Shown here one piece after another: positions 1-64,000 of a DNA stretch of 64,000 bases. Below the pieces are notes generated by a model. That model was not told the DNA's origin and searched no databases. It saw only the letters and a program-made list of their open reading frames with translations. The stretch is from positions 13,887-77,886 of IMG/VR virus record IMGVR_UViG_3300044247_000057; one strand, 5' to 3'. This DNA comes from a virus. Taxonomy: Duplodnaviria > Caudoviricetes. Positions within the stretch are counted from its first letter, which is position 1, and each line of letters opens with the position of its first letter. Made by a program: the position numbers and the translations under genes.

Positions 1-2
1 AG

Positions 3-122
3 GGTCCCTCCCTGGTGCACAAGCACCTCGGCATCACGATCTACCTCTACACGGACGAGGACATTCAGGAGATCCGTGACCGCAAGGCATCACCCACCAC
101 TGAGAACAGGACACAGCAATGA
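3..122 (+). CDS. 5'-truncated MerR-like helix-turn-helix protein (C-terminal end only)
   Basis: Hand translation from nt 3: GPSLVHKHLGITIYLYTDEDIQEIRDRK...*. The LYTDEDIxxIR motif is typical of MerR-type HTH proteins. Stop TGA 120-122 overlaps the next ATG (ATGA). Confidence 0.55.
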   Translation, partial: GPSLVHKHLGITIYLYTDEDIQEIRDRKASPTTENRTQQ

Positions 123-1000
123 AGTTCGGAGTCAAGGCAGACAAGGACACCGACACCGGTGGATCCGGTGGCGAGCGCTACATCAAGTACTTCGGGGAGG
201 ACGGGGCCTACACCCTGCGCTTCCTGCAGCCGTGGAAGGAGTGGACGGCGTACTGGGAGCACTTCTCGATGAAGTTCCGTTGCTCCTACCCGTGCCTGGC
301 CAACGAGGAGGAGGGTATCCCCCGCTCCGAGTGCCCCGGGTGCCAGTTGGAGACCAGCGATGACGAGTCGGACCAGCGCGAGGCGCGGGCCAACAAGAAG
401 TTCCTGGTCAACGCGATCCGCACCGATGACAAGCGCAGCGAGGGCTACGTCGACCTGTGGAAGATCCCCGGCTCCCTGAAGGATGACCTGGTCTTCAACA
501 GCGAGCGGGACAAAGGTCTGAGCAAGCGCGAGTACATCGTCATCCGGCGTGAGAAGAACAACCGGACCTCCTACTCCCTGGACAAGGAGGACCCCGCGCC
601 CATTGACCTGTCCATCTACGCGGACAAGCTCCATGACCACAACGAGGCCCTCACCAAGGCCTGGGAGTACCGCTGGGACGACAAGAAGCGGGCTGAGGAG
701 CAGGCTCGCCGGGCCGAGGCCAAGAAGGCGTCCGAGGACAAGAAGGCCCCCGTGGTCCATGCGGAGGGCGACACTGAAGAGCCCCCTTTTGAGCCGAAGG
801 GCTTCAAGAAGGGCGGTCTGAGCATCGTCCCGGAGCCCGAGAAGGACGAGGACGAGCAGATCAATGTGACGGTGTCCTCGATCCGTCAGATGAGCGCTGA
901 GCAGCTCAGGAAGCTCTACGCCCAGGGCGGGTTTGATGCCCCGGACACCGACGACCAGGCGGAGCTGGCGGAGAAGCTGATCTCTGCTCTCTCCTCCTAA
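119..1000 (+). CDS. T4 gp32-like single-stranded DNA-binding protein
   Basis: LRFLQPW...YWEH...YPCL...CPGC Zn-site pattern, KKFLVNAI, acidic low-complexity C-terminal tail; directly upstream of the polymerase. Confidence 0.75.
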   Translation: MKFGVKADKDTDTGGSGGERYIKYFGEDGAYTLRFLQPWKEWTAYWEHFSMKFRCSYPCLANEEEGIPRSECPGCQLETSDDESDQREARANKKFLVNAIRTDDKRSEGYVDLWKIPGSLKDDLVFNSERDKGLSKREYIVIRREKNNRTSYSLDKEDPAPIDLSIYADKLHDHNEALTKAWEYRWDDKKRAEEQARRAEAKKASEDKKAPVVHAEGDTEEPPFEPKGFKKGGLSIVPEPEKDEDEQINVTVSSIRQMSAEQLRKLYAQGGFDAPDTDDQAELAEKLISALSS

Positions 1001-1004
1001 ACGC

Positions 1005-1040
1005 AGAAGAGGCCCCCGCGTCAGGTCGGGGGCCTCTTCT
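1005..1040 (+). terminator. Intrinsic terminator-like hairpin after SSB
   Basis: Perfect 14-bp inverted repeat AGAAGAGGCCCCCG / CGGGGGCCTCTTCT with an 8-nt loop, starting 4 nt after the TAA. Confidence 0.8.
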
Positions 1041-1051
1041 CACGTTCACTC

Positions 1052-1065
1052 ACCTACCAAGAGAG
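1052..1065 (+). promoter_or_regulatory. Start-associated motif ACCTACCAAG(G)AGAG, copy 1
   Basis: ACCTACCAAGAGAG lies 10 nt before ATG 1076. Two identical 15-mer copies with one extra G occur on the minus strand at 62602-62616 and 63497-63511. Confidence 0.6.
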
Positions 1066-1075
1066 TAAGACCAGT

Positions 1076-1249
1076 ATGACACCACAAGCCTTGACTTCAC
1101 CAGACTTCCCTGCTCCGCGTGGCACGGGTCACGACAGAACGGTGCTGGGTAAGAAGACCTTCTATGCCTGGAAGGGTGACCCAGACAACCGCTGCGAGCA
1201 TGTCCATGTGACCAGACACGCCGCGATGATCTGTGCCCGGAGCATGTGA
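1076..1249 (+). CDS. Small 57-aa protein with a CxHxHxTxxAAxxCA motif (not in the ORF track)
   Basis: Hand translation MTPQALTSPDFPAPRGTGHDRTVLGKKTFYAWKGDPDNRCEHVHVTRHAAMICARSM*. It fills the gap between the terminator and dnaE, and its stop overlaps the dnaE start. Confidence 0.65.
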   Translation: MTPQALTSPDFPAPRGTGHDRTVLGKKTFYAWKGDPDNRCEHVHVTRHAAMICARSM

Positions 1250-3954
1250 TGCTCGCCCTGGTGCGGGACGAGCCCAGCAGGTTCTGGAGCCTCCACACCC
1301 ACTCCCGGTACTCCGCCACCGATGCGATGCCGCAGGTGAAGGAGATCGTGAAGCGAGCCAAGGAGCTGGGCTACCCGGCTCTGGGGCTCACCGACCACGG
1401 CAACATGGCGGGATCGGTCGAGCTGTACCGGGAGTGCCGCAAGGCGGGCATCAAGCCCCTGCCCGGCTCCGAGCTCTACTTCGTCACCAGCCGGGACGAC
1501 AAGAAGGCCAAGCGGTACCACCTGTGCATGGCGGCCTACACCACCGAGGGCTACCGGAACATGGTGCGGATCAGCACCGACACCCACCGCAACTTCCACT
1601 ACAAGCCGCTGTTGGACTTCGCTGACCTGGCTCGCTACGCCGACGAGGGCTGGAACGAGGGGATAGCGCTCACCACCGGCTGCTACTTCGGTCTGGTGGT
1701 CCAGACGCTCATCCACGAGGGCTATGAGGCGGCCAAGCAGATCGTGGCCACCTATGCCATGAGCTTCGACACCTACGTCGAACTCCAGGTCCACCACATC
1801 GACCACGGTGAGGGGGTGATGCCCGAGGCCCAGATCGTCGACAACCTGGTAGCTATCGCAGATGATCTGGGCCTCCCGTGCATCCTCACCCAGGACTCTC
1901 ACTACGTGCACGAGGGCGAGAAGCCACTGCACGACGCGATGAAGAAGCTGGTGTCCTACGGCTCCGACCTGGACGACGTGGTGTTCCCCGGTGACGGGTT
2001 CCACCTGGTGGATGACGCCTGGATGATGGACCACCACGCGCACTACGCCAGGGGCGTCGCCGGACTCGACCTGCTGCTGAGCAAGCACGACATGTACGTG
2101 CCCGAGATCGAGGAGTACCAGTACCGGATACCAGCGGTCTCGGTGGACCCGGACAAGGTGCTGCGGCAGCGGTGCACCAAGGCCCTGGCCCGAGCCAGCC
2201 TGTTCACCAAGAAGTACCTGGACCGGCTCGACGAAGAGCTGAGCGTGGTCGAGGCGGCAGGGATGGCCAACTACCTGCTGCTGGTCGCTCAGGTCTGCGA
2301 CTACATGCGGTTGCAGGGCATCCACTACCAGACCCGTGGCTCAGCAGCGGGCTCCCTGGCCTGCTGGATGCTCGGCATCACCAACCTGAACCCCATCAAG
2401 TGGGGTGCGACGTTCGACCGCTTCCTGAGCAAGGACCGGACCAAGCCGCCCGATATCGACCTGGACGTGGAGCACACCCGTAGGCGTCAGGTGCACACCT
2501 GGATCGCCCGTCGCTACGCGGTCACCCAGGTCTGCACCTGGGGCGTGCTGGGGATGAACAAGGACGAGCGCGGCAAGGGCAGCCTGAAGGTCAAGTACTT
2601 CTCCAAGCGCCGTCAGGTGCTGAAGGCCAACGGTCAGCGGGTGCCCCAGGACGCCTGGTGGGAGATCCCCGCTGAGGACCGGCAGGAGATCTTCCGGTTG
2701 GCTGCCAAGGAGTGCTACTCGGGCTACGGCGTCCATGCCTGCGCGTTGGCCCTGCTGACCACCCAGTCCGAGATGGACGAGATGGTGCCGATGCAGTGGG
2801 TGGCATCCAGCAAGACCATGGTTACCCAGTACGACGGCTCCACCATCGAGTCCCTGGGCATCATCAAGCTCGACCTGCTGGGAAGCAAGACGATGACGGT
2901 GCTCAGGAAGACGGCGGACAACCTGGGCCGGGAGATGGACTTCCTGGAGGAGATCCCCTTCGACTCCCTGGGCGTCTACTCGATGCTGCGTAGGGGAGAC
3001 ACCGATGGGGTGTTCCAGCTCGAAGGTGGGACCTCACAGCGGGGCTGCAAGGACCTGAAGCCGAAGAGCATCCACGACATTGTCGACAGCATGGCCCTGT
3101 TCCGCCCGGCCACCATGAACTCGGGGGCCATGCAGACCTACCTGGACAGGCGGTTCGGACGCGAGGAACAGCCCAAGCGGCACGACCTGATCCAGCGGCA
3201 CACCAAGAAGACCCGAGGGGTGCTGCTCTACCAGGACCAGATCATCCAGATCCTGCGTGACCTGGGGCTGAACCCCGATGACCTGACCGACTTCCTGAAG
3301 GCGGTCAAGGCATCGAACAAGAACGTCACCGAGGCCAAGGCGAAGATCGACAGGTACATGCCGATGATCCAGCGAATGTGCACCGAACAGGGGATGACCG
3401 ATGAGGACTGGCGGTGGATGGACCACGCCTTCCGGGCGTTTGCTGACTACTCCTTCAACGTGGCTCACGCCACGGTCTACGGGCTATGTGCCTACCGGTG
3501 CGCTTATCTGGCCCTGCACCATCCCATCGAGTTCCATGCGGCTCTCCTCGAAGTCGCGGGAGGCACGGACAAAGAGACCCAGTACATCCGAGCCACCCGA
3601 GGACGAGGCATCAGGATCCGCAAGCCCGACCTGAACGGCAGCAAGCAGGGCTACGCGATTCACCGCAAGGCGATCCGGAAGGGGTTCCTGGCTATCGACG
3701 GCCTGGGCCCTGTCATCGCCCGTCACCTGGAGCGTGGACAGCCGTACAAGAGCTGGGACGACTTCGCCGCCAAGGCGGTTGGCACCAAGATCTCCGGGGT
3801 CAAGGACTTCCACCCACATGAGACCAGTCCAGACCAGTTGGTCGGGACCGTCAGGATCCTCTACGACCTGGGGGTGTTCGCCGACAGCATCGGTGACCCG
3901 CCCTTCGGCGAGGGGTACGTCAAGCCAACCCGAAGGAAGAAGGCCCAAGCATGA
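1246..3954 (+). CDS. dnaE: DNA polymerase III alpha subunit (family C)
   Basis: PHP motifs LHTHSRYS..D, GLTDHG, PGSELY, TQDSHY; RGSAAGSL; catalytic PDIDLD; GVFQLE; YQDQI; YSFNVAHA. No intein seen. Confidence 0.95.
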   Translation: MMLALVRDEPSRFWSLHTHSRYSATDAMPQVKEIVKRAKELGYPALGLTDHGNMAGSVELYRECRKAGIKPLPGSELYFVTSRDDKKAKRYHLCMAAYTTEGYRNMVRISTDTHRNFHYKPLLDFADLARYADEGWNEGIALTTGCYFGLVVQTLIHEGYEAAKQIVATYAMSFDTYVELQVHHIDHGEGVMPEAQIVDNLVAIADDLGLPCILTQDSHYVHEGEKPLHDAMKKLVSYGSDLDDVVFPGDGFHLVDDAWMMDHHAHYARGVAGLDLLLSKHDMYVPEIEEYQYRIPAVSVDPDKVLRQRCTKALARASLFTKKYLDRLDEELSVVEAAGMANYLLLVAQVCDYMRLQGIHYQTRGSAAGSLACWMLGITNLNPIKWGATFDRFLSKDRTKPPDIDLDVEHTRRRQVHTWIARRYAVTQVCTWGVLGMNKDERGKGSLKVKYFSKRRQVLKANGQRVPQDAWWEIPAEDRQEIFRLAAKECYSGYGVHACALALLTTQSEMDEMVPMQWVASSKTMVTQYDGSTIESLGIIKLDLLGSKTMTVLRKTADNLGREMDFLEEIPFDSLGVYSMLRRGDTDGVFQLEGGTSQRGCKDLKPKSIHDIVDSMALFRPATMNSGAMQTYLDRRFGREEQPKRHDLIQRHTKKTRGVLLYQDQIIQILRDLGLNPDDLTDFLKAVKASNKNVTEAKAKIDRYMPMIQRMCTEQGMTDEDWRWMDHAFRAFADYSFNVAHATVYGLCAYRCAYLALHHPIEFHAALLEVAGGTDKETQYIRATRGRGIRIRKPDLNGSKQGYAIHRKAIRKGFLAIDGLGPVIARHLERGQPYKSWDDFAAKAVGTKISGVKDFHPHETSPDQLVGTVRILYDLGVFADSIGDPPFGEGYVKPTRRKKAQA

Positions 3955-4238
3955 CCAGAACGATCCAGTGCGACGTCTGTGGCGAGAGCAAGGAGATCAG
4001 CAACGCCGACGACTACTTCGTGCTCCAGATCCCCCACCGCAACCTGGAGGAGGAGATCGACGAGCCGCTGGTGGTGGACGTCTGCACCCTGCAGTGCCTC
4101 AGCACCGTGGTGGAGAGCCTGCAGCCCGATGCTCCCCAGACCCAGACGCTGCCTGCCGAGCCTGAGCCCGTCCACAACGGTCGGCTGCAGCCCCAGGCTC
4201 ATGTCGGTCGGTACGAGGGTGAGGTGACGGTGCGGTGA
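3951..4238 (+). CDS. Hypothetical protein with CxxC / CxxxC (possible Zn-binding)
   Basis: CDVC...DVCTLQC; ATGA overlap with dnaE. Confidence 0.6.
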   Translation: MTRTIQCDVCGESKEISNADDYFVLQIPHRNLEEEIDEPLVVDVCTLQCLSTVVESLQPDAPQTQTLPAEPEPVHNGRLQPQAHVGRYEGEVTVR

Positions 4239-4435
4239 AGGTCCTGGTGTCCTACGGCCACTCGTACGGACCCGGCAAGACCCACATCAAGGCGAAAGAG
4301 AAGAGCATCTGGGGGACAGCAGCACCGCTCTGCAACCCCAAGGGCATCCACGCCAAGGAGGAGACCGGTTCGCTTGACGACGTCACCTGCAAGATCTGTC
4401 TGAGGATCCATGCTGAGGCAGATGTCAGCGCGTGA
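4235..4435 (+). CDS. Hypothetical small Zn-ribbon-like protein
   Basis: H...PLC...VTCKIC pattern; GTGA-coupled. Confidence 0.55.
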   Translation: MKVLVSYGHSYGPGKTHIKAKEKSIWGTAAPLCNPKGIHAKEETGSLDDVTCKICLRIHAEADVSA

Positions 4436-4754
4436 GCTGGTCTTCGAGCGCAGCGACCACCATTGCGAGGTCATGGTGCTGGTCAACCACGTCTATACCC
4501 GTTGTGGGAGAGCTGCGCCTGACGTCCACCACCTCCTGTTCCGTAGTCGAGGTGGCGATGTCCTCGACGAGGTGGGGGAGACCTACCACCTCATCAATCT
4601 GTGCCGCACACATCACGACTGGGCTCACCGTCACCCCGCCCTGGCAGCATCTGTCGGGATGGTGATCGAGGGTCAGGTCTGGCTGGATGACGGTCCGGTC
4701 TACATCGGTCCTGACCCCTACCTCCGCTCCACCTACCGAAGGAGATGGTTATGA
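4422..4754 (+). CDS. HNH endonuclease
   Basis: CE...C...DVHH...RSRGG...LINLCRTHHDWAH. Start placed at ATG 4422. Confidence 0.8.
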   Translation: MSARELVFERSDHHCEVMVLVNHVYTRCGRAAPDVHHLLFRSRGGDVLDEVGETYHLINLCRTHHDWAHRHPALAASVGMVIEGQVWLDDGPVYIGPDPYLRSTYRRRWL

Positions 4755-4975
4755 CTACCGCTAGCTTCCGACACCCCTGCCGGGTGTGCGCCGTCTGGGA
4801 GTGCGCCACGTGCCGCTGGAGACGCCGTCCGGCCAACCGGCTGCGCCCTGACCTGCAGTACTGCGCTCGTTGCGGGTCCGAGCAGGGCGAGTTCAAGGAC
4901 GTCATGCATACCGCCCTCTACATCCAGCGTGAGCACGACGAGGACGCTGAGCGAGAGCTGGGGAAAGTCATATGA
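4751..4975 (+). CDS. Hypothetical Cys-rich protein
   Basis: CRVC..WECATC..CARC; AAGGAG RBS 6 nt before ATG 4751. Confidence 0.55.
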   Translation: MTTASFRHPCRVCAVWECATCRWRRRPANRLRPDLQYCARCGSEQGEFKDVMHTALYIQREHDEDAERELGKVI

Positions 4976-5754
4976 CCAAGTTCGGGCAGCTGGCCAAGGC
5001 TGCAGACCAGAACAGGAAGGTGCTGGACCTCTACGACGAGTACCTGGTGAGCAAGCGGAGTCAACGGAAGGAAGCCGAGGTCCTGCACTGGCTACTTACC
5101 AAGAACCTGGGGGACGGTCAGCTCGGGGGGAGGGACCGTGCGGGTTATTGGTCAGCCTCCAGTGCAGGACGCTGCTCACGCGAGCAGCAGTTCACGTACC
5201 TCGGGTTCAAGGGCAAGGCTACCGATGTTCAGGCCCAGAACATCTTCGACAACGGAGACTTCCTGCATCTGAGATACCAGGTGGCCGGGATCATCGGTGG
5301 CTGGCTCACCGATGCCGAGGTACCGGTGACGCTGTCCAACGGCAGCACCAGGGTCAAGGGCACCATGGACGGCGTCCTGGAGTGGGGTGAGGTGCTGGAG
5401 CTGAAGAGCATCAACGCCCGTGGCTTCGCCGAGGTGGTGGACCTGGGGCCCAAGCGGCTGCACAGGATGCAGGCCACCGCCTACATGCTCGCCTCAGGCA
5501 TGAAGCGCACCCGCTTCGTGTACGAGAACAAGGACCGCAACACCAACGCCGAGTACGTCTTCGACCTGGAGTACGGCTACGAGACCCTGGTGAAGGAGCA
5601 GTGGGAGCTGCTGACCGAGCTCACCAACCTGCAGGAGCTGGCCCCACGTCAGCCTGACTGCATCAACGAGCGGGGCATGGAGTGGCGCTACTGCCAGTTC
5701 CAGCAGATCTGTGAGCGTGCCCAGTTCCCCGCTCTGAAGCTGGTGCTCACGTGA
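4972..5754 (+). CDS. Cas4-like / PD-(D/E)XK exonuclease
   Basis: SASSAGRCSR, GTMDGVL...LELKS, QATAYM, C-terminal C...CQFQQIC Fe-S-type cysteines. Confidence 0.8.
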   Translation: MTKFGQLAKAADQNRKVLDLYDEYLVSKRSQRKEAEVLHWLLTKNLGDGQLGGRDRAGYWSASSAGRCSREQQFTYLGFKGKATDVQAQNIFDNGDFLHLRYQVAGIIGGWLTDAEVPVTLSNGSTRVKGTMDGVLEWGEVLELKSINARGFAEVVDLGPKRLHRMQATAYMLASGMKRTRFVYENKDRNTNAEYVFDLEYGYETLVKEQWELLTELTNLQELAPRQPDCINERGMEWRYCQFQQICERAQFPALKLVLT

Positions 5755-6185
5755 AGATTCAACTAGAGCCAGAGAGCCCTCTGCCCCCGGTAGCCCACCC
5801 ACGCCACGTGCAGTTCGGACACCGACTCATCGACATCAAGCTGCCCGATGGGCTGGAGGAATATGACGAGATGATGACTGAGCTGCTGGACATGACCAGG
5901 GTGCTGAAGGGGACAGCGGACGCACCCGTGTCCAGTCCCTATCTGAGCCTCATGGAGGTGGCCACGGCTTATCTCGCTCGTGCCTACGAGATCGAGATGT
6001 TGATCCACCAGGGTGAGCACGGTGGCCAGATCGAGCGCGGTGATGACCTGTACAAGTTCCGTACGGGCCCGTTGCAGTCATTCATCAACATGGCGAGGAA
6101 GATGACAGACCTCGGCTCGCGCAGGCTCAGCCAGGAGGCTCTGCTGGCCGATCAGCGCAGAGGCCTGGGGGAGAGATGGTCATAG
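5751..6185 (+). CDS. Hypothetical helical protein between exonuclease and resolvase
   Basis: Coupled ORF in the recombination block; function not recognised. Confidence 0.6.
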   Translation: MKIQLEPESPLPPVAHPRHVQFGHRLIDIKLPDGLEEYDEMMTELLDMTRVLKGTADAPVSSPYLSLMEVATAYLARAYEIEMLIHQGEHGGQIERGDDLYKFRTGPLQSFINMARKMTDLGSRRLSQEALLADQRRGLGERWS

Positions 6186-6685
6186 TCGGTATCGACTGCG
6201 GCAAGGACCGAGTCGACGCGGTGATGCTGAACGGTGAGATGTTCGCCGCGTGCTGGACCACTGACCTGTCCAAGCTGAAGCACCGGGAGCGTGATTCCTG
6301 CCTGAAGCGGATGCGCTTCGACCTGATGGCCTGGATGAGGGACTCACCGGTTGAGGCGATCTACGTCGAGGAGGCCATTGCGATCACCTCGCGTCGTGTG
6401 GCTATCTGGATGGCGCACACCGTGGGTATGGTATTGACGCTGCCCTACCCCGTCTACACCGTCGCTGTGGACTCCTGGAAGCAGGAGCTGTGCAAGGCCG
6501 GTGCTAGCAAGGAGAGGGTGAAGGAGGTGGTGTCAGGCCGCTATCCCGAGACAGTTGAGATCTTCGGCGATAGGCAGGATCTGTTCGATGCCACAGGGGT
6601 TGCAGTCTTTGGTCAGGCCGACCAGAACAAGAGAGACCTATTCGGACCTGGATCCACCCCGACAACCCACCCCGCTGGAAGTTGA
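6176..6685 (+). CDS. ruvC: RuvC-like Holliday junction resolvase
   Basis: IVGIDCG, IYVEE, SWKQEL...ASKE, QDLFDATGVA. Confidence 0.8.
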   Translation: MVIVGIDCGKDRVDAVMLNGEMFAACWTTDLSKLKHRERDSCLKRMRFDLMAWMRDSPVEAIYVEEAIAITSRRVAIWMAHTVGMVLTLPYPVYTVAVDSWKQELCKAGASKERVKEVVSGRYPETVEIFGDRQDLFDATGVAVFGQADQNKRDLFGPGSTPTTHPAGS

Positions 6686-6974
6686 CTGGCATGAGCAAGC
6701 AGCCTGCTACCGACTCTGGTACGACAACCCCAAGAACGACCCGTTCTTCGTCAACACCCGATCAGAGGCCACCAGAAAGACCGCAGAAGCCCGGCAGTGG
6801 TGCCTCAAACCGTGTCCTGTGCGTGAGCAATGCCTTCGATCATCCCTGGAGCATCGTGACCGTTACGGAGTCTGGGGAGGTCTGGGACCGAATGAGCGGC
6901 GGCGCTATCTGGACCGTATCGACGCCGGGGAGCTGACGCTGGACCAGGTGGTATCCGATGTCTGCGGTGGCTGA
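6588..6974 (+). CDS. whiB: WhiB-family transcription factor (start uncertain; N-terminus overlaps ruvC)
   Basis: DWHEQAAC...WCLKPCPVREQC...YGVWGGL...ERRR: four Cys plus the GVWGG turn. Confidence 0.85.
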   Translation: MPQGLQSLVRPTRTRETYSDLDPPRQPTPLEVDWHEQAACYRLWYDNPKNDPFFVNTRSEATRKTAEARQWCLKPCPVREQCLRSSLEHRDRYGVWGGLGPNERRRYLDRIDAGELTLDQVVSDVCGG

Positions 6975-7509
6975 CCGGGAGAGCATCGAGGACCTGCAAC
7001 GCAGCGTCTACCACTACCGGATGGCCGGGGAGACGGTTGACTCCATCGCCGAGATCCTGGGCATCACCATCAACCTGGTGGTCAAGTACCACCGCGCCTA
7101 CATGGTTCGGCTGGCCAAGGCCGGTGAGATCGAGAGCGTTGACCACGCCAAGCTGATGGAGCTGGACCGCCTCGACACCTTGATGCGAGCCCACTGGCCG
7201 ATGGCCACTGAGGAGCATGACGAGGACGTGCTGGTGGGCTCAGGCCCCTCCCAGCACATCGAGATGGTCAAGCGCCCCCCTTCCGAGCGCTCAGCCCGCC
7301 TGGTGCTGGACGTCATCAAGCAGCGGGCAAGGCTCCGGGGCTGGGACGTGGCCGAGGCGGTGGACACCAGCACTGTGCAGAACATCCTGATCGTGGGCAA
7401 CGACCAGAAGGCGTACCTGGAGGCCATGCTGGCGGGTCGGAAGCAGGCTCTGGATAGCGGCCACACGGATAATGTCCTGGAAGGCGAAATCGAGGAGGCT
7501 GGCCCGTGA
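6958..7509 (+). CDS. Probable terminase small subunit / HTH DNA-binding protein
   Basis: N-terminal HTH (YRMAGETVDSIAEILGI), ELDRLDTL..AHWPMA, ARLVLDVIKQRARLRGWD: a pattern recalled from actinophage small terminases. Confidence 0.6.
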   Translation: MSAVADRESIEDLQRSVYHYRMAGETVDSIAEILGITINLVVKYHRAYMVRLAKAGEIESVDHAKLMELDRLDTLMRAHWPMATEEHDEDVLVGSGPSQHIEMVKRPPSERSARLVLDVIKQRARLRGWDVAEAVDTSTVQNILIVGNDQKAYLEAMLAGRKQALDSGHTDNVLEGEIEEAGP

Positions 7510-7907
7510 GCGTTGCTGCGAATGTGGACCTGAGCATGGATCAGGGCGCGGACTTCGCGTGCCAGCTGTACTGGACCTCGGGCGAGAATCAGCCCTACAA
7601 GGTGCAGGGTCCGATGCGGATGGAGATCCGCAACTCGGTCGGCAACGTGGTGTGCACGCTGCAGACCAACGAGACGAGCGAGGACGAGGAGAACCTGCCG
7701 GACAACCAGTCCATCGCCTACAACTCCGACTCGGGTCTGATCCAGCTGTACATCGACGCGGCCACCTCTGACCTGATCCCGGCTGGTTCCCACGACTACG
7801 ACCTGTTCGTGTCCTACCTGGACTCCAGCATCACCCAGCGCATCCGCAAGCAGCGGCTGCTGTACGGCAAGGTGATGGTCAACGGACGCATCACCCATCA
7901 CGTCTGA
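7506..7907 (+). CDS. Virion beta-sandwich (BppU-N-like) minor tail protein
   Basis: DQGADF...W...MRMEIR...IQLYI...YDL...RLLYGKV pattern. Confidence 0.6.
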   Translation: MSVAANVDLSMDQGADFACQLYWTSGENQPYKVQGPMRMEIRNSVGNVVCTLQTNETSEDEENLPDNQSIAYNSDSGLIQLYIDAATSDLIPAGSHDYDLFVSYLDSSITQRIRKQRLLYGKVMVNGRITHHV

Positions 7908-7915
7908 GGAGAGCA

Positions 7916-8614
7916 ATGGCCAGCACTGTCGCAAGGCTCACCTCAGGTGATGTCATCCAGATCCGTACCGGTGTCCTCCAGGGCATCGGCCCGCAGGGTC
8001 CAGTAGGTCCGGTAGGTCCCGAGGGTCAGACCGGCCCACAGGGCACCCAGGGCACCCCAGGTCCCATGGGGCAGATCGACGACCTGGTGACCAAGGCCAG
8101 CACGGTGGGAGCCAGCCAGCCAGTGGCTTCCAACACCCCGACGATGGTGAACTTCACCACCGTCATCCGGGATGACGCGGGCCTTGTCTCTAGCCTCACT
8201 ACCCTGACCCTTCCTATCGGCAACTGGTACATCAAGGCGAACATCAACTTCAACAAGCCCAGCGCCGCCGCAGGCAGTGGCAGGCGACGGGTCAGCGTCC
8301 AGTGGGACGGGGTGGAGCAGGACGGCCAGAGCCAGAACGCGCTGGCCGACTTCGACACCGAGGTCAACTTCAGCACCGTGGTGGTGGCCACTTCAGAGGC
8401 CCGCCCCTGTGTCCTCTACGTGAGCCACTCAGACACGGTGGCCATCTCGGTGGTGAGCAAGGTGACGGTGACCAAGCTCGGCCCAGGAGCGCAGGGTCCA
8501 GCAGGTGCAGCAGGGCCTAATGGTCCGGTGGGCCAGACGGGTCCGACCGGTCCTCAGGGCGTGCCCGGCACCCTCGTGTCCAACTCGACCACGTTCGAGC
8601 AGATCGGTGGCTGA
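7916..8614 (+). CDS. Collagen-like fibre protein (GXY / beta-sandwich / GXY)
   Basis: Two Gly-X-Y runs flank a C1q-like beta-rich core. Confidence 0.65.
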   Translation: MASTVARLTSGDVIQIRTGVLQGIGPQGPVGPVGPEGQTGPQGTQGTPGPMGQIDDLVTKASTVGASQPVASNTPTMVNFTTVIRDDAGLVSSLTTLTLPIGNWYIKANINFNKPSAAAGSGRRRVSVQWDGVEQDGQSQNALADFDTEVNFSTVVVATSEARPCVLYVSHSDTVAISVVSKVTVTKLGPGAQGPAGAAGPNGPVGQTGPTGPQGVPGTLVSNSTTFEQIGG

Positions 8615-9018
8615 TGACCGCGTCCCGCCTTGTGCCGGGCAAAGAGCTGAGCGACGTCGAGTGGGTGGACGTCCAGGCCATGTGGCTGGGTGTGGACATC
8701 AGCGAGGCCAACGGCGGCAGCTTCCTGGCACCCGTTCAGTGGGTGGGTCGGATAGCGCTGATCCAGTGGGTCTTCCGGTTCGCCACCGTGACCAGCTCCG
8801 GCACCTCAGGGGCACTGGCCATCAAGGCACCCGCACTGAACCGTCTCCCCGGGCAGTACTGCGGGGTGTTCTCCCAACGGGGAGCAACGGTGGCCGACAC
8901 CTACTACTGCCTGTTCGACGCCACGAACGGTGGGTCGTTCCAGACCATCATGCCGGTCTTCTCCGCTCGCTCCATATCCATCACGGCTCAGCTCACAGCC
9001 GAGTACTTGAACTACTAG
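8614..9018 (+). CDS. Hypothetical protein, probably tail-associated
   Basis: TGATG-coupled to the fibre gene; beta-rich. Confidence 0.5.
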   Translation: MTASRLVPGKELSDVEWVDVQAMWLGVDISEANGGSFLAPVQWVGRIALIQWVFRFATVTSSGTSGALAIKAPALNRLPGQYCGVFSQRGATVADTYYCLFDATNGGSFQTIMPVFSARSISITAQLTAEYLNY

Positions 9019-9027
9019 GAGGCTGAC

Positions 9028-9366
9028 ATGGGCTACACCACGACACCGGTCAACGCGGTGCAGATCCCGGACAACAAGGAGTACCTGAACCAGGCGTGGA
9101 AGTTCAGCGGCATCTCGGCCACCCAGCTGGAGCCCTTCACGGTGATGAGGTTCGCCTCCATGACCGACCTGGCGGCCAAGCTGGTCGGTGCGACACTCGC
9201 CCCGAAGAACGGCATGATCGTCTACGTGACCGCAGACTCAGCCTTCTACGGGTATGTGGCAGGGGCCTGGAAGCGGATCTACCCCACTGAGTCGAGAGTG
9301 TTCAGCGGTACCGGTATCCCAGCGACAAGCCTGGGCAATGTCGGAGACGTCTACATCCAGATCTAG
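9028..9366 (+). CDS. Minor tail protein
   Basis: RFASMTDL...P.NGMIVYV.....FYGY..GAW and the GTGIPATSLGNVGDVYIQ fibre motif; GGAGG RBS. Confidence 0.6.
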   Translation: MGYTTTPVNAVQIPDNKEYLNQAWKFSGISATQLEPFTVMRFASMTDLAAKLVGATLAPKNGMIVYVTADSAFYGYVAGAWKRIYPTESRVFSGTGIPATSLGNVGDVYIQI

Positions 9367-9376
9367 AAGGAGCACC

Positions 9377-10402
9377 ATGGGCGCGATCTGGACGAAGACC
9401 GAGGATGGCTGGAAGTCCACCATCCCCTACGGTCGCGCCACCGCAGGATGGCACAAGGCCATCAAGGGATACCGCAAGACAGCGGCCACGGTGTGGACCG
9501 ACCTGTTCACCACCGACTTCACCCCACCGGCAGTGCCCACCATCGTGAGCGTCACCGTGACAGCTGACCTGGACGTCAACCAGGGACGCCTGAGCATCAC
9601 CATCAAGGCCCCCACCACCTCCGACGTGGTGAGAGTCAGGGTGAAGGTCGGCAAGAGCATCTCCACCAACAACACCACCGACTCCAACTACGTGGCGGCA
9701 GTGGATGGCACGGGGCAGGAGTGGTCGGAGTGGGACATGGTCCCCAACCAGACCAAGACCAAGACCTGGCCCCTGGCAGGCAACCTCACCAACGGTGCGA
9801 CGTACTACGTGACGGCCTGGGCAGTGGACAGGACGAGGAACTACAGCACAGCTGTGAACAAGAGCGTGAAGTACGCGACCCCCAAGGCCATCACGGTCAA
9901 GGACATCAGCGCCACCATCATCCCCACCGACAGCCGCACCATCGCCAAGAGCAACAACGCCTGGACGACAGTGGACAAGTTCCTGCGTACGGGCAACGCC
10001 GCGAACTATCACGGTCTGTGGTTCTACAGCACCAGGATTCCCACCACATTGAAGGGTGCGCTGGGAATTGTCTCGTTGAACCTGCAGGTGCAGAGGTACC
10101 CCCAGGGCTCCTCAGGACCCACCAGATTCCACCTGTTCAGCCATAAGATGGAGAATCAAAGCAATATTTCGGTGTGGAGCCCAAGTCAGGTGGTGAACAC
10201 CCAGGGGGTGTGGCACGACATCCTGCCGAACCAGACGATCAGTGTCGAGATCCCCGAAACGTGGTACCCGTACATCCTCAACGGGACCATCAAGGGGTTC
10301 GGCATCTACACCGCTGCCAGCGCTCCCAACGACCAGTACAACCAGACGATCTATGGCTTCGGCACGTACTCGGGACGCCTCACTGCGGTGTACCGGAAGT
10401 GA
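9377..10402 (+). CDS. Minor tail protein (Fn3/Ig-like plus C-terminal head domain)
   Basis: AAGGAG RBS before ATG 9377; YYVTAWAVDRTRNYS Fn3-like strand; C-terminal GTIKGFGIY. Confidence 0.65.
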   Translation: MGAIWTKTEDGWKSTIPYGRATAGWHKAIKGYRKTAATVWTDLFTTDFTPPAVPTIVSVTVTADLDVNQGRLSITIKAPTTSDVVRVRVKVGKSISTNNTTDSNYVAAVDGTGQEWSEWDMVPNQTKTKTWPLAGNLTNGATYYVTAWAVDRTRNYSTAVNKSVKYATPKAITVKDISATIIPTDSRTIAKSNNAWTTVDKFLRTGNAANYHGLWFYSTRIPTTLKGALGIVSLNLQVQRYPQGSSGPTRFHLFSHKMENQSNISVWSPSQVVNTQGVWHDILPNQTISVEIPETWYPYILNGTIKGFGIYTAASAPNDQYNQTIYGFGTYSGRLTAVYRK

Positions 10403-10728
10403 TCGAGATCGAGGGTGACGTCTACGGGGACCTGGTGGACGTGTACTACATCCCCTCTGACCCGTACCTCTGGGGACCACCACCAGACCACGTGATCGTG
10501 GTGGCCAGCCCACTGCACGCCAACCTGACGCCCAGGGACGGCCATACGCACGTGCAGGTGAGCCTGCCCGACAACACCATGCTGACCACGCCCAGCACCA
10601 ACCAGTGGCACTGGATGGTCTATGAGGTGGGCAAGCACACGACGTACCACTGGTCGCTGGACTCAGAGCCCAAGGTCATCACCTACGCTGCCAGCAGGCC
10701 CAGGAGAGCGATGGAGGTACGGCCATGA
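10399..10728 (+). CDS. Hypothetical protein
   Basis: GTGA-coupled start at 10399; fills the gap before the large fibre gene. Confidence 0.55.
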
Positions 10729-13700
10729 GGCAGGTGACGCTCACAGGCACCTACCTGGAGCCCGATGGTGACTACGCCAACATCGAGGTGCGGTTCACCC
10801 CCACCTCCACGCTGAAGAACGTCACCGAGAACGTGGTGCTGCTGCAGCAGAGCGTGCTGGCACGTACCAATGGCAAGGGCCAGATCAGCGTCCAGCTGTA
10901 CCCCTGGCAGGACGGCATGGTGCCCAACGAGTTCCTCTACTTCGTGGAGGAGTTCAAGGGCACGCACCTGGTGAACGCCTGGTACCTGCGCCTTGATGCT
11001 GAGACCCCCGATGCCATCACCATGGGCAGCGTCTACCCCAACTCAGCCCCGGTAACCCAGGACGAGTACCCCACGCTGACCGAGGTACGGGCCATTGCGG
11101 CTGACCTGGACGGGGCGATCTACACCAAGGTCGAAGAGGTCGATGCACGGGTAGACGTGGTTGAAGCCACCATGCTGACCAAGGTAGGGACGCAGGAGCT
11201 GGGCATCACGGTGCCGACCATGGTGGGCGGCCAGATCGAGACCAAGTACATCCCTACCCTGCAGTTGGCGAGAAGCTTCGCAGCAGCGAGCCAAGAGGAG
11301 ATGCTGGCGAGGTTCGACCAGCCCCTGGGCACGATCTGCCGACGTACTGACCTCGGTGTGAGCTTCATGATGGAGGGGACGGACAGCACCAACCTCGCCT
11401 CATGGGTGCAGATCTCAGACAACTTCTCTGTGACCAGCGTGCAGGGCAAGAGCGGCATGGTCACGCTGTCTCCCACAGACCTCGGGGCAGCCCCTGCAGA
11501 GCACCAGCACCTGTACCTGAGTGGCCAGGAGTACGTCGCCACCCTGATGCGCGGTGAGGACATCGAGGCCACGCGCTACCTGCGGGCCAAGAGCGGCAAT
11601 GGCAGGGTCGAGATCAACGACCAGACCATCCGCTGGTTCGACAGCTCAGGGGTCGTGGTCTTCGAGCTCAACCCCTATGTGCAGGCTCCCTGGGTCAACA
11701 CCGTGGTCAAGGCCATCAAGGTGAGTGACCACACCCTGCTGGCCAACGCAGGGGTGAGCGCAGCGGTACGCAGGGACAACGACAACGTCCTGGGCTTCCG
11801 GATGAGCGCCTACAACATCACGGTGCCCTGCTACTTCGTGTTCGAGGATGAGCAGCTGAGCGCTAGCCTCCTGCAGCCCATCGTGGGCACGTACGCGGTA
11901 CTGGACAACGCAGGGGTCACCAAGGCCACGGGAGTGGTCACCCAGAGCAACCACCAGATGCGGCCCATCAACTGGGTGCCGAGCGATCCCCTCCACACGC
12001 TGCATGTCAACGGCACCCTCTCAGGGCTGTACGTGACAGGGGATGGCGTAGTCCAGATCCCCATCGACCCTGCTGACTACAGCGCTGAGTACGCCCTCAA
12101 CATCGGCACAGTGGACTCAGCTGTCGTCCCTGCAGCGAGCATCACGGGCACCTACCCCGACCAGCACCTCAACCTGACCATCCCCTACGGACCTGTGGGC
12201 GCACAGGGGCCACAGGGAGACCAGGGCGTAGAAGGCCCTCAGGGTCTGCCTGGCAAGAGCGTGGACATCAACACGTCCGTGCCCACAGCAGCTGACCTGC
12301 CTGCCACTGCAGGGCACAACGAGGGCGTTCTCACCCAGAACGACGGCCATCTGCATGTGTGGGATGGCACGCAGTGGGTGGACGTAGGCCAGATCTCAGG
12401 GCCCATTGGACCTCAGGGGCCTATCGGCCCCCAGGGTGTAGTGGGACCTCAGGGCAACATCGGCCCCGTAGGTCCGCTCGGGCCCATCGGCCCTGTTGGT
12501 GTGCAGGGCCCTGTTGGTCCTCTCGGCCCTCCTGGGGTGAAGGGCGACACAGGTCTGCCTGGTCCTCCCCTGCCCACCAATGGCATCGACGGGGATGTGC
12601 TGACCAAGGGCTGGGTGCTGGCCAACACCAACCTGATGTCCTCTCCGGTGGACACAGCAGCCCAGGGAGCGACTGCATCCAGGTTCGGCCCCTATGACTC
12701 GCACGTAGCTGGCACCCTCACCACCAAGGTCAGCGGCACGCGCAATGGCCATCCTGTGGTGCGTTCACAGGCGGTGGGCACGGTATGGCCCACTCAGCCC
12801 AACATCCTCACCGCAGGGGTGAACGGCACCTTCGAGGGCGGGGTGACAACAGGCTGGTCACTGGCTGCCGGTGCTTCGGTCTCCGCAGACGCCACCATCA
12901 AGCGCTCGGGCTCACACAGCCTGAAGATGACCTACACCGCAGCTGCCTCAGGGCAGGGCGCTACAGCGAACAACGTCGGCCCTCTGGTGGTTGGCCAGGC
13001 GTACACCGTGAGCGGCTGGGTCTACGTCCCCTCTGCCTCGGCAGGGTGCCTTCCCCAGGTGCGGATGACGGGTGTCACTGGCGGCACGGTCTACAACCCG
13101 GTCTCTGCTCTGGACACCTGGACCTACTCGTCCTGGAGCTTCATCGCCACTGCCACGACGCACACGATCTTCATGGCTACCCACGGTCCGACCACAGATG
13201 GCATGGTCGCCTACTTCGACGACATCCAGGTGACCGGCCTCCAGAACCTGATCATCAACGGCAACAACGGCACCTTCGAGGGGCCTTCACCTACCAGTGG
13301 CTGGGCCGGTGGTGGCACTACGGCGTCCGCTGTGGCCGGTTCCACTGTCCAGGCTCACTCAGGTACAGGGTCGATGCGGGTCACCTGGCCTGCTGCGGCC
13401 AGCGGTGGGTCCAACGCAGGGTTCACCATGACAGGCCTGGTCGTAGGTCAGCCGTACACCACTGAGGCGTGGATCTACATCCCCACGGGCGGGCAGAACG
13501 CAGCAGTGGCCATGGGATCGAACCTGGGCAACGTCGTCACCCAGAGAGACCAGTGGGTTCTGTCCACGGTGACAGCGGCGGCTACGTCCACCTCTCACTC
13601 CGTGGTGGTGATGAACTCGGGGGCTACGACAGCTGGTCAGCTCTGCTACGTCGATGACGTGCGGTTCATCAAGGCCAACGTCAGTGCGTACAACGGGATC

Positions 13701-16700
13701 AACACGAACGCCTTCTACAACCCCCTGGCGATCCCCGCAGGCACCACTGTCGTCGTCTCCGCCTGGATCTATCACTCCACCGACTCCCTCGGTGTCACCG
13801 GGGTGCGTTTGCTCTGCAGGGACGACACGAACAACGACAGCTATGCGGCGACCTTCGATGCTGCAACCCCTGCCAACACGTCCTCAGCCCCTCTGGGTGT
13901 CTGGACACGCCTTGCATGGCGGGTCACTGTCAACCCAGGTCGCACGGTCAACCACCTCTACATCATTCCGCTCTCGTCGTCCTGGCAGCCTGCTGGCTCC
14001 TACATGGACACCACTGAGTGGATGGTGGAGAAGGACGGGTCACTGACTCAGGACTACTTCGACGGGGACACGGGCACTGCGCTCACTCACCGCTGGACAG
14101 GGACAGTCCACGGCTCCGCCTCGGAGCAGGTCAACGCCTCAGGCACCGTGACCCGGACCAACATTGCGATCAACCCCATCGCAGACACCGTGAACACCAC
14201 CACCCCCTGGGGTGCGGCACGGGCCAATGTCGTCATGGATACCGGCTTCCTGCGCATGACGGTCACCGACGCTGCTATCTCACCGTTGGCTCAGCGGCTC
14301 GTCAGTCCCACGAGCCAGGTCAGTGTGTACCGGATCCTCTGCATCCCGGGTGAGACGGTGCACCTGTCCGCTCAGGTCCGCAGCAGCGCGTCGTTTCCGA
14401 TGGGGCTGTGCATCCAGTTCCAGGACGCAGCAGGGAACATCACGCTGAACACGAACGGTCCAGCGGGAACCTCCAACCCGACCTCCTGGACCACGCTGCC
14501 AGACTTCGCGCTGACGGCACCTGCCAACACGGCCTTCTGCTCGGTGCAGGTCGGTATCGCTGGCAATGGTCCACGTGCTATCAACGACACCTTCGATGTC
14601 CGGCACGTGATGGTCTCCAAGGGCAGCGAGGTCTACACCTACTTCGACGGCAACACCCTTGGAGTGTCCGCCCCTGGGGCTGCGGTCACCCATCGTTGGA
14701 CGGGCACCCTCAACGCCTCCATCTCCGAGCAGGTGGCCTCGGGCAACATCGTGGTGCGCAGGAACCTCGCCCTGAACCCCAACATCGAGACCAACGCCAG
14801 TAACTGGGGTAGCAACAACGGTGCGCAGTGGGACGCTGTCCGGGACACCACTGCGCCCATCAAGGGCACAGGGTCGCTGATGACCACTCGGCTGTCGGGG
14901 ATTCTCGACTACAACGCAGGGTCGGTCTCCAACTTCCCCGTCGCCACAGCGCTGCCCAGCACGACCTACACCCTCGGTGTCACCGTCAAGGCTCAGCTGG
15001 CAGGACGCAAGGTCCAGATCAACTCCGTCTGGAGGGACGCCGCAGGGGCGGTGATCAGTAGTGGCGTCTCCTCTGCTCTCGCCCTGCCGACGAACACCCC
15101 AGTGCGTCACACAACTCAGTTGGTCAGCCCTCCGAACGCAGCCCAGTTCCAGATGAGCGTTGATGTGCTGACGGTGAGCGGTGGCAACTCCACGCTGGGG
15201 GAGAAAGTCTGGTTCGACGAGTTCACGCAGGAGCAGGGGGCCACGGATGGCTCGTACTTCGATGGCTCTACCCCGGATCGCAACGCCACTGCCCTCGACT
15301 ACTACGAGTGGGAGAGCAACGCCAGGGCCTCTACCTCCAACCACTACAACTTCGCTGCTGCCTGGGAGCCCGTGCAGACGACCATCCCGTACCTGCCTAT
15401 CGCTGGCGGCACGCTCACGGGTGACCTGTCCCTGACCGGAGATCCCACCCAGCCCAAGCACGCGGCCACCAAGAGCTACGTGGACGCCCATGGGGCAGTG
15501 CTGGATGACGGTGCCACCATCACTGACGCGGCCAACGGAGAGCTGCTGATCAAGCCCAAGCAGGGCGGTTGGATCAGCATGGGTGGGGTGCCGGTGGGGT
15601 CGGTCTACACCCCGTCCAACCCCCAGGACGCCGCCAACAAGGAGTACGTGGACGGCAGGACCACGCCTTCGGGCATCTGGGGCACAGCGCCACTGGACTC
15701 AGCCACCTACGGCACCAATGACCTGGCCGGTGCTGAGGTCTACATCGACACGGCGGGTAAGCTCCGGGCCCACCCGCAGCAGCTGAGTGAGTCGGCGGGC
15801 AAGTACCCGGTGACCGCACTGCCTCCCGTCTACCCGACCGGCACGACGGTCTACTACGTCGCCTCTGCCAATGGTGCGGCGTGGCCCACCACTCGCTCCT
15901 GCATCGTGACGACCATCAAGGCCAGCAACGGGGCGGCCATGCAGTGGTGCGCCGAGCCTGGCACCGCAGTCTCGAAGGTGTGGTTCCGCAACGGACAGTC
16001 GGCTGCCTGGGGTCCGTGGCAGGAGATGGGAGGAAGCTCAGGTACCTGGGGCACCAACCCCCTGGACACCACCCGCGTGGGCACGGACCCCCTCTCAGGG
16101 ACACCTGTCTACGTCGACTCGGCAGGCAAGCTCAGAGCCGCCGTGCAGAACTTCTCGACCGCACAGAAGGCCCGTGCTCAGGCTGATCTCCCGGGCACCT
16201 ACCCGCTGGGTGTGTCCACCACCCAGATGACCGCAGCCCAGTCCACAGCAGGTGGCTGGACCCCCACGGGGGCGACAGGTGTGTCGGGCACGTTGTTCAC
16301 CATCAGGCGGGCTAACGAGCCCGATGCTGACGCCACTGTCACCCAGTACTTCTTCGTCACCTCCAGCGCCGCCCCGAGGGCCTACTACCGCTCTGGCTCG
16401 GGCACGGGAGCAGCGAACCAATGGTCGGCCTGGGTGATTGCTGTCCCGGAGGACACCGGCTGGATCGACGCCTCCATGGACACCGACTGGAGCAACTATG
16501 GCTCTGGCTACGCCAACGTGGGCTACCGCAGGATCGGCAACAGGGTCACTCTGCGAGGGTTGGCCAGGACCGCTGTTGTCAGGACCACCACGTCCACCAT
16601 CTTCACCCTGCCGGTGGGGTACCGAACGACCACCTTGACCATCTTCAACGCGCTCGCCAGCGGCAGCATCGTCTCTGGTGCCGCCTCCACAGGCACCGCT

Positions 16701-16847
16701 CACACCCACACGGCGTCCTACCAGCTGCCGATGCGGCTCGATGTTCTCAACACCACGGGTGCGGTGACGGCTAACGCCCAGGGCGGGTGGAGCCTGGGCG
16801 TCAGCGGCTACATCTCGCTCGAAGGCATCTCGTTCCTCATCGACTAG
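10725..16847 (+). CDS. Giant tail fibre / receptor-binding protein (2040 aa)
   Basis: N-terminal anchor, [11 protein letters not shown], collagen run, several CBM-like jelly-roll repeats (NGTFEG...GW; YFDG...HRWTG), two pyocin-knob-like repeats, DTGW...[14 protein letters not shown] end domain. Confidence 0.85.
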
Positions 16848-16854
16848 GAGAGTC

Positions 16855-17130
16855 ATGGCTTACTCAGACGTCGCAGAGCTCAGTGGCGACAGCTTCTTCA
16901 TCAACCGGGTGGCAGCCTGCTACGCCATCGAGACCGGGGGTGACAAGCAGAACCCTCAGCAGTGGGCGATGGAGCACAACTGGGAGATGGCCGCTCAGCC
17001 GGGCTTCGGGGAGGCCTACACCTATGCAAAGGACACCGATGTGCCCGATCCTGGCAAGGACGTAGGCGTCATCACCGACAACCAGATCCTGGGTGCGGTG
17101 CAGAGCATCATCACCGAGGAGTCTTCATGA
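16855..17130 (+). CDS. Small fibre-associated protein
   Basis: FINRVAAC...AAQPGFGEAY...ITDNQILGAVQ; GGAG RBS; follows the fibre gene. Confidence 0.6.
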   Translation: MAYSDVAELSGDSFFINRVAACYAIETGGDKQNPQQWAMEHNWEMAAQPGFGEAYTYAKDTDVPDPGKDVGVITDNQILGAVQSIITEESS

Positions 17131-17213
17131 GCACACCAGGCTGGATGATCCCGGTCATCCTGATTCTCGTCGTTCTGCTGTTCGTCTTCGCTCTGGTTGG
17201 GCTGTTCAGCTAG
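17127..17213 (+). CDS. 28-aa single-pass membrane peptide
   Basis: MSTPGWMIPVILILVVLLFVFALVGLFS*; ATGA overlap; GAGGAG upstream. Confidence 0.55.
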   Translation: MSTPGWMIPVILILVVLLFVFALVGLFS

Positions 17214-17216
17214 GTC

Positions 17217-18728
17217 ATGAGCTTCCGGCTGGACCGCCCTCCCAGGAACAACGACGAGCTCTACGACCTCGTCAAGGTGCTCTGGAACATCACCATCCCC
17301 AGGTACAAGACCTGTGTCGAGCACAACGCCCCCTTCGACGCCTTCGCCACCGCCTTCTTCGCCCGCGAGCCCCAGGTGCTCGTACACGGCTCCCGAGGCC
17401 TCTCCGGCAAGTCCGTGATGATGTCTGTGCTCGGTCTGACCAACGCCGTGGTGTGGGGAAGCGACTGCAACATCCTGGGTGGGTCGCTGGCCCAATCCAA
17501 CAACGTGCTGGAGTCCATGCAGCGGGCCTGGGAGTACGAGTACGCGCCTCGCTACATGCTTGCCTCGGACCAACGCAATGAGCAGCGCTTGACGAACAAC
17601 GCCCGGATCAGGCCTCTGACGGCCTCCCAGAAGACGGTCCGTGGCCCTCACCCTGCGCGCCTGCTGCTGGACGAGATCGACGAGATGGACGCCAACATCC
17701 TGGCGGCGGCCATGGGCCAGCCGATGCCCCAACGCAACTGGATGGGGGTGGAGATACCCGCCCAGACCACGATGGTCTCCACCTGGCAGTACCCCGAGGG
17801 CACCATGACCGCCGAGATGAGGCGGTTCCGGGAGAACAACCTGCCTATCTACAGCTGGTGCTTCAAAGATACGGCCAACCCCTATGACGGCTGGCTGTCC
17901 CAGGAGACCATCGACCAGAAGAAGCGAGAGATCCCCCGCGAGATGTGGCGGGTGGAGTACGAGCTCGGTGAGCCCTCCATCGGTAACCGGGCCATCGACT
18001 CCGAGTGCGTCGAGGACATGTTCGACGTCGGAGCACCCAAGCCCCTGCGGTGGACCAGGGAGCACCAGGAGTACGAGATCCTGAAGCCTTCAGTGGTCCG
18101 CGAGTACGTGGTGGCAGCCGACTGGGCCAGGGACATGGACTGGACCGTGATCGGAGTATGGGATGTCACTGAGACGCCGATTCGACTGGCGTACTACGTG
18201 CGGCTGCAGCGGCGGCCCTATCCATTCATGGTGGGACTGTTCAACGCCCTGCAGAAGCGCTACCACGCCGAAGGGATCCATGATGCGACGGGTCTGGGAG
18301 GCGTTGTCTCCGACATGATCGACGGCAAGGCCCGCAACTTCCTGATGACTGGGCGCAACAGGGACGACATGCTCTCTGAGTTCGTTGCAGCGGTCGAGCA
18401 CAACCGCGTGCGGGCGAGCAGGATCGACAGCTTCTACACCGCTTGTAAGTACGTGAGCACCGACGATCTCTTCTCTCGGGCGAAGGAGTTTCACCTTCCT
18501 GACGAGGTCTGCTCGGCTGCGTTGGCCTGGAAGGCGGTCTCTCACCGCTTCCCCAACGTGATGCCCTACGTCGCGCCCAAGGCCCAGGTGAACTGGATGG
18601 GCGACGCGGTGAGCAACAACCGGGACTTCGCCAACGTGTCGATGACCCAGGGCACCCCCGACATGAAGCGGGGTCTGGACGGGGAAGTGGTGCGCAAGGA
18701 CGAGGATCAGGCCTTCAGCTTGTCGTAA
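17217..18728 (+). CDS. Terminase large subunit
   Basis: Walker A GSRGLSGKS, Walker B LLLDEIDE, VEYELGEP, nuclease AADWARDMDWTV...HDATGLG. Confidence 0.9.
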   Translation: MSFRLDRPPRNNDELYDLVKVLWNITIPRYKTCVEHNAPFDAFATAFFAREPQVLVHGSRGLSGKSVMMSVLGLTNAVVWGSDCNILGGSLAQSNNVLESMQRAWEYEYAPRYMLASDQRNEQRLTNNARIRPLTASQKTVRGPHPARLLLDEIDEMDANILAAAMGQPMPQRNWMGVEIPAQTTMVSTWQYPEGTMTAEMRRFRENNLPIYSWCFKDTANPYDGWLSQETIDQKKREIPREMWRVEYELGEPSIGNRAIDSECVEDMFDVGAPKPLRWTREHQEYEILKPSVVREYVVAADWARDMDWTVIGVWDVTETPIRLAYYVRLQRRPYPFMVGLFNALQKRYHAEGIHDATGLGGVVSDMIDGKARNFLMTGRNRDDMLSEFVAAVEHNRVRASRIDSFYTACKYVSTDDLFSRAKEFHLPDEVCSAALAWKAVSHRFPNVMPYVAPKAQVNWMGDAVSNNRDFANVSMTQGTPDMKRGLDGEVVRKDEDQAFSLS

Positions 18729-18749
18729 TTGCCCAGTCTGGGGATACGA
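18720..18749 (+). promoter_or_regulatory. Candidate SigA-type promoter
   Basis: TTGTCG-18 nt-TACGAT upstream of ATG 18786. Confidence 0.4.
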
Positions 18750-18785
18750 TGGCAGCATAGCCATCCTGCTCACCCTGGAGGGGAC

Positions 18786-19097
18786 ATGAAGACCCTCGCC
18801 TGTCCTGAGTGCCACGAGGTCATGCACCGCGTGGAGAAGGTCACCGCTCGCACCGAGCAAGCCGGGATCAGCCAGCTCTCCCGGCACTGCACCACCAACC
18901 ACGTGATCCCGGCTATGGAAGCCATGCTCGCCTGGGTAGCCAACCAGCACCTCACCCTGCAACAGGCCCTCGACTACACCCAGATCTCCTGCTACACGTG
19001 CGGGACGATGCTGCACTCCGACACCCACCTCTACGTCCGCAAACACACCCGCACCATCCAGGTCTGCTCCACCCGATGCCAGAGAGAGGCGAATTGA
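18786..19097 (+). CDS. Hypothetical Zn-finger protein
   Basis: CPECH, HCTTNH, CYTC, CSTRC; GGAGGG RBS. Confidence 0.6.
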   Translation: MKTLACPECHEVMHRVEKVTARTEQAGISQLSRHCTTNHVIPAMEAMLAWVANQHLTLQQALDYTQISCYTCGTMLHSDTHLYVRKHTRTIQVCSTRCQREAN

Positions 19098-19294
19098 TGC
19101 CACGTCCGCAGGTCACCTTTGCCATGACGTACTGGGAACAGGCCAAGGAGCAGGCGGGCAGATGGACGCTCTTCTTCGTCAAGGACCGGGAGGAGGCGGA
19201 CAAGATCGCCCGGTGGTTGCGCAGGCAGGAGTGCAAGGCCAAGTTCCTGGAGCTTGACGACAGGTATCTGCTGGCTGTGAAAGCCCCCGCGTGA
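19097..19294 (+). CDS. Hypothetical protein
   Basis: TGATG-coupled: MPRPQVTFAMTYWEQ... Confidence 0.5.
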   Translation: MPRPQVTFAMTYWEQAKEQAGRWTLFFVKDREEADKIARWLRRQECKAKFLELDDRYLLAVKAPA

Positions 19295-19590
19295 CCCCTC
19301 TGCAAAGGAGCTCCCTGATGAGCGCACCCCTGGTCGGTTACCTGAGTGACGGCACCGTGATCGTGATGGGGGTGGAGAACCCCGTGCTGGCCCGCAGCAT
19401 CCTCGTCGAGACGCTCGTGGAGCGTGAGGAGCTGGACAACTTCGGGGTCTGTACCGAGGGCGACAAGGGCGGCTTCTGCGACCTGAAGGACGACAGAGAC
19501 CTGTGCCAGGCCTGTATCGACTTCCTGGCCTCGGTCTACCTGGTCAAGGACTGTCAGCAGTACCCCGCATACCACTGGAAAGAGATGTGA
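19291..19590 (+). CDS. Hypothetical protein
   Basis: Coupled ORF in the small-gene block; start GTG 19291 or ATG 19318. Confidence 0.5.
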   Translation: MTPLQRSSLMSAPLVGYLSDGTVIVMGVENPVLARSILVETLVEREELDNFGVCTEGDKGGFCDLKDDRDLCQACIDFLASVYLVKDCQQYPAYHWKEM

Positions 19591-19863
19591 ATGTTCATCG
19601 AGATCGACGAGCAGACCAGCCTGAACGCTGACGTCCCCGTGCTCTACCTGGAGGACGTGATCGCCGAGACCAGCGACGGAGACCTGCCGGTCACCAAGAT
19701 CGTGTTCGCCATCCCCAACACCGAGCCCCTCTACTCCACGGTGCCCCGCAAGGAGCTGGCCGAGCTGCTGGGGATGGAGCGCTTCTCGATGCCTGAGGCC
19801 CTGCTCCAGCCTGACCCGGGCGAGTCCAGCGAGGACTATCTGAACCGAATCACCCCGCGATGA
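19591..19863 (+). CDS. Hypothetical protein
   Basis: Abuts both neighbours; ordinary phage codon use. Confidence 0.55.
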   Translation: MFIEIDEQTSLNADVPVLYLEDVIAETSDGDLPVTKIVFAIPNTEPLYSTVPRKELAELLGMERFSMPEALLQPDPGESSEDYLNRITPR

Positions 19864-20105
19864 GCGCTCCTACGCCCGAGACGGTGCAGCTCTGTGCCGT
19901 CTGTGCCCAGCCCTGGGAGCTGCACGTACGGCTGGCCTACTGGCGGCTCAGCATCAACGAGGACGACGAGATGCCCACTGAGGAGGAGGTGGAGGCGGCT
20001 ATCGGCTTCCTGGAGTGCATCCACCTGCTGAAGAACGCCAACAGGGGGCCTCAGGGCCCGCCTGGGCCTATCGGTATGAGCGGACCCCAGGGAGCCCCTG
20101 GATGA
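19860..20105 (+). CDS. Hypothetical protein: CxxC...H finger plus short collagen tail
   Basis: CAVCAQPWELH; ends GPQGPPGPIGMSGPQGAPG. Confidence 0.55.
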   Translation: MSAPTPETVQLCAVCAQPWELHVRLAYWRLSINEDDEMPTEEEVEAAIGFLECIHLLKNANRGPQGPPGPIGMSGPQGAPG

Positions 20106-20368
20106 ACCCCACGCTCGTCTTCTTCCTCATGCTGGTGGCCTTCGGGGCGGGCTTCGCCTTCTCCTGGTACGCCCAGTCCCGCAAGCTCAGCCAGCGCAAG
20201 ATCGACCCAGCTGACGACATCCCCGACTACGTGCCTCCCGCACTCCCGCGTGGGGAGGTCAACCCCCGTGTCATCCGCACCCTGCACGAGGACTGCATCT
20301 GCGGAGCCAAGCCCAACCAGTGGTGCTTCCACGGATGCGCCGCTCTCGACCCCTGGGACTACCGATGA
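20102..20368 (+). CDS. Membrane-anchored small protein with Cys motif
   Basis: MNPTLVFFLMLVAFGAGFAFSWY anchor; HEDCICG...WCFHGC. Confidence 0.55.
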   Translation: MNPTLVFFLMLVAFGAGFAFSWYAQSRKLSQRKIDPADDIPDYVPPALPRGEVNPRVIRTLHEDCICGAKPNQWCFHGCAALDPWDYR

Positions 20369-20775
20369 AGCTCGTCCTGGTCAGTGACGACGATGATGGA
20401 AACAGGTGGGCCAGGAAGACCGACCCCTGGACCTCCTGGGAGGCAGGTAAGGGCGGCTTCCCCAAGCTCAGAGACAGATGTCTGTTGTTCATCTGGCTCT
20501 ACCTGAAGGGTTCGTTCACCGCCGAGGACGTCTCCCGGCTGTGTGCTGACCCCGAGCTGATCCGCACCTTCCACGGCCCACCCCTGGGCAAGAGCCCCTG
20601 GCACCGGATCACCGACTGCCAGTACGAGAAGTGGGTGGACTGGGTCTACGACGACGAGGGTCGGATCGTGGAGCGGATGGAGGACTCGGGCCAGCCTCAG
20701 GGCCTGCGGCAGATCACCATGTACGGACGCCTGGTCGCGCACGGGATGTGGGCGAACCGGGAGGACAAGCGATGA
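20365..20775 (+). CDS. Hypothetical protein, possible winged-helix DNA binding
   Basis: ARKTDPWTSWEA motif, GSFTAEDV, SPWHRITD. Confidence 0.5.
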   Translation: MKLVLVSDDDDGNRWARKTDPWTSWEAGKGGFPKLRDRCLLFIWLYLKGSFTAEDVSRLCADPELIRTFHGPPLGKSPWHRITDCQYEKWVDWVYDDEGRIVERMEDSGQPQGLRQITMYGRLVAHGMWANREDKR

Positions 20776-21065
20776 GGTCGATGATCGAGATGGTCTTCTC
20801 GGAGGACCGCCGTGCGGTGTGCATCTACCAGGGCCTGCCGGACATGGGCCCTGAGCGACGTGAGGCATGGACGACCTGGCTGGACCGGCACGGTCTGGAC
20901 GCCGACATGGTTGTCCTGGGTACCGAGATCCGCTGTGACGACGAGGAGCGGCGGGTCTACTACACCGCGTATGACCGTGAGGCCGTTGACCTGGGTAGGA
21001 ACTCCATTGGTCGCGTGGACCGCTACGTCCAACTGGAGGCTCCCGCGCTGCCCTTTCCTTCGTGA
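20772..21065 (+). CDS. Hypothetical protein
   Basis: ATGA-coupled; AWTTWLDRHGLD...EAPALPFP. Confidence 0.5.
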   Translation: MRSMIEMVFSEDRRAVCIYQGLPDMGPERREAWTTWLDRHGLDADMVVLGTEIRCDDEERRVYYTAYDREAVDLGRNSIGRVDRYVQLEAPALPFPS

Positions 21066-21086
21066 CGCGCATGCGACCGTTGGGGT

Positions 21087-21407
21087 GTGACGGACCAGCC
21101 CACTGAGCCGATCCCTCCGCACCGGCCACGGTTCAGGGATCGCAGTACCACCGACCTGTTGGTCATCATGATTGCCTTCACCATCTGCGGCTCCGTGGTG
21201 GTGGGCAGTGGTACGGCCATCATCACCGAGCTCTTCCGTCCTGAACAGGACACCTCGGCTGTGCTCAGGGCCGTCTCCGACATCATCAACACCCTGATCG
21301 GTCTGCTGGCGGGCTTCCTCGCGGGGCGAACTGATGCCACGCTGACAGCGGCGAGGGAGGCAGAAGCCGCCAAGAAGAAGTCGCCGCCACCTGAGGTCGC
21401 AGAGTGA
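21087..21407 (+). CDS. Two-TM membrane protein (lysis-cassette candidate)
   Basis: Two hydrophobic segments, ending [15 protein letters not shown]. Confidence 0.6.
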
Positions 21408-22057
21408 ACCGGATCTACTCCAACCCGATCATCGGCTTCGGCCTCGCAGCAGTCTTGATGGTGACGGCTCTGTTGATGGCGGTGCTGCCCCCACTGATGG
21501 GGGTGGACCCAGAGGGAGAGACCAACAACCAGATCCAGATCGAGGGGCCTCAGGGTCCACCAGGAACGAACGGGAAGAACGGACTCGATGGAGCAGACGG
21601 TGAGCAAGGCCCTCCTGGACCTGCAGGAGCGCGTGGACTTCCGGGAGCTGGCGAACCAGGTGCACCAGGTCCGCAGGGCGTTCCAGGGCCTGCAGGTGCA
21701 GACGGACAAGACGGGCAGGACGGTGAAGCAGGCGTTCCAGGTCCAGCTGGGCCTGCTGGCCTTCCCGGACCTGCTGGGGGAGAGACCGGACCGCCAGGCC
21801 CGCAGGGAGCGACAGGAGCGCAGGGCAAGGACGGCGCAGACGGAAAGGACGGGGTAGATGGCAAGGATGGCGCTCAGGGTGTACCTGGCCCTAGTGGACC
21901 GAGTGGTCCTCCTGGTCCAGCTGCTCCGACTGTGGCTCCCACCGACACCCCGTGTCCGGACGGCTTCACCTTCGGTGAGGTAGAGGTCCACCAGCGCGCC
22001 CCCGTGGACCAGGACCTGCCCATCTGGGTCTGCGTCCCGACGAGCGAGGGTGGATAG
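21404..22057 (+). CDS. Membrane-anchored collagen-like protein
   Basis: N-terminal TM helix, about 40 GXY triplets with two interruptions, C-terminal Cys-pair domain. Confidence 0.75.
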
Positions 22058-22066
22058 GCTGAGGCT

Positions 22067-22417
22067 GTGACCGTCACGTGGGACGCGCTGAGCATCGTCC
22101 AGCTGCTCATCGCCTTCGTCCTGCCCCTGCTGGTGGGGTTGGTTACCAAGACCAGCATGAGGGGCGGCGTGAAGGCACTCCTCCTGGCCGGACTCAACCT
22201 AGTGCTAGCTCTGCTGTCCGAGCTGGCTCGTGCCCTGAGCTCAGGAGAGGTCTTCGATCTCGGGGTGGCGCTGATCAGCGCATTGCCTGCATTCATCGTC
22301 TCGGTAGGCGCGCATATGGGACTGTGGAAGCCGACCGGGGTCACCAACACTGTCCAGCATCTGCTGGTGACAGATGGTGACACGACGCCGCAGGTACCAC
22401 CCCAGAGAGCCGCCTGA
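22067..22417 (+). CDS. Holin
   Basis: LLIAFVLPLLVGLVTK...VKALLL...FDLGVALI...HMGLWKPTGV: the actinophage holin pattern. Confidence 0.8.
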   Translation: MTVTWDALSIVQLLIAFVLPLLVGLVTKTSMRGGVKALLLAGLNLVLALLSELARALSSGEVFDLGVALISALPAFIVSVGAHMGLWKPTGVTNTVQHLLVTDGDTTPQVPPQRAA

Positions 22418-22527
22418 AGCCTCTGCACAACCCCGTAGGTGACTGGGCAGCTGCCCTCGTGGTTGCGGTAGGTCTGTCTGTCGTGATATTGGCCATCGTC
22501 GTGACAGTGCTCATATCCTGAAGTGAC

Positions 22528-22587
22528 GGCGTCCTGGAGTGAACGGTCTGACCCCCCGAGCAGACCATCCCTCCTCCAGGGCGTTTT
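22528..22587 (+). terminator. Long imperfect hairpin ending in a U-tract, upstream of portal
   Basis: GGCGTCCTGGAG pairs with CTCCAGGGCGTT (12 bp including G.U); inner GGTCTG/CAGACC; followed by TTTT. Confidence 0.55.
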
Positions 22588-22635
22588 CCACGTCCTGCGT
22601 TGCTAGCCCTGAGAGACTGATCCGCAGGAGGACCG

Positions 22636-24465
22636 ATGTCGACTGAGTACGTGAACCCACCGGCAGGCGGGTATCCGGAGATCATTGACGTCGCCGTGGA
22701 CGGCGAAGCCAAGAAGATCCCGGTCGGTCCGCCCTTTGTCGAGCTCGGTGGCACCGGCCTGAAGCGGTCCACCGGAGTCATCGACGAGGAGTTCCTGCCC
22801 GCGCTACGCGGGACCAAGGGCGTCAAGGTCTTCACCGAGATGTCGCAGAACGATGCGACCATCGGTGCTCTGCTCTTCACCATCGAGAAGCTGCTGCGTG
22901 AGGTCACCTGGACGGTGGTGGGGGACGACTCCTCCCCCGAGCAGGCGAAGGCGGTGCAGTTCGTCGAGGAGTGCATCGACGACATGTCCCACAGCTTCGA
23001 CGACCTGGTGGCGGAGATCCTGAGCATGCTCCCCTATGGGTGGAGCTGGCACGAGATCGTCTACAAGAAGCGCATCGGTCCCTGGGAGAACGACGGGCGA
23101 AGGCGCAGCAAGTTCACGGACGGCAAGATCGGCTGGCGCAAGATGCCGATCAGGGCCCAGGAGACGCTGCATCGCTGGCTGTTCGACGACACGGGTGGCA
23201 TCAAGGGCATGGTGCAGATCCCGGCCCCCACCTACACCCAGCGCACGCTGAGCATCGAGCGGTGCCTGCTGTTCCGCACGGGCGCGCACAAGGGCAACCC
23301 CGAGGGTCGCTCCATCCTGCGCAACGCCTACCGGCCCTGGTTCTTCAAGAAGCGGCTGGAGGAGTTCGAGGCCATCGGTGTGGAGCGTGACCTGGCCGGT
23401 CTACCCTTCGCCAAGGTCCCCAGCCAGATCATGAAGCCGGACGCGACGCCGCAGCAGAAGCAGCTGTTCACGGCGTTCAAGCGCCTGGTGAGCAACGTCC
23501 GAAGGGACGAGCACGACGGTGTGGTCATCCCCTCGGACGTGGACCCGGACACCAAGACGCCAGAGTACGACTTCCAGCTGTTGAGCTCGGGTGGTGGCAA
23601 GACCTTCGACACCAACGCCCTGATCGAGCGGTACAGCACCGAGATATTGATGACCGTGCTGGCCGACTTCATCAAGGTTGGTCACCAGGGAACGGGCTCC
23701 TACGCCCTCCATGTGGACAAGACGGGCATCTTCCGGGCCGCGCTGAACAGCATCGCCCAGGGCATCGCGGACGTGTTCAACCGCCATGCCATCCCCCGGC
23801 TGTTCGCCATGAACCAGTGGAAGCTGGACAAGCTCCCCCGGATCGAGCCCAGCAACGTCGACCCGCCCAACCTGGCTGAGCTGGGTGCCTTCATGCAGAC
23901 CATGGCCGGACTGGGGATGACCTTCTTCCCGGACCCGGACCTGGAGAAGTTCCTGCGCGAGGCCTCGCACCTGCCCGATCTCCCCCAGGAGGTGGAGGAG
24001 ATGCGGCGGGAGGAGGCCGACATGCAGAACGCCATGGCCTTCGAGGGCGCGAAGCAGAAGCAGCAGATGGTGGCCGAGGGGATGACCCCGGAGCAGGCTG
24101 AGATGCAGGCCCAGGCCCCCACACCCGAGATGCAGGAGCAGGAGCAGGCCGGGGCCATGCAGCAGCAGGAGATGGATGCCCAGGGCAAGCAGATGGACAT
24201 GGACATCAAGGGCCGCGACGCCGAGCTGAAGATGCAGGGCCAGAAGCAGGGTCTGGAGATCGACGGCAAGTCCAAGCGGCAGGCCCTGGAGCACGACCGC
24301 AGGGCCAAGGATCTGGAACACCGGCACAACAAGCGGTCCAAGGACCTGGAGTACACCCACAAGAAGCGCATCAGTGAGCTGAGCATCCGGGAGAAGAAGG
24401 AAGCCATGAAGCAGCGGCCCAAGGCGAACGAGCCCAAGAAGACCTTCCCGAAGAAGAAGAAGTGA
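22636..24465 (+). CDS. Portal protein with Q/M-rich and basic coiled C-terminal extension
   Basis: ELGGTGL...LRGTKG..F.EM..ND..IG, LPYGWSWHEIVYK, GNPEGRSILRNAYRPW, AIGVERDLAGLP; GGAGGA RBS. Confidence 0.9.
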   Translation: MSTEYVNPPAGGYPEIIDVAVDGEAKKIPVGPPFVELGGTGLKRSTGVIDEEFLPALRGTKGVKVFTEMSQNDATIGALLFTIEKLLREVTWTVVGDDSSPEQAKAVQFVEECIDDMSHSFDDLVAEILSMLPYGWSWHEIVYKKRIGPWENDGRRRSKFTDGKIGWRKMPIRAQETLHRWLFDDTGGIKGMVQIPAPTYTQRTLSIERCLLFRTGAHKGNPEGRSILRNAYRPWFFKKRLEEFEAIGVERDLAGLPFAKVPSQIMKPDATPQQKQLFTAFKRLVSNVRRDEHDGVVIPSDVDPDTKTPEYDFQLLSSGGGKTFDTNALIERYSTEILMTVLADFIKVGHQGTGSYALHVDKTGIFRAALNSIAQGIADVFNRHAIPRLFAMNQWKLDKLPRIEPSNVDPPNLAELGAFMQTMAGLGMTFFPDPDLEKFLREASHLPDLPQEVEEMRREEADMQNAMAFEGAKQKQQMVAEGMTPEQAEMQAQAPTPEMQEQEQAGAMQQQEMDAQGKQMDMDIKGRDAELKMQGQKQGLEIDGKSKRQALEHDRRAKDLEHRHNKRSKDLEYTHKKRISELSIREKKEAMKQRPKANEPKKTFPKKKK

Positions 24466-25508
24466 GCACCGCCGACATCCTGCGACAGCAGGGGGTGGAC
24501 GTCCGGCTGGTGATGAAGGCGGCCAGGGACGACAACCAGCACAAGCGTGCTGGCGGTGGTGCCATGGTCGGGGCAGGCGGCGTCGCTGCTGCCGGTGGCT
24601 TCGCTGGTGGCGGGGTTCCGGGACTGAAGTCGGACCGTCTGCTGATGGACGTCACGGGTGCGGCCAACCGGCGCGAGAAGGTGAAGATGGCTGCGCGGGC
24701 GTACAAGGGCGGGGAGTTCGGCTACCGGACCAACGCCCACCACACGCACCAGGCCTTCAACCTCAGCGATACCAAGGCTGCTCCCGATGCTTCTCGGGTT
24801 GCTCATCTCAAAGCCGCCCACAACGCCGGACAGAGTGCTGCCGAGACCAAGATCATCCGGCACCTGAAGGTGGCCCGGAAGGGGTCGCACGCTGCCCTGG
24901 TGGGTGGTGCCGGTCTGACCGCCCTGGGTGTGCACCGCATCCGGCAGGCGAAGAAAAACAAGGCACAGCCGGTCTCCAAGGCGGAGAAGAAGGGTGACAC
25001 CGCCTTCGGTGCCGCCCTGGGTGCCGGTGCTGCGACGGCTGGGGTCAGTGTGGGTGGTGCCCGGGCGCTGGAGCACCACGGGCGCAAGTGGTCCCGCTCA
25101 GCTGCTGCTGACCTGGATGAGGCGCACAAGATCATCCCGAACTCGGGCGGGCACAAGGTCAACCCCTTCCCGGGCAAGACGAACCCCCGGGTGCCCGACA
25201 TCGGCCCGGAGAAGGGCGAGTCGAAGGTCTGGCGGGACCCGAAGATCCTGGCGGGGAAGTCCAAGGCCCAGGCCGCGAAGGTGGGAGAGCTGCGCGGGAA
25301 CGCCATGAAGAGCCGCTACTTCGCCGGGGTGTACGGGAAGATGGGTGGAGCTGTTCGCCGCATCCGTAACCCTGCCATCGGGGTGGCCACGGTGGGTGCG
25401 GGCGGTCTGGCGGTGACCCATCACAAGAAGAAGGACAAGGTCGCCAAGTCCCTGTTCGAGCTCCGTGTGGAGTCGATGCACCCAAAAGCACAGTCAGCAA
25501 GGGGGTAG
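24462..25508 (+). CDS. Basic Gly/Ala-rich modular head-region protein A (N-terminal part of a possible frameshift fusion)
   Basis: Four G/A-rich hydrophobic segments, each next to a K/R cluster; LVMK|A, VSK|A and VAK|S motifs. Confidence 0.75.
   Translation: MSTADILRQQGVDVRLVMKAARDDNQHKRAGGGAMVGAGGVAAAGGFAGGGVPGLKSDRLLMDVTGAANRREKVKMAARAYKGGEFGYRTNAHHTHQAFNLSDTKAAPDASRVAHLKAAHNAGQSAAETKIIRHLKVARKGSHAALVGGAGLTALGVHRIRQAKKNKAQPVSKAEKKGDTAFGAALGAGAATAGVSVGGARALEHHGRKWSRSAAADLDEAHKIIPNSGGHKVNPFPGKTNPRVPDIGPEKGESKVWRDPKILAGKSKAQAAKVGELRGNAMKSRYFAGVYGKMGGAVRRIRNPAIGVATVGAGGLAVTHHKKKDKVAKSLFELRVESMHPKAQSARG
25481..25487 (+). other. Candidate -1 ribosomal frameshift site C CCA AAA
   Basis: In-frame XXXYYYZ heptamer; hairpin GCAAGG/CCTTGC begins 9 nt downstream; the -1 frame is open to 26896 and has no ATG/GTG/TTG between 25370 and 25574. 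Confidence 0.6.
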
Positions 25509-26896
25509 GCCTTGCGGGTCTGGTCGAGAACGCTGCCACCGCCACCGCTGGCAGCGTAGGCCTCAGTGAAGCCGTGCGGCGGAAGCGGCGGCGCAAGCGG
25601 GCCAAGGTCGCCAAGTCCTTCATCAACGGCAAGTTCGTCCGGGCCGTCGATCTGGGTGCCAAGCAGAAGCACAAGATCCGGACGGTGAACCAGTACGCCC
25701 AGTCCAAGGGCGCTCTGGGCAACCGCTCCGACCCCGTGCTGTCGGGCTACCGGAAGAAGATCGAGACCGAGGCAGGTCCCTTGCGGGAAGCCTTCAAGAC
25801 CGGCGACCAGGCCAAGCTGGCTGAGTTCGGCGAAAAGGCTGGTTTCGACGCCTTCGCCCACCGGATGGGGGGCAAGGGCGGCGGCAAGTCCATGGTTCAC
25901 ATCACGCCCAAGAACGAGTACAAGGAGAAGTTCGTCAGCCAGTCGATGGGTGAGAAGTCCCACGGCCACCTCGGCAGACACGAGGCCGCGCACGCCTCGA
26001 CGAAACGATCCGAGTACCGGTTGCACGGTCAGATCCCGGCCAGCATGAAAAAGCACGGTCGGGAGGAGGGGCGGGCCGACTTCATCGCCAGTGGTCACTA
26101 CAGGGGCGCTGGACACAAGCCCACGGAGTTGGGTGAGGCACCTTCCGGCTACTCCAATGCCGTCCAGCAGTGGGAGAAGCCTGGGTTCAAGAAGAAGACC
26201 ATCCCTGAGGCGCGCAAAGCCCACGTGGAAGCGGGTGCTTCGTCCAAGGAGTTCGACCGGACCATCAAGGGTCAGAACAACTGGAACAAGGGCTACCGCC
26301 AGGTGCACGAGAAGATGCAGGCGGCCAAGACCGCCCGCACCGTCAAGCCCCAGGTCGCTCCCAGGCCGGTGGCCGAGCCTGCCCCCACTCCCGCACGGCC
26401 CGCGTACATCCCCGGACCAGGACCTCAGACCGCTCCCAAGCCAGGTCGGTTCAAGCGGATCTTCAGCCGCAAGGACCGGGTGGGCAAGGCCTACACAGTG
26501 AGGAAGGCAGACATGGAGTTCCCGATGAAGGGGGAGATCGCCAAGATGCTCCCCACCATGGCTGAGAGGAAGCTCATGGTGGCGGATAACAAGCTGCGGC
26601 GGGCTGCCGACAAGGTGACCCAGAAGGCCCACTTCAAGGCCCAGAAGACGGCGCAGAAGACAGCGCTCGGCACCACGAGGCAGATGACCAGGGACTTCAA
26701 GGCTGCCAATCCGGGGAGGAAGACGACGGCGCAGTTGCAGGAGCACCACGACGCCGTGAAGGCGGTGCGCGATCAGCACTGGGCCCAGAAGCAGTCCGGG
26801 ATCATCGCCCACAACAAGCGCCCGGGGAAGATGCGCAGCCAGTGGGCTGGAGACCCCAACCTGCCCGGCACGCGCACCACGATGTTCGGTGGCTGA
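25487..26896 (+). CDS. Head-region protein B (-1 frame of A) with HExxH zincin-like motif; the track annotates only 25574-26896
   Basis: The -1 frame reads STVSK|GVGLAGLVENAATATAGSVGLSEAVRRKRRRKRAKVAK|SFING...; it contains HEAAH and EEGRAD. Confidence 0.65.
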   Translation, partial: STVSKGVGLAGLVENAATATAGSVGLSEAVRRKRRRKRAKVAKSFINGKFVRAVDLGAKQKHKIRTVNQYAQSKGALGNRSDPVLSGYRKKIETEAGPLREAFKTGDQAKLAEFGEKAGFDAFAHRMGGKGGGKSMVHITPKNEYKEKFVSQSMGEKSHGHLGRHEAAHASTKRSEYRLHGQIPASMKKHGREEGRADFIASGHYRGAGHKPTELGEAPSGYSNAVQQWEKPGFKKKTIPEARKAHVEAGASSKEFDRTIKGQNNWNKGYRQVHEKMQAAKTARTVKPQVAPRPVAEPAPTPARPAYIPGPGPQTAPKPGRFKRIFSRKDRVGKAYTVRKADMEFPMKGEIAKMLPTMAERKLMVADNKLRRAADKVTQKAHFKAQKTAQKTALGTTRQMTRDFKAANPGRKTTAQLQEHHDAVKAVRDQHWAQKQSGIIAHNKRPGKMRSQWAGDPNLPGTRTTMFGG

Positions 26897-27753
26897 TGCC
26901 CGACGCAGATCTGACCTTCCGAGTGGGCCTGAAGGTCAACCAGATGCCTAAGACCAACCTGCTGCAGAACGCCGTCTACGAGTCCATCGACCGCAAGTGG
27001 TACCTGTGTCAAGCCCAGGACGCGGGAGCTCGGGACCGGGAGCACAGCATGATCCGGCGCTTCTCCCGCACGGGCACGTTCGAGGGCACCACCAAGTGCG
27101 AGCTGTTCGGCCACGGCAACCAGATCGGGGTGCGCAAGTCAGCCGCAGGCAACGTCTGGATCTGGGTGCCGATGGACTCTTACAACGGCTCCGGTCACAC
27201 CACCAGCACCAAGCCTGCTCGGGTCGTCTTCGAGAAGGGCTCTACCCGGGTGCGCAAGGAGTCGGCGGTGGTCGACATCTATGACGGTGGGCTGGCTAAC
27301 CAGGGCTTCGGGCTGTCGGCGGAGAACCCCGGCATCCTCTACCTGCGGAAGGGCCACTCCGGCTCCGAGACCTACCGGATGGTGGACGAGGAGGCCTACC
27401 GCAAGGGCAACGGCAAGTCCAAGGTGTACGGCGAGGTCGAGGTCTCCAAACACAACCGGGGGAAGTACTTCCAGGGCTGTGGGGCAGGCGGGGACACTCT
27501 GGCCGTGCTGTCCGGCTCCACTGGTCACAACCAGTACATCGACGTCTACAGCTTCGAGAAGCGCAAGAAGCTGACCCGGCTGACCATCCCGATAAGCCAG
27601 ATCTACCGCTGCCTGAAGAGCGGTGGAGCCACCTACAGCAGTGCCGAGGCCGAGGGCCTGCAGTTCATCGACGGTGCCCTGTACATGGGTGCCCGCTCGG
27701 GCCCACCGGGGAAGAAGCGCGACTTCTCCATCATGGAGGTGTCCGGATGGTGA
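26896..27753 (+). CDS. TagC / P68-RBP-like beta-propeller protein
   Basis: FGHGNQIG, VWIWV, QGCG, SSAEAEGL; TGATG-coupled start at 26896. Confidence 0.6.
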   Translation: MPDADLTFRVGLKVNQMPKTNLLQNAVYESIDRKWYLCQAQDAGARDREHSMIRRFSRTGTFEGTTKCELFGHGNQIGVRKSAAGNVWIWVPMDSYNGSGHTTSTKPARVVFEKGSTRVRKESAVVDIYDGGLANQGFGLSAENPGILYLRKGHSGSETYRMVDEEAYRKGNGKSKVYGEVEVSKHNRGKYFQGCGAGGDTLAVLSGSTGHNQYIDVYSFEKRKKLTRLTIPISQIYRCLKSGGATYSSAEAEGLQFIDGALYMGARSGPPGKKRDFSIMEVSGW

Positions 27754-27932
27754 CCGACGAGATCTCCAAGGACCTGGCCAACCACTGGTACTACTCCACG
27801 GCCTGCCTGCACGAGAGACACGACGCCTGTCGAGAGACCTGCAAGTTCTGCCATGACCCCTGTCACTGCGTCTGCCATCCAGACGCCGCCGAGACAATGA
27901 TCTCCAGGAGAAAGGTCGCTCACATCGAGTGA
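27747..27932 (+). CDS. Small Cys/His-rich protein
   Basis: STACLHERHDACRETCKFCHDPCHCVCH (7 Cys). Confidence 0.6.
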   Translation: MVTDEISKDLANHWYYSTACLHERHDACRETCKFCHDPCHCVCHPDAAETMISRRKVAHIE

Positions 27933-27959
27933 CCCGGGGGCTCCGACAAGGAGAACCCA

Positions 27960-29084
27960 ATGCTCAGAGCCCTGGTGATCGCTGTCCTCTTCCTGTTCAT
28001 GGGAGGCAGCGCCGCCCAGGCTCAGCCTCCTCGACCTGGTCTGTGCACCGGTCTGACGGGGGACGCACTGACCAAGTGCCTGTACTCCGACACCGACGAC
28101 CGGCTCAGGGCTCTCGGGTCTGTCCCCACCACTGCGCCCACCTCGCCCACGACTGCGCCCACCACAGTCGCACCCACCACTGCTCCGCCGACGACCGCAC
28201 CACCAGCCTCTGGTGACTGGCTGAGCGGGGCCAGCGGTACGGAGGCAGCCAACGGCACCTTCGGCACCTGGCGGGGCACTCCTGTCGAGATCGCCACCTT
28301 CTGGATCAACGACCCGGCCCTCTACCCCATCGGACCCAAGATCTCCGGCTGTGGGGGCTGCGGGGAGTGGGCTGGGTTCAACGGCCCGGTCAGCATCAGC
28401 TCCTCACCCGCCAACTGGCAGGGCTGGTCCGCTGAGGCCAACGGTGCCAACGACACCTTCTGGACCGCTGTGGCGCGCAAGGCGAAGGAGCTGCGTACAG
28501 GCAAGGGGCAGGTCTACATCAACCCCTACTACGAGTTCAACGGGGACTGGATGCCGTACTCGGTGGCTCGTACCACCCAGGGGCAGACCGACTTCCGGAA
28601 CGCCTTCGCCCGCACCTCGGCCATCCTGCGACGGGAGTTCCCGGGTGTGAAGGTCGTCATCAACCCCGGTGCCGGACGCACGGTGCCGGATGCCATGTGG
28701 CCCGCCAAGGACGCCTTCGACGTGGTAGGGATCGACACGTACAACGAGTGGCCATGGTGCGGGACAGCCTCCTGCCAGGGCACCCAGATCGCCCGGATCG
28801 AGACCTTGCGGCTGCAGGCAGCTGCGCGGGGGAAGCCGATCTCGTTCCCGGAGTGGGGCAACTCCTCCGTCGCCTCCTCTGCGGGTGGCGGAGGAGACAG
28901 TCCCGCCTTCATCGACGCCTTCCACACCTACCTGCGCGACCACGCGGGTACGGGCGCGGGGCAGGTGGTGTACGAGACCTACTTCAACGTGGGTGGCTAC
29001 GACGCTCACTACGAGCTCTACCTCAACGGCGCAGTCAACATTCGCCAGCCACAGACGGCGGCTCAGTACCGAGCGAGGTTCTGA
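27960..29084 (+). CDS. Secreted glycoside hydrolase, GH26-like (clan GH-A)
   Basis: Signal peptide ending AQA, Pro/Thr linker, YYEFNGDW (acid/base), DVVGIDTYN, KPISFPEWG (nucleophile); AAGGAG RBS. Confidence 0.8.
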   Translation: MLRALVIAVLFLFMGGSAAQAQPPRPGLCTGLTGDALTKCLYSDTDDRLRALGSVPTTAPTSPTTAPTTVAPTTAPPTTAPPASGDWLSGASGTEAANGTFGTWRGTPVEIATFWINDPALYPIGPKISGCGGCGEWAGFNGPVSISSSPANWQGWSAEANGANDTFWTAVARKAKELRTGKGQVYINPYYEFNGDWMPYSVARTTQGQTDFRNAFARTSAILRREFPGVKVVINPGAGRTVPDAMWPAKDAFDVVGIDTYNEWPWCGTASCQGTQIARIETLRLQAAARGKPISFPEWGNSSVASSAGGGGDSPAFIDAFHTYLRDHAGTGAGQVVYETYFNVGGYDAHYELYLNGAVNIRQPQTAAQYRARF

Positions 29085-29110
29085 CCGAGACAGTTCCGGG
29101 AGAATGAGGT

Positions 29111-29689
29111 ATGCCTTGGGAACAAACCGGCAGTGGCTACAAGACGAGTCGTGGTGGCTTCGTCAAGAACCCCGCTCAGTACGAGAAGCTGCGGGGCAAG
29201 GGCATGTCCAAGGAACGAGCGGCACGGATCGTCAACAAGGAGCTGAGGATGAAGGATCCCATCGAGATCATGAAGGCTGATGCTCTCTGGCGTCGTGACG
29301 ACGAGGACATCGAGAAGGGCATCTTCGGTGGTCTGGCCCAGGGGCTGAAGCGCACCCAGGCCATCGGTCCGATGCAGCGCGGCACTCAGGCTGGCTTCAA
29401 CGCCGGTACTGCTATCCGCAGCGCGGGCAGCAAGGTCGCGGGTGCGTTCAGGCGGACTGGTGGTCAGGTGAAGGCCGGTGCCCAGACCGCCCACGGTCCA
29501 CTGCCTGCCACTGCCCCCACGGCCACCAAGGTCGGACAGCAGGCTGCACGCGCCCCGGGTCGTCTGGTGGCGGCAGTCAAGGAGCGTCCCAAGACGGCCA
29601 TCGGCGTAGGCGCTGCCACAGCCGGGCTTGCTGGTGGCGGTGCCTACACGGCTGGGCGCACCCACAAGAAGCGGACAGGTCGTCCCTGA
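29111..29689 (+). CDS. Modular head-region protein C
   Basis: N-terminal KNPAQYEKLRGKGMSKERAARI; IMK|A and IEK|G; G/A-rich helix followed by HKKR. Confidence 0.75.
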   Translation: MPWEQTGSGYKTSRGGFVKNPAQYEKLRGKGMSKERAARIVNKELRMKDPIEIMKADALWRRDDEDIEKGIFGGLAQGLKRTQAIGPMQRGTQAGFNAGTAIRSAGSKVAGAFRRTGGQVKAGAQTAHGPLPATAPTATKVGQQAARAPGRLVAAVKERPKTAIGVGAATAGLAGGGAYTAGRTHKKRTGRP

Positions 29690-29690
29690 G

Positions 29691-30566
29691 ATGTACGGGC
29701 TGGTCTCCAAGGCTGACCTGGCGCGCAGCCAGTGGGCCGACGTGAGCAAGAACCTGGTGGAGTTCCAGAATCCGGGCAGGTCCAAGAAGCAGCGGGCCAC
29801 CGAGGCAGCTGGAGCGACGGTCGCCACAGGCGGGGCCACTGCCGCCGTGGGTGGTCTGCTGTCCCGCAGACGCGCTCTCGGGCTGGCAGGTAAGTCTGAG
29901 GAGGCAATCAAGCAGCCGAGGATGCAGATGGTCGCCCGCGCCGAGCACACTGCTCGTGCGGGGGCCGAGAGGCTGCATGCTGCCCGAGCAGGAAAGGCCT
30001 CCAAGATCGGGGCAGGGGTGACCGCTGTCGGTCTGGGTGGACTGGCCTACAGCCAGAGGGGCAAGCGGAAGAAGGTCGAGTTCGGCAAGGCCCTCACCAA
30101 GAAGGAGAGGGAGGACCGGAAGGGTCCTCAGCTCCCCAAGAACCCGGTGGTGACCGGAGGCCTGGGACTGGGTGCGGCAGGAGCTGGTCTCTTCGGCGCT
30201 ACCCGTCCGGTGTACTGGAACCAGCGGAAGAAGTCCGTAGCAGCAGAGGGTGTCTCCTCGGCGGCCTGGAAGGAGGCCAAGGGCCATCAGGCAGCTGGTC
30301 ATGAGGCTCAGAAGCTCTCGCAGAAGCGCAAGAGCACGACGTCTCCAGGGGATGCCCTGAGGCACTTTGCGGCCCATGACGAAGCTCTGGGCAGGGCCCA
30401 GAAGTACTCCACCATGTCCACCGACGCCAAGGCCGGTGCGCTGAAGACCGCCAAGCTCGGACGCAAGGGACTGATCGGTGCGGTCGGAGGAGCGACCGCT
30501 GTGGGTGCTGGGCTGGGCTACGACAAGTACCAGAAGCGCAAGGCGCGCCAGGCTGAGCAGATGTGA
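29691..30566 (+). CDS. Modular head-region protein D
   Basis: MYGLVSK|A, VSK|N, FGK|A; four G/A-rich hydrophobic segments with basic flanks. Confidence 0.75.
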   Translation: MYGLVSKADLARSQWADVSKNLVEFQNPGRSKKQRATEAAGATVATGGATAAVGGLLSRRRALGLAGKSEEAIKQPRMQMVARAEHTARAGAERLHAARAGKASKIGAGVTAVGLGGLAYSQRGKRKKVEFGKALTKKEREDRKGPQLPKNPVVTGGLGLGAAGAGLFGATRPVYWNQRKKSVAAEGVSSAAWKEAKGHQAAGHEAQKLSQKRKSTTSPGDALRHFAAHDEALGRAQKYSTMSTDAKAGALKTAKLGRKGLIGAVGGATAVGAGLGYDKYQKRKARQAEQM

Positions 30567-30808
30567 CCAGGAAGCAGAAGGTTCGACAGTTCCCGACCAA
30601 GGACGAGGCCTACGCCCTGGGTCGGAATGCCCAACGGCTGATGCCCGGGAACAAGGGCAAGGTGATCAACGCCGGGTTGACGATGGCAGAGGAGACGAAC
30701 AAGCGACTCATCCCCATCGTCGTCCAGAAGGACTCTCCTGCCGGACCCGATGTCGGTACGTTGAAGGCCTTGCGAGTAGTGAGGAGAAAGAAGCGTGCCC
30801 GCAGCTGA
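30563..30808 (+). CDS. Small basic protein
   Basis: GTGA-coupled; K/R-rich ends. Confidence 0.55.
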   Translation: MTRKQKVRQFPTKDEAYALGRNAQRLMPGNKGKVINAGLTMAEETNKRLIPIVVQKDSPAGPDVGTLKALRVVRRKKRARS

Positions 30809-33530
30809 GGTCGTCATCGTCGGCACCTTCACCACGGAGAACGAGCCGTCCCAGGGATCTGTGCTCTTCACCGACGACAACTTCTCCGTCGACACTGGCG
30901 AGAGCGAGATCTACACCCCGGTCAGCATCACCGGCTACCTGGATCAGAACGGCTTCATGCGGGTCCGGCTGCCGCTCAACATCGGCTCCGACACCATGCC
31001 TCAGCCCCGGGCCTACCACTGTGTGATCGGGGTGCAGCAGTACAGCGCTGAGTTCGACTTCGTCATCAACCCGGCCCAGACGATCATCGACCTGGCCACC
31101 TTGATCCCGGTCTCCCCCGTACCCACGCTGACCAGTACCTACGTGGAGTCGGTCGCGGGCATGTCCGGCAACATCAGTGCCAAGGCACTGTCGGACGCGG
31201 TCGGCGTGTGGTCCCCAGCAGCCGGAGACAGCGCGTACGAGACCTGGTTGAAGGCAGGCAACACAGGGACAGTCAGCGATTTCTTCGAGGCGTACAGAGG
31301 CGTCCAGGGCGTGCAGGGGGTGGCGGGTCCTACCGGCGACACCGGTCCACAGGGACCCACGGGCAAGTCCGGTCCCGCTGGCCCCCAGGGCGAGGACTTC
31401 GTCATCGAGGGTGTAGTCAACCGCGCCTCCGACCTGCCGGACGGCTATCAGCGCTACACGGTGTTCGTCACCACCGACACCCAGGAGTTCTGGCTCAACA
31501 CCGGCAACGACCAGTGGATGACCCTGGGCTCCTACGCGGGCGAGCCCGGAGCTCCCGGTGACGTCAGTGGCGGCATCCTGACCGACACCAACTACTTCGT
31601 CTCCCCCGAGCCCAGCAGGCTGGAGGGCTGGACCGCATTGATGGGGACGATCTCCCTGGTGCCCTCCATCGCGGATGCGAGTCGCACCGCCCTCCAGAAC
31701 CTCTGGAACTCCGGTACGGCCTCGACCAACAAGCTCACTCTCACTTCTCCCCAGATCGCCAACCCGGCGCTGGGGGCAGGCGACCACATGTGGGTCCAGG
31801 CCTCGCTGTACACCAATGCCACTGCGGCCAACAAGGACGTCACGGTGACGGTGGTGCGGCGCAGCACCCACGCGGTGCTGGCCAGTGCCACGGTGTCTGC
31901 CGGTCCGGCTGTGGGCAAGGTCAGCTTCGACTGCATGACCATCGACCCCGTCCCGGCCAACGACCTGTACCTGACCTTCGAGCGCGCTCTGGTGGCAGGA
32001 CCCAACGAGCAGCTCCGGGTCTCCAACGTGATGGTCAGCAAGGCCACAGTGGAGACGCCCTACTTCGACGGCTCCTCCACCAACAACCAGTCGTTCAACC
32101 ACGCCTGGCTCGGTCAGGACGGCTACTCGGTCTCCACCAAGACCACGCCCACCACCAAGGCCATCCTGGGCCTGGACAACGTGGACAACACCCACGACCT
32201 GGACAAGCCGATCTCCAACGCCACCCGGATCGAGTTGGACTATGTCCGGGAGAACGCCGGTCAGGTGAAGTCGGTCAACTTCATGACCGGCGACGTCATC
32301 GTCGACAAGAACAGCGTGGGTCTGGACCAGGTGGCCAACCTGGCACCCAACGACCTGCCGGTCTCTCAGCAGACCCAGATCGCCCTGGACCAGATGTCCT
32401 CCGAGGCTGCCGACCTGATCCAGAACATGGGCCTGGTTGACCTGTCCGACGTGAGCGGCAGCGACACCCCCACCAATGGGGATGTGGTGACCTGGGCCAA
32501 CAACCAGTTCGAGTTCCTGCCCGGTGGCAACACGTCGGTAGCCATCCTCAACGCCGCCAACCTGGATACCTACACCACTCCTGGCACCTTCACCCAGTCC
32601 AGCACCCAGCAGGCGGCTGCCGGGACGAACTACCCCATTGGGCTGGCCGGGATGCTGGAGGTCAGAGCCTCCCCCGACGCCTCGATGATCTGGCAGACCT
32701 ACACGGTGTACGGGCGCGGGGGCGCAGTGAACACCGACCTGGACTCCAACGTGTCCTGGCAGCGGTCCAGGTACAGCAATGTCTGGACCTTGTGGAAGCC
32801 GATGTCCTGGGGCAAGCCGATGGTCTGGGACAACGCGGCCTCGGGCTGGAACCAGGTGCCCTCCTTCGCTGACTTCAACGGCCAGAACTGGGGCAACGAG
32901 GTCTACCAGGACACGCTGGGCAGACTGCGCTCCCGTCCCACGGTCCTGCTCTACAACGGGATCACCAGTGCCACCCTGCCCTCGGGTTGGCCTACGGGCG
33001 TCACTGTCATGCGAGTCAGCTCGGCTAACGGCTTCCCCGGCTCGGGCAACGTGCTCACGGTTAAGGGGGAGGCGGGTGAGTGGACCTTCCAGATCTGGTC
33101 CACCGGCCCGTCCAGCCAGAAGGTGATGTTCCGGTTCGGCAGCACCTCCTGGGGTGCCTGGGAGATGATCGGCGGTCCGGCCTACTCCGAGACCACCCCG
33201 TTGGTGGCCTACACGGGCTGGGCGATGGTCAGCTCCTACATGCAGGTGTGGGGGCACGTGGCGATGCTGTACGGCAACATCAAGCGCACGGGTGGGGTGC
33301 TGACCTCCACGGGCGGTGACATCACCAACACCAACATGTGCTACATCGTCTCCGGACTGCCCTATCCCACGACCACCACGGGGTTCCATGCTGTCGGTGG
33401 CGGCACCCTGTTCGGCGGCCAGATCGGCTCGGACCGGGTGCTGACGATCTCCATCATCTCCAGGGGCAGCTCTGTCGACACCAACGACGCACTGATCTTC
33501 TCCTCCACCTTCCTCACCAACCAGATCTAG
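30795..33530 (+). CDS. Second tail fibre / receptor-binding protein (911 aa)
   Basis: N-terminal anchor resembling that of 10725, SAYETW, collagen run, CBM-like domain with PYFDGS, two pyocin-knob-like repeats. Confidence 0.8.
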   Translation: MPAAEVVIVGTFTTENEPSQGSVLFTDDNFSVDTGESEIYTPVSITGYLDQNGFMRVRLPLNIGSDTMPQPRAYHCVIGVQQYSAEFDFVINPAQTIIDLATLIPVSPVPTLTSTYVESVAGMSGNISAKALSDAVGVWSPAAGDSAYETWLKAGNTGTVSDFFEAYRGVQGVQGVAGPTGDTGPQGPTGKSGPAGPQGEDFVIEGVVNRASDLPDGYQRYTVFVTTDTQEFWLNTGNDQWMTLGSYAGEPGAPGDVSGGILTDTNYFVSPEPSRLEGWTALMGTISLVPSIADASRTALQNLWNSGTASTNKLTLTSPQIANPALGAGDHMWVQASLYTNATAANKDVTVTVVRRSTHAVLASATVSAGPAVGKVSFDCMTIDPVPANDLYLTFERALVAGPNEQLRVSNVMVSKATVETPYFDGSSTNNQSFNHAWLGQDGYSVSTKTTPTTKAILGLDNVDNTHDLDKPISNATRIELDYVRENAGQVKSVNFMTGDVIVDKNSVGLDQVANLAPNDLPVSQQTQIALDQMSSEAADLIQNMGLVDLSDVSGSDTPTNGDVVTWANNQFEFLPGGNTSVAILNAANLDTYTTPGTFTQSSTQQAAAGTNYPIGLAGMLEVRASPDASMIWQTYTVYGRGGAVNTDLDSNVSWQRSRYSNVWTLWKPMSWGKPMVWDNAASGWNQVPSFADFNGQNWGNEVYQDTLGRLRSRPTVLLYNGITSATLPSGWPTGVTVMRVSSANGFPGSGNVLTVKGEAGEWTFQIWSTGPSSQKVMFRFGSTSWGAWEMIGGPAYSETTPLVAYTGWAMVSSYMQVWGHVAMLYGNIKRTGGVLTSTGGDITNTNMCYIVSGLPYPTTTTGFHAVGGGTLFGGQIGSDRVLTISIISRGSSVDTNDALIFSSTFLTNQI

Positions 33531-33537
33531 GAGCGAC

Positions 33538-33726
33538 ATGAGCGACCAGGAGCTGGAACCAGAGCTCGAAGACCTGAACGATGACGACACCTGGATGCCG
33601 GAGGAGGACGAGGACCCGGTTCCCGACGACGACGTGACCTTCCCCAGCAACGGGGACGACTCGCTGTCCGATGACGACGTGGAGGACCCCGACGTCCTGG
33701 ACGACGACTCGAACGCCGTGGGCTGA
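33538..33726 (+). CDS. Extremely acidic 62-aa peptide
   Basis: 20 Asp + 8 Glu, no K/R/H; GGAG RBS; stop overlaps the M23 gene start (TGATG). Confidence 0.7.
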   Translation: MSDQELEPELEDLNDDDTWMPEEDEDPVPDDDVTFPSNGDDSLSDDDVEDPDVLDDDSNAVG

Positions 33727-34349
33727 TGCAGATCGGGCAGAACGTCCAGGTCACCGCCAACACCGGGCTGCGGGCCCGGCTGACCCCGCACGGGAAGCCC
33801 GCCAAGGACAGCAAGGGCAAGGAGATCGTCCGGCCCAAGGGCTACCGGTTCACCGTCACCCGGACCGAGTCCGGCTACGCGAGAGCCAAGTCCTACTGGT
33901 ACGCCGAGCAGTACCTGCAGGTGGTGGTGCAGACCGTCGCCGTCAAGGTCTCCTCCCCCTGCCCCGGGTACAAGGTCTCCACCCCGTACAAGAAGAAGCC
34001 GAACAACAACACCTACTGGCAGTCCCGGGGCTACCACACGGGCGATGACTATGCGGCCCCCTCAGGCGCGAAGGTCGTCGCGGTGCGCAGTGGCACGGTC
34101 AAGTACCGCTGGGACAAGGTGCTGGGACACTGTGCCCTGCTGCAGGGCAAGGACGGGGCTGGGAAGCAGTACACCTGGTGGTACTGCCACCTGCGAGCTC
34201 AGCCCACCACCGGCAGCGTGAAGCCCGGTCAGACCATCGGGCACGTGGGCTCCACCGGCACCGGGGCCAACGGGCCCCACCTGCACTTCGAGAAACGCTC
34301 TGGCTACACGACGTCGTGGGCCGGGAAGGACCTGAGTCCGACATGGTGA
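33726..34349 (+). CDS. Endolysin: SH3-like domain + M23 peptidase
   Basis: HTGDD (HxxxD), YCHL, GSTG...GPHLHFE. Confidence 0.85.
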   Translation: MQIGQNVQVTANTGLRARLTPHGKPAKDSKGKEIVRPKGYRFTVTRTESGYARAKSYWYAEQYLQVVVQTVAVKVSSPCPGYKVSTPYKKKPNNNTYWQSRGYHTGDDYAAPSGAKVVAVRSGTVKYRWDKVLGHCALLQGKDGAGKQYTWWYCHLRAQPTTGSVKPGQTIGHVGSTGTGANGPHLHFEKRSGYTTSWAGKDLSPTW

Positions 34350-35794
34350 GCAGCCTGGTACCCCTGGGCGTGCAGCCCCAGTGCCAGCAGATCTGTGCCG
34401 AGGTGATCCAGAAGAACCCCGGCAAGGTCCGCAACGTGCACGGCTACGCGAGCTTCCCCGACCACAACAACCGGCGCTGCGTGGACTACATGATCCACGA
34501 CAAGGCGGGCGGGGATCAGATCGTCGAGTACTACCTGGACGACCGCGTCCGGCTGAAGGTCAACCTCATCATCTGGTACGAGCGGATCATGCGCTCCTAC
34601 GACAAGCCGGGCATCCCGGCCTGGACCTGGGCCCCGTACACGGGCGCGAAGAACCACAAGGACCACCCGCACGTGGAGCACAAGGAGGGCACGTACGTCC
34701 CTCCCAAGGAGGTCGTCGTGGACAACCCCAAGAACGAGGAGGGGATCAAGAAGGGCGACAAGGTCAAGGTGAACGCGACCGGAGGCCTGCGGGGACGCAG
34801 CAGCCCAGGTGGCCCGGTGGCTCTGACCCGTCCGGACGGCTACCAGTTCACCGTCACCGACGTGAAGGACGGCTGGGTCTCGGGCGGTCAGAACTGGTAC
34901 AGCAGCGACTACCTCGACAAGGTGGCACCTCCGGTTGTAGTGCCGCCGAAGCCGCCACCCCCCAAACCGAGCTGGGTCAAGACCCCCATCGTCAAGCTCA
35001 GCATGGCCAAGATCCCGAACCCCGTGAACTACCTGCAGGGCGTGGTCCGGGTGGCCGGGAACGTGGTCAACGGCAAGCAGCAGCAGCACATCTACGTGCT
35101 GGCCCAGGACCCCGACGCCAAGGGCAACACCCGCTTCTTGGCCTACAGCGCGGGAGGCACCTACCTCAACTCGATGACGGTGAAGAACGGGGGCCATGGA
35201 CAGACCTTCCATGCCTACCGCTCGGCAGCGAACAACCTGTACATCTGGACCCTGATCGGGGACTACGCCTACCGGATCAAGTGGCAACCGGGCAGAACAG
35301 TTACGTCGTCTAGTAGTGGTGTGGAGAAGATGGCGTACGGCACCGCGAGGCCGGTGGGTACCTACGAGTCCTACGTGGGCTTCCGGGCGGCCACCAGCAC
35401 CCACGAGACGTTCTCCCTGCACGACCGGTTCGGCTGGACTGACCCGAAGAACAACTCGGCCAAGGCCCTGAAGCGGGTGACGGTGAAGAAGCGCACCTCG
35501 CACACCCAGCAGTCCTGGGCGTTCAGTTCTACCCGTATCTACCGCCTGCTAGGGAAAACCAATACTGATGCGGGCAGGGGTACGAACAAGCACATCCTGG
35601 ACGTCCTGGACTGGACGGGGAAGCTGCTGACCACGGTGGACGTCACCACCATGTCGCTGCCTGGGGCTACCTCCGACGAGCCTGAAGGCGTTACCTTCAC
35701 AGGTACGCCAGGATCTGTTCTGGTCGGCAAACGAAGTGGTCCCAACAACCACACCCGCACGTACCCCCTCTGGCAGATGACAGGACTCCCATGA
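34343..35794 (+). CDS. Putative second lysin: M15/LAS-type peptidase + SH3-like + TagC-like propeller
   Basis: DHNNRRCVDYM...IIW..RI...HKDHPHVE; SH3-like repeat; PPKPPPPK linker; MTVKNGGHGQ...DEPEG. Start placed at ATG 34343. Confidence 0.65.
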   Translation: MVSSLVPLGVQPQCQQICAEVIQKNPGKVRNVHGYASFPDHNNRRCVDYMIHDKAGGDQIVEYYLDDRVRLKVNLIIWYERIMRSYDKPGIPAWTWAPYTGAKNHKDHPHVEHKEGTYVPPKEVVVDNPKNEEGIKKGDKVKVNATGGLRGRSSPGGPVALTRPDGYQFTVTDVKDGWVSGGQNWYSSDYLDKVAPPVVVPPKPPPPKPSWVKTPIVKLSMAKIPNPVNYLQGVVRVAGNVVNGKQQQHIYVLAQDPDAKGNTRFLAYSAGGTYLNSMTVKNGGHGQTFHAYRSAANNLYIWTLIGDYAYRIKWQPGRTVTSSSSGVEKMAYGTARPVGTYESYVGFRAATSTHETFSLHDRFGWTDPKNNSAKALKRVTVKKRTSHTQQSWAFSSTRIYRLLGKTNTDAGRGTNKHILDVLDWTGKLLTTVDVTTMSLPGATSDEPEGVTFTGTPGSVLVGKRSGPNNHTRTYPLWQMTGLP

Positions 35795-35988
35795 GCGACA
35801 TCATCAAGTGGTTCTCCCACGGCCACCTGCCTGCTCCCCAGCAGGAGGTGGCTCAGGCGATCCAGGACCTGGCCCAGAAGATGGAGGCCACTCTCCCCGA
35901 GACTGCTGAGAAGACGGCAGGACTCAGGAAGCTGCTGGAGGCCAAGGACTGTTTCGTGCGGGCCAGCCTGGAACTGACCCAGGAGTAG
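35791..35988 (+). CDS. Small helical-hairpin protein
   Basis: WFSHGHLP...LPETAEKTAGLRKLLEAKDCFVRA, a motif I recall as widespread in phages. Confidence 0.7.
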   Translation: MSDIIKWFSHGHLPAPQQEVAQAIQDLAQKMEATLPETAEKTAGLRKLLEAKDCFVRASLELTQE

Positions 35989-36016
35989 CCAAGGACGGGA
36001 GAATGACCCCATGGAC
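35983..36016 (+). repeat. Shared 34-nt intergenic/start element, copy 1
   Basis: GAGTAG-n9-GGAGAATGA-n-CCCATGGAC; 27 of 34 positions identical to 40898-40931 with no gaps. Confidence 0.7.
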
Positions 36017-38821
36017 TTCAACCGCAATGTGGCTGACTGGGTGTACGGGCTGGTCTCCAAGATGGACGACGGTGAAGCCCGCATGTTCACGGTCTTCCTG
36101 GCCGAGGACCTGTACCAGACCGATCTGAAGAACAACGCCAAGCTGGTCGAGCGCACCCGTGCCTCGGTCGAGAAGGCGATGACCGACGAGCTGGCCAACG
36201 ACTTCCTGTTCCGACTGGAGCGTGGGGTCAACCCCGAGCAGCTGGTGGCTGAGGCCGCAGCGGTGGCTATCGCCAAGGCCGACGATTACGAGGCCTGGAA
36301 GTTCCAGACCCGTGAACACGGGCGCTGGGCCAAGATGGGTCCCGGCTACTGGAAGGCCCAGAAGAAGGCCATCAAGGCTGAGGGTGACTACGCCAAGCAA
36401 GCGGCGATGATGTCTGCGATGCGCTTTCATCACGGTGACCAGATCAAAGCCATGGGCGAGGATCTGGGCCCCCAGGTGCATGGCGTCCAGCAGCAGTGGA
36501 ACAAACGCTCCACGGGTCAGTCCGGAGCCACGGACACCTTCAACCGGATCACCGCAGCTGGTCGGACGACAGCCCTCGTAGGTGTGGCCACCGACCAGCC
36601 CAACGTCTACGCGGCTGGTCAGGCTGCCTCCCTGGTGGGTCAGTTCGGGCCCGAGGCAGAGAAGGTCGTCGGTCCTGCCGTACGCCGCACTGCGTACCGG
36701 TACCGGGGCACTGAGACGAAGCCGCAGACCAAGGAGATCAAGGCGGCGGCCAACAACCGTGCTCGGGAGCTGTTCCCCACTGAACGGGACAAGAAGGGCG
36801 TTCCGACCGGTCAAGGGATGGCTCCGCTGGCCGATCTGAAGTCCGGTGCTGCGCGTCCGGAGAACGTGGACCGACTGGACGAGAGCAAGCGGGACTTCGT
36901 CCTGCAGATGGGTGCCGCCGACCATCTGGCCACCAAGATCCCCTCGCTCGCCCTGGCCAACCTGCAGGTCAAGTCCGGCAAGATCCCGCCCTCTGAGGGC
37001 GTCATCATCAACGGCGATGGCCAGGTGACCGCGCAGGCGGTGGGTTTCGCCGAGGACCATTACCTCCCCTTCAACCTGCGCAACCTGGGTGAGCTCAACG
37101 GTGGGCGCTACGTGCGTACGCGCACGACCGGTGGTCCGACGTCGGAGGACATCCACGCGGCCACGCTGGCTGGTGCCCGGTCCTTCACAGTGGTCTCCCG
37201 CTCCGGTGAGTTCACCGTCGACTTCGCTGACGACTTCCGGGGTGCCCGTCGCCACTCGGACAAGGCGATGGGGATGCAGAAGCAGTACGAGCAGCTGCTG
37301 GACGCGGTGAAGTCCAAGCAGGTGGAGAAGCTGCCCACGTCCGCCCGGGAGCGTGCTGAGGTCCGGGAGGAGCTGGAGGACGAGATCGAGCGGCTGAAGA
37401 GCGACCCAGCCTCTGGCTTCGACTACCAGACCTACACCGACAAGATGTTCAACGAGGAGCTGAACCGGCGACTGACCCAGCGTCGGCAGAACCCGAAGCT
37501 GACTTCTGAGGAGATCACGCGGATCGACGAGTTCGCCTGGAACGGCCTGAACAGGCAAGCTCCCACCGACCGGGAGAAGGTCGAGCACGACAAGGCGGTC
37601 AAGCAGCTCTCCCGTCGCGTGCTGCGGGAGAAGGGCAACCAGAACTTCAAGCTGGACGGCGACGGCTACAAGGCGGCTCTGGAGGCGCTGAAGGAGCAGT
37701 ACCCATACTTCATCGCTGACATCCGGGTGCGCTCCGCTGGCGACGCGCCGGAGGACTTTGGCGACGGCACCGACCAGGGCTACGTCAAGCCCCGGCACAT
37801 CCGGGCCGAGGCAGCTCAGGCTGGGTACTTCGGTGTCGGTATCGAGGGTGCTACGAGCACCAAGCGGTCGGCGGAGAACCTGCACTACCAGAACTGGGGT
37901 GTGCGGCAGAACATGAAGACCGCAGCGCCGCAGGGTACCGAGCAGACCGAGGAGGAGAGGGACACCAACCCCTCCACCATCCCGGCCACTCCCCAGCCAG
38001 GCCAGACCCCTGCGGTCACCGCCGTGGGTGGAGGAGGAGCCACCTCAACGGCTACCTCTCCGCAGGAGCACGCTCAGGCGGGAGAGAGGGCATCCCGGGT
38101 CCAGACTGCCGAGATCGAGCGGGACAACTCTGTCTACCAGGCGGCGCACTACTGGGCTGACCGGCTACCGCCGAAGGACAGTCCCTCCTACGCCTACATC
38201 CCGGCTGAGGCCAAGATCCTGGATGAGCTGCGAGATGCTTCCGATCCCAAGTCGTTCACCGACAGGAACCGGGAAGCGATCAAGCGGGCTGTCGCTCACA
38301 TCTCTGCCGCCCCCGAGAGCCGTACGGCGCTGGCCGGGGCACCGAAGATCGTGGACAACGTAGAGGAGGTCAAGCGTGCGGTGGCCGCCAACCGCCCGGT
38401 CTCCCTCACTCCCCAGCCACTGACCCAGGACGACATGCGGATTCTGCACGAGCGAGGTCTGATCAAGCACACCGCCATCCTGGGTGGAGGGACGCTGCAG
38501 GATGAGGGTCCGGACACCAAGGACCTGTCCGACGACAGGCTGCGACAGAAGATCATGGCCTGGCAGGGGCAGCATGACCGGGAGACCAGCCCGGTGGAGC
38601 GAGCCAAGATCAGGGAGAACCAGCTCGACTACAACCGGCTGCTGGCCTTCCGCAAGCACAAGCTGGAGCGGGGTCGGGCGAACAACACCCCGTTCTCTCC
38701 CGCTGGCGGTCCGCCGCCGACCACGACTCCTCCGCCCACGGGATCGTTGCCGCCCGGTGCCGGGTCCAACACCTACAACCCGAACAGCAACGTCCGCGAC
38801 TTCCGGCGTAGGAGCGCCTAG
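36011..38821 (+). CDS. Large head-region protein with degenerate JAB/MPN-like domain
   Basis: YGLVSK|M, IAK|A, QTREHGRW; SEGVIIN...G...VRTRTTGGPTSEDI...FTVVS..GEF. Confidence 0.7.
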   Translation: MDFNRNVADWVYGLVSKMDDGEARMFTVFLAEDLYQTDLKNNAKLVERTRASVEKAMTDELANDFLFRLERGVNPEQLVAEAAAVAIAKADDYEAWKFQTREHGRWAKMGPGYWKAQKKAIKAEGDYAKQAAMMSAMRFHHGDQIKAMGEDLGPQVHGVQQQWNKRSTGQSGATDTFNRITAAGRTTALVGVATDQPNVYAAGQAASLVGQFGPEAEKVVGPAVRRTAYRYRGTETKPQTKEIKAAANNRARELFPTERDKKGVPTGQGMAPLADLKSGAARPENVDRLDESKRDFVLQMGAADHLATKIPSLALANLQVKSGKIPPSEGVIINGDGQVTAQAVGFAEDHYLPFNLRNLGELNGGRYVRTRTTGGPTSEDIHAATLAGARSFTVVSRSGEFTVDFADDFRGARRHSDKAMGMQKQYEQLLDAVKSKQVEKLPTSARERAEVREELEDEIERLKSDPASGFDYQTYTDKMFNEELNRRLTQRRQNPKLTSEEITRIDEFAWNGLNRQAPTDREKVEHDKAVKQLSRRVLREKGNQNFKLDGDGYKAALEALKEQYPYFIADIRVRSAGDAPEDFGDGTDQGYVKPRHIRAEAAQAGYFGVGIEGATSTKRSAENLHYQNWGVRQNMKTAAPQGTEQTEEERDTNPSTIPATPQPGQTPAVTAVGGGGATSTATSPQEHAQAGERASRVQTAEIERDNSVYQAAHYWADRLPPKDSPSYAYIPAEAKILDELRDASDPKSFTDRNREAIKRAVAHISAAPESRTALAGAPKIVDNVEEVKRAVAANRPVSLTPQPLTQDDMRILHERGLIKHTAILGGGTLQDEGPDTKDLSDDRLRQKIMAWQGQHDRETSPVERAKIRENQLDYNRLLAFRKHKLERGRANNTPFSPAGGPPPTTTPPPTGSLPPGAGSNTYNPNSNVRDFRRRSA

Positions 38822-38824
38822 CCG

Positions 38825-40903
38825 ATGGCCACTCCGCATCCGGAGAGCAGGTTCAAGGGGTTGCTCCTCTCTCCGGAAGAGGCCGCTGCGGTCGCCGGGA
38901 TACGTGCCCGCATGCCAGTCGGAGTGCGGTCGGTCGGTCTGGCCCTGTCGGCGGTCTTCTCGCTCTACCGCTGGATCATGCAGCGTCGGCTGAAGGACGT
39001 TCAAGGAACGACTCCGGCGCTGATGGAGCAGGCCCTGCTGCTCGGGCTCCGGGAGTCCTTCATCGCCTTCCAGCCCACCCTGACGTCGATGACCACGCCG
39101 ATCATGTACGCGGGCTATCTGGTCGGTGTGCAGGAGTCCGGGGTGAGGCTGCCTCAGCATGTGCTGGCGCAGATGGCCAACGGCTACGCCCCGAGCCTGG
39201 GGAACTACATCCACACCGTCAGCAGCGACGCCCTGCTGGCAGGCTTCCGGGCCCTGGTGAACCGCAAGGTCGACCACAGACGTGCCCTGAAGCTGACCAC
39301 CGACGCCTACGGGGTCGACACCCGGACCATGAACACGCTGGTCAACGTGTGGACCGCCGAGGAGGCCAAGGGCTTCACCAACGTGCGGCAGATCGTCTCG
39401 GTCAAGGAGAAGCGGGCCGCCACGATCATCGCTCAGAAGGTCAAGGAGCGGGCCCACATCCTGGGTGCGCACGAGGCCTGGAACGCCAAGGAGCAGGCCA
39501 AGGAGGCGTCCTGGCTGTGGGCGATGGAGAACGGGATCATCACCGGGGCGGCTCGCAAGATGTGGGTGACCGCCGATGACGAGCGGGTCTGTGCCTCCTG
39601 TGGCCCCCTGGACAAGGTCCAGATCAAGGTGACCGACAGGTTCGAGACCACCGTGGGCAAGACGCTGACCCCGCCGCTGCACGTCGGCTGCCGGTGCGAG
39701 GTCACGCTGAGCGCCAGCATGCGTCGGATCCTGCTGGGACAGCTCCGCAGGAAGCCGGTGAGGAAGGCCTACGAGGGGCACCCCTGGGCCCGGAACCAGA
39801 AGCGCAACGAGGAAGGTGAGTGGGTCAAGGGCCCCAGCAGCGCCCATGGTCAGCCCCAGCCCGCGCTGGCACCACAGCCGGTGTACGACCCGGAACCACC
39901 AGAGCCCCCGCCGTCCGCTCCGGTGGAGGAGGAGTACATCGCCTTCGGGCCTCAGTACATCGCCTTCGCTCCACAGCCTGCTGAGCCGATTCAGTTCGGG
40001 CCACCACCACAGCAGGCGTCCCCTGCTCCCGCTACTCCACACATCGAGTTTCAGCCTCGACCCGAGGCGATCCAGTTCGCCCCGCCACCTGCGCAGTCCA
40101 TCGAGTTCAAACCACACACGACGCCGTTCTCGCACGCCACCTACACCCCGTCCCAGGCGACGCCGCAGCCGGTGGCTCCGCGCCCGAAGGAGCGGCAGCG
40201 GTTCGAGGAAGAGCAGTGGAAGCCGCCCAAGCCGAGCATCATCACCCTGGACCGGGGCGAAGAGGTCTACGGCGTGGTGCCGGACGACTTGGACCACGTC
40301 GAGGACTACGAGCTCGACCAGAATCGGATGGTCAACGACTTCGCCGACGCGCACGAAATGGTCGAGAACCAGTTGGCTGAGAACTACACCGAACGCATCT
40401 ACGACGCTCTGGAGGAGGAGGGGAAGGACCTGGTCCCCATCTACTCCGAAGGTGGCGAGCAGTACTACGCCGACTACGAGGGCCTCCGGTCACTGTTCGA
40501 GTGGACCAGGGCCAAGCAGATCTACGAGGACCGGAAATCGTCGGGGATGCCGGAGTACATGGATCCACCAGTGTCCTTCGACCCGATGCAGGAGATCCAG
40601 GTTCACTCCAACTACGACAACAGGGCGCACCAGATCGAAGCCGAGGTGTTGTCCCGCAAGGGTCGGCTCCGGGGTCAGGCCATTGATGACGTGATCGAGG
40701 AGATCACACCGTCGTTGGTCAAGGTCGACCGGATCGACATGGAGTTCAGTACCGAGGACCTGGGCTTGAACCGCAGAGACCACCCTGACTGGATTGTCAC
40801 TGGTCCCCACCACAACATCGAGGTTCTCGGCTCGATCACCGACCCCGAGACCGGTCAACGGATCCTGGCTCACGCCTACCATCTCGACCCCTTCGACGAG
40901 TAG
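38825..40903 (+). CDS. MuF / SPP1 gp7-like minor head protein with C-terminal extension
   Basis: KMWVTADDERVCASCGPLD...PPLHVGCRC; then VRK|A, a Pro-rich linker and an acidic domain. Confidence 0.85.
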   Translation: MATPHPESRFKGLLLSPEEAAAVAGIRARMPVGVRSVGLALSAVFSLYRWIMQRRLKDVQGTTPALMEQALLLGLRESFIAFQPTLTSMTTPIMYAGYLVGVQESGVRLPQHVLAQMANGYAPSLGNYIHTVSSDALLAGFRALVNRKVDHRRALKLTTDAYGVDTRTMNTLVNVWTAEEAKGFTNVRQIVSVKEKRAATIIAQKVKERAHILGAHEAWNAKEQAKEASWLWAMENGIITGAARKMWVTADDERVCASCGPLDKVQIKVTDRFETTVGKTLTPPLHVGCRCEVTLSASMRRILLGQLRRKPVRKAYEGHPWARNQKRNEEGEWVKGPSSAHGQPQPALAPQPVYDPEPPEPPPSAPVEEEYIAFGPQYIAFAPQPAEPIQFGPPPQQASPAPATPHIEFQPRPEAIQFAPPPAQSIEFKPHTTPFSHATYTPSQATPQPVAPRPKERQRFEEEQWKPPKPSIITLDRGEEVYGVVPDDLDHVEDYELDQNRMVNDFADAHEMVENQLAENYTERIYDALEEEGKDLVPIYSEGGEQYYADYEGLRSLFEWTRAKQIYEDRKSSGMPEYMDPPVSFDPMQEIQVHSNYDNRAHQIEAEVLSRKGRLRGQAIDDVIEEITPSLVKVDRIDMEFSTEDLGLNRRDHPDWIVTGPHHNIEVLGSITDPETGQRILAHAYHLDPFDE

Positions 40904-40931
40904 ACGCGCAAAGGAGAATGAACCCATGGAC
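40898..40931 (+). repeat. Shared 34-nt intergenic/start element, copy 2
   Basis: See 35983-36016. Confidence 0.7.
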
Positions 40932-41846
40932 GTGGTCAAGGCACTGCAGGAGCACAGCGAGGCTGGTGCCACCATCGTCGACCTGCTCTACGGGGACGCG
41001 GGCGCAGAGGTCTCCAAGGCGCTGATCGAGTTCGGCAAGGAAGAGAAGAAGAAGGACACCCAGAAGCGGATCGCCCAGGTCTCCAACCTGGTCGGTATCG
41101 GAGCCGGTGCGGCAGCCGTCCCCGGTGCCTTCAAGCAGCTCGGTGAGGCGCACCGGAAGTACTACAAGCGCCCCGAGAAGCCGAAGAACACCACCCAGAC
41201 CCGCAAGCTGATCGCCACCGCCAAGCACGGGACGGGGATCAAGCGCGTGGGAGCCAAGGGTGTGCTGAAGGCGCGCAAGCTCTACCGCAACCCCAAGGTC
41301 GTCCTGGGACTGGCTGGTGCTGGTGCTGGGCTACAGGTGGGCAACCTGGCGGGCGACACCATCACCAACCAGGTGCTGAACCGGAAAGAGAAGAAGGCCG
41401 GTGCGACGCCACCGCCCAAGGAGTTCGGCAAGACGGAGTTCGACATCTACACCGAGATCTCCAAGGTCGACTCCGACAAGCGTCAGGTCTTCGGCTGGGC
41501 CTCCGTGACCAAGTCCGGTGGCATCGACGTGGTCGATCTCCAGGGTGACGTGATCCCACTGGAGGAGATCGAGAAGGCCGCTTATGAGTTCGTCAAGAAG
41601 TCCCGGGTCGGCGGCAAGATGCACGGCAAGGGCGAGGCCGGACCGATCCAGGTCTCCGACATGATCGAGTCCTTCGTGGTCACCCCGGAGAAGAAGGCGG
41701 CCATGGGCCTCCCGGACGAGACGCCGGAAGGCTGGTGGGTCGGCTTCAAGGTGAACGACGACAACACCTGGGCCGAGGCCAAGGACGGCAAGCTGGCCGG
41801 TTTCAGCGTCCACGGGAGCGGGCGGAGGGTCCCGACTGATGCCTAG
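40926..41846 (+). CDS. Prohead protease (XkdF / S78-type) with N-terminal cargo-like module
   Basis: EISKVDSDKRQVFGWAS, DLQGD...EEIEKAAY.F, MHGK, IES, GWWVGFK...W, GFSVHG. Start ATG 40926. Confidence 0.85.
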   Translation: MDVVKALQEHSEAGATIVDLLYGDAGAEVSKALIEFGKEEKKKDTQKRIAQVSNLVGIGAGAAAVPGAFKQLGEAHRKYYKRPEKPKNTTQTRKLIATAKHGTGIKRVGAKGVLKARKLYRNPKVVLGLAGAGAGLQVGNLAGDTITNQVLNRKEKKAGATPPPKEFGKTEFDIYTEISKVDSDKRQVFGWASVTKSGGIDVVDLQGDVIPLEEIEKAAYEFVKKSRVGGKMHGKGEAGPIQVSDMIESFVVTPEKKAAMGLPDETPEGWWVGFKVNDDNTWAEAKDGKLAGFSVHGSGRRVPTDA

Positions 41847-42600
41847 CCTGATCACGCTGGAGAGCATCGAGAAGAAGGAGTGGAGCGAAGAGCAGCTGGC
41901 GCGTCGCAAGAAGCTTGGCGCTGCCGGTTCCATCGCCACCTCCACCCTGGGCCTTGGTTCCCTGGGCGTTCTGGCTCTGCGCTCGAAGCCAGCTGGGAGG
42001 GCGATCAAAGAGATCGGAGAGCATGCTCCCAAGGCGGAGATGTTTGCCGGTAAGAAGGTAGGCCATGCGGTCGGAGCAACGGGCGGACGGCTGGAGAAGA
42101 TCAGAGCAGCAGTGAAGGGCGCGGAGACCCCGATCCTGGCCACCAGCGCCGGGATCGGTGGACTGAACGGCTACAACTTCGCTGCCATCCAGCGTCAGGA
42201 GAGCAAGAAGTCGAAGAGACACAACGCGGAGTACGCCGATCTGAGGAGCAAGGTCAACCGGCTGGACGCGAAGGTGAACAAGCTCTACGACCCCGAGGAA
42301 GAGCGGCACAAGCAGAACAAGATCGCTGCCGGGGTGCTCGCAGCCGGTGGGGCCGGGTCCATTGCTGCCGCCGTTCCCCAGGCTCAACAGGCCCTGCATC
42401 AGAAGGGTCGGATCAAGAACCTGAAGACCAAGGCGGCCAAGGCGCGGGCCGGACGGATCAGGAACGTGAAGGGTGGCAAGGCGGCTCTGCTCGCACTGGG
42501 TGGCGCTGGGGCCATCGGCGGCGGCGTGAAGCTCGCCACCAACGAGCGAAGCAGGCGCGGGAAGACCTACTCAGCGGCGTACCGGCCCCAGTACTACTGA
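41839..42600 (+). CDS. Modular head-region protein I
   Basis: Two modules of paired G/A-rich helices; IEK|K and VNK|L; YDPEEER motif. Confidence 0.75.
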   Translation: MPSLITLESIEKKEWSEEQLARRKKLGAAGSIATSTLGLGSLGVLALRSKPAGRAIKEIGEHAPKAEMFAGKKVGHAVGATGGRLEKIRAAVKGAETPILATSAGIGGLNGYNFAAIQRQESKKSKRHNAEYADLRSKVNRLDAKVNKLYDPEEERHKQNKIAAGVLAAGGAGSIAAAVPQAQQALHQKGRIKNLKTKAAKARAGRIRNVKGGKAALLALGGAGAIGGGVKLATNERSRRGKTYSAAYRPQYY

Positions 42601-42639
42601 GGCACCATCGTTGCCACCCTCGACATAATAGGGACTGAA

Positions 42640-43473
42640 ATGCCGAACAGATTGAGCGACATGATCTTCGACGAGGTGAGCCTCGTCTACAAGGGCGCGA
42701 ACCAGCACTCGCGGGTCGCCATCGCCAAGTCTGCTGACGGCGTCGAACAGGAGGAAGCCATGGGATACACCGATCAGGATGGGAACCCCGTCGACGTCAA
42801 CAGCCTCGCAGAGGGCGATGTTGTCTTCGATGAGGACGGGCAGGGGTTCGTCTACACCGAGCAGGACGTGGACGAGATCGAGGTCGAGGAGTACGAGGAA
42901 GAGCCCCAGCTGGTGGGCAAGAGCTTCCCGACCCGACAGACGTACGCGCAGGACCCGGACTTCGAGCAGGACGTGCGGTGGAGCCTCTCCAAGGCCGTCA
43001 CCGACGAGGACCGCGACGAGGTCATCTCCAAGGCCGCTGGCTACATCTCGCACCTGGAGAGCCTGGTCCACAAGGCGCAGGCCGATGTCGAGGTCGAGCG
43101 GGAGATTCGCCGCGAGTCCGAGTACATGGAGATCGCCAAGTCCTACGGGGGTCTCCCGGTGGGCGAGGAGCAGCTCGCGGCAGCCCTGATGGACTGCGCG
43201 GACAACCTCGACGAGTCCAGCATCGTGACTCTGCAGAAGTGCCTCTCGGCAGCCAGTGACTCGGCTCTCAACGAGATCGGTGCCACGGGCGGCGGATTCA
43301 ACTCCGACGTGATGGCGGTCATCGAGCAGCACGCCAACTCCGGGGTCTCCAAGAGTGAGGACTCCTCCACGGAGGCCGAGATCGCCAAGGCCTTCGAGCA
43401 GGACCCGTCCTTGTACGCGCAGTACCTCAACGAGACCGGTGGCTACAACAGCGCACCGCGTTACAACTTCTGA
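42640..43473 (+). CDS. Capsid scaffolding protein with N-terminal protease-like strand
   Basis: Acidic and helical, just before the capsid genes; begins DEVSLVYKGAN; all 10 Lys are in [VIL]-x-K-[SAGC]. Confidence 0.8.
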   Translation: MPNRLSDMIFDEVSLVYKGANQHSRVAIAKSADGVEQEEAMGYTDQDGNPVDVNSLAEGDVVFDEDGQGFVYTEQDVDEIEVEEYEEEPQLVGKSFPTRQTYAQDPDFEQDVRWSLSKAVTDEDRDEVISKAAGYISHLESLVHKAQADVEVEREIRRESEYMEIAKSYGGLPVGEEQLAAALMDCADNLDESSIVTLQKCLSAASDSALNEIGATGGGFNSDVMAVIEQHANSGVSKSEDSSTEAEIAKAFEQDPSLYAQYLNETGGYNSAPRYNF

Positions 43474-43496
43474 CCCCTGAAGGAGGGTAGAGCACC

Positions 43497-43907
43497 ATGG
43501 CGTACGACGAAGCCATCAGGAACATCACGCTGACTGCGGATGCCAGCCTGGCCGGATACACCGGCGTCGCCGGTACACCGGGGGCGGCGAACCCGCACTT
43601 CGGGAAGGCTCAGTACCGGTTCGTGAAGGTCACCGGAGCCAAGCAGTGTGGTCTTGCCACGGCTGTGGGAGACGCCGTGGTCGGCGTCTGCCAGAACAAG
43701 CCGCAGGTCGCTGGTGAGGCGGCCACGGTAGCCATCCGGGGAGTCTCCCGGGTCATGGCTGGCGGGGCCTTCGTTCCGGGCGACAAGATCGACACCGACG
43801 CCACTGGTCGAGCCGTCAAGTCCGGTGCCGGTGCAGGCATCGGTATCGCTCTCGAAGCCGCCACCGTCGCCAACGAGCTGACATCCGTTCTGCTCCGGTG
43901 CAACTGA
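43497..43907 (+). CDS. Capsid cement / decoration protein (DUF2190-like)
   Basis: QYRFVK, VVGVCQNKP, GEAATVAIRGV, TDATGRAV. Confidence 0.75.
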   Translation: MAYDEAIRNITLTADASLAGYTGVAGTPGAANPHFGKAQYRFVKVTGAKQCGLATAVGDAVVGVCQNKPQVAGEAATVAIRGVSRVMAGGAFVPGDKIDTDATGRAVKSGAGAGIGIALEAATVANELTSVLLRCN

Positions 43908-43921
43908 GAGAGGAGTAGACG

Positions 43922-44938
43922 ATGCCGAGCCCCACGCAGTCTGACCTGCACATCAATCAGCCGCTGACCAACGTCAGCGTGGCCTATATCCAGTCGGCGA
44001 AGAACTTCATCGCGGACAAGGTCTTCCCGAAGGTCCCCGTCTCCAAGCAGTCGGACCTCTACTGGAAGTACTCCAAGAGCGACTGGCGACGGACTGACGT
44101 CCAGCGTCGGGCCCCGAGCACTGAGACTCCGGGCACCGGCTGGAACGTCGGGACCGATCAGTACTTCGCGCACGTGTACGGCGTCCACAAGGACATCGAC
44201 GACCAGCTCCGCGCCAACGCGGACTCGCTGTTCAAGATGGACTCTGACGCCACCGCGTTCGTGACCAACCAGCTGCTCATCAAGCGGGACCTGGACTGGG
44301 CGGCCAGCTTCTTCCGTCCGGGTGTCTGGCTCACCGACCAGCAGCTGAAGAAGGGCACGGGCGGCAGCCCGGAGGGTCAGCGGTGGGATCTCGCCACCTC
44401 AGACCCGGTGGGCTTCTTCGCTACGGCCACGGTCAACTTCATCCAGCAGACCGGCTTCAAGCCGAACACGCTGGTGATGGGGGCCAACTGCCTGAAGGCC
44501 CTGAAGAACCACCCGGCCATCATCGACCGGATCAAGTACACCCAGCGGGGCATCGTCACCGAGGAGCTGCTCAGCACGCTCTTCGGGGTCGACAAGATCC
44601 TGGTCTCCTACGCCACCTACTCCGATGGCGTGGACATCGAGGACATGGCGTTGCAGGACGCGGCTGCGGTGAACAAGTTCATCGCCAACCCGAACAGCGC
44701 GCTGCTCTGCTACACCCCGTCGAGCCCGTCCCTGATGAGCCCGGCTGCCGGTTACACCTTCACCTGGAACGGCTACCTGGGCGGCAACGCGCAGGGCATC
44801 CGGATGGCTCGCTTCCGCATGGACGCGATCCGCTCGGACCGGATCGAGGGTGAGATGACCTATTCGATGCAGGTCATCAGCCGCGACTGCGGTCTGTTCC
44901 TCACCGACGTCGTCGGCTCTGCGGTGGACGTCCCGTAA
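43922..44938 (+). CDS. Major capsid protein (lambda gpE-like)
   Basis: LTNVSVAY, FIADKVFPKVPV.KQSD.Y, PNTLVMG, LKNHPAIIDRIKYT, GYTFTW. Confidence 0.9.
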   Translation: MPSPTQSDLHINQPLTNVSVAYIQSAKNFIADKVFPKVPVSKQSDLYWKYSKSDWRRTDVQRRAPSTETPGTGWNVGTDQYFAHVYGVHKDIDDQLRANADSLFKMDSDATAFVTNQLLIKRDLDWAASFFRPGVWLTDQQLKKGTGGSPEGQRWDLATSDPVGFFATATVNFIQQTGFKPNTLVMGANCLKALKNHPAIIDRIKYTQRGIVTEELLSTLFGVDKILVSYATYSDGVDIEDMALQDAAAVNKFIANPNSALLCYTPSSPSLMSPAAGYTFTWNGYLGGNAQGIRMARFRMDAIRSDRIEGEMTYSMQVISRDCGLFLTDVVGSAVDVP

Positions 44939-44961
44939 GTCAGCGTTGAATGAAGCCTGAG

Positions 44962-44992
44962 GGGCGGTGGCCACACGGCCCCCGCCCTTTTT
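44962..44992 (+). terminator. Intrinsic terminator after major capsid gene
   Basis: GGGCGG-T-GGCC ACAC GGCC-C-CCGCCC followed by TTTTT. Confidence 0.8.
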
Positions 44993-45007
44993 GCTTGAAG
45001 GAGAGAG

Positions 45008-46018
45008 ATGAGCCGACTGGATCCTACTGAGGACACTCAGTACATCGTGGGGCGTCCGTTCCAGACGCCAGCTGGATGGGCCTGGCCGGGTGAACCTGCG
45101 CCGGAGGAGGCGGTCACCTCGACCAACCTCTACGCCCTGATCTCGTCCGGCTTCCTCTACGCCTACGTGCCGGACGCCAACTACGCCTACCTGCCCCCGC
45201 ACGTCTTCAGTGCGGTGCGGACCTACCAGGAAGTTCACGACATCATCAACCGAGGAGAGAGCCCAGTCGACATGGAATGGACACCGCCGAAGAAGCTGCA
45301 GCAGGCCCAGGACGCCCGTGACGCCGAGGAGCTGAGCAAGCTCGCTGCCCGGACCGCCTCTCCCGCCACCGCCGAGGACTGGACCCGCAAGATCGAGGTC
45401 AACCAGATCTCCCCGCGCCCGGTCGAGCTGCCCCGTGAGCAGTTGTTCGAGGACTCCAAGAAGCGGGAGGCCGAGGACGCTGCCGACACCGAGGACGACG
45501 GTGACGACCGCAATGACGTGCGGGCCAAGGCCGCCGAAGAGGCGTTCAAGGACAACGAGGAGCATGAGACCAAGAGCTACCGGGCCAGCGAGGACAACCC
45601 GTTGCGACCGGAGTTCGATGATGGAGACCTGCAGAGCGACTTCGAGGAGGTACAGGCCGTGACCAAGAGCAAGGACCATGTCGAGGTAGAAGAGGGCGAG
45701 CCCTCGGTGCTGGAGCGTCAGGACCCCTTCAACAGCCAGGTGTTCAGCTCCCCCACGCTGGAGCCGGACGAGGCCAAGGAGTACGCCAAGGAGCTGAAGG
45801 AGGAGTGGCTGAAGGGTCAGGAGGAGCAGGCCGAGGACGAAGAGCCCGTCGTAGACGAGGACATCGAGGCCAAGGACGAGGACCTGGAGAACCCGGTCGC
45901 CGCTGGCGAGCCCACCTCGGTGGACACGGGTGACTCTGGTGACGAGCCCACTGAGGAGAACACGGCTCCCGACGACGAGCCCAAGACCACGACCCGGAAG
46001 ACCCGCTCGAAGAGCTGA
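45008..46018 (+). CDS. Acidic hypothetical protein
   Basis: Ordered N-terminal ~130 aa, then a long D/E-rich low-complexity region; GGAG RBS. Confidence 0.65.
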   Translation: MSRLDPTEDTQYIVGRPFQTPAGWAWPGEPAPEEAVTSTNLYALISSGFLYAYVPDANYAYLPPHVFSAVRTYQEVHDIINRGESPVDMEWTPPKKLQQAQDARDAEELSKLAARTASPATAEDWTRKIEVNQISPRPVELPREQLFEDSKKREAEDAADTEDDGDDRNDVRAKAAEEAFKDNEEHETKSYRASEDNPLRPEFDDGDLQSDFEEVQAVTKSKDHVEVEEGEPSVLERQDPFNSQVFSSPTLEPDEAKEYAKELKEEWLKGQEEQAEDEEPVVDEDIEAKDEDLENPVAAGEPTSVDTGDSGDEPTEENTAPDDEPKTTTRKTRSKS

Positions 46019-46019
46019 G

Positions 46020-46502
46020 ATGACCTTCACCTACGTCGACCCGGCGAGCATTCGCCGGGATGCGCTACGGCTCCTGACCGGGGACACCAACTCCGGTCAG
46101 GTGCTGCTGCAGGACGAGGAGATCGACTTCTTCATCGGTCGCTGGACCGACTACGACGACTACACGGTGGCGGCCTACTGCGCGGAGGGGATCGCCTCCA
46201 AGCTGGCCCGGGAGGTCGACATCAGTGCCGACTCCCAGAGCGTCGGCACCAACGTGCTGCAGGAGAAGTACCTGCGGCTGGCTGAGCGGCTGCGGAGCCA
46301 GTCCGCGTCCGGCTTCCCCGGGGTCATCTACGTGGGCGGTCTGGACTACACCACCGAGCTCACACCCGGTGCGGAGCCCCCGGCCTTCGGCACCCGAATG
46401 CACGACAACCCCGAGGCCGGTCAGCAGGACTACGGCGACATCGCGGACCAGAACTACGCGGCCTACTGGGACTGGCGTGAACGGTGGGTCGGCGGGCCGT
46501 GA
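46020..46502 (+). CDS. Head-to-tail adaptor
   Basis: MTFTY...RLLTGDT...LLQDEEI...A...E.IASKLAR...LA..LR; start ATG 46020. Confidence 0.75.
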   Translation: MTFTYVDPASIRRDALRLLTGDTNSGQVLLQDEEIDFFIGRWTDYDDYTVAAYCAEGIASKLAREVDISADSQSVGTNVLQEKYLRLAERLRSQSASGFPGVIYVGGLDYTTELTPGAEPPAFGTRMHDNPEAGQQDYGDIADQNYAAYWDWRERWVGGP

Positions 46503-46942
46503 GCGGGCTCTCGGACTCGCCCATCCGGATGCAGATCGGCACCTACCCCCGCGACCACATCCGGCAGCGGGCTACCGACCTGATGAGCGCGGGGGTGCGG
46601 ATCAGCCGTCCTGGCACCACCTACGACCCGGTCACCCGGCGTGACATCTCCACCGAGGGAGAACTCCTCTACGAGGGTCCTGCGCGCATCTGGGAGGTGC
46701 CAGCGGGGCAGCAGGTGGTGATCGGGGAGGAGGAGATCACCGTCACCTCCACCTACCTGTCGATCCCCTTCTGGGTGCAGCCACTGCCCGAGCACGACGA
46801 CCTGATCGTGGTCACCGACTCCGACGACGAGGACCTGATCGGCAGGTCACTGGACATTATCTCCACGGTCAGAGGAGGAGGCCTACGGGCTTCCCGGCGC
46901 TTCCAGGTGAAGATCAGCGAGTCGAAGAAGCGGTCCTGGTGA
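46499..46942 (+). CDS. Head-to-tail stopper (DUF6093-like)
   Basis: I.RPG...YDP.T...LLYEGPARI...LSIP...DDLI.V; GTGA-coupled. Confidence 0.7.
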   Translation: MSGLSDSPIRMQIGTYPRDHIRQRATDLMSAGVRISRPGTTYDPVTRRDISTEGELLYEGPARIWEVPAGQQVVIGEEEITVTSTYLSIPFWVQPLPEHDDLIVVTDSDDEDLIGRSLDIISTVRGGGLRASRRFQVKISESKKRSW

Positions 46943-47397
46943 CCATCAACTACGAGGCGGTCACCCAACTCAGCCAGCGGCTGGAGAAGGCTGCTAACTT
47001 CGCCCCGTTCGTGGTGGAGTTCTGGCTGCACAAGATGGTTGGCCCGGCCATGGTCTCGGAGATGCGGGCGGAGGCTCCCGTCAGGAGCGGCAGGTTGCGG
47101 GACGCCATCCGCCAGATCAACGAGCCGATGAAGGTGCGGGTGGGACCCATCGGGGTGGAGTACAACCAGTTCGTCGTGGAGGGCACCAAGGCCCATGAGA
47201 TCAAGCCGAAGAACGCCTCGATGCTGGTGTTCAAGATCGGTGGCAAGACCATCTACGCGAAGTCCGTGAAGCACCCGGGAACCGCTGCCAACCCGTACAT
47301 GCAGATATCGTCGGCGAAGGTGATGAACCGGCTGCTGCCGAAGCTCGGTCAGCTGCAGATCGACGTGCTGAAGACCGGGAAGAGACCTCATGGCTAG
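46939..47397 (+). CDS. HK97 gp10-like neck protein
   Basis: APVRSGRLRDAI, FVVEGTKAHEI.PK, VKHPGT..NPYM. Confidence 0.8.
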   Translation: MTINYEAVTQLSQRLEKAANFAPFVVEFWLHKMVGPAMVSEMRAEAPVRSGRLRDAIRQINEPMKVRVGPIGVEYNQFVVEGTKAHEIKPKNASMLVFKIGGKTIYAKSVKHPGTAANPYMQISSAKVMNRLLPKLGQLQIDVLKTGKRPHG

Positions 47398-47857
47398 CTC
47401 GCCCAACAGGCGGTACCTGACCGAGTGGATCAACGACCGCCTGAACACCGAGATCATCTCCGTCATCGTGGACACCCCGGGCGGCGACTGGGACGGCGGC
47501 TGGTCCAACGACCCGAAGCAGGTGGACTCCTACTACCAGCCCTACACGGTGCTGGTTCCCCTCTCCAGCAGCGATTCAGACGGCACGCTGGCTGACTTCG
47601 GGTCGATGTGGAACCTGCCGTTTGCCCTCACCAGCTACGCCGTCTCAGCCCGTTCTCTGGAGGATCAAACAGACACCGCTCGTAGAATCGTGTCTGAGAC
47701 GGTGAGGTCAGATGTTGATCTCGGAGGGGTTGTCTGGGGCGTGATGGACGTGCGAACCAGCTCCATCGGAGGCATCGACATCAACCGAAGCGTCGAACCT
47801 TCAGAGCTCAACCAGCGGGATGTTGTGGCTATTCGGATCAGCCGTAAGGGGCGTTGA
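47390..47857 (+). CDS. Tail terminator protein
   Basis: Position just before the tail tube gene; PYTVL; beta-rich. Confidence 0.6.
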   Translation: MASSPNRRYLTEWINDRLNTEIISVIVDTPGGDWDGGWSNDPKQVDSYYQPYTVLVPLSSSDSDGTLADFGSMWNLPFALTSYAVSARSLEDQTDTARRIVSETVRSDVDLGGVVWGVMDVRTSSIGGIDINRSVEPSELNQRDVVAIRISRKGR

Positions 47858-47858
47858 G

Positions 47859-48086
47859 ATGGCAGACAAGAGCAAGAGCGCAACCACCGCTCACCGTGGC
47901 ATGGTCAGAGTCACCGCTGGAGACAGCGAGGCATGGGTGGTGCCGTCCTCGGTGAACGCCTTCGTCCGCAACGGATGGACGGCGGAGGAAGAGTCCGGGG
48001 CTGACGTGCAGGACCAGCCGTCCGCTACCGAGACCAACGCAACAAGCGAGGCGGCTGCCTCCGGTACGGAAGGAACAGACAAGTGA
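47859..48086 (+). CDS. Small virion-associated hypothetical protein
   Basis: ATG 47859; V.PSSV....RNGW motif. Confidence 0.55.
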   Translation: MADKSKSATTAHRGMVRVTAGDSEAWVVPSSVNAFVRNGWTAEEESGADVQDQPSATETNATSEAAASGTEGTDK

Positions 48087-48559
48087 CCCGCCTCATTCCG
48101 AACGAGAACACCTACATCGGGTTCGTGCCGACCATCGTCGACATCCACGCTCCGAAGACCAGCGAGCTGGCGACGGCCATCGACGTGACCAGCTACGCGC
48201 TCAGCGTGACGGCGGCCACCACCGGCAACACGGTGCCCACTCCGTCCCTGGACACCCTCTTCGAGACCAGCATCGCCGGTACGGTCTCGGGCTCGTTCAC
48301 CGCTGACTTCTACCGCGATGACGAAGAGGACCTGGCCTGGGAGACCTTCCCGCGCAAGCAGAAGGGCTATGTCGTCCTCTCCCGCTTCGGTGGCAGCGGC
48401 CCCGGGGCTGTCCCCATTGCCGCCGACACCGTCGAGGTCTGGCCGATCCTGGTGGTCTCCCGGACCATGAGTGCCGGTGGCAACAACACCGTGCTCACCT
48501 TCACCATGACCGCCGCCGTTCCGGAAGAGCCCGACGAGGAAGCCATCATCGGAGCCTGA
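48083..48559 (+). CDS. Major tail (tube) protein
   Basis: FVPTI.D..AP..SEL..A.DVT, TPSLDT.FET.I.GT, FYRDD, VEVWP. Confidence 0.85.
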   Translation: MTRLIPNENTYIGFVPTIVDIHAPKTSELATAIDVTSYALSVTAATTGNTVPTPSLDTLFETSIAGTVSGSFTADFYRDDEEDLAWETFPRKQKGYVVLSRFGGSGPGAVPIAADTVEVWPILVVSRTMSAGGNNTVLTFTMTAAVPEEPDEEAIIGA

Positions 48560-48572
48560 TAGTTCTTTCCCG

Positions 48573-48600
48573 CCCCGGTGTTCTTCTATGGGCACCGGGG
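48573..48600 (+). terminator. Hairpin after major tail gene
   Basis: CCCCGGTGTTC / GGGCACCGGGG, 11 bp including G.U; no U-tract. Confidence 0.5.
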
Positions 48601-48645
48601 TAGCACTCTGTGTAGCCTCCCTGTAGCAACTACAGATGAGGGGCT

Positions 48646-49071
48646 ATGACCGCGAAGATCGCGCTCGACAACACCACCCTGAGTGAAGATGCCCTCGGCG
48701 AAGACAAGATCTCTCTGAAGGACCAGTTCCTGAAGAAGAAGAAGAGGATCGACAAGCAGAAGATCACCTTGGACGGCAACGTCGTCGAGGTGACCATCCA
48801 GGCTCTGACCCAGCGGGTGTTCGACGACCTCGTTGCTGCCCACCCGAAGCGGCGGAACAAGGAGGAGGACGACCTCATCGGGGCCAACTCCAAGACCTTC
48901 CCTCCGGCTCTGTTCGAGGCATCGGTGCAGGACCCCAGGATGAGTCTGGAGGAGTGGACCGACATCTGGACCTCCGATGCCTGGTCCCCCGGTGAGCTCG
49001 GCCACCTGCTCAACATCGTGCTCGGAACGACCTCCCGTGGGTTCGACGTCCCTTTTGGCGGGCGCGGCTAA
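48646..49071 (+). CDS. Tail assembly chaperone G
   Basis: Between tail tube and tape measure; FDDLVAAHP; ends at the slippery site (DVPF). Confidence 0.85.
   Translation: MTAKIALDNTTLSEDALGEDKISLKDQFLKKKKRIDKQKITLDGNVVEVTIQALTQRVFDDLVAAHPKRRNKEEDDLIGANSKTFPPALFEASVQDPRMSLEEWTDIWTSDAWSPGELGHLLNIVLGTTSRGFDVPFGGRG
49050..49056 (+). other. -1 programmed frameshift C CCT TTT giving chaperone GT (48646-49442)
   Basis: In-frame heptamer; the -1 frame continues WRARLRQDAKFALEMSWCAEKGL... to TGA at 49442. Confidence 0.85.
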
Positions 49072-49428
49072 GGCAGGACGCCAAGTTCGCCCTGGAGATG
49101 TCCTGGTGCGCCGAGAAGGGACTCCCCCACTCGGCCCTCCTGGACTGGGAGGTCGAGGACCGCGCCAAGCTCCACGCCTACCTGATCGAGGAGTCAGACC
49201 GGTGTGGTCTGTGCGGCACGATGGGCTGGGAATGGACCGAAAACCGCTTCGCGTATACCCCCGTGGAGAAGACATGTCCAGGCTGCTACGCCCGCCACGT
49301 GGCTGGTGAGGAGACAGGACGCCTTCCAGGGACGACAATCATTCTGGTGCCGTCGTCAGCGGCCTTCCTAGAGAAGCAGCGCCAGGGGTACGAGAAGGCC
49401 ATCCGGGAGCGGAAGAAGGCGGCACAGA

Positions 49429-52400
49429 ATGGCTCAGGCTGATGACTACACCGTCACGCTTGACGCCAATACCAAACCGTACGAACAGAACATGGGCTCG
49501 GCGGTATCCGCCACCCAGGGCCTCACTGCAGCACTAGCCGCCGCTGGCGAGCAGATGAACTCGCTGTGGAAGCGAGCCGACCGCAAGCTCACTTTCATCA
49601 CCGCCGCCAATGTCGCCTCGCTGACCGCAGCAGGACTGGCCGCTGCCCGGCTGGACCAGCAGATGGAGCAGCTGCAGGCCCGGACGGTGATGGTGGACCA
49701 GAAGACCAACGCCTACAACAGCACGGTCGCCACCCTGCGCAAGACCCTGGGGATGACCGGGGCGGACGCCATCTCTCTGGTGACCAACCTGAACCGGCTG
49801 AACGTCCCCTTCACCAAGCAGCAAGAGACAGCCAAGTCCTACGCCCAGCTAGCAGCGGTGACGGGTGAGAACATCAACGGTCTGGCCCAGAGCCAGCAGC
49901 AGTTCATCCGGACCATGGGCACCGGTCAGGGGGCCGTCCAGCGGTACTCCTCGATGGTCGCCAACCTGTCCCAGAACTACGGAGCCGGGGCCCAGTCCAC
50001 CCTCGATTTCGCCAACAGCATCGCTCCCCTGTCCAAGACCATGGGGATGAGCGCCCAGCAGATCACCGGCATCTCGGCAGCCTTCTCCAAGGCGGGTGCC
50101 GATGGTGGGGCAGCGGCGAACGTCTATACCAAGGTCCTGAGCGACATCAACCGCTCGATCCAGTACGGGTCACCGGAGCTGGAGGCCTACTCCGACATCC
50201 TCGGAGTGACCGTCGACCAGTTCAAGGCGATGCCCAAGGCCGAGGTCATCACCGGCATCTTCAAGGAGCTGAACGCCCAGGGGCCCCAGGGCATCAAGAC
50301 CCTGGAGCGGCTGGGCCTGGAGGGAGTCCGGTCCCAGAAGGCCATCCAGGCAGTGGTCACCCAGGGTGGTCTGGGCGAAGGGATCCGGGCAGCGGACAAG
50401 GGGTGGGCCGACCCAGGCAAGTTCGGCAGGGCCGCCGACGAGGCCATGTCCGGCTTCTTCGACACCATGTCCAAGGCCGGGCAGGGCATGCAGGTCTTCG
50501 CCCAAGGGGTCGGATCGGTCTTCGTCCCGGCCATGGAGAAGGTCGCCAACGTCATCAACCCGGTGGCCCAGACCCTGGCCACCCTGGGCAACGCCGTCTC
50601 CAACATGCCGGACCTGGCCAAGTGGGCAGGGGCCGCTGTGCTGGGGCTCGGTGCCCTGGTGCCGATGCTGCCCAAGATCCTCTCGATCCTGACCGCCACC
50701 TCACTCATCCCGGCCATCGGCAAGGGCTCTCTCGGCCAAGGCTTCCTGCTTGGTCGCAGTCCCAACCGTCAGATGTCGGAGGCCCAGAAGACCTTCGCCG
50801 CTGGTGGTGGCAACGCCGTCTACCGCAAGATGTTCTCTGCCGCCATGTACGCGGGCGACATGTTCAACCCGGTGGGGGCCAGGGGCCGTCTGGATGACGT
50901 CGAGTTCACCAAGCCTGGCCCGGAGGGTGGGAAGGCCAACGTCACTTCCGGCTGGGCCCGTGGCGCTGACTGGCTGGCCGGACGAGGCATCCTGCCACCC
51001 GACTACGCCGAGCAGATGGCGAAGGCACAGAAGGGCGTTTCGGGAGGTATTCGCAAGGGTGCCATCGGCGGCATCAACATCCTGGGCGGGCTGGTCACCG
51101 AGAACCTGCGGCCCTGGACCGGTGGGTACCTGGAAGACTCCGCCAAGGCCTCCCAGAGGAGCCCGAACGCCCTCACCCAGGCGTCCCGGTTCCGGGACAC
51201 AGATGTCGGTCAGAGTGTCGTAGGAGCGGTCAACAGGCTGGGGTTCGGCACTTCCCGTGAGGGTGTGGCCATGAACATGGAGGCCACGAAGGCAGCCGCT
51301 GCCGGAGCCAGCAAGAACTTCCGGGAACTCGGCAAGACCTTGAACCTCCTGGGTACCAACGGCAAGTCCTCCAGCACTGTGATGGGGCAGCTGGCCCGGT
51401 CACTGGGCCAGGTGGCCGTGATGGGGGCCAAAGCCGGTGCGGGCATGGTCGGAGGGACCGCTCTCGGTCTGGCGGGTGCGCCGTTCAGGGGCGGCAAGGA
51501 GTCCCTGGCGTACAAGGCCGGTGCGGGCGCGCTGGGCCTGGTGGGTGGTCCGGCTGGGCTGGCTCTGATGGGTGGGACGGCAGCCATCGGTCTCGGCGTC
51601 AACGCCTGGGCGGACTCCAGGGCGACCCGTAAGCAGGCCTTCGTCCAGGAGCAGGGGGTCGACAACGCCCCCGGTGCCACCTACCGCGAGGCCCTGGGAG
51701 AGGCGTCCAAGGCCACCCGGACCTTCGCCAAGGCGATGGAGGACGCCGGGATCGGCACCGTGAAGGCCGTCACCGGCATGAACGATGCCCTCACCATCAC
51801 GGCGGAGCAGGCCAAGACCGCCTATGGCCGGATGGACCTGATCGAGGACCAGTACGTCAAGAGCGCCTCTAAAGCTGATGTCGAGAGGTACGCGACAGCC
51901 ACCCTGTCCACCGCCTCCCCAGAGGTGGCCAACAAGCTGAAGATGGACGTCGCGGCTCGGTTCGGCCAGACCGAGGGCAACCAGCTGCTGAAAACTGCCT
52001 ATCAAAACCGTGGGCAGATGCAGAACCTGTTCGGCGCGTACGACCAGGTGAACGCCGGAGGTGACTGGTACAACAGCGGCGTCGTGCACGAGTCTCTCTT
52101 CCTGAGCGACAAGAACAAGGCCACCTCCGAGATGATCAAGGGTGCGCTGGGGTCCAACATCGCCCGGGCAGCGGAGACCGGTGGAGCGGAGGAGGCAGGA
52201 CGGGTCCAGCAGGCCCAGCTCGCAGGCTACGGAGCAGAGGACCTGAGGGCGCGCAGGTCCGGCACCGACCATGCCCCGGTGCGGAGACAGCGTCGGGACA
52301 ACATCCTCAGCTCCTTCGGTGTGACCGAGGACGACAAAGCCAGCCGGGAAGCTCTGGACCGGGTGATGGAAGGCGTCGAGCAGCGGTCCCGGGGTGTCAC

Positions 52401-55400
52401 CGACCCCAAGGAGCTGGAGAAGATCTTCGCCGAGGGGATCCACAAAGGGCTGGCCAACACCACTCTCGGCTACCAGATCTCCGAGGCGGAGAAGCAGGGC
52501 GGCGTCGTCTCCTCCGCCAACTACCAGATGAAGGGCAACGCCGACCTCGGCAACTTGGCCAACTTCGGGTCCCAGATGGTGATCGACCGGCTGCGCACGA
52601 CCGAGGCAGGAAGGGTCGCTACCAACCAGGACCCGAACGGCCAGCGGTGGAACGCCCGGGAGAACTTCAACGCGGCCCTGGGTGGAGAAGCCAACGAGGA
52701 CATGCAGGTTGCCGCCGATGTCTCCATGGCCCAGCAGCTGATCGCGGACGCGGGTGGGGACTTCACCAAGGCCGCTGGCCAGGTGCAGCTGATGGGCAAC
52801 GCCTCGGGTGCCGCCACCGACAAGATCAACCAGCACACCAACGCCATCGAGGCCATGATCATGGCCGAGCGGCAGTATGCCAACGTCATGGGTGGCAAGA
52901 CCACCCTGAACGATCAGATGCTCACTGGTGCCAAGGACTTCGGCAACCAGATGCAGACGTTCGCCGCTGCCCCGAACGCACCGGACAACAAAAAGAACCT
53001 GAAGGCCGCTGTCGACGCGAACATGGCCCTGCGGATGCAGGGGCAGGAGGAGGCCCAGCAGCTGGCCGACCAGTTCGTGAACGTGCAGTGGCAGCGGGAG
53101 CAGGGTGAGGTCCAGCTGGCCCGCACCCGGTCCCGGATGCTGCGTGACTTCAACCAGCAGCAGGCCTGGGGGGAAGAGGACTTCGCCCGGCAGCGTGAGA
53201 TCAACCTGCGCAACTTCAACCTGCAGCGCAAGCGGGCGCAGGAGGACTTCGACCTGCAGCGGTCCTACTCCATCGAGGACTTCGAGCGGTCCCGGAGGGA
53301 GGAGGAAGAGGACCACCACCGCATGGTCAAGCGGAACATCGAAGAGCAAGCCAAGACGATGTACAACGCCTACCAGCGGGTCACCGTCCAACGCACCTGG
53401 AGCTCCGGTTCGCTGCTGCAGAACATGGAGGACCAGCAGAAGCGGATGATCGAGCAGCAGGAGAACCTGGCGGAGGCCCGGAAGAAGGGTCTGAGCGACC
53501 AGGCGATCTCCCAGCTCGGTCTGAACGAGGCTGCCAACGCCCAGCAGCTGGAACGGCTGATGCCGGACCTGAACGACCCCAAGGTCGTGGCTCAGTACAA
53601 CAAGGCGGTCAAGAGCCGGATCAAGGAGACCGGGAAGCTGGTCCAGGACGAGTCGAACCTCTCCTACCAGCAGCAGGAGGAGGACCGCGAGCGCAACCTG
53701 AAGCGCAGCGACTCCGCCTTCTACCGTGGCCTGGACCGCTCCAGCAAGGCCTTCGTCAAATCCATGAAGCGTCAGAAGACCGACATGGAGACGATGAACG
53801 ACGACCAGATCGAGCAGTTCGACATCAACCGTGCCCGTCAGCGCAAGCAGATGGAGCAGGGCTGGAAGGACATGAAGGCTGACTTCGACTTCCAGATGGA
53901 ACTGCAGATCGACAACATCAACCACTACGCGGAGAAGACTGCTCGCTCGTGGGAGGAGAACCGCAAGATCATCGCGGAGAACACCTCCGGGCTGACCAAG
54001 GAGCAGACCACCGCTACCGGCAAGCTGATGGACAAGCTGGATGAGCAGATCGTCGCGGGCAACGAGGCCATCGCCGGTCACATCTACGCGGTCTACAACG
54101 AGTGGGGACTGACTCCGAGCAAGAAGAACGTCAACTCCACCCAGGCCGGGGCCCACGGTCCTGGTGGCTCACACGCAGCGACCGGTGGGTCCGAAGACGT
54201 GCACTCCGACCACGCTGCTGTCTATGCCGGTGGCTGGGGCGGTCCCACCGTCGCCAACCCCGGCAGCATGAGCACGGGCAGCTACACCGGTAACGACGCC
54301 TCTGCCGGTCGCGGCTACCCCACCACCTCCCACGCACAGAGCGCCAAGTACGGCGACTACAACGGCAAGTGGTCCGGGTCCAACTCCCTCGGCAGGGGCT
54401 ACCACTCCGGCACCGACTTCCCGAACCCATCCGGCACCAACATCTACGCCGCCGCCGATGGCACCGTGGCCTTCCGGGGCTGGAACAGCGCCTACGGCAA
54501 CTTCACCAAGATCGACCACGGCAACAACCTGCAGACCTGGTACGCCCACCAGAGCGCCCAGAACGTGTCCACCGGGGACAAGGTCAAGAAGGGCGAGCAC
54601 ATCGGTGATGTGGGCCAGACCGGCAACGCGACTGGTCCCCACCTGCACTTCGAGGTCCGGGTCAAGGGCATGGACAAGGACCCGATGAAGTGGCTGAAGG
54701 GAGCCTCCACCACAGGAGGCAGTGGCACCCCGTCCACGCCACTGCCCGATTTCGCCAAGGCCAAGCCGTTCGTGGACTACGAGAAGCTGCTGGCCTCGAT
54801 GGACTTCATGAACAAGGACTGGGTCAAGTACCGCAACAGCTTCTTCTTCCGTCAGCACGCGCTGGCCGAGGCGGTCCAGAAGGACTTCGACAAGAAGCTG
54901 GCCGAGAAGCAGGCAGCAGATGCGGCAGCCGGTGCCGGGACCGCAGGCGGGGTGGACTCCGGTGGCAAGGGTGGAGCCCGGGGAATCTGGAACGCACTGC
55001 GGACCGGTGGTCTGAGCGAGAAGCAGGCCGCTGGCGTGATGGGCAACATGTGGTCGGAGTCGAACCTGATTTGGAACATCGTCCAGGGCGGCAAGAGGTC
55101 CTCCAGCACCAGCCACAGCCAGGGCTACGGCCTGGTGCAGTGGACCCCCGGCACCAAGCTCGGGGAGATCCTGAAGAAGGCGGGCAGGAAGAACAACCTG
55201 GAGAACCAGGTCTGGGCGCTGATCCAGCAGCTCAACGGCAAGGGACCCCATGCCGAGTCCGCCGCAGGCAAGGACCTGAAGAAGCAGACCACGGTGCTGG
55301 GGGCCACCGCGTCCTTCCTGAAGAAGTACGAGCGGGCCGCCGACACCTCCGACTCCAACGCCAAGCGGCGCAACAAGAAGTCCGAGGAGTACTACAAGCT

Positions 55401-56181
55401 GTTCAAGGGCGACGCCCTGCCCAGCAACGAGTTCGGCAGTTCAGAGGGCAGCAGTGCCGGGTCCGGCCCCAGCAAGGGCGGCAAGAAGATGGTGCACTGG
55501 CACAACGGTGAGTTCACCGAGAAGTTCGCCAACACCCTGAAGAAGGCCCAGCAGCACTTCACCAAGACGATCTCGGTGTTCCAGGGTGGCTGGCGTCCTC
55601 GCACCCAGGCCTCGGGCTACAGCCACGAGGCCGACGCCATCGACGCAGGCCCCACCGGATCCAAGAAGGAGGCCTTCGCCCTACAGAAGGCCCTGCGCAA
55701 CGCTGGTGTTGCTGCCTGGGTCCGAGGCCACTGGGCCACCACCTCGGCGGGCACCCGGTACGACGACCACGTGCACGGCGTGCCGAAGAGTGACGACTAC
55801 GGCTACGTCAACAAGAACCGGAAGTCCTCCGGTGCCTACTGGCAGCAGAAGGACTACGCACGCGGGGGCGATGGCCTGGCCACCGGTACCCCTTCGGCCA
55901 CCCCGGGCTGGAAGCTGGTCGGTGAGCGTGGCTACGAGTTCGTGAAGCTGAAGGGTGGCGAGGAGGTCCTCAACCACACCCAGTCGAAGATGGCGGTGAT
56001 GGCGGGCAAGGCCGGTCAGGTGGTCAAGCCGGGGATCACCACCAACAACTACTCCTACGACCACAGCGTGCGGGTGGATAGCGTTCAGGTAGTCAGCAAC
56101 GACCCGAACAAGCTGCTGAAGCAGCTGGAGGCGGAGGCCAGGATGGCGGCTCTGACAGCACCCAGGAAGAGCAAGACATGA
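49429..56181 (+). CDS. Tape measure protein with M23, phage-tail-lysozyme and M15-like domains
   Basis: 2250 aa helical; 11-residue DF/NF periodicity; HSGTD..YAHQ..GPHLHFE; AAGVMGNMWSES..GYGLVQW; SHEADAID..DHVH. Confidence 0.95.
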   Translation: MAQADDYTVTLDANTKPYEQNMGSAVSATQGLTAALAAAGEQMNSLWKRADRKLTFITAANVASLTAAGLAAARLDQQMEQLQARTVMVDQKTNAYNSTVATLRKTLGMTGADAISLVTNLNRLNVPFTKQQETAKSYAQLAAVTGENINGLAQSQQQFIRTMGTGQGAVQRYSSMVANLSQNYGAGAQSTLDFANSIAPLSKTMGMSAQQITGISAAFSKAGADGGAAANVYTKVLSDINRSIQYGSPELEAYSDILGVTVDQFKAMPKAEVITGIFKELNAQGPQGIKTLERLGLEGVRSQKAIQAVVTQGGLGEGIRAADKGWADPGKFGRAADEAMSGFFDTMSKAGQGMQVFAQGVGSVFVPAMEKVANVINPVAQTLATLGNAVSNMPDLAKWAGAAVLGLGALVPMLPKILSILTATSLIPAIGKGSLGQGFLLGRSPNRQMSEAQKTFAAGGGNAVYRKMFSAAMYAGDMFNPVGARGRLDDVEFTKPGPEGGKANVTSGWARGADWLAGRGILPPDYAEQMAKAQKGVSGGIRKGAIGGINILGGLVTENLRPWTGGYLEDSAKASQRSPNALTQASRFRDTDVGQSVVGAVNRLGFGTSREGVAMNMEATKAAAAGASKNFRELGKTLNLLGTNGKSSSTVMGQLARSLGQVAVMGAKAGAGMVGGTALGLAGAPFRGGKESLAYKAGAGALGLVGGPAGLALMGGTAAIGLGVNAWADSRATRKQAFVQEQGVDNAPGATYREALGEASKATRTFAKAMEDAGIGTVKAVTGMNDALTITAEQAKTAYGRMDLIEDQYVKSASKADVERYATATLSTASPEVANKLKMDVAARFGQTEGNQLLKTAYQNRGQMQNLFGAYDQVNAGGDWYNSGVVHESLFLSDKNKATSEMIKGALGSNIARAAETGGAEEAGRVQQAQLAGYGAEDLRARRSGTDHAPVRRQRRDNILSSFGVTEDDKASREALDRVMEGVEQRSRGVTDPKELEKIFAEGIHKGLANTTLGYQISEAEKQGGVVSSANYQMKGNADLGNLANFGSQMVIDRLRTTEAGRVATNQDPNGQRWNARENFNAALGGEANEDMQVAADVSMAQQLIADAGGDFTKAAGQVQLMGNASGAATDKINQHTNAIEAMIMAERQYANVMGGKTTLNDQMLTGAKDFGNQMQTFAAAPNAPDNKKNLKAAVDANMALRMQGQEEAQQLADQFVNVQWQREQGEVQLARTRSRMLRDFNQQQAWGEEDFARQREINLRNFNLQRKRAQEDFDLQRSYSIEDFERSRREEEEDHHRMVKRNIEEQAKTMYNAYQRVTVQRTWSSGSLLQNMEDQQKRMIEQQENLAEARKKGLSDQAISQLGLNEAANAQQLERLMPDLNDPKVVAQYNKAVKSRIKETGKLVQDESNLSYQQQEEDRERNLKRSDSAFYRGLDRSSKAFVKSMKRQKTDMETMNDDQIEQFDINRARQRKQMEQGWKDMKADFDFQMELQIDNINHYAEKTARSWEENRKIIAENTSGLTKEQTTATGKLMDKLDEQIVAGNEAIAGHIYAVYNEWGLTPSKKNVNSTQAGAHGPGGSHAATGGSEDVHSDHAAVYAGGWGGPTVANPGSMSTGSYTGNDASAGRGYPTTSHAQSAKYGDYNGKWSGSNSLGRGYHSGTDFPNPSGTNIYAAADGTVAFRGWNSAYGNFTKIDHGNNLQTWYAHQSAQNVSTGDKVKKGEHIGDVGQTGNATGPHLHFEVRVKGMDKDPMKWLKGASTTGGSGTPSTPLPDFAKAKPFVDYEKLLASMDFMNKDWVKYRNSFFFRQHALAEAVQKDFDKKLAEKQAADAAAGAGTAGGVDSGGKGGARGIWNALRTGGLSEKQAAGVMGNMWSESNLIWNIVQGGKRSSSTSHSQGYGLVQWTPGTKLGEILKKAGRKNNLENQVWALIQQLNGKGPHAESAAGKDLKKQTTVLGATASFLKKYERAADTSDSNAKRRNKKSEEYYKLFKGDALPSNEFGSSEGSSAGSGPSKGGKKMVHWHNGEFTEKFANTLKKAQQHFTKTISVFQGGWRPRTQASGYSHEADAIDAGPTGSKKEAFALQKALRNAGVAAWVRGHWATTSAGTRYDDHVHGVPKSDDYGYVNKNRKSSGAYWQQKDYARGGDGLATGTPSATPGWKLVGERGYEFVKLKGGEEVLNHTQSKMAVMAGKAGQVVKPGITTNNYSYDHSVRVDSVQVVSNDPNKLLKQLEAEARMAALTAPRKSKT

Positions 56182-56660
56182 GGCTCTTCCAGCAGGGCTC
56201 GGTCAACCTGCCGTACTCCGACGAGCCGATGGACATCGACGTCGAGGTGTCCTACGCGGGCTTCTGGCACTCGGTCAACGACCATGTGAACTTCCGGACC
56301 GCCCCCGAGGGCTTCGGCACCGTCGAGCAGACCTGGCGCAGGCGTGAGGTCAACAGCGACTACTTCCAGGGCAGCTACTCCACCGGACAGGTGCGGGACA
56401 ACACCAAGCGGTCCCTCTCGATCTACGTCCGGGGACAGACCATCGCCCAGATGGTGGAGGCCCAGCAGAACCTGATCGACTGGTTCACCCAGGACGAGTA
56501 CAACGTCCGGTTCCGGACCGAGGACCTGATGGAGACCCTGGTCTGCGAGTGTGCCGACTACCGGATCGACATGGGTCACGTGCTGCTGCACAACCGGATG
56601 TCCCTGGTGGCCCTCACCTACGCGGCCCACCCCGACACGAGCCTGGAGATGGTGCTGTAG
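56178..56660 (+). CDS. Distal tail / minor tail protein
   Basis: First gene after the tape measure; ATGA-coupled. Confidence 0.65.
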   Translation: MRLFQQGSVNLPYSDEPMDIDVEVSYAGFWHSVNDHVNFRTAPEGFGTVEQTWRRREVNSDYFQGSYSTGQVRDNTKRSLSIYVRGQTIAQMVEAQQNLIDWFTQDEYNVRFRTEDLMETLVCECADYRIDMGHVLLHNRMSLVALTYAAHPDTSLEMVL

Positions 56661-57094
56661 TGGCTGGCGGGGCAACAGCGGACGGTCTGGCCTACCTGGC
56701 TGAGCTGTGGAGCGCGGGCGAGGAGCCGGTGGGCTCCTACTACATCGCCCTGATCCGCACCATCGCTCCCACCTTCGCCGCTGACGGGGAGAACCTGGAC
56801 GAGCCGGACTCAGCTGCCTACACCCGGGCCGAGCTGGTCAACGACAGCGCCAACTGGGCCGTCAACGACGGCACCGTGGCCAACGTCTACGAGATCACCT
56901 TCCCGCCCTGTGACGTGGACTGGGGCAGGATCGGCTTCTGGGCCATCTGCGACGACGAGGAGGGTGGACGGGTGTTCTTCGTCGGGCAGCTGGAGGAGCC
57001 GATCTTCGTCTCTGCCACTGGCACCGTGGTGCTCTCCCCCGGAGCGGTCGGGGTCGAGATGACCGGCACCCAGTGGCTGATGTTGACGGTCTAG
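56660..57094 (+). CDS. Minor tail protein (paralogue of 60167-60538)
   Basis: YIAL...E....AYTR...W...N..EITFP....WG.I..WAICD...G; GTG start 56660. Confidence 0.7.
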   Translation: MAGGATADGLAYLAELWSAGEEPVGSYYIALIRTIAPTFAADGENLDEPDSAAYTRAELVNDSANWAVNDGTVANVYEITFPPCDVDWGRIGFWAICDDEEGGRVFFVGQLEEPIFVSATGTVVLSPGAVGVEMTGTQWLMLTV

Positions 57095-57979
57095 ATGGCC
57101 ATCGTCCCGCACGGCTTCGTCACGCCGCAGATCCGCTACCCCACTCCGCCCCCGGCTCCCCGGGAGGTGGCCCAGCGCACGGTATCGGTCATTCCCGATG
57201 ACTTCGCCATCTACAACGGACGCCCCCGGGTGCCGCAGATCTGGTGCAACGCCTCCACCCTGGTGGTCGCTGACGGCACCTACTACACCGAGCGGGACGC
57301 GGTGCAGGACGTCAACGACGACGCCTACGTCTCCTTCGTGCCGCTGGCCGACTACTACGACGACATCACCGGGGTCTGGACGCCCGTACGGGACGAGTCG
57401 GTGTCCCGGTACCGGATGGAGGGGAACATCTCGGCCAAGCCGTTCATCGAGGACGTCGAGTACCGACTGGGCAACGAGCGGTTCGCTCCGGACGCCATGG
57501 TGGTCTCCCCGCTGGCGACCATGAGCAGCAACTTCAACTCCGGCTTCGACGAGTCCTTCGACTTCACCCTGGGGATGGCGTTCAACCTGCGGACCGTCGA
57601 CCTCGACAACAACCCGTTCATGACCTTCGGCAACGGCGGCTGGATCGGTCTCAACAGTGCTGGTCTGCTGGCCAACTTCGGAGGCGCGACCTTCGGGGTG
57701 ACGATGCCCGCCTCCATGTTCATGCTGAAGCCGGTCTACCTGGTTCTGGACGTCCAGGAGGGCTTCCTGCGGCTGATGGCGGGGCTGGCCTCCGACAAGC
57801 TCTACCAGGGCTCGACTCCCATCAGCCGGACCGACGCCGTCTCGCTGGTCTTCAACCTGCAGGGGGAGCTCGATGTGTTCTCCCTCGACCTGTGGTCTGG
57901 TGAGGCTCCGCCTCCTGCTGAGATCGTGGCTCGGTACGCATCGGCGCTGGGAGCGCACAAGACCGTAGGGGTGTACTGA
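57095..57979 (+). CDS. Minor tail protein
   Basis: Tail-tip position; lectin-like beta-rich C-terminal half. Confidence 0.6.
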   Translation: MAIVPHGFVTPQIRYPTPPPAPREVAQRTVSVIPDDFAIYNGRPRVPQIWCNASTLVVADGTYYTERDAVQDVNDDAYVSFVPLADYYDDITGVWTPVRDESVSRYRMEGNISAKPFIEDVEYRLGNERFAPDAMVVSPLATMSSNFNSGFDESFDFTLGMAFNLRTVDLDNNPFMTFGNGGWIGLNSAGLLANFGGATFGVTMPASMFMLKPVYLVLDVQEGFLRLMAGLASDKLYQGSTPISRTDAVSLVFNLQGELDVFSLDLWSGEAPPPAEIVARYASALGAHKTVGVY

Positions 57980-60159
57980 TGGCCAACGACCCGGGTGTGC
58001 GGCTGCTGCGGGGCGGCCAGGGCTACTTCCAGGTGATCTTCACCCACCCGGACGGGAGGGCCAAGGACGTCACCTTCTTCCGGGGAGCCCCCACCAAGGT
58101 GGACTCTCTCGCCTTCAACGACCCGTTCGGTGACGCCACCGCCCAGATCAGCTTCGAGACCATCACCTCCTACGACTCACCAGGCTCCGGTGACCTGTAC
58201 TGGCTGGTGCCCTGGAGCCAGGTGACCATCCACTGGTGGGACATCATCGACGGCAAGGCGGTCCGTCACCCCACCTGGATCTGGGAGGGGTTCCTGATCT
58301 CGGAGGAGATCAACCAGCCCTACCAGCTGCAGTGCAAGGGCACCCTGTACCTCTACGACAACTACCTGGCGATCCCGTTCTACCCGACCAACCCGGTGCC
58401 GTACGAGCTGATGATGCAGCGCATCTTCGCCCAGGTGCCGACCAAGTGGAACAAGGCCATGCGGATCGACTGGCCCATCGGCTGGAACGTCACGGTGCCC
58501 AAGTTCAGCAGCCCCGACTACATGTGGTACCTGGCTCCCTGGGGCGTGGTGCCCGGCAACAAGTGGACGGGACTGACCACCCGCTCCACCGGGTCCTGGG
58601 AGCCCTCGCTGACCGGATACATCCAGGGCCTGCTGGCCACTATGTACACCCCGGACGGGGACCAGTGGACCATCATGAAGGCCTACGGCAGGCAGCCGGT
58701 GCTGCGGGTCAGAGAGCCCCTCACCTACCCCAACGCCAACACCCTGGTGGTCTACAACGGGGTGCCCGGGGTGCAGGTCACCGCCTCCCGGGACTACAGC
58801 CAGACCGCCAACGTGGTCTACGGCACCGGCCAGGACCTGCAGGGCACGGCCTTCACCGGGGCTCAGGTGTCATCAGACGGGGAGTCCACCTGGTACGAGC
58901 CGTTTGCCGCCCTGCCCCAGGTCTACCCGGCCTCGGCCTCCAACCTGCGGCGTATCCCCAGCATGATCCGCAAGGAGACCCAGACCCAGTTCAGCCAGGG
59001 GATCGACGAGAAGGCTGCCCGGGACGCGGCGATGACCCAGATCCGCAGGTTCGCCGACCCTGGCCTCACCGGCAGCATCACCTTGACCACCGACCCGATG
59101 CTGAACGAGCTGCCCTACAACCGGCTGCTGATCATCGCCGGACGGCAGATCCTGGTGAAGAACTTCCGGGGTGCCGACGTGCTGTTCCACATCTCCTCGG
59201 TGTCGGTCAGCCCTGAGGGCGGGTCGGTCTCCCTGACGGTGGACACCAAGTTCCGGGACGCGCTGACCATCGCTGAGGTCAATGCCCGTACGCGGGACGC
59301 AATGAACCCTGTGAACTCCTTGAAGGCCGGTCAGGTATCCGCGCTCACCAACGACGTCTCGAAGCCCTGGAGCTACTACGAGGGCTCTGGCGTGATCCCT
59401 TCCGGGTCCAAGGCGGGGGATGCCACCAAGTTCTTCGGCTCGATGCCCACCAACACCCCGTTCCCCTGGACGGACTGGACCAAGAAGTACCCGCCGAGCA
59501 AGTACCCGGAGTACTACATCAAGGTCTCCGACAAGGGCGGCAAAGCCAAGAAAGCCACCGACCGGTGGCAGGACTACGAGTGGAGCGCCAAGAATCAGTA
59601 CGCCCAGTGCATCCCCATCAAGGGAGCCCAGCGGGCCACCATCCGGCTGACCCAGATTGCCGCCTACGACAAGAACGGCAACGTGCTGGCGATCCCGTTC
59701 CACATCGGCTTCTACGACAACCACGGCACCAAGGTGGACGCGATGCCGATGATCCCGAAGAACCAGAAGGGGATGCCGCACGGCTACAAGGAGTCGGAGC
59801 GCTACCCGTTCTTCCCGACCGCCTTCAACTCCTTCAAGCGGACCGGTGAGCAGAACGACGACTCCGTGGGCATCTCCCCCGGCACCACCCGGCTGGCCGC
59901 CTGGGGAACGATGGAGGAGCCCGCTGGCTACTGGCCGTCCACCAAGGGAGCCAAGGGTCCGGTCACCGGGATGCTGGTGGACGAGAGCACCTGGGAGCTG
60001 ACTGCTGACGGCAACGAGATCGACATCAACAACCCCAACGCCAACATCACCAACAAGGCGGCAGGCCAGTTCTACGCGATGATCTTCCAGGACTCAGCTC
60101 CGGTCGCCTACTTCCTGGGACGCTGCTTCCGGGCCGACATCGGATCAGCGAGCGCGTAG
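57979..60159 (+). CDS. Tail hub / baseplate-like minor tail protein
   Basis: DPFGDATAQI, WEGFL, ANVVYGTG, RFADPGLTGSITL. Confidence 0.7.
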   Translation: MANDPGVRLLRGGQGYFQVIFTHPDGRAKDVTFFRGAPTKVDSLAFNDPFGDATAQISFETITSYDSPGSGDLYWLVPWSQVTIHWWDIIDGKAVRHPTWIWEGFLISEEINQPYQLQCKGTLYLYDNYLAIPFYPTNPVPYELMMQRIFAQVPTKWNKAMRIDWPIGWNVTVPKFSSPDYMWYLAPWGVVPGNKWTGLTTRSTGSWEPSLTGYIQGLLATMYTPDGDQWTIMKAYGRQPVLRVREPLTYPNANTLVVYNGVPGVQVTASRDYSQTANVVYGTGQDLQGTAFTGAQVSSDGESTWYEPFAALPQVYPASASNLRRIPSMIRKETQTQFSQGIDEKAARDAAMTQIRRFADPGLTGSITLTTDPMLNELPYNRLLIIAGRQILVKNFRGADVLFHISSVSVSPEGGSVSLTVDTKFRDALTIAEVNARTRDAMNPVNSLKAGQVSALTNDVSKPWSYYEGSGVIPSGSKAGDATKFFGSMPTNTPFPWTDWTKKYPPSKYPEYYIKVSDKGGKAKKATDRWQDYEWSAKNQYAQCIPIKGAQRATIRLTQIAAYDKNGNVLAIPFHIGFYDNHGTKVDAMPMIPKNQKGMPHGYKESERYPFFPTAFNSFKRTGEQNDDSVGISPGTTRLAAWGTMEEPAGYWPSTKGAKGPVTGMLVDESTWELTADGNEIDINNPNANITNKAAGQFYAMIFQDSAPVAYFLGRCFRADIGSASA

Positions 60160-60166
60160 GAGCGAC

Positions 60167-60538
60167 ATGGCCGACCAAGGGATCTTCAGCGACTACCAGG
60201 TGCACAAGTGGCTGACCGAGCTGAACAACAGCTGGGCGGCCCTGCACTTCGACAACCCGCAGGTGGCCAGTGCCTACGCCTCGGAGGTGTTCGGCGGTGC
60301 CTACAGCCGCAAGAAGATGGCGATGACCACTCCGAGCTCACGTTCCACGTGGAACATCAGCGCTATCTCCTGGACCGGTCTGCCCCAGGTGATGCTCACC
60401 CACGTCGGCTTCTGGGACCTGCAGTACAACGGCAACCTGATCGGCTCTGCCCCGTTGGCGGCGGTGAAACGGATCCTGAGCGGCGGTACCTACGCCCTCG
60501 GGGCCAAGCAGCTCGCCCTCAGCTTTCAGAACCTCTGA
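60167..60538 (+). CDS. Minor tail protein (paralogue of 56660-57094)
   Basis: WAALH..NP...EV.GGAYSR...N..AI.W...THVGFWD...GNL. Confidence 0.7.
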   Translation: MADQGIFSDYQVHKWLTELNNSWAALHFDNPQVASAYASEVFGGAYSRKKMAMTTPSSRSTWNISAISWTGLPQVMLTHVGFWDLQYNGNLIGSAPLAAVKRILSGGTYALGAKQLALSFQNL

Positions 60539-60569
60539 CCGGAAAATGGCATAAAAAAATGCCCTGAGA

Positions 60570-60591
60570 TGCCCCTCCCGAAGGAGGGGCA
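60570..60591 (-). terminator. Terminator hairpin with C(UUCG)G loop
   Basis: Minus strand TGCCCCTCC TTCG GGAGGGGCA, with a T7 run about 10 nt downstream. Confidence 0.7.
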
Positions 60592-60620
60592 ACTAGAGCA
60601 GAACGCAGAAAAAGGTTGGA

Positions 60621-60650
60621 CGCCCCCGGACCCTTGCGGGCCCGGGGGCG
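60621..60650 (-). terminator. Terminator hairpin with GCAA tetraloop (probably bidirectional)
   Basis: Minus strand CGCCCCCGGGCCC GCAA GGGTCCGGGGGCG then ...CCTTTTT; followed by ATTTT on the plus strand. Confidence 0.75.
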
Positions 60651-60661
60651 ATTTTGGTGGA

Positions 60662-61102
60662 TCAGTTTACACGGTAGACGGGCCCCAGGATATGGGGTCG
60701 CAGCTCCTCGTACATCCGCTCGAAGGCGGACTGGGGAACCATCCCGTTGCGCTTCACGAACAGCTCCCAGACCCGCTGGACGATGGCGTCCCAGTCATCG
60801 GCCTGCAGGAGGCCTGCACAGATGTCGCAGACCGCCCAGTCACCGATGTTCATGTCCGGCCCACCCTGCATGGCGTAGGTCTCCACCGGCAGCGTCCAGG
60901 TGGCGTCTTCGGCCAGGCAGAAGTCACACCTGATGGTGGCGTGGATCTGAGCGGCTGGCACCACGATGACCGGGTGGTCATCGGGGTCACCAGGACCGTG
61001 CCTGAACTGCGCCTTGCCCTCCTTGTGGTACCTGGCCAGGACCAGCCCACAGACGGCACAGGCCATCGGTGTGGGGTTGCGGCTCGGATCAGGCGTGATC
61101 AC
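60662..61102 (-). CDS. Hypothetical Zn-binding protein
   Basis: CAVC..H..DH, CDFC, WAVCDIC. Confidence 0.65.
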   Translation of the reverse strand: MITPDPSRNPTPMACAVCGLVLARYHKEGKAQFRHGPGDPDDHPVIVVPAAQIHATIRCDFCLAEDATWTLPVETYAMQGGPDMNIGDWAVCDICAGLLQADDWDAIVQRVWELFVKRNGMVPQSAFERMYEELRPHILGPVYRVN

Positions 61103-62154
61103 CGTGCCACCCGGTAGACCTTCGAGGTCTGCTTGATCGGAGCATCCTCAGGGCCCTTCCAGAAGGGGTTGACCCAGATGAGCTTGCGCTCCGACCGACC
61201 AGGACCACAGGCCTGCCAGCGTGGGTGACCTCTGACCATCCACCGGTGCTGCCACTGCACCCCTGACTCACCGTCCGCGTGCTGGTGCGGGTTGGCGGGC
61301 CTACGGAGCGTGATGACCGACACCTGGGGCGGGATCTTCATCCGCTCCAGCCGACGTTTGGTGGAACGGTCAGGATGCTCCTCCTGGATGTGAGCGATCT
61401 CCTGTCCCATCACCACCCACAGGGCGTAGAGCCAGCGCATCATGTTCGGACCATGGTCTCCGGTGAAGGAGACCAGGGTGTTCTCTGCGTTCTCCCGAGC
61501 CTCCGTCATGTGGAAGATCACCTCGTTGGTCCTCTCGTCCCGCATGTCGTGCGGACGAGACAGCGGCACCCCCCAGTCCATCGGCTGAACCAGATCTCCG
61601 TCCGCCCGGATGGCCATGAAGGTGAACACCCAGCGCAGACCCGGCGTCTCGTTGATGAGCGCCGACTTCAGCGACTGGGTGTCCGGGTGCCGCATGTCGG
61701 TGAACCCGAAGCAGGCCACCGACCGGTGCCTCCGGTTGTAGTCGGGGGACCACAGCAGCCAGTTGACGTGGATGGCCCAGTCCTCGGTCTCCTGCATGAC
61801 CAACGGCCTGTCCAGGTGAACCATCCCCCAGGCTGCGGGGGCCAGGTCCATCAGGAACTCCTCGTCGTCGGCCATGTCCTCCGCGACCCAGGTGACGACC
61901 TCCATCATGTCGGCGGTGACGTCGATGGCTATCGCGTTCCGGGCCATGTGGGAGACGACAGCAGGGATCTTCTGCACCATCGGGTCCTCGAACTTCTTGG
62001 AGAGGGAGGACTTGTCGAACCCGTTCTCCCCCTCCTGGACGTTCATCAGCATCGCGGCCACCATCAGCTGGAGGAGCTTGGTGGTGGGGTTCTCCTCGCC
62101 CTCGAAGGTGTGGACCATCTCCAGCTGCGAGGAGAGGATGTCCGTGGGCCTCAC
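61099..62154 (-). CDS. Conserved phage hypothetical protein
   Basis: C-terminal HRWMVRGH.R.Q.CGPG..ERK.IWV.P.WKGP motif. Confidence 0.75.
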   Translation of the reverse strand: MRPTDILSSQLEMVHTFEGEENPTTKLLQLMVAAMLMNVQEGENGFDKSSLSKKFEDPMVQKIPAVVSHMARNAIAIDVTADMMEVVTWVAEDMADDEEFLMDLAPAAWGMVHLDRPLVMQETEDWAIHVNWLLWSPDYNRRHRSVACFGFTDMRHPDTQSLKSALINETPGLRWVFTFMAIRADGDLVQPMDWGVPLSRPHDMRDERTNEVIFHMTEARENAENTLVSFTGDHGPNMMRWLYALWVVMGQEIAHIQEEHPDRSTKRRLERMKIPPQVSVITLRRPANPHQHADGESGVQWQHRWMVRGHPRWQACGPGRSERKLIWVNPFWKGPEDAPIKQTSKVYRVAR

Positions 62155-62597
62155 GAGCTCTTCTTCGGTCGGCCTCTACCACGGACCGGAGTCTGGCTCA
62201 TGGCCAGATCCAGCTGAGCACCGAGGATCAGACCCCGGTTGCCATCCACCCGACCCAGACCCTTGGTGGCGTACCGGGGCGGTCCCTCGTAGGTGGCGTT
62301 GATCTTCTCCAGGTACGTGTGACCACGCCGTGAGGTGATGGCGTAGAAGTCGTGCCTGATCATCGACTTGCCGGTCTCTGGGTCGATGCACCGGTCGCAC
62401 TTCAGCGTGCGCTTGGCGTAGACCACGTGCCCCATGTGGGGACGGGCACCGGCCTCGTGAGCCGAGTCCACGATCCTGAACGGCTCGATGATGTTGAACC
62501 GGTGCTGGCTGCCCCGGCATTCGAGATAGCCCTCGGGCATCTCGTCGACTGCTTCGAGGAATGCGTCCTCGACGTTCCGGACACTACGAAGTGCCAT
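62151..62597 (-). CDS. Hypothetical Zn-ribbon protein
   Basis: ECRGSQHRF...RTLKCDRC; start moved to ATG 62597 because of the AAGGAGAG RBS motif. Confidence 0.7.
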   Translation of the reverse strand: MALRSVRNVEDAFLEAVDEMPEGYLECRGSQHRFNIIEPFRIVDSAHEAGARPHMGHVVYAKRTLKCDRCIDPETGKSMIRHDFYAITSRRGHTYLEKINATYEGPPRYATKGLGRVDGNRGLILGAQLDLAMSQTPVRGRGRPKKSS

Positions 62598-62802
62598 CGC
62601 TCTCTCCTTGGTAGGTGCGGAGTTCTTGCTCACGTGGTGACCACTGCAGGTCCACGTCCATCCAGTCACCGTCCGGCAGCTCGACGGTGAAGTACCCCTC
62701 GTACTCGGGGTCCCGCTGGGTCTTCTGGGCCGCCTCGGCAGCTGCTCTGGGAGTGTCGGCTTCCACGTCGATCTCCCACCTGACTCGGAACTCAGGCATC
62801 AT
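62584..62802 (-). CDS. Hypothetical protein
   Basis: MMPEFRVRWEIDVEADTPRAAAEAA...; overlaps the upstream stop. Confidence 0.65.
   Translation of the reverse strand: MMPEFRVRWEIDVEADTPRAAAEAAQKTQRDPEYEGYFTVELPDGDWMDVDLQWSPREQELRTYQGESDGTS
62602..62616 (-). promoter_or_regulatory. Start-associated motif ACCTACCAAGGAGAG, copy 2
   Basis: Identical 15-mer to 63497-63511; 4 nt from the start codon. Confidence 0.7.
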
Positions 62803-63493
62803 CACTCCCCCGAAGCGTTGCTTGGGCACCACCGGTCCATCCGGCGATGCGGGCTGAAAGGTCCTCGTAGTAGTAGAAGGTCGTGTCCTGTGGCTTGATG
62901 TTCTCGTCCACAAAGTCATCGACCTGCTTCTTGCGGTCGACCAGCACCAGGTCTGATCCGGAGACCGACTTGGTGGCGTCCTCCTTCTCCTGCTGCAGCC
63001 GGTTGCCCACCGAGTTGCCGTAGGAGGCCAGGAACTGGGCCCGCTTGGTGTGCGCCAGCCAGTCGATGATCGCCTCGGTGGGTGGCATGAATCGCACGTA
63101 GTGATCCCAGTACGCCTGCAGGGCAACGGATGCCTGAGGGTGCAGGTAGTCCCAGAGGATCTTCAGCCGATCCACGTCGCTCCGGTGGCCGACCAGGTAC
63201 AAGATCACGAAGTCACCGGTCAGCATGCCGGAGGCGAGCACCCGCACGGTGCCCAGCCCCCTGGCGACGTTGTCCAGCAGCACACACCAGCCGTCCAGCG
63301 GCTGGTGCTCCATCCGGAACTGCTCGGTGATGATCAGCTGGTCTTCCTCAGCCGCCAGCATGGCGTCATCGACGCCCCACTTGGCCATCAGCCGGGTGGC
63401 TTGGGCCTGGTAGCTGTCTCGCTCGTGTTCGTTGGTGGTGCTCTTGGCCTTGGCCAGCAGAGCCTTGATCTTGCGGGCGTAGTCGCTCGCCAT
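62792..63493 (-). CDS. DUF2786-family protein
   Basis: KIKALLAKAKST.NEHE....A..LMAKWGV N-terminal motif; later LVG..SD and FL.SYG..V..RL. Confidence 0.8.
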   Translation of the reverse strand: MASDYARKIKALLAKAKSTTNEHERDSYQAQATRLMAKWGVDDAMLAAEEDQLIITEQFRMEHQPLDGWCVLLDNVARGLGTVRVLASGMLTGDFVILYLVGHRSDVDRLKILWDYLHPQASVALQAYWDHYVRFMPPTEAIIDWLAHTKRAQFLASYGNSVGNRLQQEKEDATKSVSGSDLVLVDRKKQVDDFVDENIKPQDTTFYYYEDLSARIAGWTGGAQATLRGSDDA

Positions 63494-63496
63494 GTT

Positions 63497-63511
63497 CTCT
63501 CCTTGGTAGGT
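63497..63511 (-). promoter_or_regulatory. Start-associated motif ACCTACCAAGGAGAG, copy 3
   Basis: 3 nt before ATG 63493. Confidence 0.7.
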
Positions 63512-63516
63512 AGGTG

Positions 63517-63744
63517 TTATCGGGGAACCGAGATCGGTCCCCGATGGGGTCGCATGACCAGACCTCCGAGCACCTGGATGATGCTGTCGAAGGACTCGGT
63601 CACGTCCAGGTACTCATCCCGGTCCTGCAGGAAGATCCTGGTGGTCTGGTCCAGCGGTGCCGCATAGGCGATGTTGCCGATGGGCACCAGGATCGGTCCT
63701 CCGATCTCCGCTGCTGAGGTCAGCAGCAGCATGTGCGGGGTCAT
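63517..63744 (-). CDS. Small protein, FlbD-like pattern
   Basis: LLLTS....PILVPIGNI......TRIFL.....LDVTESFDSI. Confidence 0.55.
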   Translation of the reverse strand: MTPHMLLLTSAAEIGGPILVPIGNIAYAAPLDQTTRIFLQDRDEYLDVTESFDSIIQVLGGLVMRPHRGPISVPR

Positions 63745-63836
63745 CCGAACACCTCGATCAGAACCATCCCGGTCGCGGCAACCACGATCAGGATCGAGAA
63801 GTAGGCCACCCGGTGCCACCTGATCTGGCGGCTCAT
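63741..63836 (-). CDS. 31-aa single-pass membrane peptide
   Basis: MSRQIRWHRVAYFSILIVVAATGMVLIEVFG*; ATGA overlaps at both ends. Confidence 0.6.
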   Translation of the reverse strand: MSRQIRWHRVAYFSILIVVAATGMVLIEVFG

Positions 63837-64000
63837 CGGTTCGGCATCTTCTTGACCAGGGCGATGAGCACGTGAGCGATGACCGACAACAGCACGTCGG
63901 TCTTGTACTCACCCGTCTGCGCCTTGACATTCTCACTGACCTGCTCCTCAGCCAGCGCCAGCAGCTTCTCGGCTGCCTCCAGGTGCTGCGGTGAGTTCAT
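63833..64000 (-). CDS. Small hypothetical protein (may extend beyond the window)
   Basis: MNSPQHLEAAEKLLALAEEQ...VLLSVIAHVLIALVKKMPNR*. Confidence 0.55.
   Translation of the reverse strand: MNSPQHLEAAEKLLALAEEQVSENVKAQTGEYKTDVLLSVIAHVLIALVKKMPNR

Follow-up and report, generated by a model that had tools for sequence, protein, structure and literature searches.

An uncultured soil phage, plausibly infecting an actinobacterium, encodes among its head-assembly genes six lysine-rich ORFs with Gly/Ala-rich hydrophobic segments. Comparison with related phages supports placing these proteins in a modular, polyprotein-like prohead protease/scaffold unit, and it supports a hydrophobic-x-Lys|small motif shared between their junctions and every lysine of the scaffold. 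Since this motif agrees with the site at which the head protease likely cuts, packaging of the proteins and their cleavage within the capsid are probable, and we probably see here a T4-like internal-protein system in a siphovirus. The proposal as a whole, that these are cationic, modular internal head proteins cut by an XkdF-type protease in the procapsid, draws on sequence comparison, and we hold it with about even confidence.

The head module of the window (the whole 64,000-nucleotide stretch analyzed; all features below lie on its + strand) is bordered on the left by a Mu-type portal protein (22636..24465; Pfam Portal_Mu, E 2.8e-37) and on the right by the major capsid protein (43922..44938), which by tblastn matches 195 phage records so annotated, the best at 43% identity, and has a weak Pfam match to Phage_cap_E. 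A 692-aa MuF-like minor head protein (38825..40903; Pfam Phage_Mu_F, E 2.8e-7) lies between them. The neighbors of ORFs 24462, 29111 and 29691 are tail/receptor-binding-like genes (propeller domains, a collagen-like protein, an M23 peptidase), so the link of these three ORFs to the head is not given by position alone. The cationic Gly/Ala proteins matched none of the Pfam and PHROG virion-protein families.

About 16 uncharged Gly/Ala-rich segments of 14-23 residues are spread over the six ORFs: four each in ORF 24462 (24462..25508; 348 aa, 18% Lys+Arg) and ORF 29691 (29691..30566; 291 aa), three or four in ORF 41839 (41839..42600; 253 aa, net charge +28), two in the N-terminal half of the protease ORF 40926, one or two in ORF 29111 (29111..29689; 192 aa) and one in the -1 frame at 25487. 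Elsewhere among the ~65 ORFs of the window, similar stretches occur in the tape measure (2-5), and weaker Ser/Thr-rich ones in two large ORFs outside the set, a 2040-aa ORF and ORF 36011 (g36011). Every Gly/Ala stretch is flanked on either side by 2-6 Lys/Arg within 12 residues, the Lys+Arg content of the proteins is 18-21%, and an [RK]-[NKP]-P cap precedes four segments. The stretches and basic clusters, present in all six ORFs, and the caps bear out the preliminary description of this DNA, as does its count of about nine modules, which is reached by including V-x-K148, a conserved site midway along ORF 41839. A module runs from a site through 0-20 polar residues, segment 1, some 60-100 residues, segment 2 and a basic cluster to the next site. 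Where many peptides had been envisaged, the predicted cleavage fragments are mostly ~80-160 residues (one has 38), with net charges of +6 to +18, mostly +14 to +18. Nor did the modules prove similar in the sense first proposed: BLASTP among the six proteins detected no homology between modules (best E 0.008), and hhalign of half 1 against half 2 of ORF 24462 gave a probability of 2%. The modules are alike in composition and architecture, not in sequence.

The XkdF/S78-type protease recognized earlier was confirmed by Pfam (Peptidase_S78_2, E 4.2e-18), the match being limited to the C-terminal 124 residues of ORF 40926 (41454..41825), a domain ~97% conserved among relatives. A literature search found no paper establishing where XkdF-type proteases cut. 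The N-terminal half of the ORF (40926..41453) comprises a conserved leader (residues 1-38) with V-V-K|A, V-S-K|A and F-G-K|E, a variable stretch carrying the two Gly/Ala segments, and a conserved closing E-F-G-K|T; across four homologues the ends do not vary, and the middle diverges and contains indels. This part of the polypeptide varies by lineage. In Arthrobacter phages Kovu and Ottawa the passenger is a 2H phosphoesterase, preceded by a leader ending F-V-K|A or F-A-K|G and joined to the protease at L-T-K|A or I-T-K|S. Roseobacter phage RDJL Phi 1 lacks a passenger, as judged by gene length, position and PHROG label only. The Gly/Ala segments of the window lie N-terminal to the XkdF domain; in relative L016 a single 718-aa ORF carries such segments C-terminal to it, and this C-terminal part is analogous, not homologous, to ORF 41839. 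In the window and in L006, L007 and L009 a separate gene between protease and scaffold also encodes such segments. Relative L017 has two Gly/Ala genes (781 and 233 aa) upstream of the scaffold with a 118-aa ORF in between; the protease was not located in that locus.

ORF 41839 and the protease stop overlap by 8 nt, and its protein begins with an invariant 12-residue leader ending I-E-K. The acidic scaffolding protein (42640..43473) has all ten of its lysines in [VIL]-x-K-[SAGC] (binomial P 7.8e-14). This pattern is retained in three relatives, and the more divergent scaffold of L009 has 7 of 17 lysines in the motif (P 1e-6).

In the Gly/Ala ORFs, [VILF]-x-K-[SAG] was counted 17 times where 11.4 were expected (p=0.06); a like excess is seen in the remainder of the genome (44 versus 33). 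A rule trained on the scaffold alone and applied to the Gly/Ala ORFs gave 16 versus 9.9 (p=0.047). Per lysine, however, the motif is no commoner in the Gly/Ala ORFs (8.3%) than in the tape measure (9.3%), which removes the enrichment argument of the preliminary description. Its claim of protease-linked polyproteins stands on the comparative evidence, namely the prohead protease/scaffold unit, the modularity and the junction motif, and not on the motif count. Conservation of the motif lysines is 0.92 versus 0.55 for other lysines (families pooled; Mann-Whitney p=0.0016).

In the ORF 24462 family (seven sequences, ~40% identity), K173 of V-S-K|A is the sole invariant lysine of 32, and V171 is likewise invariant. 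The pieces predicted for this ORF are residues 1-19, 20-173 and 174-329, and it has a conserved core domain common to six homologues. A C_CCA_AAA heptamer (25481..25487), in phase with ORF 24462, is a candidate -1 frameshift site that may join it to the 25487 frame. That frame (25487..26896), noticed already in the first reading of the sequence, is open from 25370, has its first start codon at GTG 25574, and encodes an additional Gly/Ala segment with an Arg/Lys cluster, V-A-K|S, a zincin-like domain (about 25595-26353) with HExxH and REExRAD, and a basic tail. Homologues P0015 and P0021 have the ORF 24462 domain fused in frame to the zincin-like domain, the joint being V-x-K-S. Contigs from two independent soil samples contained no indel, and the RNA fold 3' of the heptamer was no better than that of shuffled sequences. 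Among 16 zincin-like family members (~30% identity), HExxH, two Arg, a Gln and R-E-E-x-R-A-D are all invariant, and the best conserved lysine is that of [VI]-x-K|S. A beta-hairpin is predicted at the conserved V-x-K-S with which the domain starts, so folding could explain the conservation of this motif. Other fusions show the same kind of joint: P0027 is a tandem pair of zincin-like domains joined at V-K-K|S, and in P0024 the ORF 24462 domain is joined at V-H-K-S to an ORF 41839-like module. ORF 41839 is homologous to the C-terminal half of P0024 and P0025 (hhalign 98%, E 1e-13), and both of these proteins start at about the position of the V-x-K|A site in longer homologues.

ORF 29111 has an N-terminal DUF7218 followed by I-E-K|G, directly after which a Gly-rich hydrophobic stretch starts, and ends with a Gly/Ala segment and a basic tail. 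In ORF 29691 a 7-residue leader ends V-S-K|A and a mid site, F-G-K|A, delimits modules of 126 and 158 aa. Its homologue P0017 has 735 aa and ~10 segments, with the start motif of ORF 29691 in an internal position; among close relatives the number of modules ranges from 4 to 10. ORF 36011 (36011..38821; 936 aa, no known family), absent from the earlier list, is a candidate further substrate of the protease and has a 17-residue leader ending L-V-S-K|M-D-D; four homologues all retain the L, the K and the M-D-D of this motif. The homologues in L009 and L010 have an extra module of Gly/Ala, basic and V-S-K elements before this leader motif.

From this anatomy we infer packaging, cleavage, retention and action on DNA or membrane. 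The Gly/Ala proteins would enter the procapsid with the XkdF-type protease and the scaffold, one module riding on the protease polypeptide and one gene sitting between protease and scaffold, and would act there as interior accessories, that is, as core or cargo head proteins. The protease would cut at the hydrophobic-x-Lys|small junctions, removing N-terminal leaders of 5-19 residues, parting the modules and freeing the zincin-like domain. With every lysine in site context, the scaffold would fall into pieces of ~45 residues or fewer, small enough to leave the shell; the Gly/Ala proteins have few sites, so that their fragments would be too large for exit and would stay with the DNA. The retained fragments most likely neutralize DNA charge and may exit alongside the DNA at infection. 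Given their charge, a role on DNA is at least as likely as the membrane penetration proposed earlier. We found no evidence for host intoxication, which had also been suggested.

Tape measure proteins (e.g., T5 Pb2) have hydrophobic Gly/Ala segments, and these, like the ejection proteins of podoviruses, are thought to form or assist a DNA channel in the membrane. The cleaved fragments of the window could do the same after ejection, their segments inserting into the host membrane, and the segments of the window's own tape measure are indeed equal to them in composition, length and crude hydrophobicity. The small-residue-rich, uncharged segments with Lys/Arg on both flanks would suit such a role, and putative cuts at V-S-K|G-V-G-L and I-E-K|G-I-F-G-G would bare a Gly-rich hydrophobic N-terminus reminiscent of cleavage-activated viral fusion peptides. 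In addition, some zincin-like relatives end in a Gly/Ala segment and a Lys tail resembling a tail anchor. However, a crude, position-independent Hessa sum over 19 residues gives +3 to +7 kcal/mol for the Gly/Ala segments, where classical membrane helices encoded elsewhere in this genome (ORFs 20015 and 21087) come to about -0.5, the AlphaFold2 model has pLDDT <50 across the segments, and Pfam and PHROG show no homology to ejection proteins. Unlike the tape measure, a tail protein that already serves this task in a siphovirus, the proteins considered here belong to the head module and have far denser Lys/Arg flanks. Membrane activity also presupposes the inferred packaging and cleavage, and we think it unlikely.

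We regard as distinctly unlikely that the proteins serve assembly only, as core or scaffold accessories that size a larger head and are then degraded and expelled, leaving mature virions without them. The genes do lie within the protease-scaffold unit, highly conserved leaders precede variable bodies, a pattern known from T4 core proteins, and the record has 77.9 kb versus 58-69 kb in relatives with 37-43% identical capsid proteins. Yet site lysines make up 10/10 in the scaffold and only ~8% in the Gly/Ala proteins, the predicted fragments are large for exit through capsid pores, strongly cationic proteins tend to remain on packaged DNA, and a range of 4 to 10 modules is ill-suited to size determination. 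It is very unlikely that the proteins stay unpackaged in the host membrane, as procapsid assembly anchors or in exclusion or lysis, with incidental or structural V-x-K motifs. Hydrophobic segments that recur and are flanked by positive charges usually lead phage annotators to call a membrane protein, motif enrichment is absent, and in T4 prohead assembly takes place at the inner membrane, with release once gp21 has cleaved (PMC9026906). On the other hand, the proteins lack a signal peptide, their segments are on the crude scale too polar for translocon insertion, a polytopic membrane protein is difficult to reconcile with the fusions to a soluble zincin-like domain and to both sides of the protease, and no lysines but those of the junctions are invariant.

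The preferred reading, of internal head proteins cut in the procapsid, has its closest parallel in T4, where gp21, a homologue of other prohead proteases, strips 10-residue capsid-targeting leaders from basic internal proteins (PMC9026906, PMC10052503). T4 IPI-III and Alt are likewise small basic proteins encoded with head genes; leaders (10 residues in IPIII, 5-19 here) end hydrophobic-x-charged before the cut (putative in the window) and are conserved ahead of variable bodies, a leader-like motif occurs on the protease itself, and fusion allows cargo of various kinds to be loaded (PMC9026906). The system predicted for the window differs in having Lys instead of Glu at P1, an XkdF-type protease (Pfam Peptidase_S78_2) instead of gp21, a siphovirus with a lambda-E-like capsid protein, and multi-module, polyprotein-like cargo that is partly fused to the protease; the two systems share no sequence homology. 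In phiKZ and SPN3US the proteases (gp175/gp245) remove propeptides from many head proteins at a three-residue motif, S/A-x-E; there, too, paralogous families expand and contract, and the cleaved proteins are DNA-associated (PMC9026906, PMC10052503). These are giant myoviruses with propeptides of up to 254 residues, whereas the phage described here has a genome of 78 kb, a motif with Lys at its end and cationic, Gly/Ala-rich modules. In phage P1, an N-terminal localization signal directs large and small Dar proteins into the head, and DarA, at least, is believed to undergo processing (PMC9024508). These proteins, which belong to a myovirus, counter restriction, lack Gly/Ala modules and have no homology to those of the window.

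Adenovirus pVII and pre-mu are highly basic core precursors that the viral protease cuts inside the capsid and whose products stay on the DNA; this is an analogy only, with a eukaryotic virus, an unrelated protease and core proteins without hydrophobic segments. Encapsulin cargo-loading peptides are short terminal motifs on unrelated cargo of an HK97-fold shell and are not removed by a protease. A formal likeness to them is seen in relatives with S-A-F-G-[VI]-[DE]-H at protein termini, a motif not found in the window itself. In the head modules of these relatives a leader M-x-S-A-F-G-V-[DE]-H-G-x-I-S-K heads unrelated proteins, among them a zincin-like protein and small Gly/Ala proteins, and S-A-F-G-[VI]-[DE]-H occurs also at the C-termini of P0024 and P0025.

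The window comprises bases 13887-77886 of a 77.9-kb IMG/VR virus record that is rated 97% complete and classed as a provirus. Its G+C content is 64%, and the + strand carries nearly all genes from 1 to 60 kb. A Mu-type portal (22636-24465) is followed directly by ORF 24462, a -1 reading frame from 25487, a propeller-domain protein (26842), ORF 27960 with a signal peptide, ORF 29111, ORF 29691 and a small basic ORF (30563). A 911-aa collagen-like protein, an M23 peptidase and a second propeller protein come next, and then ORF 36011 (936 aa), a MuF-like protein (38825), the XkdF-type protease (40926), ORF 41839, an acidic scaffold (42640), a cement-like protein (43497), the major capsid protein (43922) and the tail genes, including a 2250-aa tape measure. 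The presence of a tape measure and a tail tube protein, with no sheath gene seen, fits a siphovirus assignment. The capsid protein is at most 37-43% identical to those of phages of Pseudomonas, Rhizobium, Arthrobacter, Microbacterium and Roseobacter, and judged by sequence there is no close cultured phage. The best matches among bacterial genome assemblies are one Microlunatus MAG and one MAG labelled Bacteroidetes. The relatives are few and all metagenomic: the loci L004 (93% identity), L005 and L007 (73%), L006 and L008 (63%), L009 and L010, and the MAG loci L016 and L017.

The gene at 40926 was taken in the preliminary description for an XkdF-type prohead protease, and this assignment holds. 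Its C-terminal domain (41454-41825) scores 66 bits with Pfam Peptidase_S78_2, above the curated cut-off of 24 (E 4.2e-18), and covers positions 4-123 of the 126 in the profile; head maturation protease families of PHROG are matched as well, and the gene is part of the head module. L006 and L007 keep the order MuF, protease, ORF 41839, scaffold, cement, capsid protein. So does L009, except that a related, fused 610-aa ORF (P0025) takes the place of ORF 41839 exactly between protease and scaffold. In P0025 as called (L009 10001-11833) the frame is seemingly wrong over about 70 residues, and an alternative frame in this region ends in S-A-F-G-V-E-H and a stop; the locus may hold two real genes or sequencing errors.

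All 10 lysines of the 277-aa scaffold lie in the context [VIL]-x-K-[SAGC], which has a binomial P of 7.8e-14 given the composition of the protein. The pattern is kept in three relatives, and the more divergent L009 scaffold has the motif in its strict form at 7 of 17 lysines, with three more that carry Phe in the first position. Scaffolds are degraded by the prohead protease, and for the HK97 capsid precursor the cut made by HK97-family proteases falls between Lys and Ser. From the lysine context of the scaffold, taken together with scaffold degradation and the Lys-Ser cut in HK97, we infer that the XkdF-type enzyme likely cuts at hydrophobic-x-Lys↓small sites, where the arrow marks the putative cut. 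We found no published cleavage specificity for an XkdF-type protease.

The same motif had been proposed to bracket modules in six Lys-rich, Gly/Ala-rich ORFs, namely 24462, the -1 frame at 25487, 29111, 29691, the N-terminal half of the protease and 41839. By count, enrichment is not borne out: where shuffles give 11.4 copies of [VILF]-x-K-[SAG], 17 are present (p=0.06), the rest of the genome shows the same modest excess, and the motif takes up 9.3% of the lysines of the tape measure versus 8.3% of those of the six ORFs. A rule trained on the scaffold only gives a weak signal, with 16 sites versus 9.9 expected in the six ORFs (p=0.047); in the tape measure it finds 9 versus 6.9. Enrichment as proof of cleavage was thus rejected, there being no excess over the tape measure per lysine.

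More is seen in where the motif falls and in how it is conserved. The protease polypeptide begins with a conserved 38-residue leader that holds three motif lysines; behind it, two Gly/Ala segments lie in a variable, indel-bearing stretch, which an invariant E-F-G-K↓T closes off immediately ahead of the XkdF domain. L016 has a single 718-aa ORF, directly upstream of the scaffold, in which residues 9-135 form the XkdF domain (Pfam E 2.4e-19) and a long C-terminal part holds four Gly/Ala segments. Homology of this tail to ORF 41839 was rejected (hhalign E 0.16), and the two are analogous only. In the Arthrobacter phages Kovu (gene 20, L003 8957-10090) and Ottawa (gene 87, L012 6142-7281) the XkdF domain is C-terminal in genes annotated 'RNA ligase', with a 2H phosphoesterase (Pfam 2_5_RNA_ligase2, E 2.8e-12) on the N-terminal side; the leader ends in F-x-K↓small, and the junction between passenger and protease reads L-T-K↓A or I-T-K↓S. 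At the protease position Roseobacter phage RDJL Phi 1 has a gene of only 132 aa annotated 'DNA methyltransferase', which is the label of the PHROG best matched by the window protease; from its length, position and PHROG label it is taken to be a bare protease. Since the content differs between the window, L016, Kovu and Ottawa, and RDJL Phi 1, the N-terminal part of the protease is a lineage-specific passenger on a conserved enzyme, and the joints between passenger and protease carry the scaffold motif. The 2H phosphoesterase, being fused to a prohead protease, might be packaged; among enzymes of this type are phage ones that degrade cyclic-nucleotide immune signals.

Junctions of the same type join domains elsewhere in the relatives. 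In the homologues P0015 and P0021 the ORF 24462 domain and the domain of the window's -1 frame form one continuous reading frame, joined at V-x-K-S, and in P0024 a homologue of ORF 41839 (hhalign 98%, E 1e-13) follows the ORF 24462 domain as a module, with V-H-K-S at the joint. P0024 and P0025 themselves start approximately at a V-x-K↓A site of longer homologues. The L008 homologue of ORF 29691 is 735 aa long with about ten segments, and the start of the window protein, which ends V-S-K↓A-D-L, is internal there; module number therefore changes quickly among relatives, and the ORF start coincides with the motif. ORF 41839 has a 12-residue leader that is invariant in seven homologues (62-92% identity), as is V-x-K148 in mid-protein, followed by Y-D-P-E; Ala or Ser comes after K148 in most of them. 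The corresponding site reads V-A-K↓S in a 233-aa protein of L017, a weak match to ORF 41839 (58% probability, E 1e-4). Of 32 lysines in the ORF 24462 family a single one, K173 of V-S-K↓A, is invariant, as is V171, and in the family of the -1-frame domain the motif lysine is the best conserved among 26. With four families pooled, motif lysines have a conservation score of 0.92 versus 0.55 for other lysines (p=0.0016), a signal that owes part to the nearly invariant protease domain, so that its real weight comes from the two divergent families. Leaders of 5-19 residues ending in [VILF]-x-K are invariant in homologues of the protease, ORF 41839 and ORF 36011, and occur also in the family of the -1-frame domain. 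The polyprotein-like design and the linkage to the protease that had been suggested thus stand, on the fusions, gene order and junction motifs of the relatives.

The break between ORF 24462 and the -1 frame is real in the DNA, since contigs from two other soil samples (2018 and 2025, different studies) that cover 25398-25652 have substitutions and no indels; assembly error was ruled out because the arrangement is common to two independent samples. An in-phase C_CCA_AAA heptamer lies 21 nt before the end of ORF 24462, and the -1 frame, open downstream and homologous there to the in-frame fusions of relatives, has no start codon for 87 nt. A Gly/Ala segment, an Arg/Lys cluster and another K-V-A-K-S are nevertheless encoded in this frame, and both copies align to the single junction of the relatives. 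A programmed -1 frameshift joining ORF 24462 to the downstream ORF is plausible on these features. The analysis does not support a stimulatory RNA structure at 25481-25575, whose fold (-35.8 kcal/mol, z = -0.31 versus shuffles) is no more stable than shuffled sequence, and GC3 over the 87-nt bridge that lacks a start codon does not point to any frame. The alternative is that the gene is split, the second ORF starting at GTG 25574.

The downstream domain (25595-26353) is zincin-like by motif only. A full HMMER search of 1.8 billion representative proteins with the 25574 ORF returned 29 proteins, with P0026-P0052 as relatives, and 16 sequences at about 30% identity share an invariant H-E-x-x-H, two Arg, a Gln and R-E-E-x-R-A-D. 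The HExxH signature with an acidic ligand further downstream, as in zincin metallopeptidases, is kept throughout these sequences. The family, so far uncharacterised, belongs to phage head modules; no Pfam or PHROG family covers it, and one member matches SprT-like at E 5e-4. An AlphaFold2 model (pLDDT 72) gave nothing at E 0.001 or better in Foldseek; in VIA-align the best Z was 5.0, and the weak rows include the zinc peptidases BlaR1 (Z 4.5), M3, M32, M1 and M9. Arrangements vary: P0026 has the zincin-like domain first and Gly/Ala modules behind, P0027 has a tandem pair of domains joined at V-K-K↓S, and some members end in a Gly/Ala segment and a Lys tail. Stand-alone members of about 250 aa begin with M-x-S-A-F-G-V-[DE]-H-G-x-I-S-K, followed by S-F-V-N-G-K-F, and for one of them a Mu-type portal is encoded two genes further downstream, after a 119-aa Gly/Ala ORF. 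Small Gly/Ala proteins of L009 and L010 start with this leader as well. In the form M-x-S-A-F-G-[VI]-[DE]-H-G-x-I-S-K it is found on unrelated head-module proteins (L009 14727 and 15074-15430, L010 1110-2264, L011 1141-1971), and P0024 and P0025 carry the related S-A-F-G-I-D-H at their C-terminal ends. The S-A-F-G leader is absent from the window.

The anatomy first described for these proteins, Gly/Ala hydrophobic stretches with Lys/Arg clusters, is present. When all ORFs were scanned for uncharged stretches of at least 14 residues, the Gly/Ala-rich ones clustered in the six ORFs; elsewhere such stretches occur in the tape measure, with a few weaker Ser/Thr-rich ones in ORF 36011 and in a 2040-aa ORF. 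The latter (10725-16847) lies upstream of the head module and has a low Lys+Arg content. With a 19-residue window about 12-13 segments exceed a loose hydrophobicity threshold, every one with 2-6 Lys/Arg per 12 residues on each side; the proteins are 18-21% Lys+Arg and 30% Gly+Ala overall. The modules had also been called similar to one another, which did not survive comparison: BLASTP among the six proteins gives E 0.008 or worse, and by profile the two halves of ORF 24462 align over the Gly/Ala stretch only (hhalign probability 2%). Paralogy of the modules was ruled out at the detection level of these tools.

With thresholds as loose as E 5, ORFs 24462, 25574, 29691 and 41839 have no Pfam or PHROG match, and a PDB sequence search, tblastn of ORFs 24462 and 41839 against 50,697 phage records and Megablast of the head module gave no match. 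Neither the P22 gp7/16/20 and T7 gp14-16 ejection-protein families (Pfam, PHROG) nor sequence homology to T4, phiKZ or P1 internal proteins (Pfam, PHROG, tblastn) was detected. ESM Atlas returned for ORF 41839 unnamed viral clusters only, at a score of 0.80 that is chance level. A word-index search found six relatives for ORF 41839, five longer forms for ORF 24462 and, for ORF 25574, itself only.

Cutting at the strict motif would release leaders of 5-19 residues and modules of 154 and 156 residues from ORF 24462, 126 and 158 from ORF 29691 and 123 from ORF 29111, all at net +15 to +18. The protease N-terminal half would yield pieces of 84 (net +14) and 81 residues (net +6), and a 38-residue Gly/Ala peptide (net +8) and a 291-residue zincin-like piece are further predicted products. 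For ORF 41839, cuts at the I-E-K leader and at V-x-K148, both of which lie outside the strict motif, would add modules of about 136 and 105 residues. Most predicted fragments have a net charge of +14 to +18, and the scaffold would fall into pieces of about 45 residues or fewer. In the simplest reading, the scaffold would be made for clearance and the Gly/Ala proteins for trimming and retention. They would in this resemble the internal proteins of T4 and the inner-body proteins of phiKZ and SPN3US, which are likewise trimmed yet kept in the head (PMC9026906, PMC10052503).

The proposal of protease-processed internal head proteins in this unexpected setting is thus partly supported, and we regard it as an evenly balanced question whether the Gly/Ala proteins are both packaged and processed. 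For their role we favour one on the packaged DNA, because of their strong positive charge. The more specific proposal of membrane-active peptides, which draws on composition, seems unlikely to us, and the suggested intoxication of the host gained no support. As an internal standard for membrane-helix hydrophobicity we used the classical helices of small ORFs just upstream of the portal (20015-21407 and 22067-22417). Helices of ORFs 20015 and 21087 have a Hessa sum of -0.5 kcal/mol and Kyte-Doolittle values of 2.0-2.3, whereas the Gly/Ala segments lie far off at a crude +3 to +7 kcal/mol, with 19-mer means of 1.0-1.7, and segments of the tape measure score equal to them on both scales. In an AlphaFold2 model of ORF 24462 (mean pLDDT 52) all Gly/Ala segments fall below 50, and the model was set aside. 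A broader reading is that siphoviruses with a Mu-type portal, MuF and an XkdF protease may load cargo into the procapsid by short terminal hydrophobic-x-Lys leaders or by direct fusion to the protease and free it by Lys-specific cleavage for delivery to the host. We hold this as a tentative idea, less likely than not. The passengers would be the cationic Gly/Ala modules, the zincin-like enzyme and, in the Arthrobacter phages, the 2H phosphoesterase, and once freed they would enter the host together with the DNA.

Internal head proteins that a protease processes are well known from T4, P1 and the giant phiKZ-like myoviruses; to our knowledge they are barely described in siphoviruses. If packaging and processing hold, a lineage of soil phages loads its heads with much cationic Gly/Ala protein and a zincin-like enzyme under a very simple four-residue code (hydrophobic, any, Lys, small). 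The widespread and unstudied XkdF protease family would gain a predicted specificity, packaged cargo would be predictable from sequence, and cultivable Arthrobacter phages, where a 2H phosphoesterase is joined to the protease by the same junction motif, would offer a testable case. Were the cargo-loading reading true, T4-type internal-protein biology, possibly with anti-defence cargo, would extend to ordinary long-tailed phages, and cultivable actinophages would have a programmable packaging tag.

The scaffold begins (42640-42720) with D-E-V-S-L-V-Y-K-G-A-N, which resembles the last strand of HK97-type proteases, and the same kind of starting motif is present in the scaffolds of Kovu, ValentiniPuff, L009, L016 and L017. 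The window protease stops soon after its own G-F-S-V-H-G motif, and the Kovu protease (L003 8957-10090) has L-E-V-D-L-D-G-A-P-A-N at its C-terminus. There may have been an ancestral protease-scaffold gene into which ORF 41839 was inserted.

Tail-fibre-like genes occupy an unusual location between portal and MuF, where the stretches 26842-27753 and 30795-35794 encode the two propeller receptor-binding-like proteins, the 911-aa collagen-like protein and the M23 peptidase. The propeller proteins are paralogues of each other, and the second also has an N-terminal stretch in common with the M23 peptidase. ORF 27960 (27960-29084) encodes 374 aa with a classical signal peptide and no family match; as L008 has no counterpart at the same position, it is probably an inserted accessory gene.

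Follow-up and report, generated by a model that had tools for sequence, protein, structure and literature searches.

A candidate programmed -1 frameshift site between a portal-adjacent gene and an HExxH-domain gene in a tailed phage

Results

The window analysed here is a 64,000-nt stretch of a Caudoviricetes genome (positions 13,887 to 77,886 of IMG/VR record IMGVR_UViG_3300044247_000057), and all features described lie on its plus strand. Two adjacent open reading frames follow the portal gene. The upstream ORF, g348 (24462..25508), encodes a 348-aa frame-0 product and begins at a GTG that overlaps the portal stop. The downstream ORF, g440 (25574..26896), encodes 440 aa in the -1 frame. The 3' end of g348 reads ATG CAC CCA AAA GCA CAG TCA GCA AGG GGG TAG and contains, as a preliminary description of this DNA had claimed, a C CCA AAA heptamer in frame (25481-25487), whose X XXY YYZ phasing makes it a candidate tandem -1 slip site. 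The frame-0 TAG (25506..25508) lies six codons past the heptamer. The -1 frame, which reads PKSTVSKGVGLAGLVENAATATAGSVGLSEAVRRKRRRKRAKVAKS, is free of stops from the one at 25367-69 onward (open from 25370), across the site and into g440. It was also correctly described as lacking any ATG, GTG or TTG between 25370 and 25574, GTG 25574 being the earliest. The -1 frame linker, STVSKGVGLAGLVENAATATAGSVGLSEA (25487..25573), therefore has no start codon of its own, and its translation would need a shift. The predicted fusion is 342 + 469 = 811 aa long, in agreement with the length first proposed. The two ORFs had been called head-region genes, a label that is positional only: they adjoin the portal gene, with MuF, protease, scaffold and capsid genes ~13-18 kb downstream.

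The g348 product, which is basic and rich in Gly and Ala, is a member of an unannotated family. Pfam, PHROG and PDB searches gave zero matches, its predicted structure model is of low confidence, and no test that we ran identified it as a capsid protein. The g440 product carries an HExxH...EExRAD domain at its N terminus, followed by a Pro-rich linker and a helical C-terminal region. Its HEAAH motif is encoded at 25979-25993, and residues H136, E137, H140, E164, E165 and D169 are invariant across 22 family sequences. This family-wide conservation of HExxH plus a downstream acidic ligand suggests that the N-terminal domain is zincin-like. No Pfam family was assigned to g440, and weak SprT-like, M78 and Tox-MPTase2 matches came from one family member each. 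PDB searches gave no significant sequence or fold match, the fold searches being dominated by the C-terminal helices. Foldseek and VIA searches with the g440 model returned no interpretable fold, and a protein atlas yielded sub-threshold leads only. The g348-like proteins and the HExxH domain define a soil-phage protein family that is currently unannotated.

An exact 15-nt repeat, AAGGTCGCCAAGTCC, occurs once in each ORF. Copy 1 (25437..25451) encodes KVAKS in frame 0, and copy 2 (25604..25618) encodes KVAKS in the -1 frame, where the HExxH domain begins; the two are spaced by 167 nt (3n+2). K14-S15, within copy 2, is almost invariant in family alignment A4. In the scaffold and protease genes of the phage, the pattern [VILF]xK[AS] is over-represented; in g348 and g440 themselves its enrichment is not significant (p about 0.17).

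The most informative relative is P0036 (locus L004; IMGVR_UViG_3300018432_000195), a syntenic single ORF of 569 aa at L004 3914-5707, which shows the same GTGA overlap with the portal gene as the window and is followed by a propeller gene. When P0036 is compared with frame 0, the alignment spans residues 1-341 and stops at the Pro codon of the heptamer. When it is compared with the -1 frame, the alignment runs from residue 11 past the heptamer through the HExxH domain, so that the BLAST HSP begins within the linker. The linker peptide itself shows homology to the linkers read in frame in P0036 and in a second fused protein, P0011 (shuffle p = 0.006 and 0.0014, respectively). This homology is confined to the -1 frame, the other two frames scoring at background; the apparent 65-nt gap between the genes thus codes, in the -1 frame only, for a peptide like the relatives' linker module. 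Because the frame of homology changes exactly at the slippery site, the ribosome probably slips by -1 there.

The fused relatives resemble the predicted fusion in domain content and order and, in P0036, also in synteny. They share 49% (P0036) and 64-71% (P0011) identity with g348. They differ in having continuous frames with no slippery site; the L004 junction, for instance, reads GAC CCC ATC AGC. They carry an HExxH domain of another subtype (~35% identity) without the ~190-aa C-terminal extension of g440, and P0011 has no linker module at the junction, its domains being joined directly at the KVAKS/KS motif. Across the family, P0036, P0011, P0039 and P0050 are fused, and L005, L006, L012 and L013 are split. 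The idea that a -1 shift fuses the two genes thus gains from the single ORF of L004 and its homology switch at the heptamer, but not from the proposed RNA stimulators, which are at chance level (see below).

No ortholog of the window type with all 811 aa in a single ORF was found. Searches of a phage GenBank collection with DNA (near and distant) and protein, and of GTDB genomes with alignments A3 and A2, gave zero matches. Viral contigs searched with either single protein contained no close relatives, and viral, metagenome and genome collections contained no intermediate ones. The divergent relatives that we found are all in-frame fusions, in which the two-frame layout with heptamer is absent. 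The suggested check for relatives keeping both frames and the heptamer accordingly returned only haplotypes ~1.3% apart.

Homopolymer indels are frequent assembly errors, and P0051, a member of another lineage, looks like a false fusion produced by one. The converse error here would imply that the true sequence is CCCCAAAA or CCCAAAAA. However, the ENA contig L002, which matches at 98.7% identity across 5,958 nt, has an identical heptamer and layout with no gaps, and two more soil studies contribute contigs (runs X3 and X4) that show the same layout with 0 gaps, so that the layout and heptamer are shared by at least three haplotypes ~1.3% apart (the junction is not spanned in runs X5 and X6). 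The sequencing error raised earlier as an alternative is excluded because these separate contigs have the same base count and keep the layout without indels. Nor does the locus behave like a decaying pseudogene. g440 differs from L002 by 13 synonymous and 3 non-synonymous changes (pN/pS 0.07) and is under purifying selection; for g348, pN/pS = 0. Taken together, artefact or decay is extremely improbable. Among public runs, no RNA dataset was listed with the locus.

Slippery heptamers are rare in this genome. The window contains only 11 XXXYYYZ heptamers (Y = A/T) in any phase, and only 4 of 18,849 codons carry an in-frame one. The chance of an in-phase heptamer falling inside the 14-codon interval where homology demands a frame change is ~0.0024. 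Two of the four in-frame heptamers sit 5-6 codons upstream of a stop, with the -1 frame continuing into the next ORF. One of these two is the phage's tail-chaperone shift site, C CCT TTT at 49050, in a chaperone pair at 48646-49442 with the order major tail, G, -1 T, tape measure. The g348/g440 pair is not located between major tail and tape measure genes but after the portal gene. The heptamer-to-stop distance of g348 is 19 nt, near the 26-nt mean of the frameshifts annotated in SEA-PHAGES genomes of high GC content (PMC10885494). Looking in the literature for CCCAAAA as a slippery site named in phages yielded nothing informative, and the window encodes no tRNA genes.

The RNA structures proposed earlier are present, but their role as stimulators finds no statistical backing. 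Hairpin 1 (25497..25515; 6 bp, 7-nt loop) begins 9 nt past the heptamer, within the 5-9 nt spacing typical of downstream stimulators, and pairs GCAAGG (25497-502) with CCTTGC (25510-515), with the TAG stop inside its GGGTAGG loop and a predicted energy of -9.4 kcal/mol (z = -1.22). Hairpin 2 (25530..25557; 9 bp plus 2 bp), as described, is predicted 42 nt past the heptamer. Fold z-scores are -1.0 to -1.2 and 29-30 of 200 shuffles fold equally well, so hairpin 1, although a possible stimulator, and hairpin 2 are not beyond chance. The pairing of the first loop with downstream sequence, on which a pseudoknot had been postulated, is matched by 40% of shuffles, and an upstream GGAG is at chance level, being matched by 31% of random sites. 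Folding at the tail-chaperone site of the same phage scores no better (z = -0.2 and +0.9). Rfam found nothing relevant at 25300-25800. Within the linker the haplotypes differ by one change, 25543 C>T, which lies in the apical loop of hairpin 2 and is synonymous in the -1 frame.

How else might g440 be expressed? GTG 25574 is the sole canonical start that retains the HExxH domain, and it lies 65 nt after the g348 stop. Its SD dG is -2.8 kcal/mol, a value that 71% of random positions equal or better, compared with a gene-start median of -6.2. Elsewhere in the HExxH family, genes begin at an ATG of their own, accompanied by an SD or an ATGA overlap, and other g348-like genes split from their neighbour have a TGATG overlap. 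We rejected TTG 25512 as a start since it is in frame 0 rather than -1, and CTG 25520, which lies 14 nt from AAGGGGG, for its low prior. Readthrough of the g348 stop was rejected because frame 0 meets another TAG at 25554-56, and transcriptional slippage because four consecutive A are too few.

The principal rival to frameshifting is gene fission, in which an ancestral single ORF suffered a fixed one-base deletion and the HExxH protein now starts independently at GTG 25574. The ancestor would have read CAC CCC AAA AGC or CAC CCA AAA AGC and lost a base from the homopolymer run; the heptamer would be a mutational scar and the linker a recently orphaned coding sequence. Adding one C or A does restore a single frame, and a deletion in a C4A4 or C3A5 run would yield precisely this heptamer in this phase. 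Fusion and fission are common in the g348-like/HExxH family, and GTG 25574 matches the position where stand-alone HExxH homologs start, ~11 residues ahead of the KS motif. The purifying selection seen on g440 would be expected just as much if it were expressed independently, and the linker has a lower GC3 in the -1 frame than g440 (0.68 vs 0.87). On the other hand, a start without an SD, 65 nt from the preceding stop, is unlike those of the other split family members and of most gapped genes in this phage. Moreover, the linker retains significant -1 frame homology, with an identity similar to that of the selected domain and without stop or indel, and the break coincides exactly with the point where stand-alone g348-like proteins naturally end. 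Finally, a scar that doubles as a perfect in-phase slippery site needs a rare ancestral run. A fixed deletion with GTG initiation stays a live rival because the fused relative has no slippery site, although we consider it rather less likely than not to be the explanation.

A shift at a second position would give the same product length. If tRNA-Gly slipped in the P site on A GGG GG at the TAG (25500-25508), the product would be ...AQSARG-VGLAG..., also of 811 aa. Stop codons are decoded slowly, which favours P-site slippage at prfB and other sites, and here a run of five G lies directly 5' of the stop. However, V-S-K, encoded at 25493-25501 in the -1 frame, aligns with a conserved I-S-K of P0036 and P0011, and on these three residues we place the shift upstream of 25493. 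Tandem-slippage heptamers are also the usual phage signal, and slippage at the stop is very unlikely.

Discussion

Our comparison of reading frames indicates that g348 and g440 are probably joined by a programmed -1 ribosomal frameshift. Ribosomes translating g348 would arrive at C CCA AAA (25481-87), where the majority would stay in frame 0 and terminate six codons on, giving the 348-aa protein. A minority would slip by -1, with tRNA-Pro moving from CCA to CCC and tRNA-Lys from AAA to AAA, and would read the linker and g440 to make the 811-aa fusion (...MHPK-STVSK...). We infer that slippage at the heptamer does occur, at some rate. The fusion would tether a zincin-like HExxH domain to a Gly/Ala-rich, basic, portal-adjacent protein.

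If this is correct, recoding would be used for loading an enzyme-like module, and the gene model would have to be corrected to include an 811-aa product that gene callers missed. It would also be the second frameshift site in one genome, here linking an HExxH domain to a protein that is encoded beside the portal and has no annotation. Genes that are fused in some genomes and frame-split in others have been put forward as frameshift candidates (PMC10885494), and the g348/g440 pair would be a test case for that rule.

What might such a fusion do? In the Gag-Pol systems of retroviruses and Ty elements, -1 frameshifting attaches an enzyme to a small, fixed fraction of an abundant particle-associated protein. 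The g348/g440 pair may likewise be virion-internal cargo proteins, with the fusion fixing the amount of peptidase loaded and the head protease perhaps cutting it later at the VAK/S motif. A full Gag-Pol-like scheme, in which the -1 shift sets how much zinc-peptidase cargo is tethered to a membrane-active, portal-proximal internal protein, the fusion takes the peptidase into the capsid, and the head protease releases it at VAK/S for delivery to the host with the DNA, is an unlikely extension that we offer tentatively. The likeness is one of logic only: an enzyme-like domain would be fused by frameshifting, and VAK/S flanks the domain, which, with the [VILF]xK[AS] enrichment noted above for the scaffold and protease genes, makes release by a particle protease plausible. 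There is no homology to Gag-Pol, and packaging and cleavage are here putative.

Among phages, T7 gene 10A/10B and other capsid-gene frameshifts have been listed (PMC10885494). As in T7, the proposed -1 shift lies near the end of what may be a virion-associated gene and would give a minor extended form. However, T7 adds a short tail to its major capsid protein, while the shift proposed here would append an entire second gene that carries a catalytic motif.

The closest parallel in layout is the G/GT pair. The -1 frameshift in the tail assembly chaperone genes of tailed phages, of the lambda type, was reportedly described by Xu, Hendrix and Duda in 2004, and to our knowledge phage frameshifts are annotated almost solely in such genes. 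As in G/GT, an X XXY YYZ heptamer lies a few codons before the stop of the short product, the -1 frame extends into a startless next ORF, and a short and a long protein would have a common N-terminus. The pair differs from G/GT in lying after the portal gene, in having products unrelated to chaperones, and in a long form that would gain a 469-residue enzyme-like domain. The G/GT site of this very phage, C CCT TTT at 49050, is of the same C CCN type as C CCA AAA. Altogether, the locus probably represents a known kind of -1 shift in a new gene pair, an internal-protein-like gene plus an HExxH domain.

Genome setting

The provirus record containing the window (IMG/VR, G000:C1:13887-77886) has nearly all of its windowed genes on the + strand, and the window GC content is 64%. 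The large terminase lies at 17217-18728 and the Mu-type portal at 22636-24465. Next come g348 (24462-25508, +), encoding 348 residues, g440 (25574-26896, +), encoding 440 residues with an HExxH domain, and a five-bladed propeller protein (26896-27753). Gene order between 22636 and 44938 is unusual: ~14 kb holding propeller, GH26-like, collagen/tail-fibre-like and lysin-like genes separates the portal from the MuF-like (38825-40903), protease (40794-41846), scaffold and major capsid (43922-44938) genes. The major tail (48083-48559) and tape measure (49429-56181) genes lie beyond.

Homology across the frame change

A full HMMER scan queried with the -1 frame product placed the first ~250 residues of g440 in an unannotated HExxH...EExRAD family, whose members are mostly stand-alone proteins of ~255 aa. 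In two of them, P0036 (569 aa) and P0011 (645 aa), a g348-like part precedes the HExxH domain in one protein. P0036, encoded on contig L004 (IMGVR_UViG_3300018432_000195), matches the window in synteny, with a portal, a GTGA start overlap, the fused ORF and a propeller gene. Genes that are fused in some genomes and split between reading frames elsewhere are frameshift candidates (PMC10885494).

Frame-0 g348 aligns with P0036 over residues 1-341, ending at the Pro codon of the heptamer C CCA AAA (E = 1e-57), and the alignment of the -1 frame product begins 11 residues past the heptamer, inside the 65-nt gap before g440 (E = 4e-18). The 29-residue linker peptide, read in the -1 frame ahead of GTG 25574, by itself matches the P0036 and P0011 modules (equalled by 29/5,000 and 7/5,000 shuffles, respectively), and the other two frames of this DNA score at background. 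The frame change therefore falls between ~25484 and 25493-25511, with the heptamer at the start of that interval. No relatives of intermediate divergence in which to follow heptamer conservation were found in viral, metagenome or genome collections.

Several other features mark this region. An exact 15-nt direct repeat (25437-25451 and 25604-25618) encodes KVAKS in two different frames, and recombination between its copies, 167 nt apart, would yield the direct in-frame junction of P0011. Positions 25424-25460 match short pieces of otherwise unlike contigs from all four soil runs over ~36 nt (4-5 mismatches), after which these contigs diverge (e.g., ...KS VFSNGPYMQE); this may be a conserved module boundary common to other phages. 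Many g348-like proteins end exactly with the octapeptide (M)SAFGVEH (...RMSAFGVEH*, then a TGATG overlap, in contigs L005, L006, L012 and L013), and M-x-SAFGVEHG is the N-terminus of stand-alone HExxH and some g348-like proteins (P0008, P0009, P0007 and P0040). The octapeptide may serve as a leader for targeting or cleavage, or as a linker through which cargo modules recombine. The window His codon homologous to the SAFGVEH His is the codon where the heptamer begins.

The proposed slip site

The sequence features listed in the preliminary description are all present. g348 ends ATG CAC CCA AAA GCA CAG TCA GCA AGG GGG TAG, with C CCA AAA (25481-25487) in X XXY YYZ phase, and the -1 frame opens at 25370, its first ATG, GTG or TTG being GTG 25574. 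Any -1 shift within the overlap gives the expected 811-residue fusion (342 + 469). We think it fairly probable that a programmed -1 frameshift occurs at the heptamer, a reading that requires only slippage there.

Counting every phase, the + strand of the window (64 kb) has 11 XXXYYYZ heptamers (Y = A/T), and four occur in frame among 18,849 codons of + strand genes. In two of these four, a stop follows after 5-6 codons and the -1 frame runs into the next ORF: one is 25481-25487, the other the canonical tail-chaperone -1 site of this phage. The probability of an in-phase heptamer by chance within the 14-codon interval to which homology confines the frame change is ~0.0024. The tail-chaperone site, C CCT TTT at 49050-49056, lies five codons ahead of the TAA of ORF 48646-49071; its -1 frame runs on as far as 49442, in the region between the genes for the major tail and tape measure proteins. 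It is very likely that a C CCN NNN site slips elsewhere in this genome.

The two hairpins described downstream are both predicted, but are no more stable than those of dinucleotide shuffles (z = -1.0 to -1.2). The suggested pseudoknot pairing with the first loop does not exceed chance, since 40% of shuffles do as well; for an upstream GGAG considered as a stimulator, 31% of random sites equal it. Because the phage's own tail-chaperone site likewise lacks significant structure (z = -0.2, +0.9), this weakness does not weigh heavily against the heptamer. Haplotypes differ by 1 substitution in 25350-25585 versus 6 in 25586-25609, too few to call constraint.

Independent haplotypes

Near-identical proteins from other sources cluster with g348 and with g440. 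Between the window and the ENA contig L002 (ERZ27251438) there are 81 differences in 5,958 positions and no indel, and the heptamer, stop and GTG of L002 are those of the window. Records from two further soil studies, X3 record 3 (25398-26896) and X4 record 7 (25171-25652), span the junction without a gap; the X3 haplotype is close to that of L002, and X4 represents a third one. The same gap-free layout in L002, X3 and X4 rules out a sequencing artefact. In P0051 (610 aa, ENA), a g348-like protein, the middle resembles the -1 frame of relatives and then joins the next gene, probably through an indel or assembly error in its contig; false fusions occur in these data.

Initiation and selection of g440, and possible gene fission

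The window could instead record gene fission by a fixed deletion, with g440 initiated independently, which we regard as possible but less likely. One extra C or A restores a single ORF, and the heptamer, phase included, is just what a C4A4 or C3A5 run would become after a fixed deletion, yet such a rare ancestral run would have to lie precisely at the domain boundary. Fission also accords with the fused relative P0036, whose junction in L004 (ATC GAC CCC ATC AGC AAG) is without a slippery site, and with fusion and fission both being common in the family.

Stand-alone homologs begin where GTG 25574 lies, as fission would have it, but this start would have to suffice without a Shine-Dalgarno (SD) sequence. 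It lies 65 nt past the stop, with an SD dG of -2.8 kcal/mol that 71% of random positions match; gene starts have a median of -6.2, with -6.5 to -11.3 for most of the genes that follow a real gap. Independent initiation at this GTG thus looks poor from the sequence. Other HExxH-family starts, where readable, are ATG or GTG codons that either have an SD or overlap the upstream stop, and g348-like genes split from a different downstream gene show a clean CAC TGA TG overlap. The window-like layout is absent from the 13 other HExxH-family loci found in IMG/VR (the fused L004 contig excluded). Given the weak SD and 65-nt gap, unlike other family loci, the layout is atypical of a simple two-gene arrangement.

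Between the window and L002, g440 has 13 synonymous and 3 non-synonymous differences (pN/pS 0.07), g348 has 5 and 0 (pN/pS 0), and the -1 frame linker has 1 and 0, where pN/pS is not meaningful. The g440 ratio indicates an expressed, functional ORF, and this selection pattern rules out g440 decay; it is compatible with any mode of translation start. Fission is further favored by linker GC3 (-1 frame), 0.68 versus 0.87 in g440, although GC3 at the g348 3' end is lower too. The deletion would have to be older than the haplotype split and yet recent enough for the orphaned linker to be free of decay. Frameshifting and fission are compatible, since a slippery run may have tolerated a deletion because it frameshifts. 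The small remaining probability falls to artefact or decay, or to P-site slippage on the run of G just ahead of the stop.

Possible function

g348-like proteins are basic and Gly/Ala-rich, with helical, low-confidence models, and matched no known family. The g440 domain, with H136, E137, H140, E164, E165 and D169 invariant and K14-S15 (VAK|S) nearly so, matched no curated family or solved fold. The motif [VILF]xK[AS] occurs 8 times in the putative scaffold (42640-43473; 0.41 expected) and 6 times in the protease gene (1.24 expected), counts reached by 0/500 shuffles in each case, and just 3 times each in g348 and g440 (1.4 expected). This distribution suggests a head-protease recognition motif. 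It is compatible, as a hypothesis only, with a packaged fusion processed by the head protease in the manner of Gag-Pol.

Relation to known systems

The proposed shift would operate like the tail-chaperone G/GT frameshift and the T7 10A/10B frameshift. Unlike G/GT, g348 and g440 do not form a chaperone pair; they would be a new gene pair with a known recoding mechanism.
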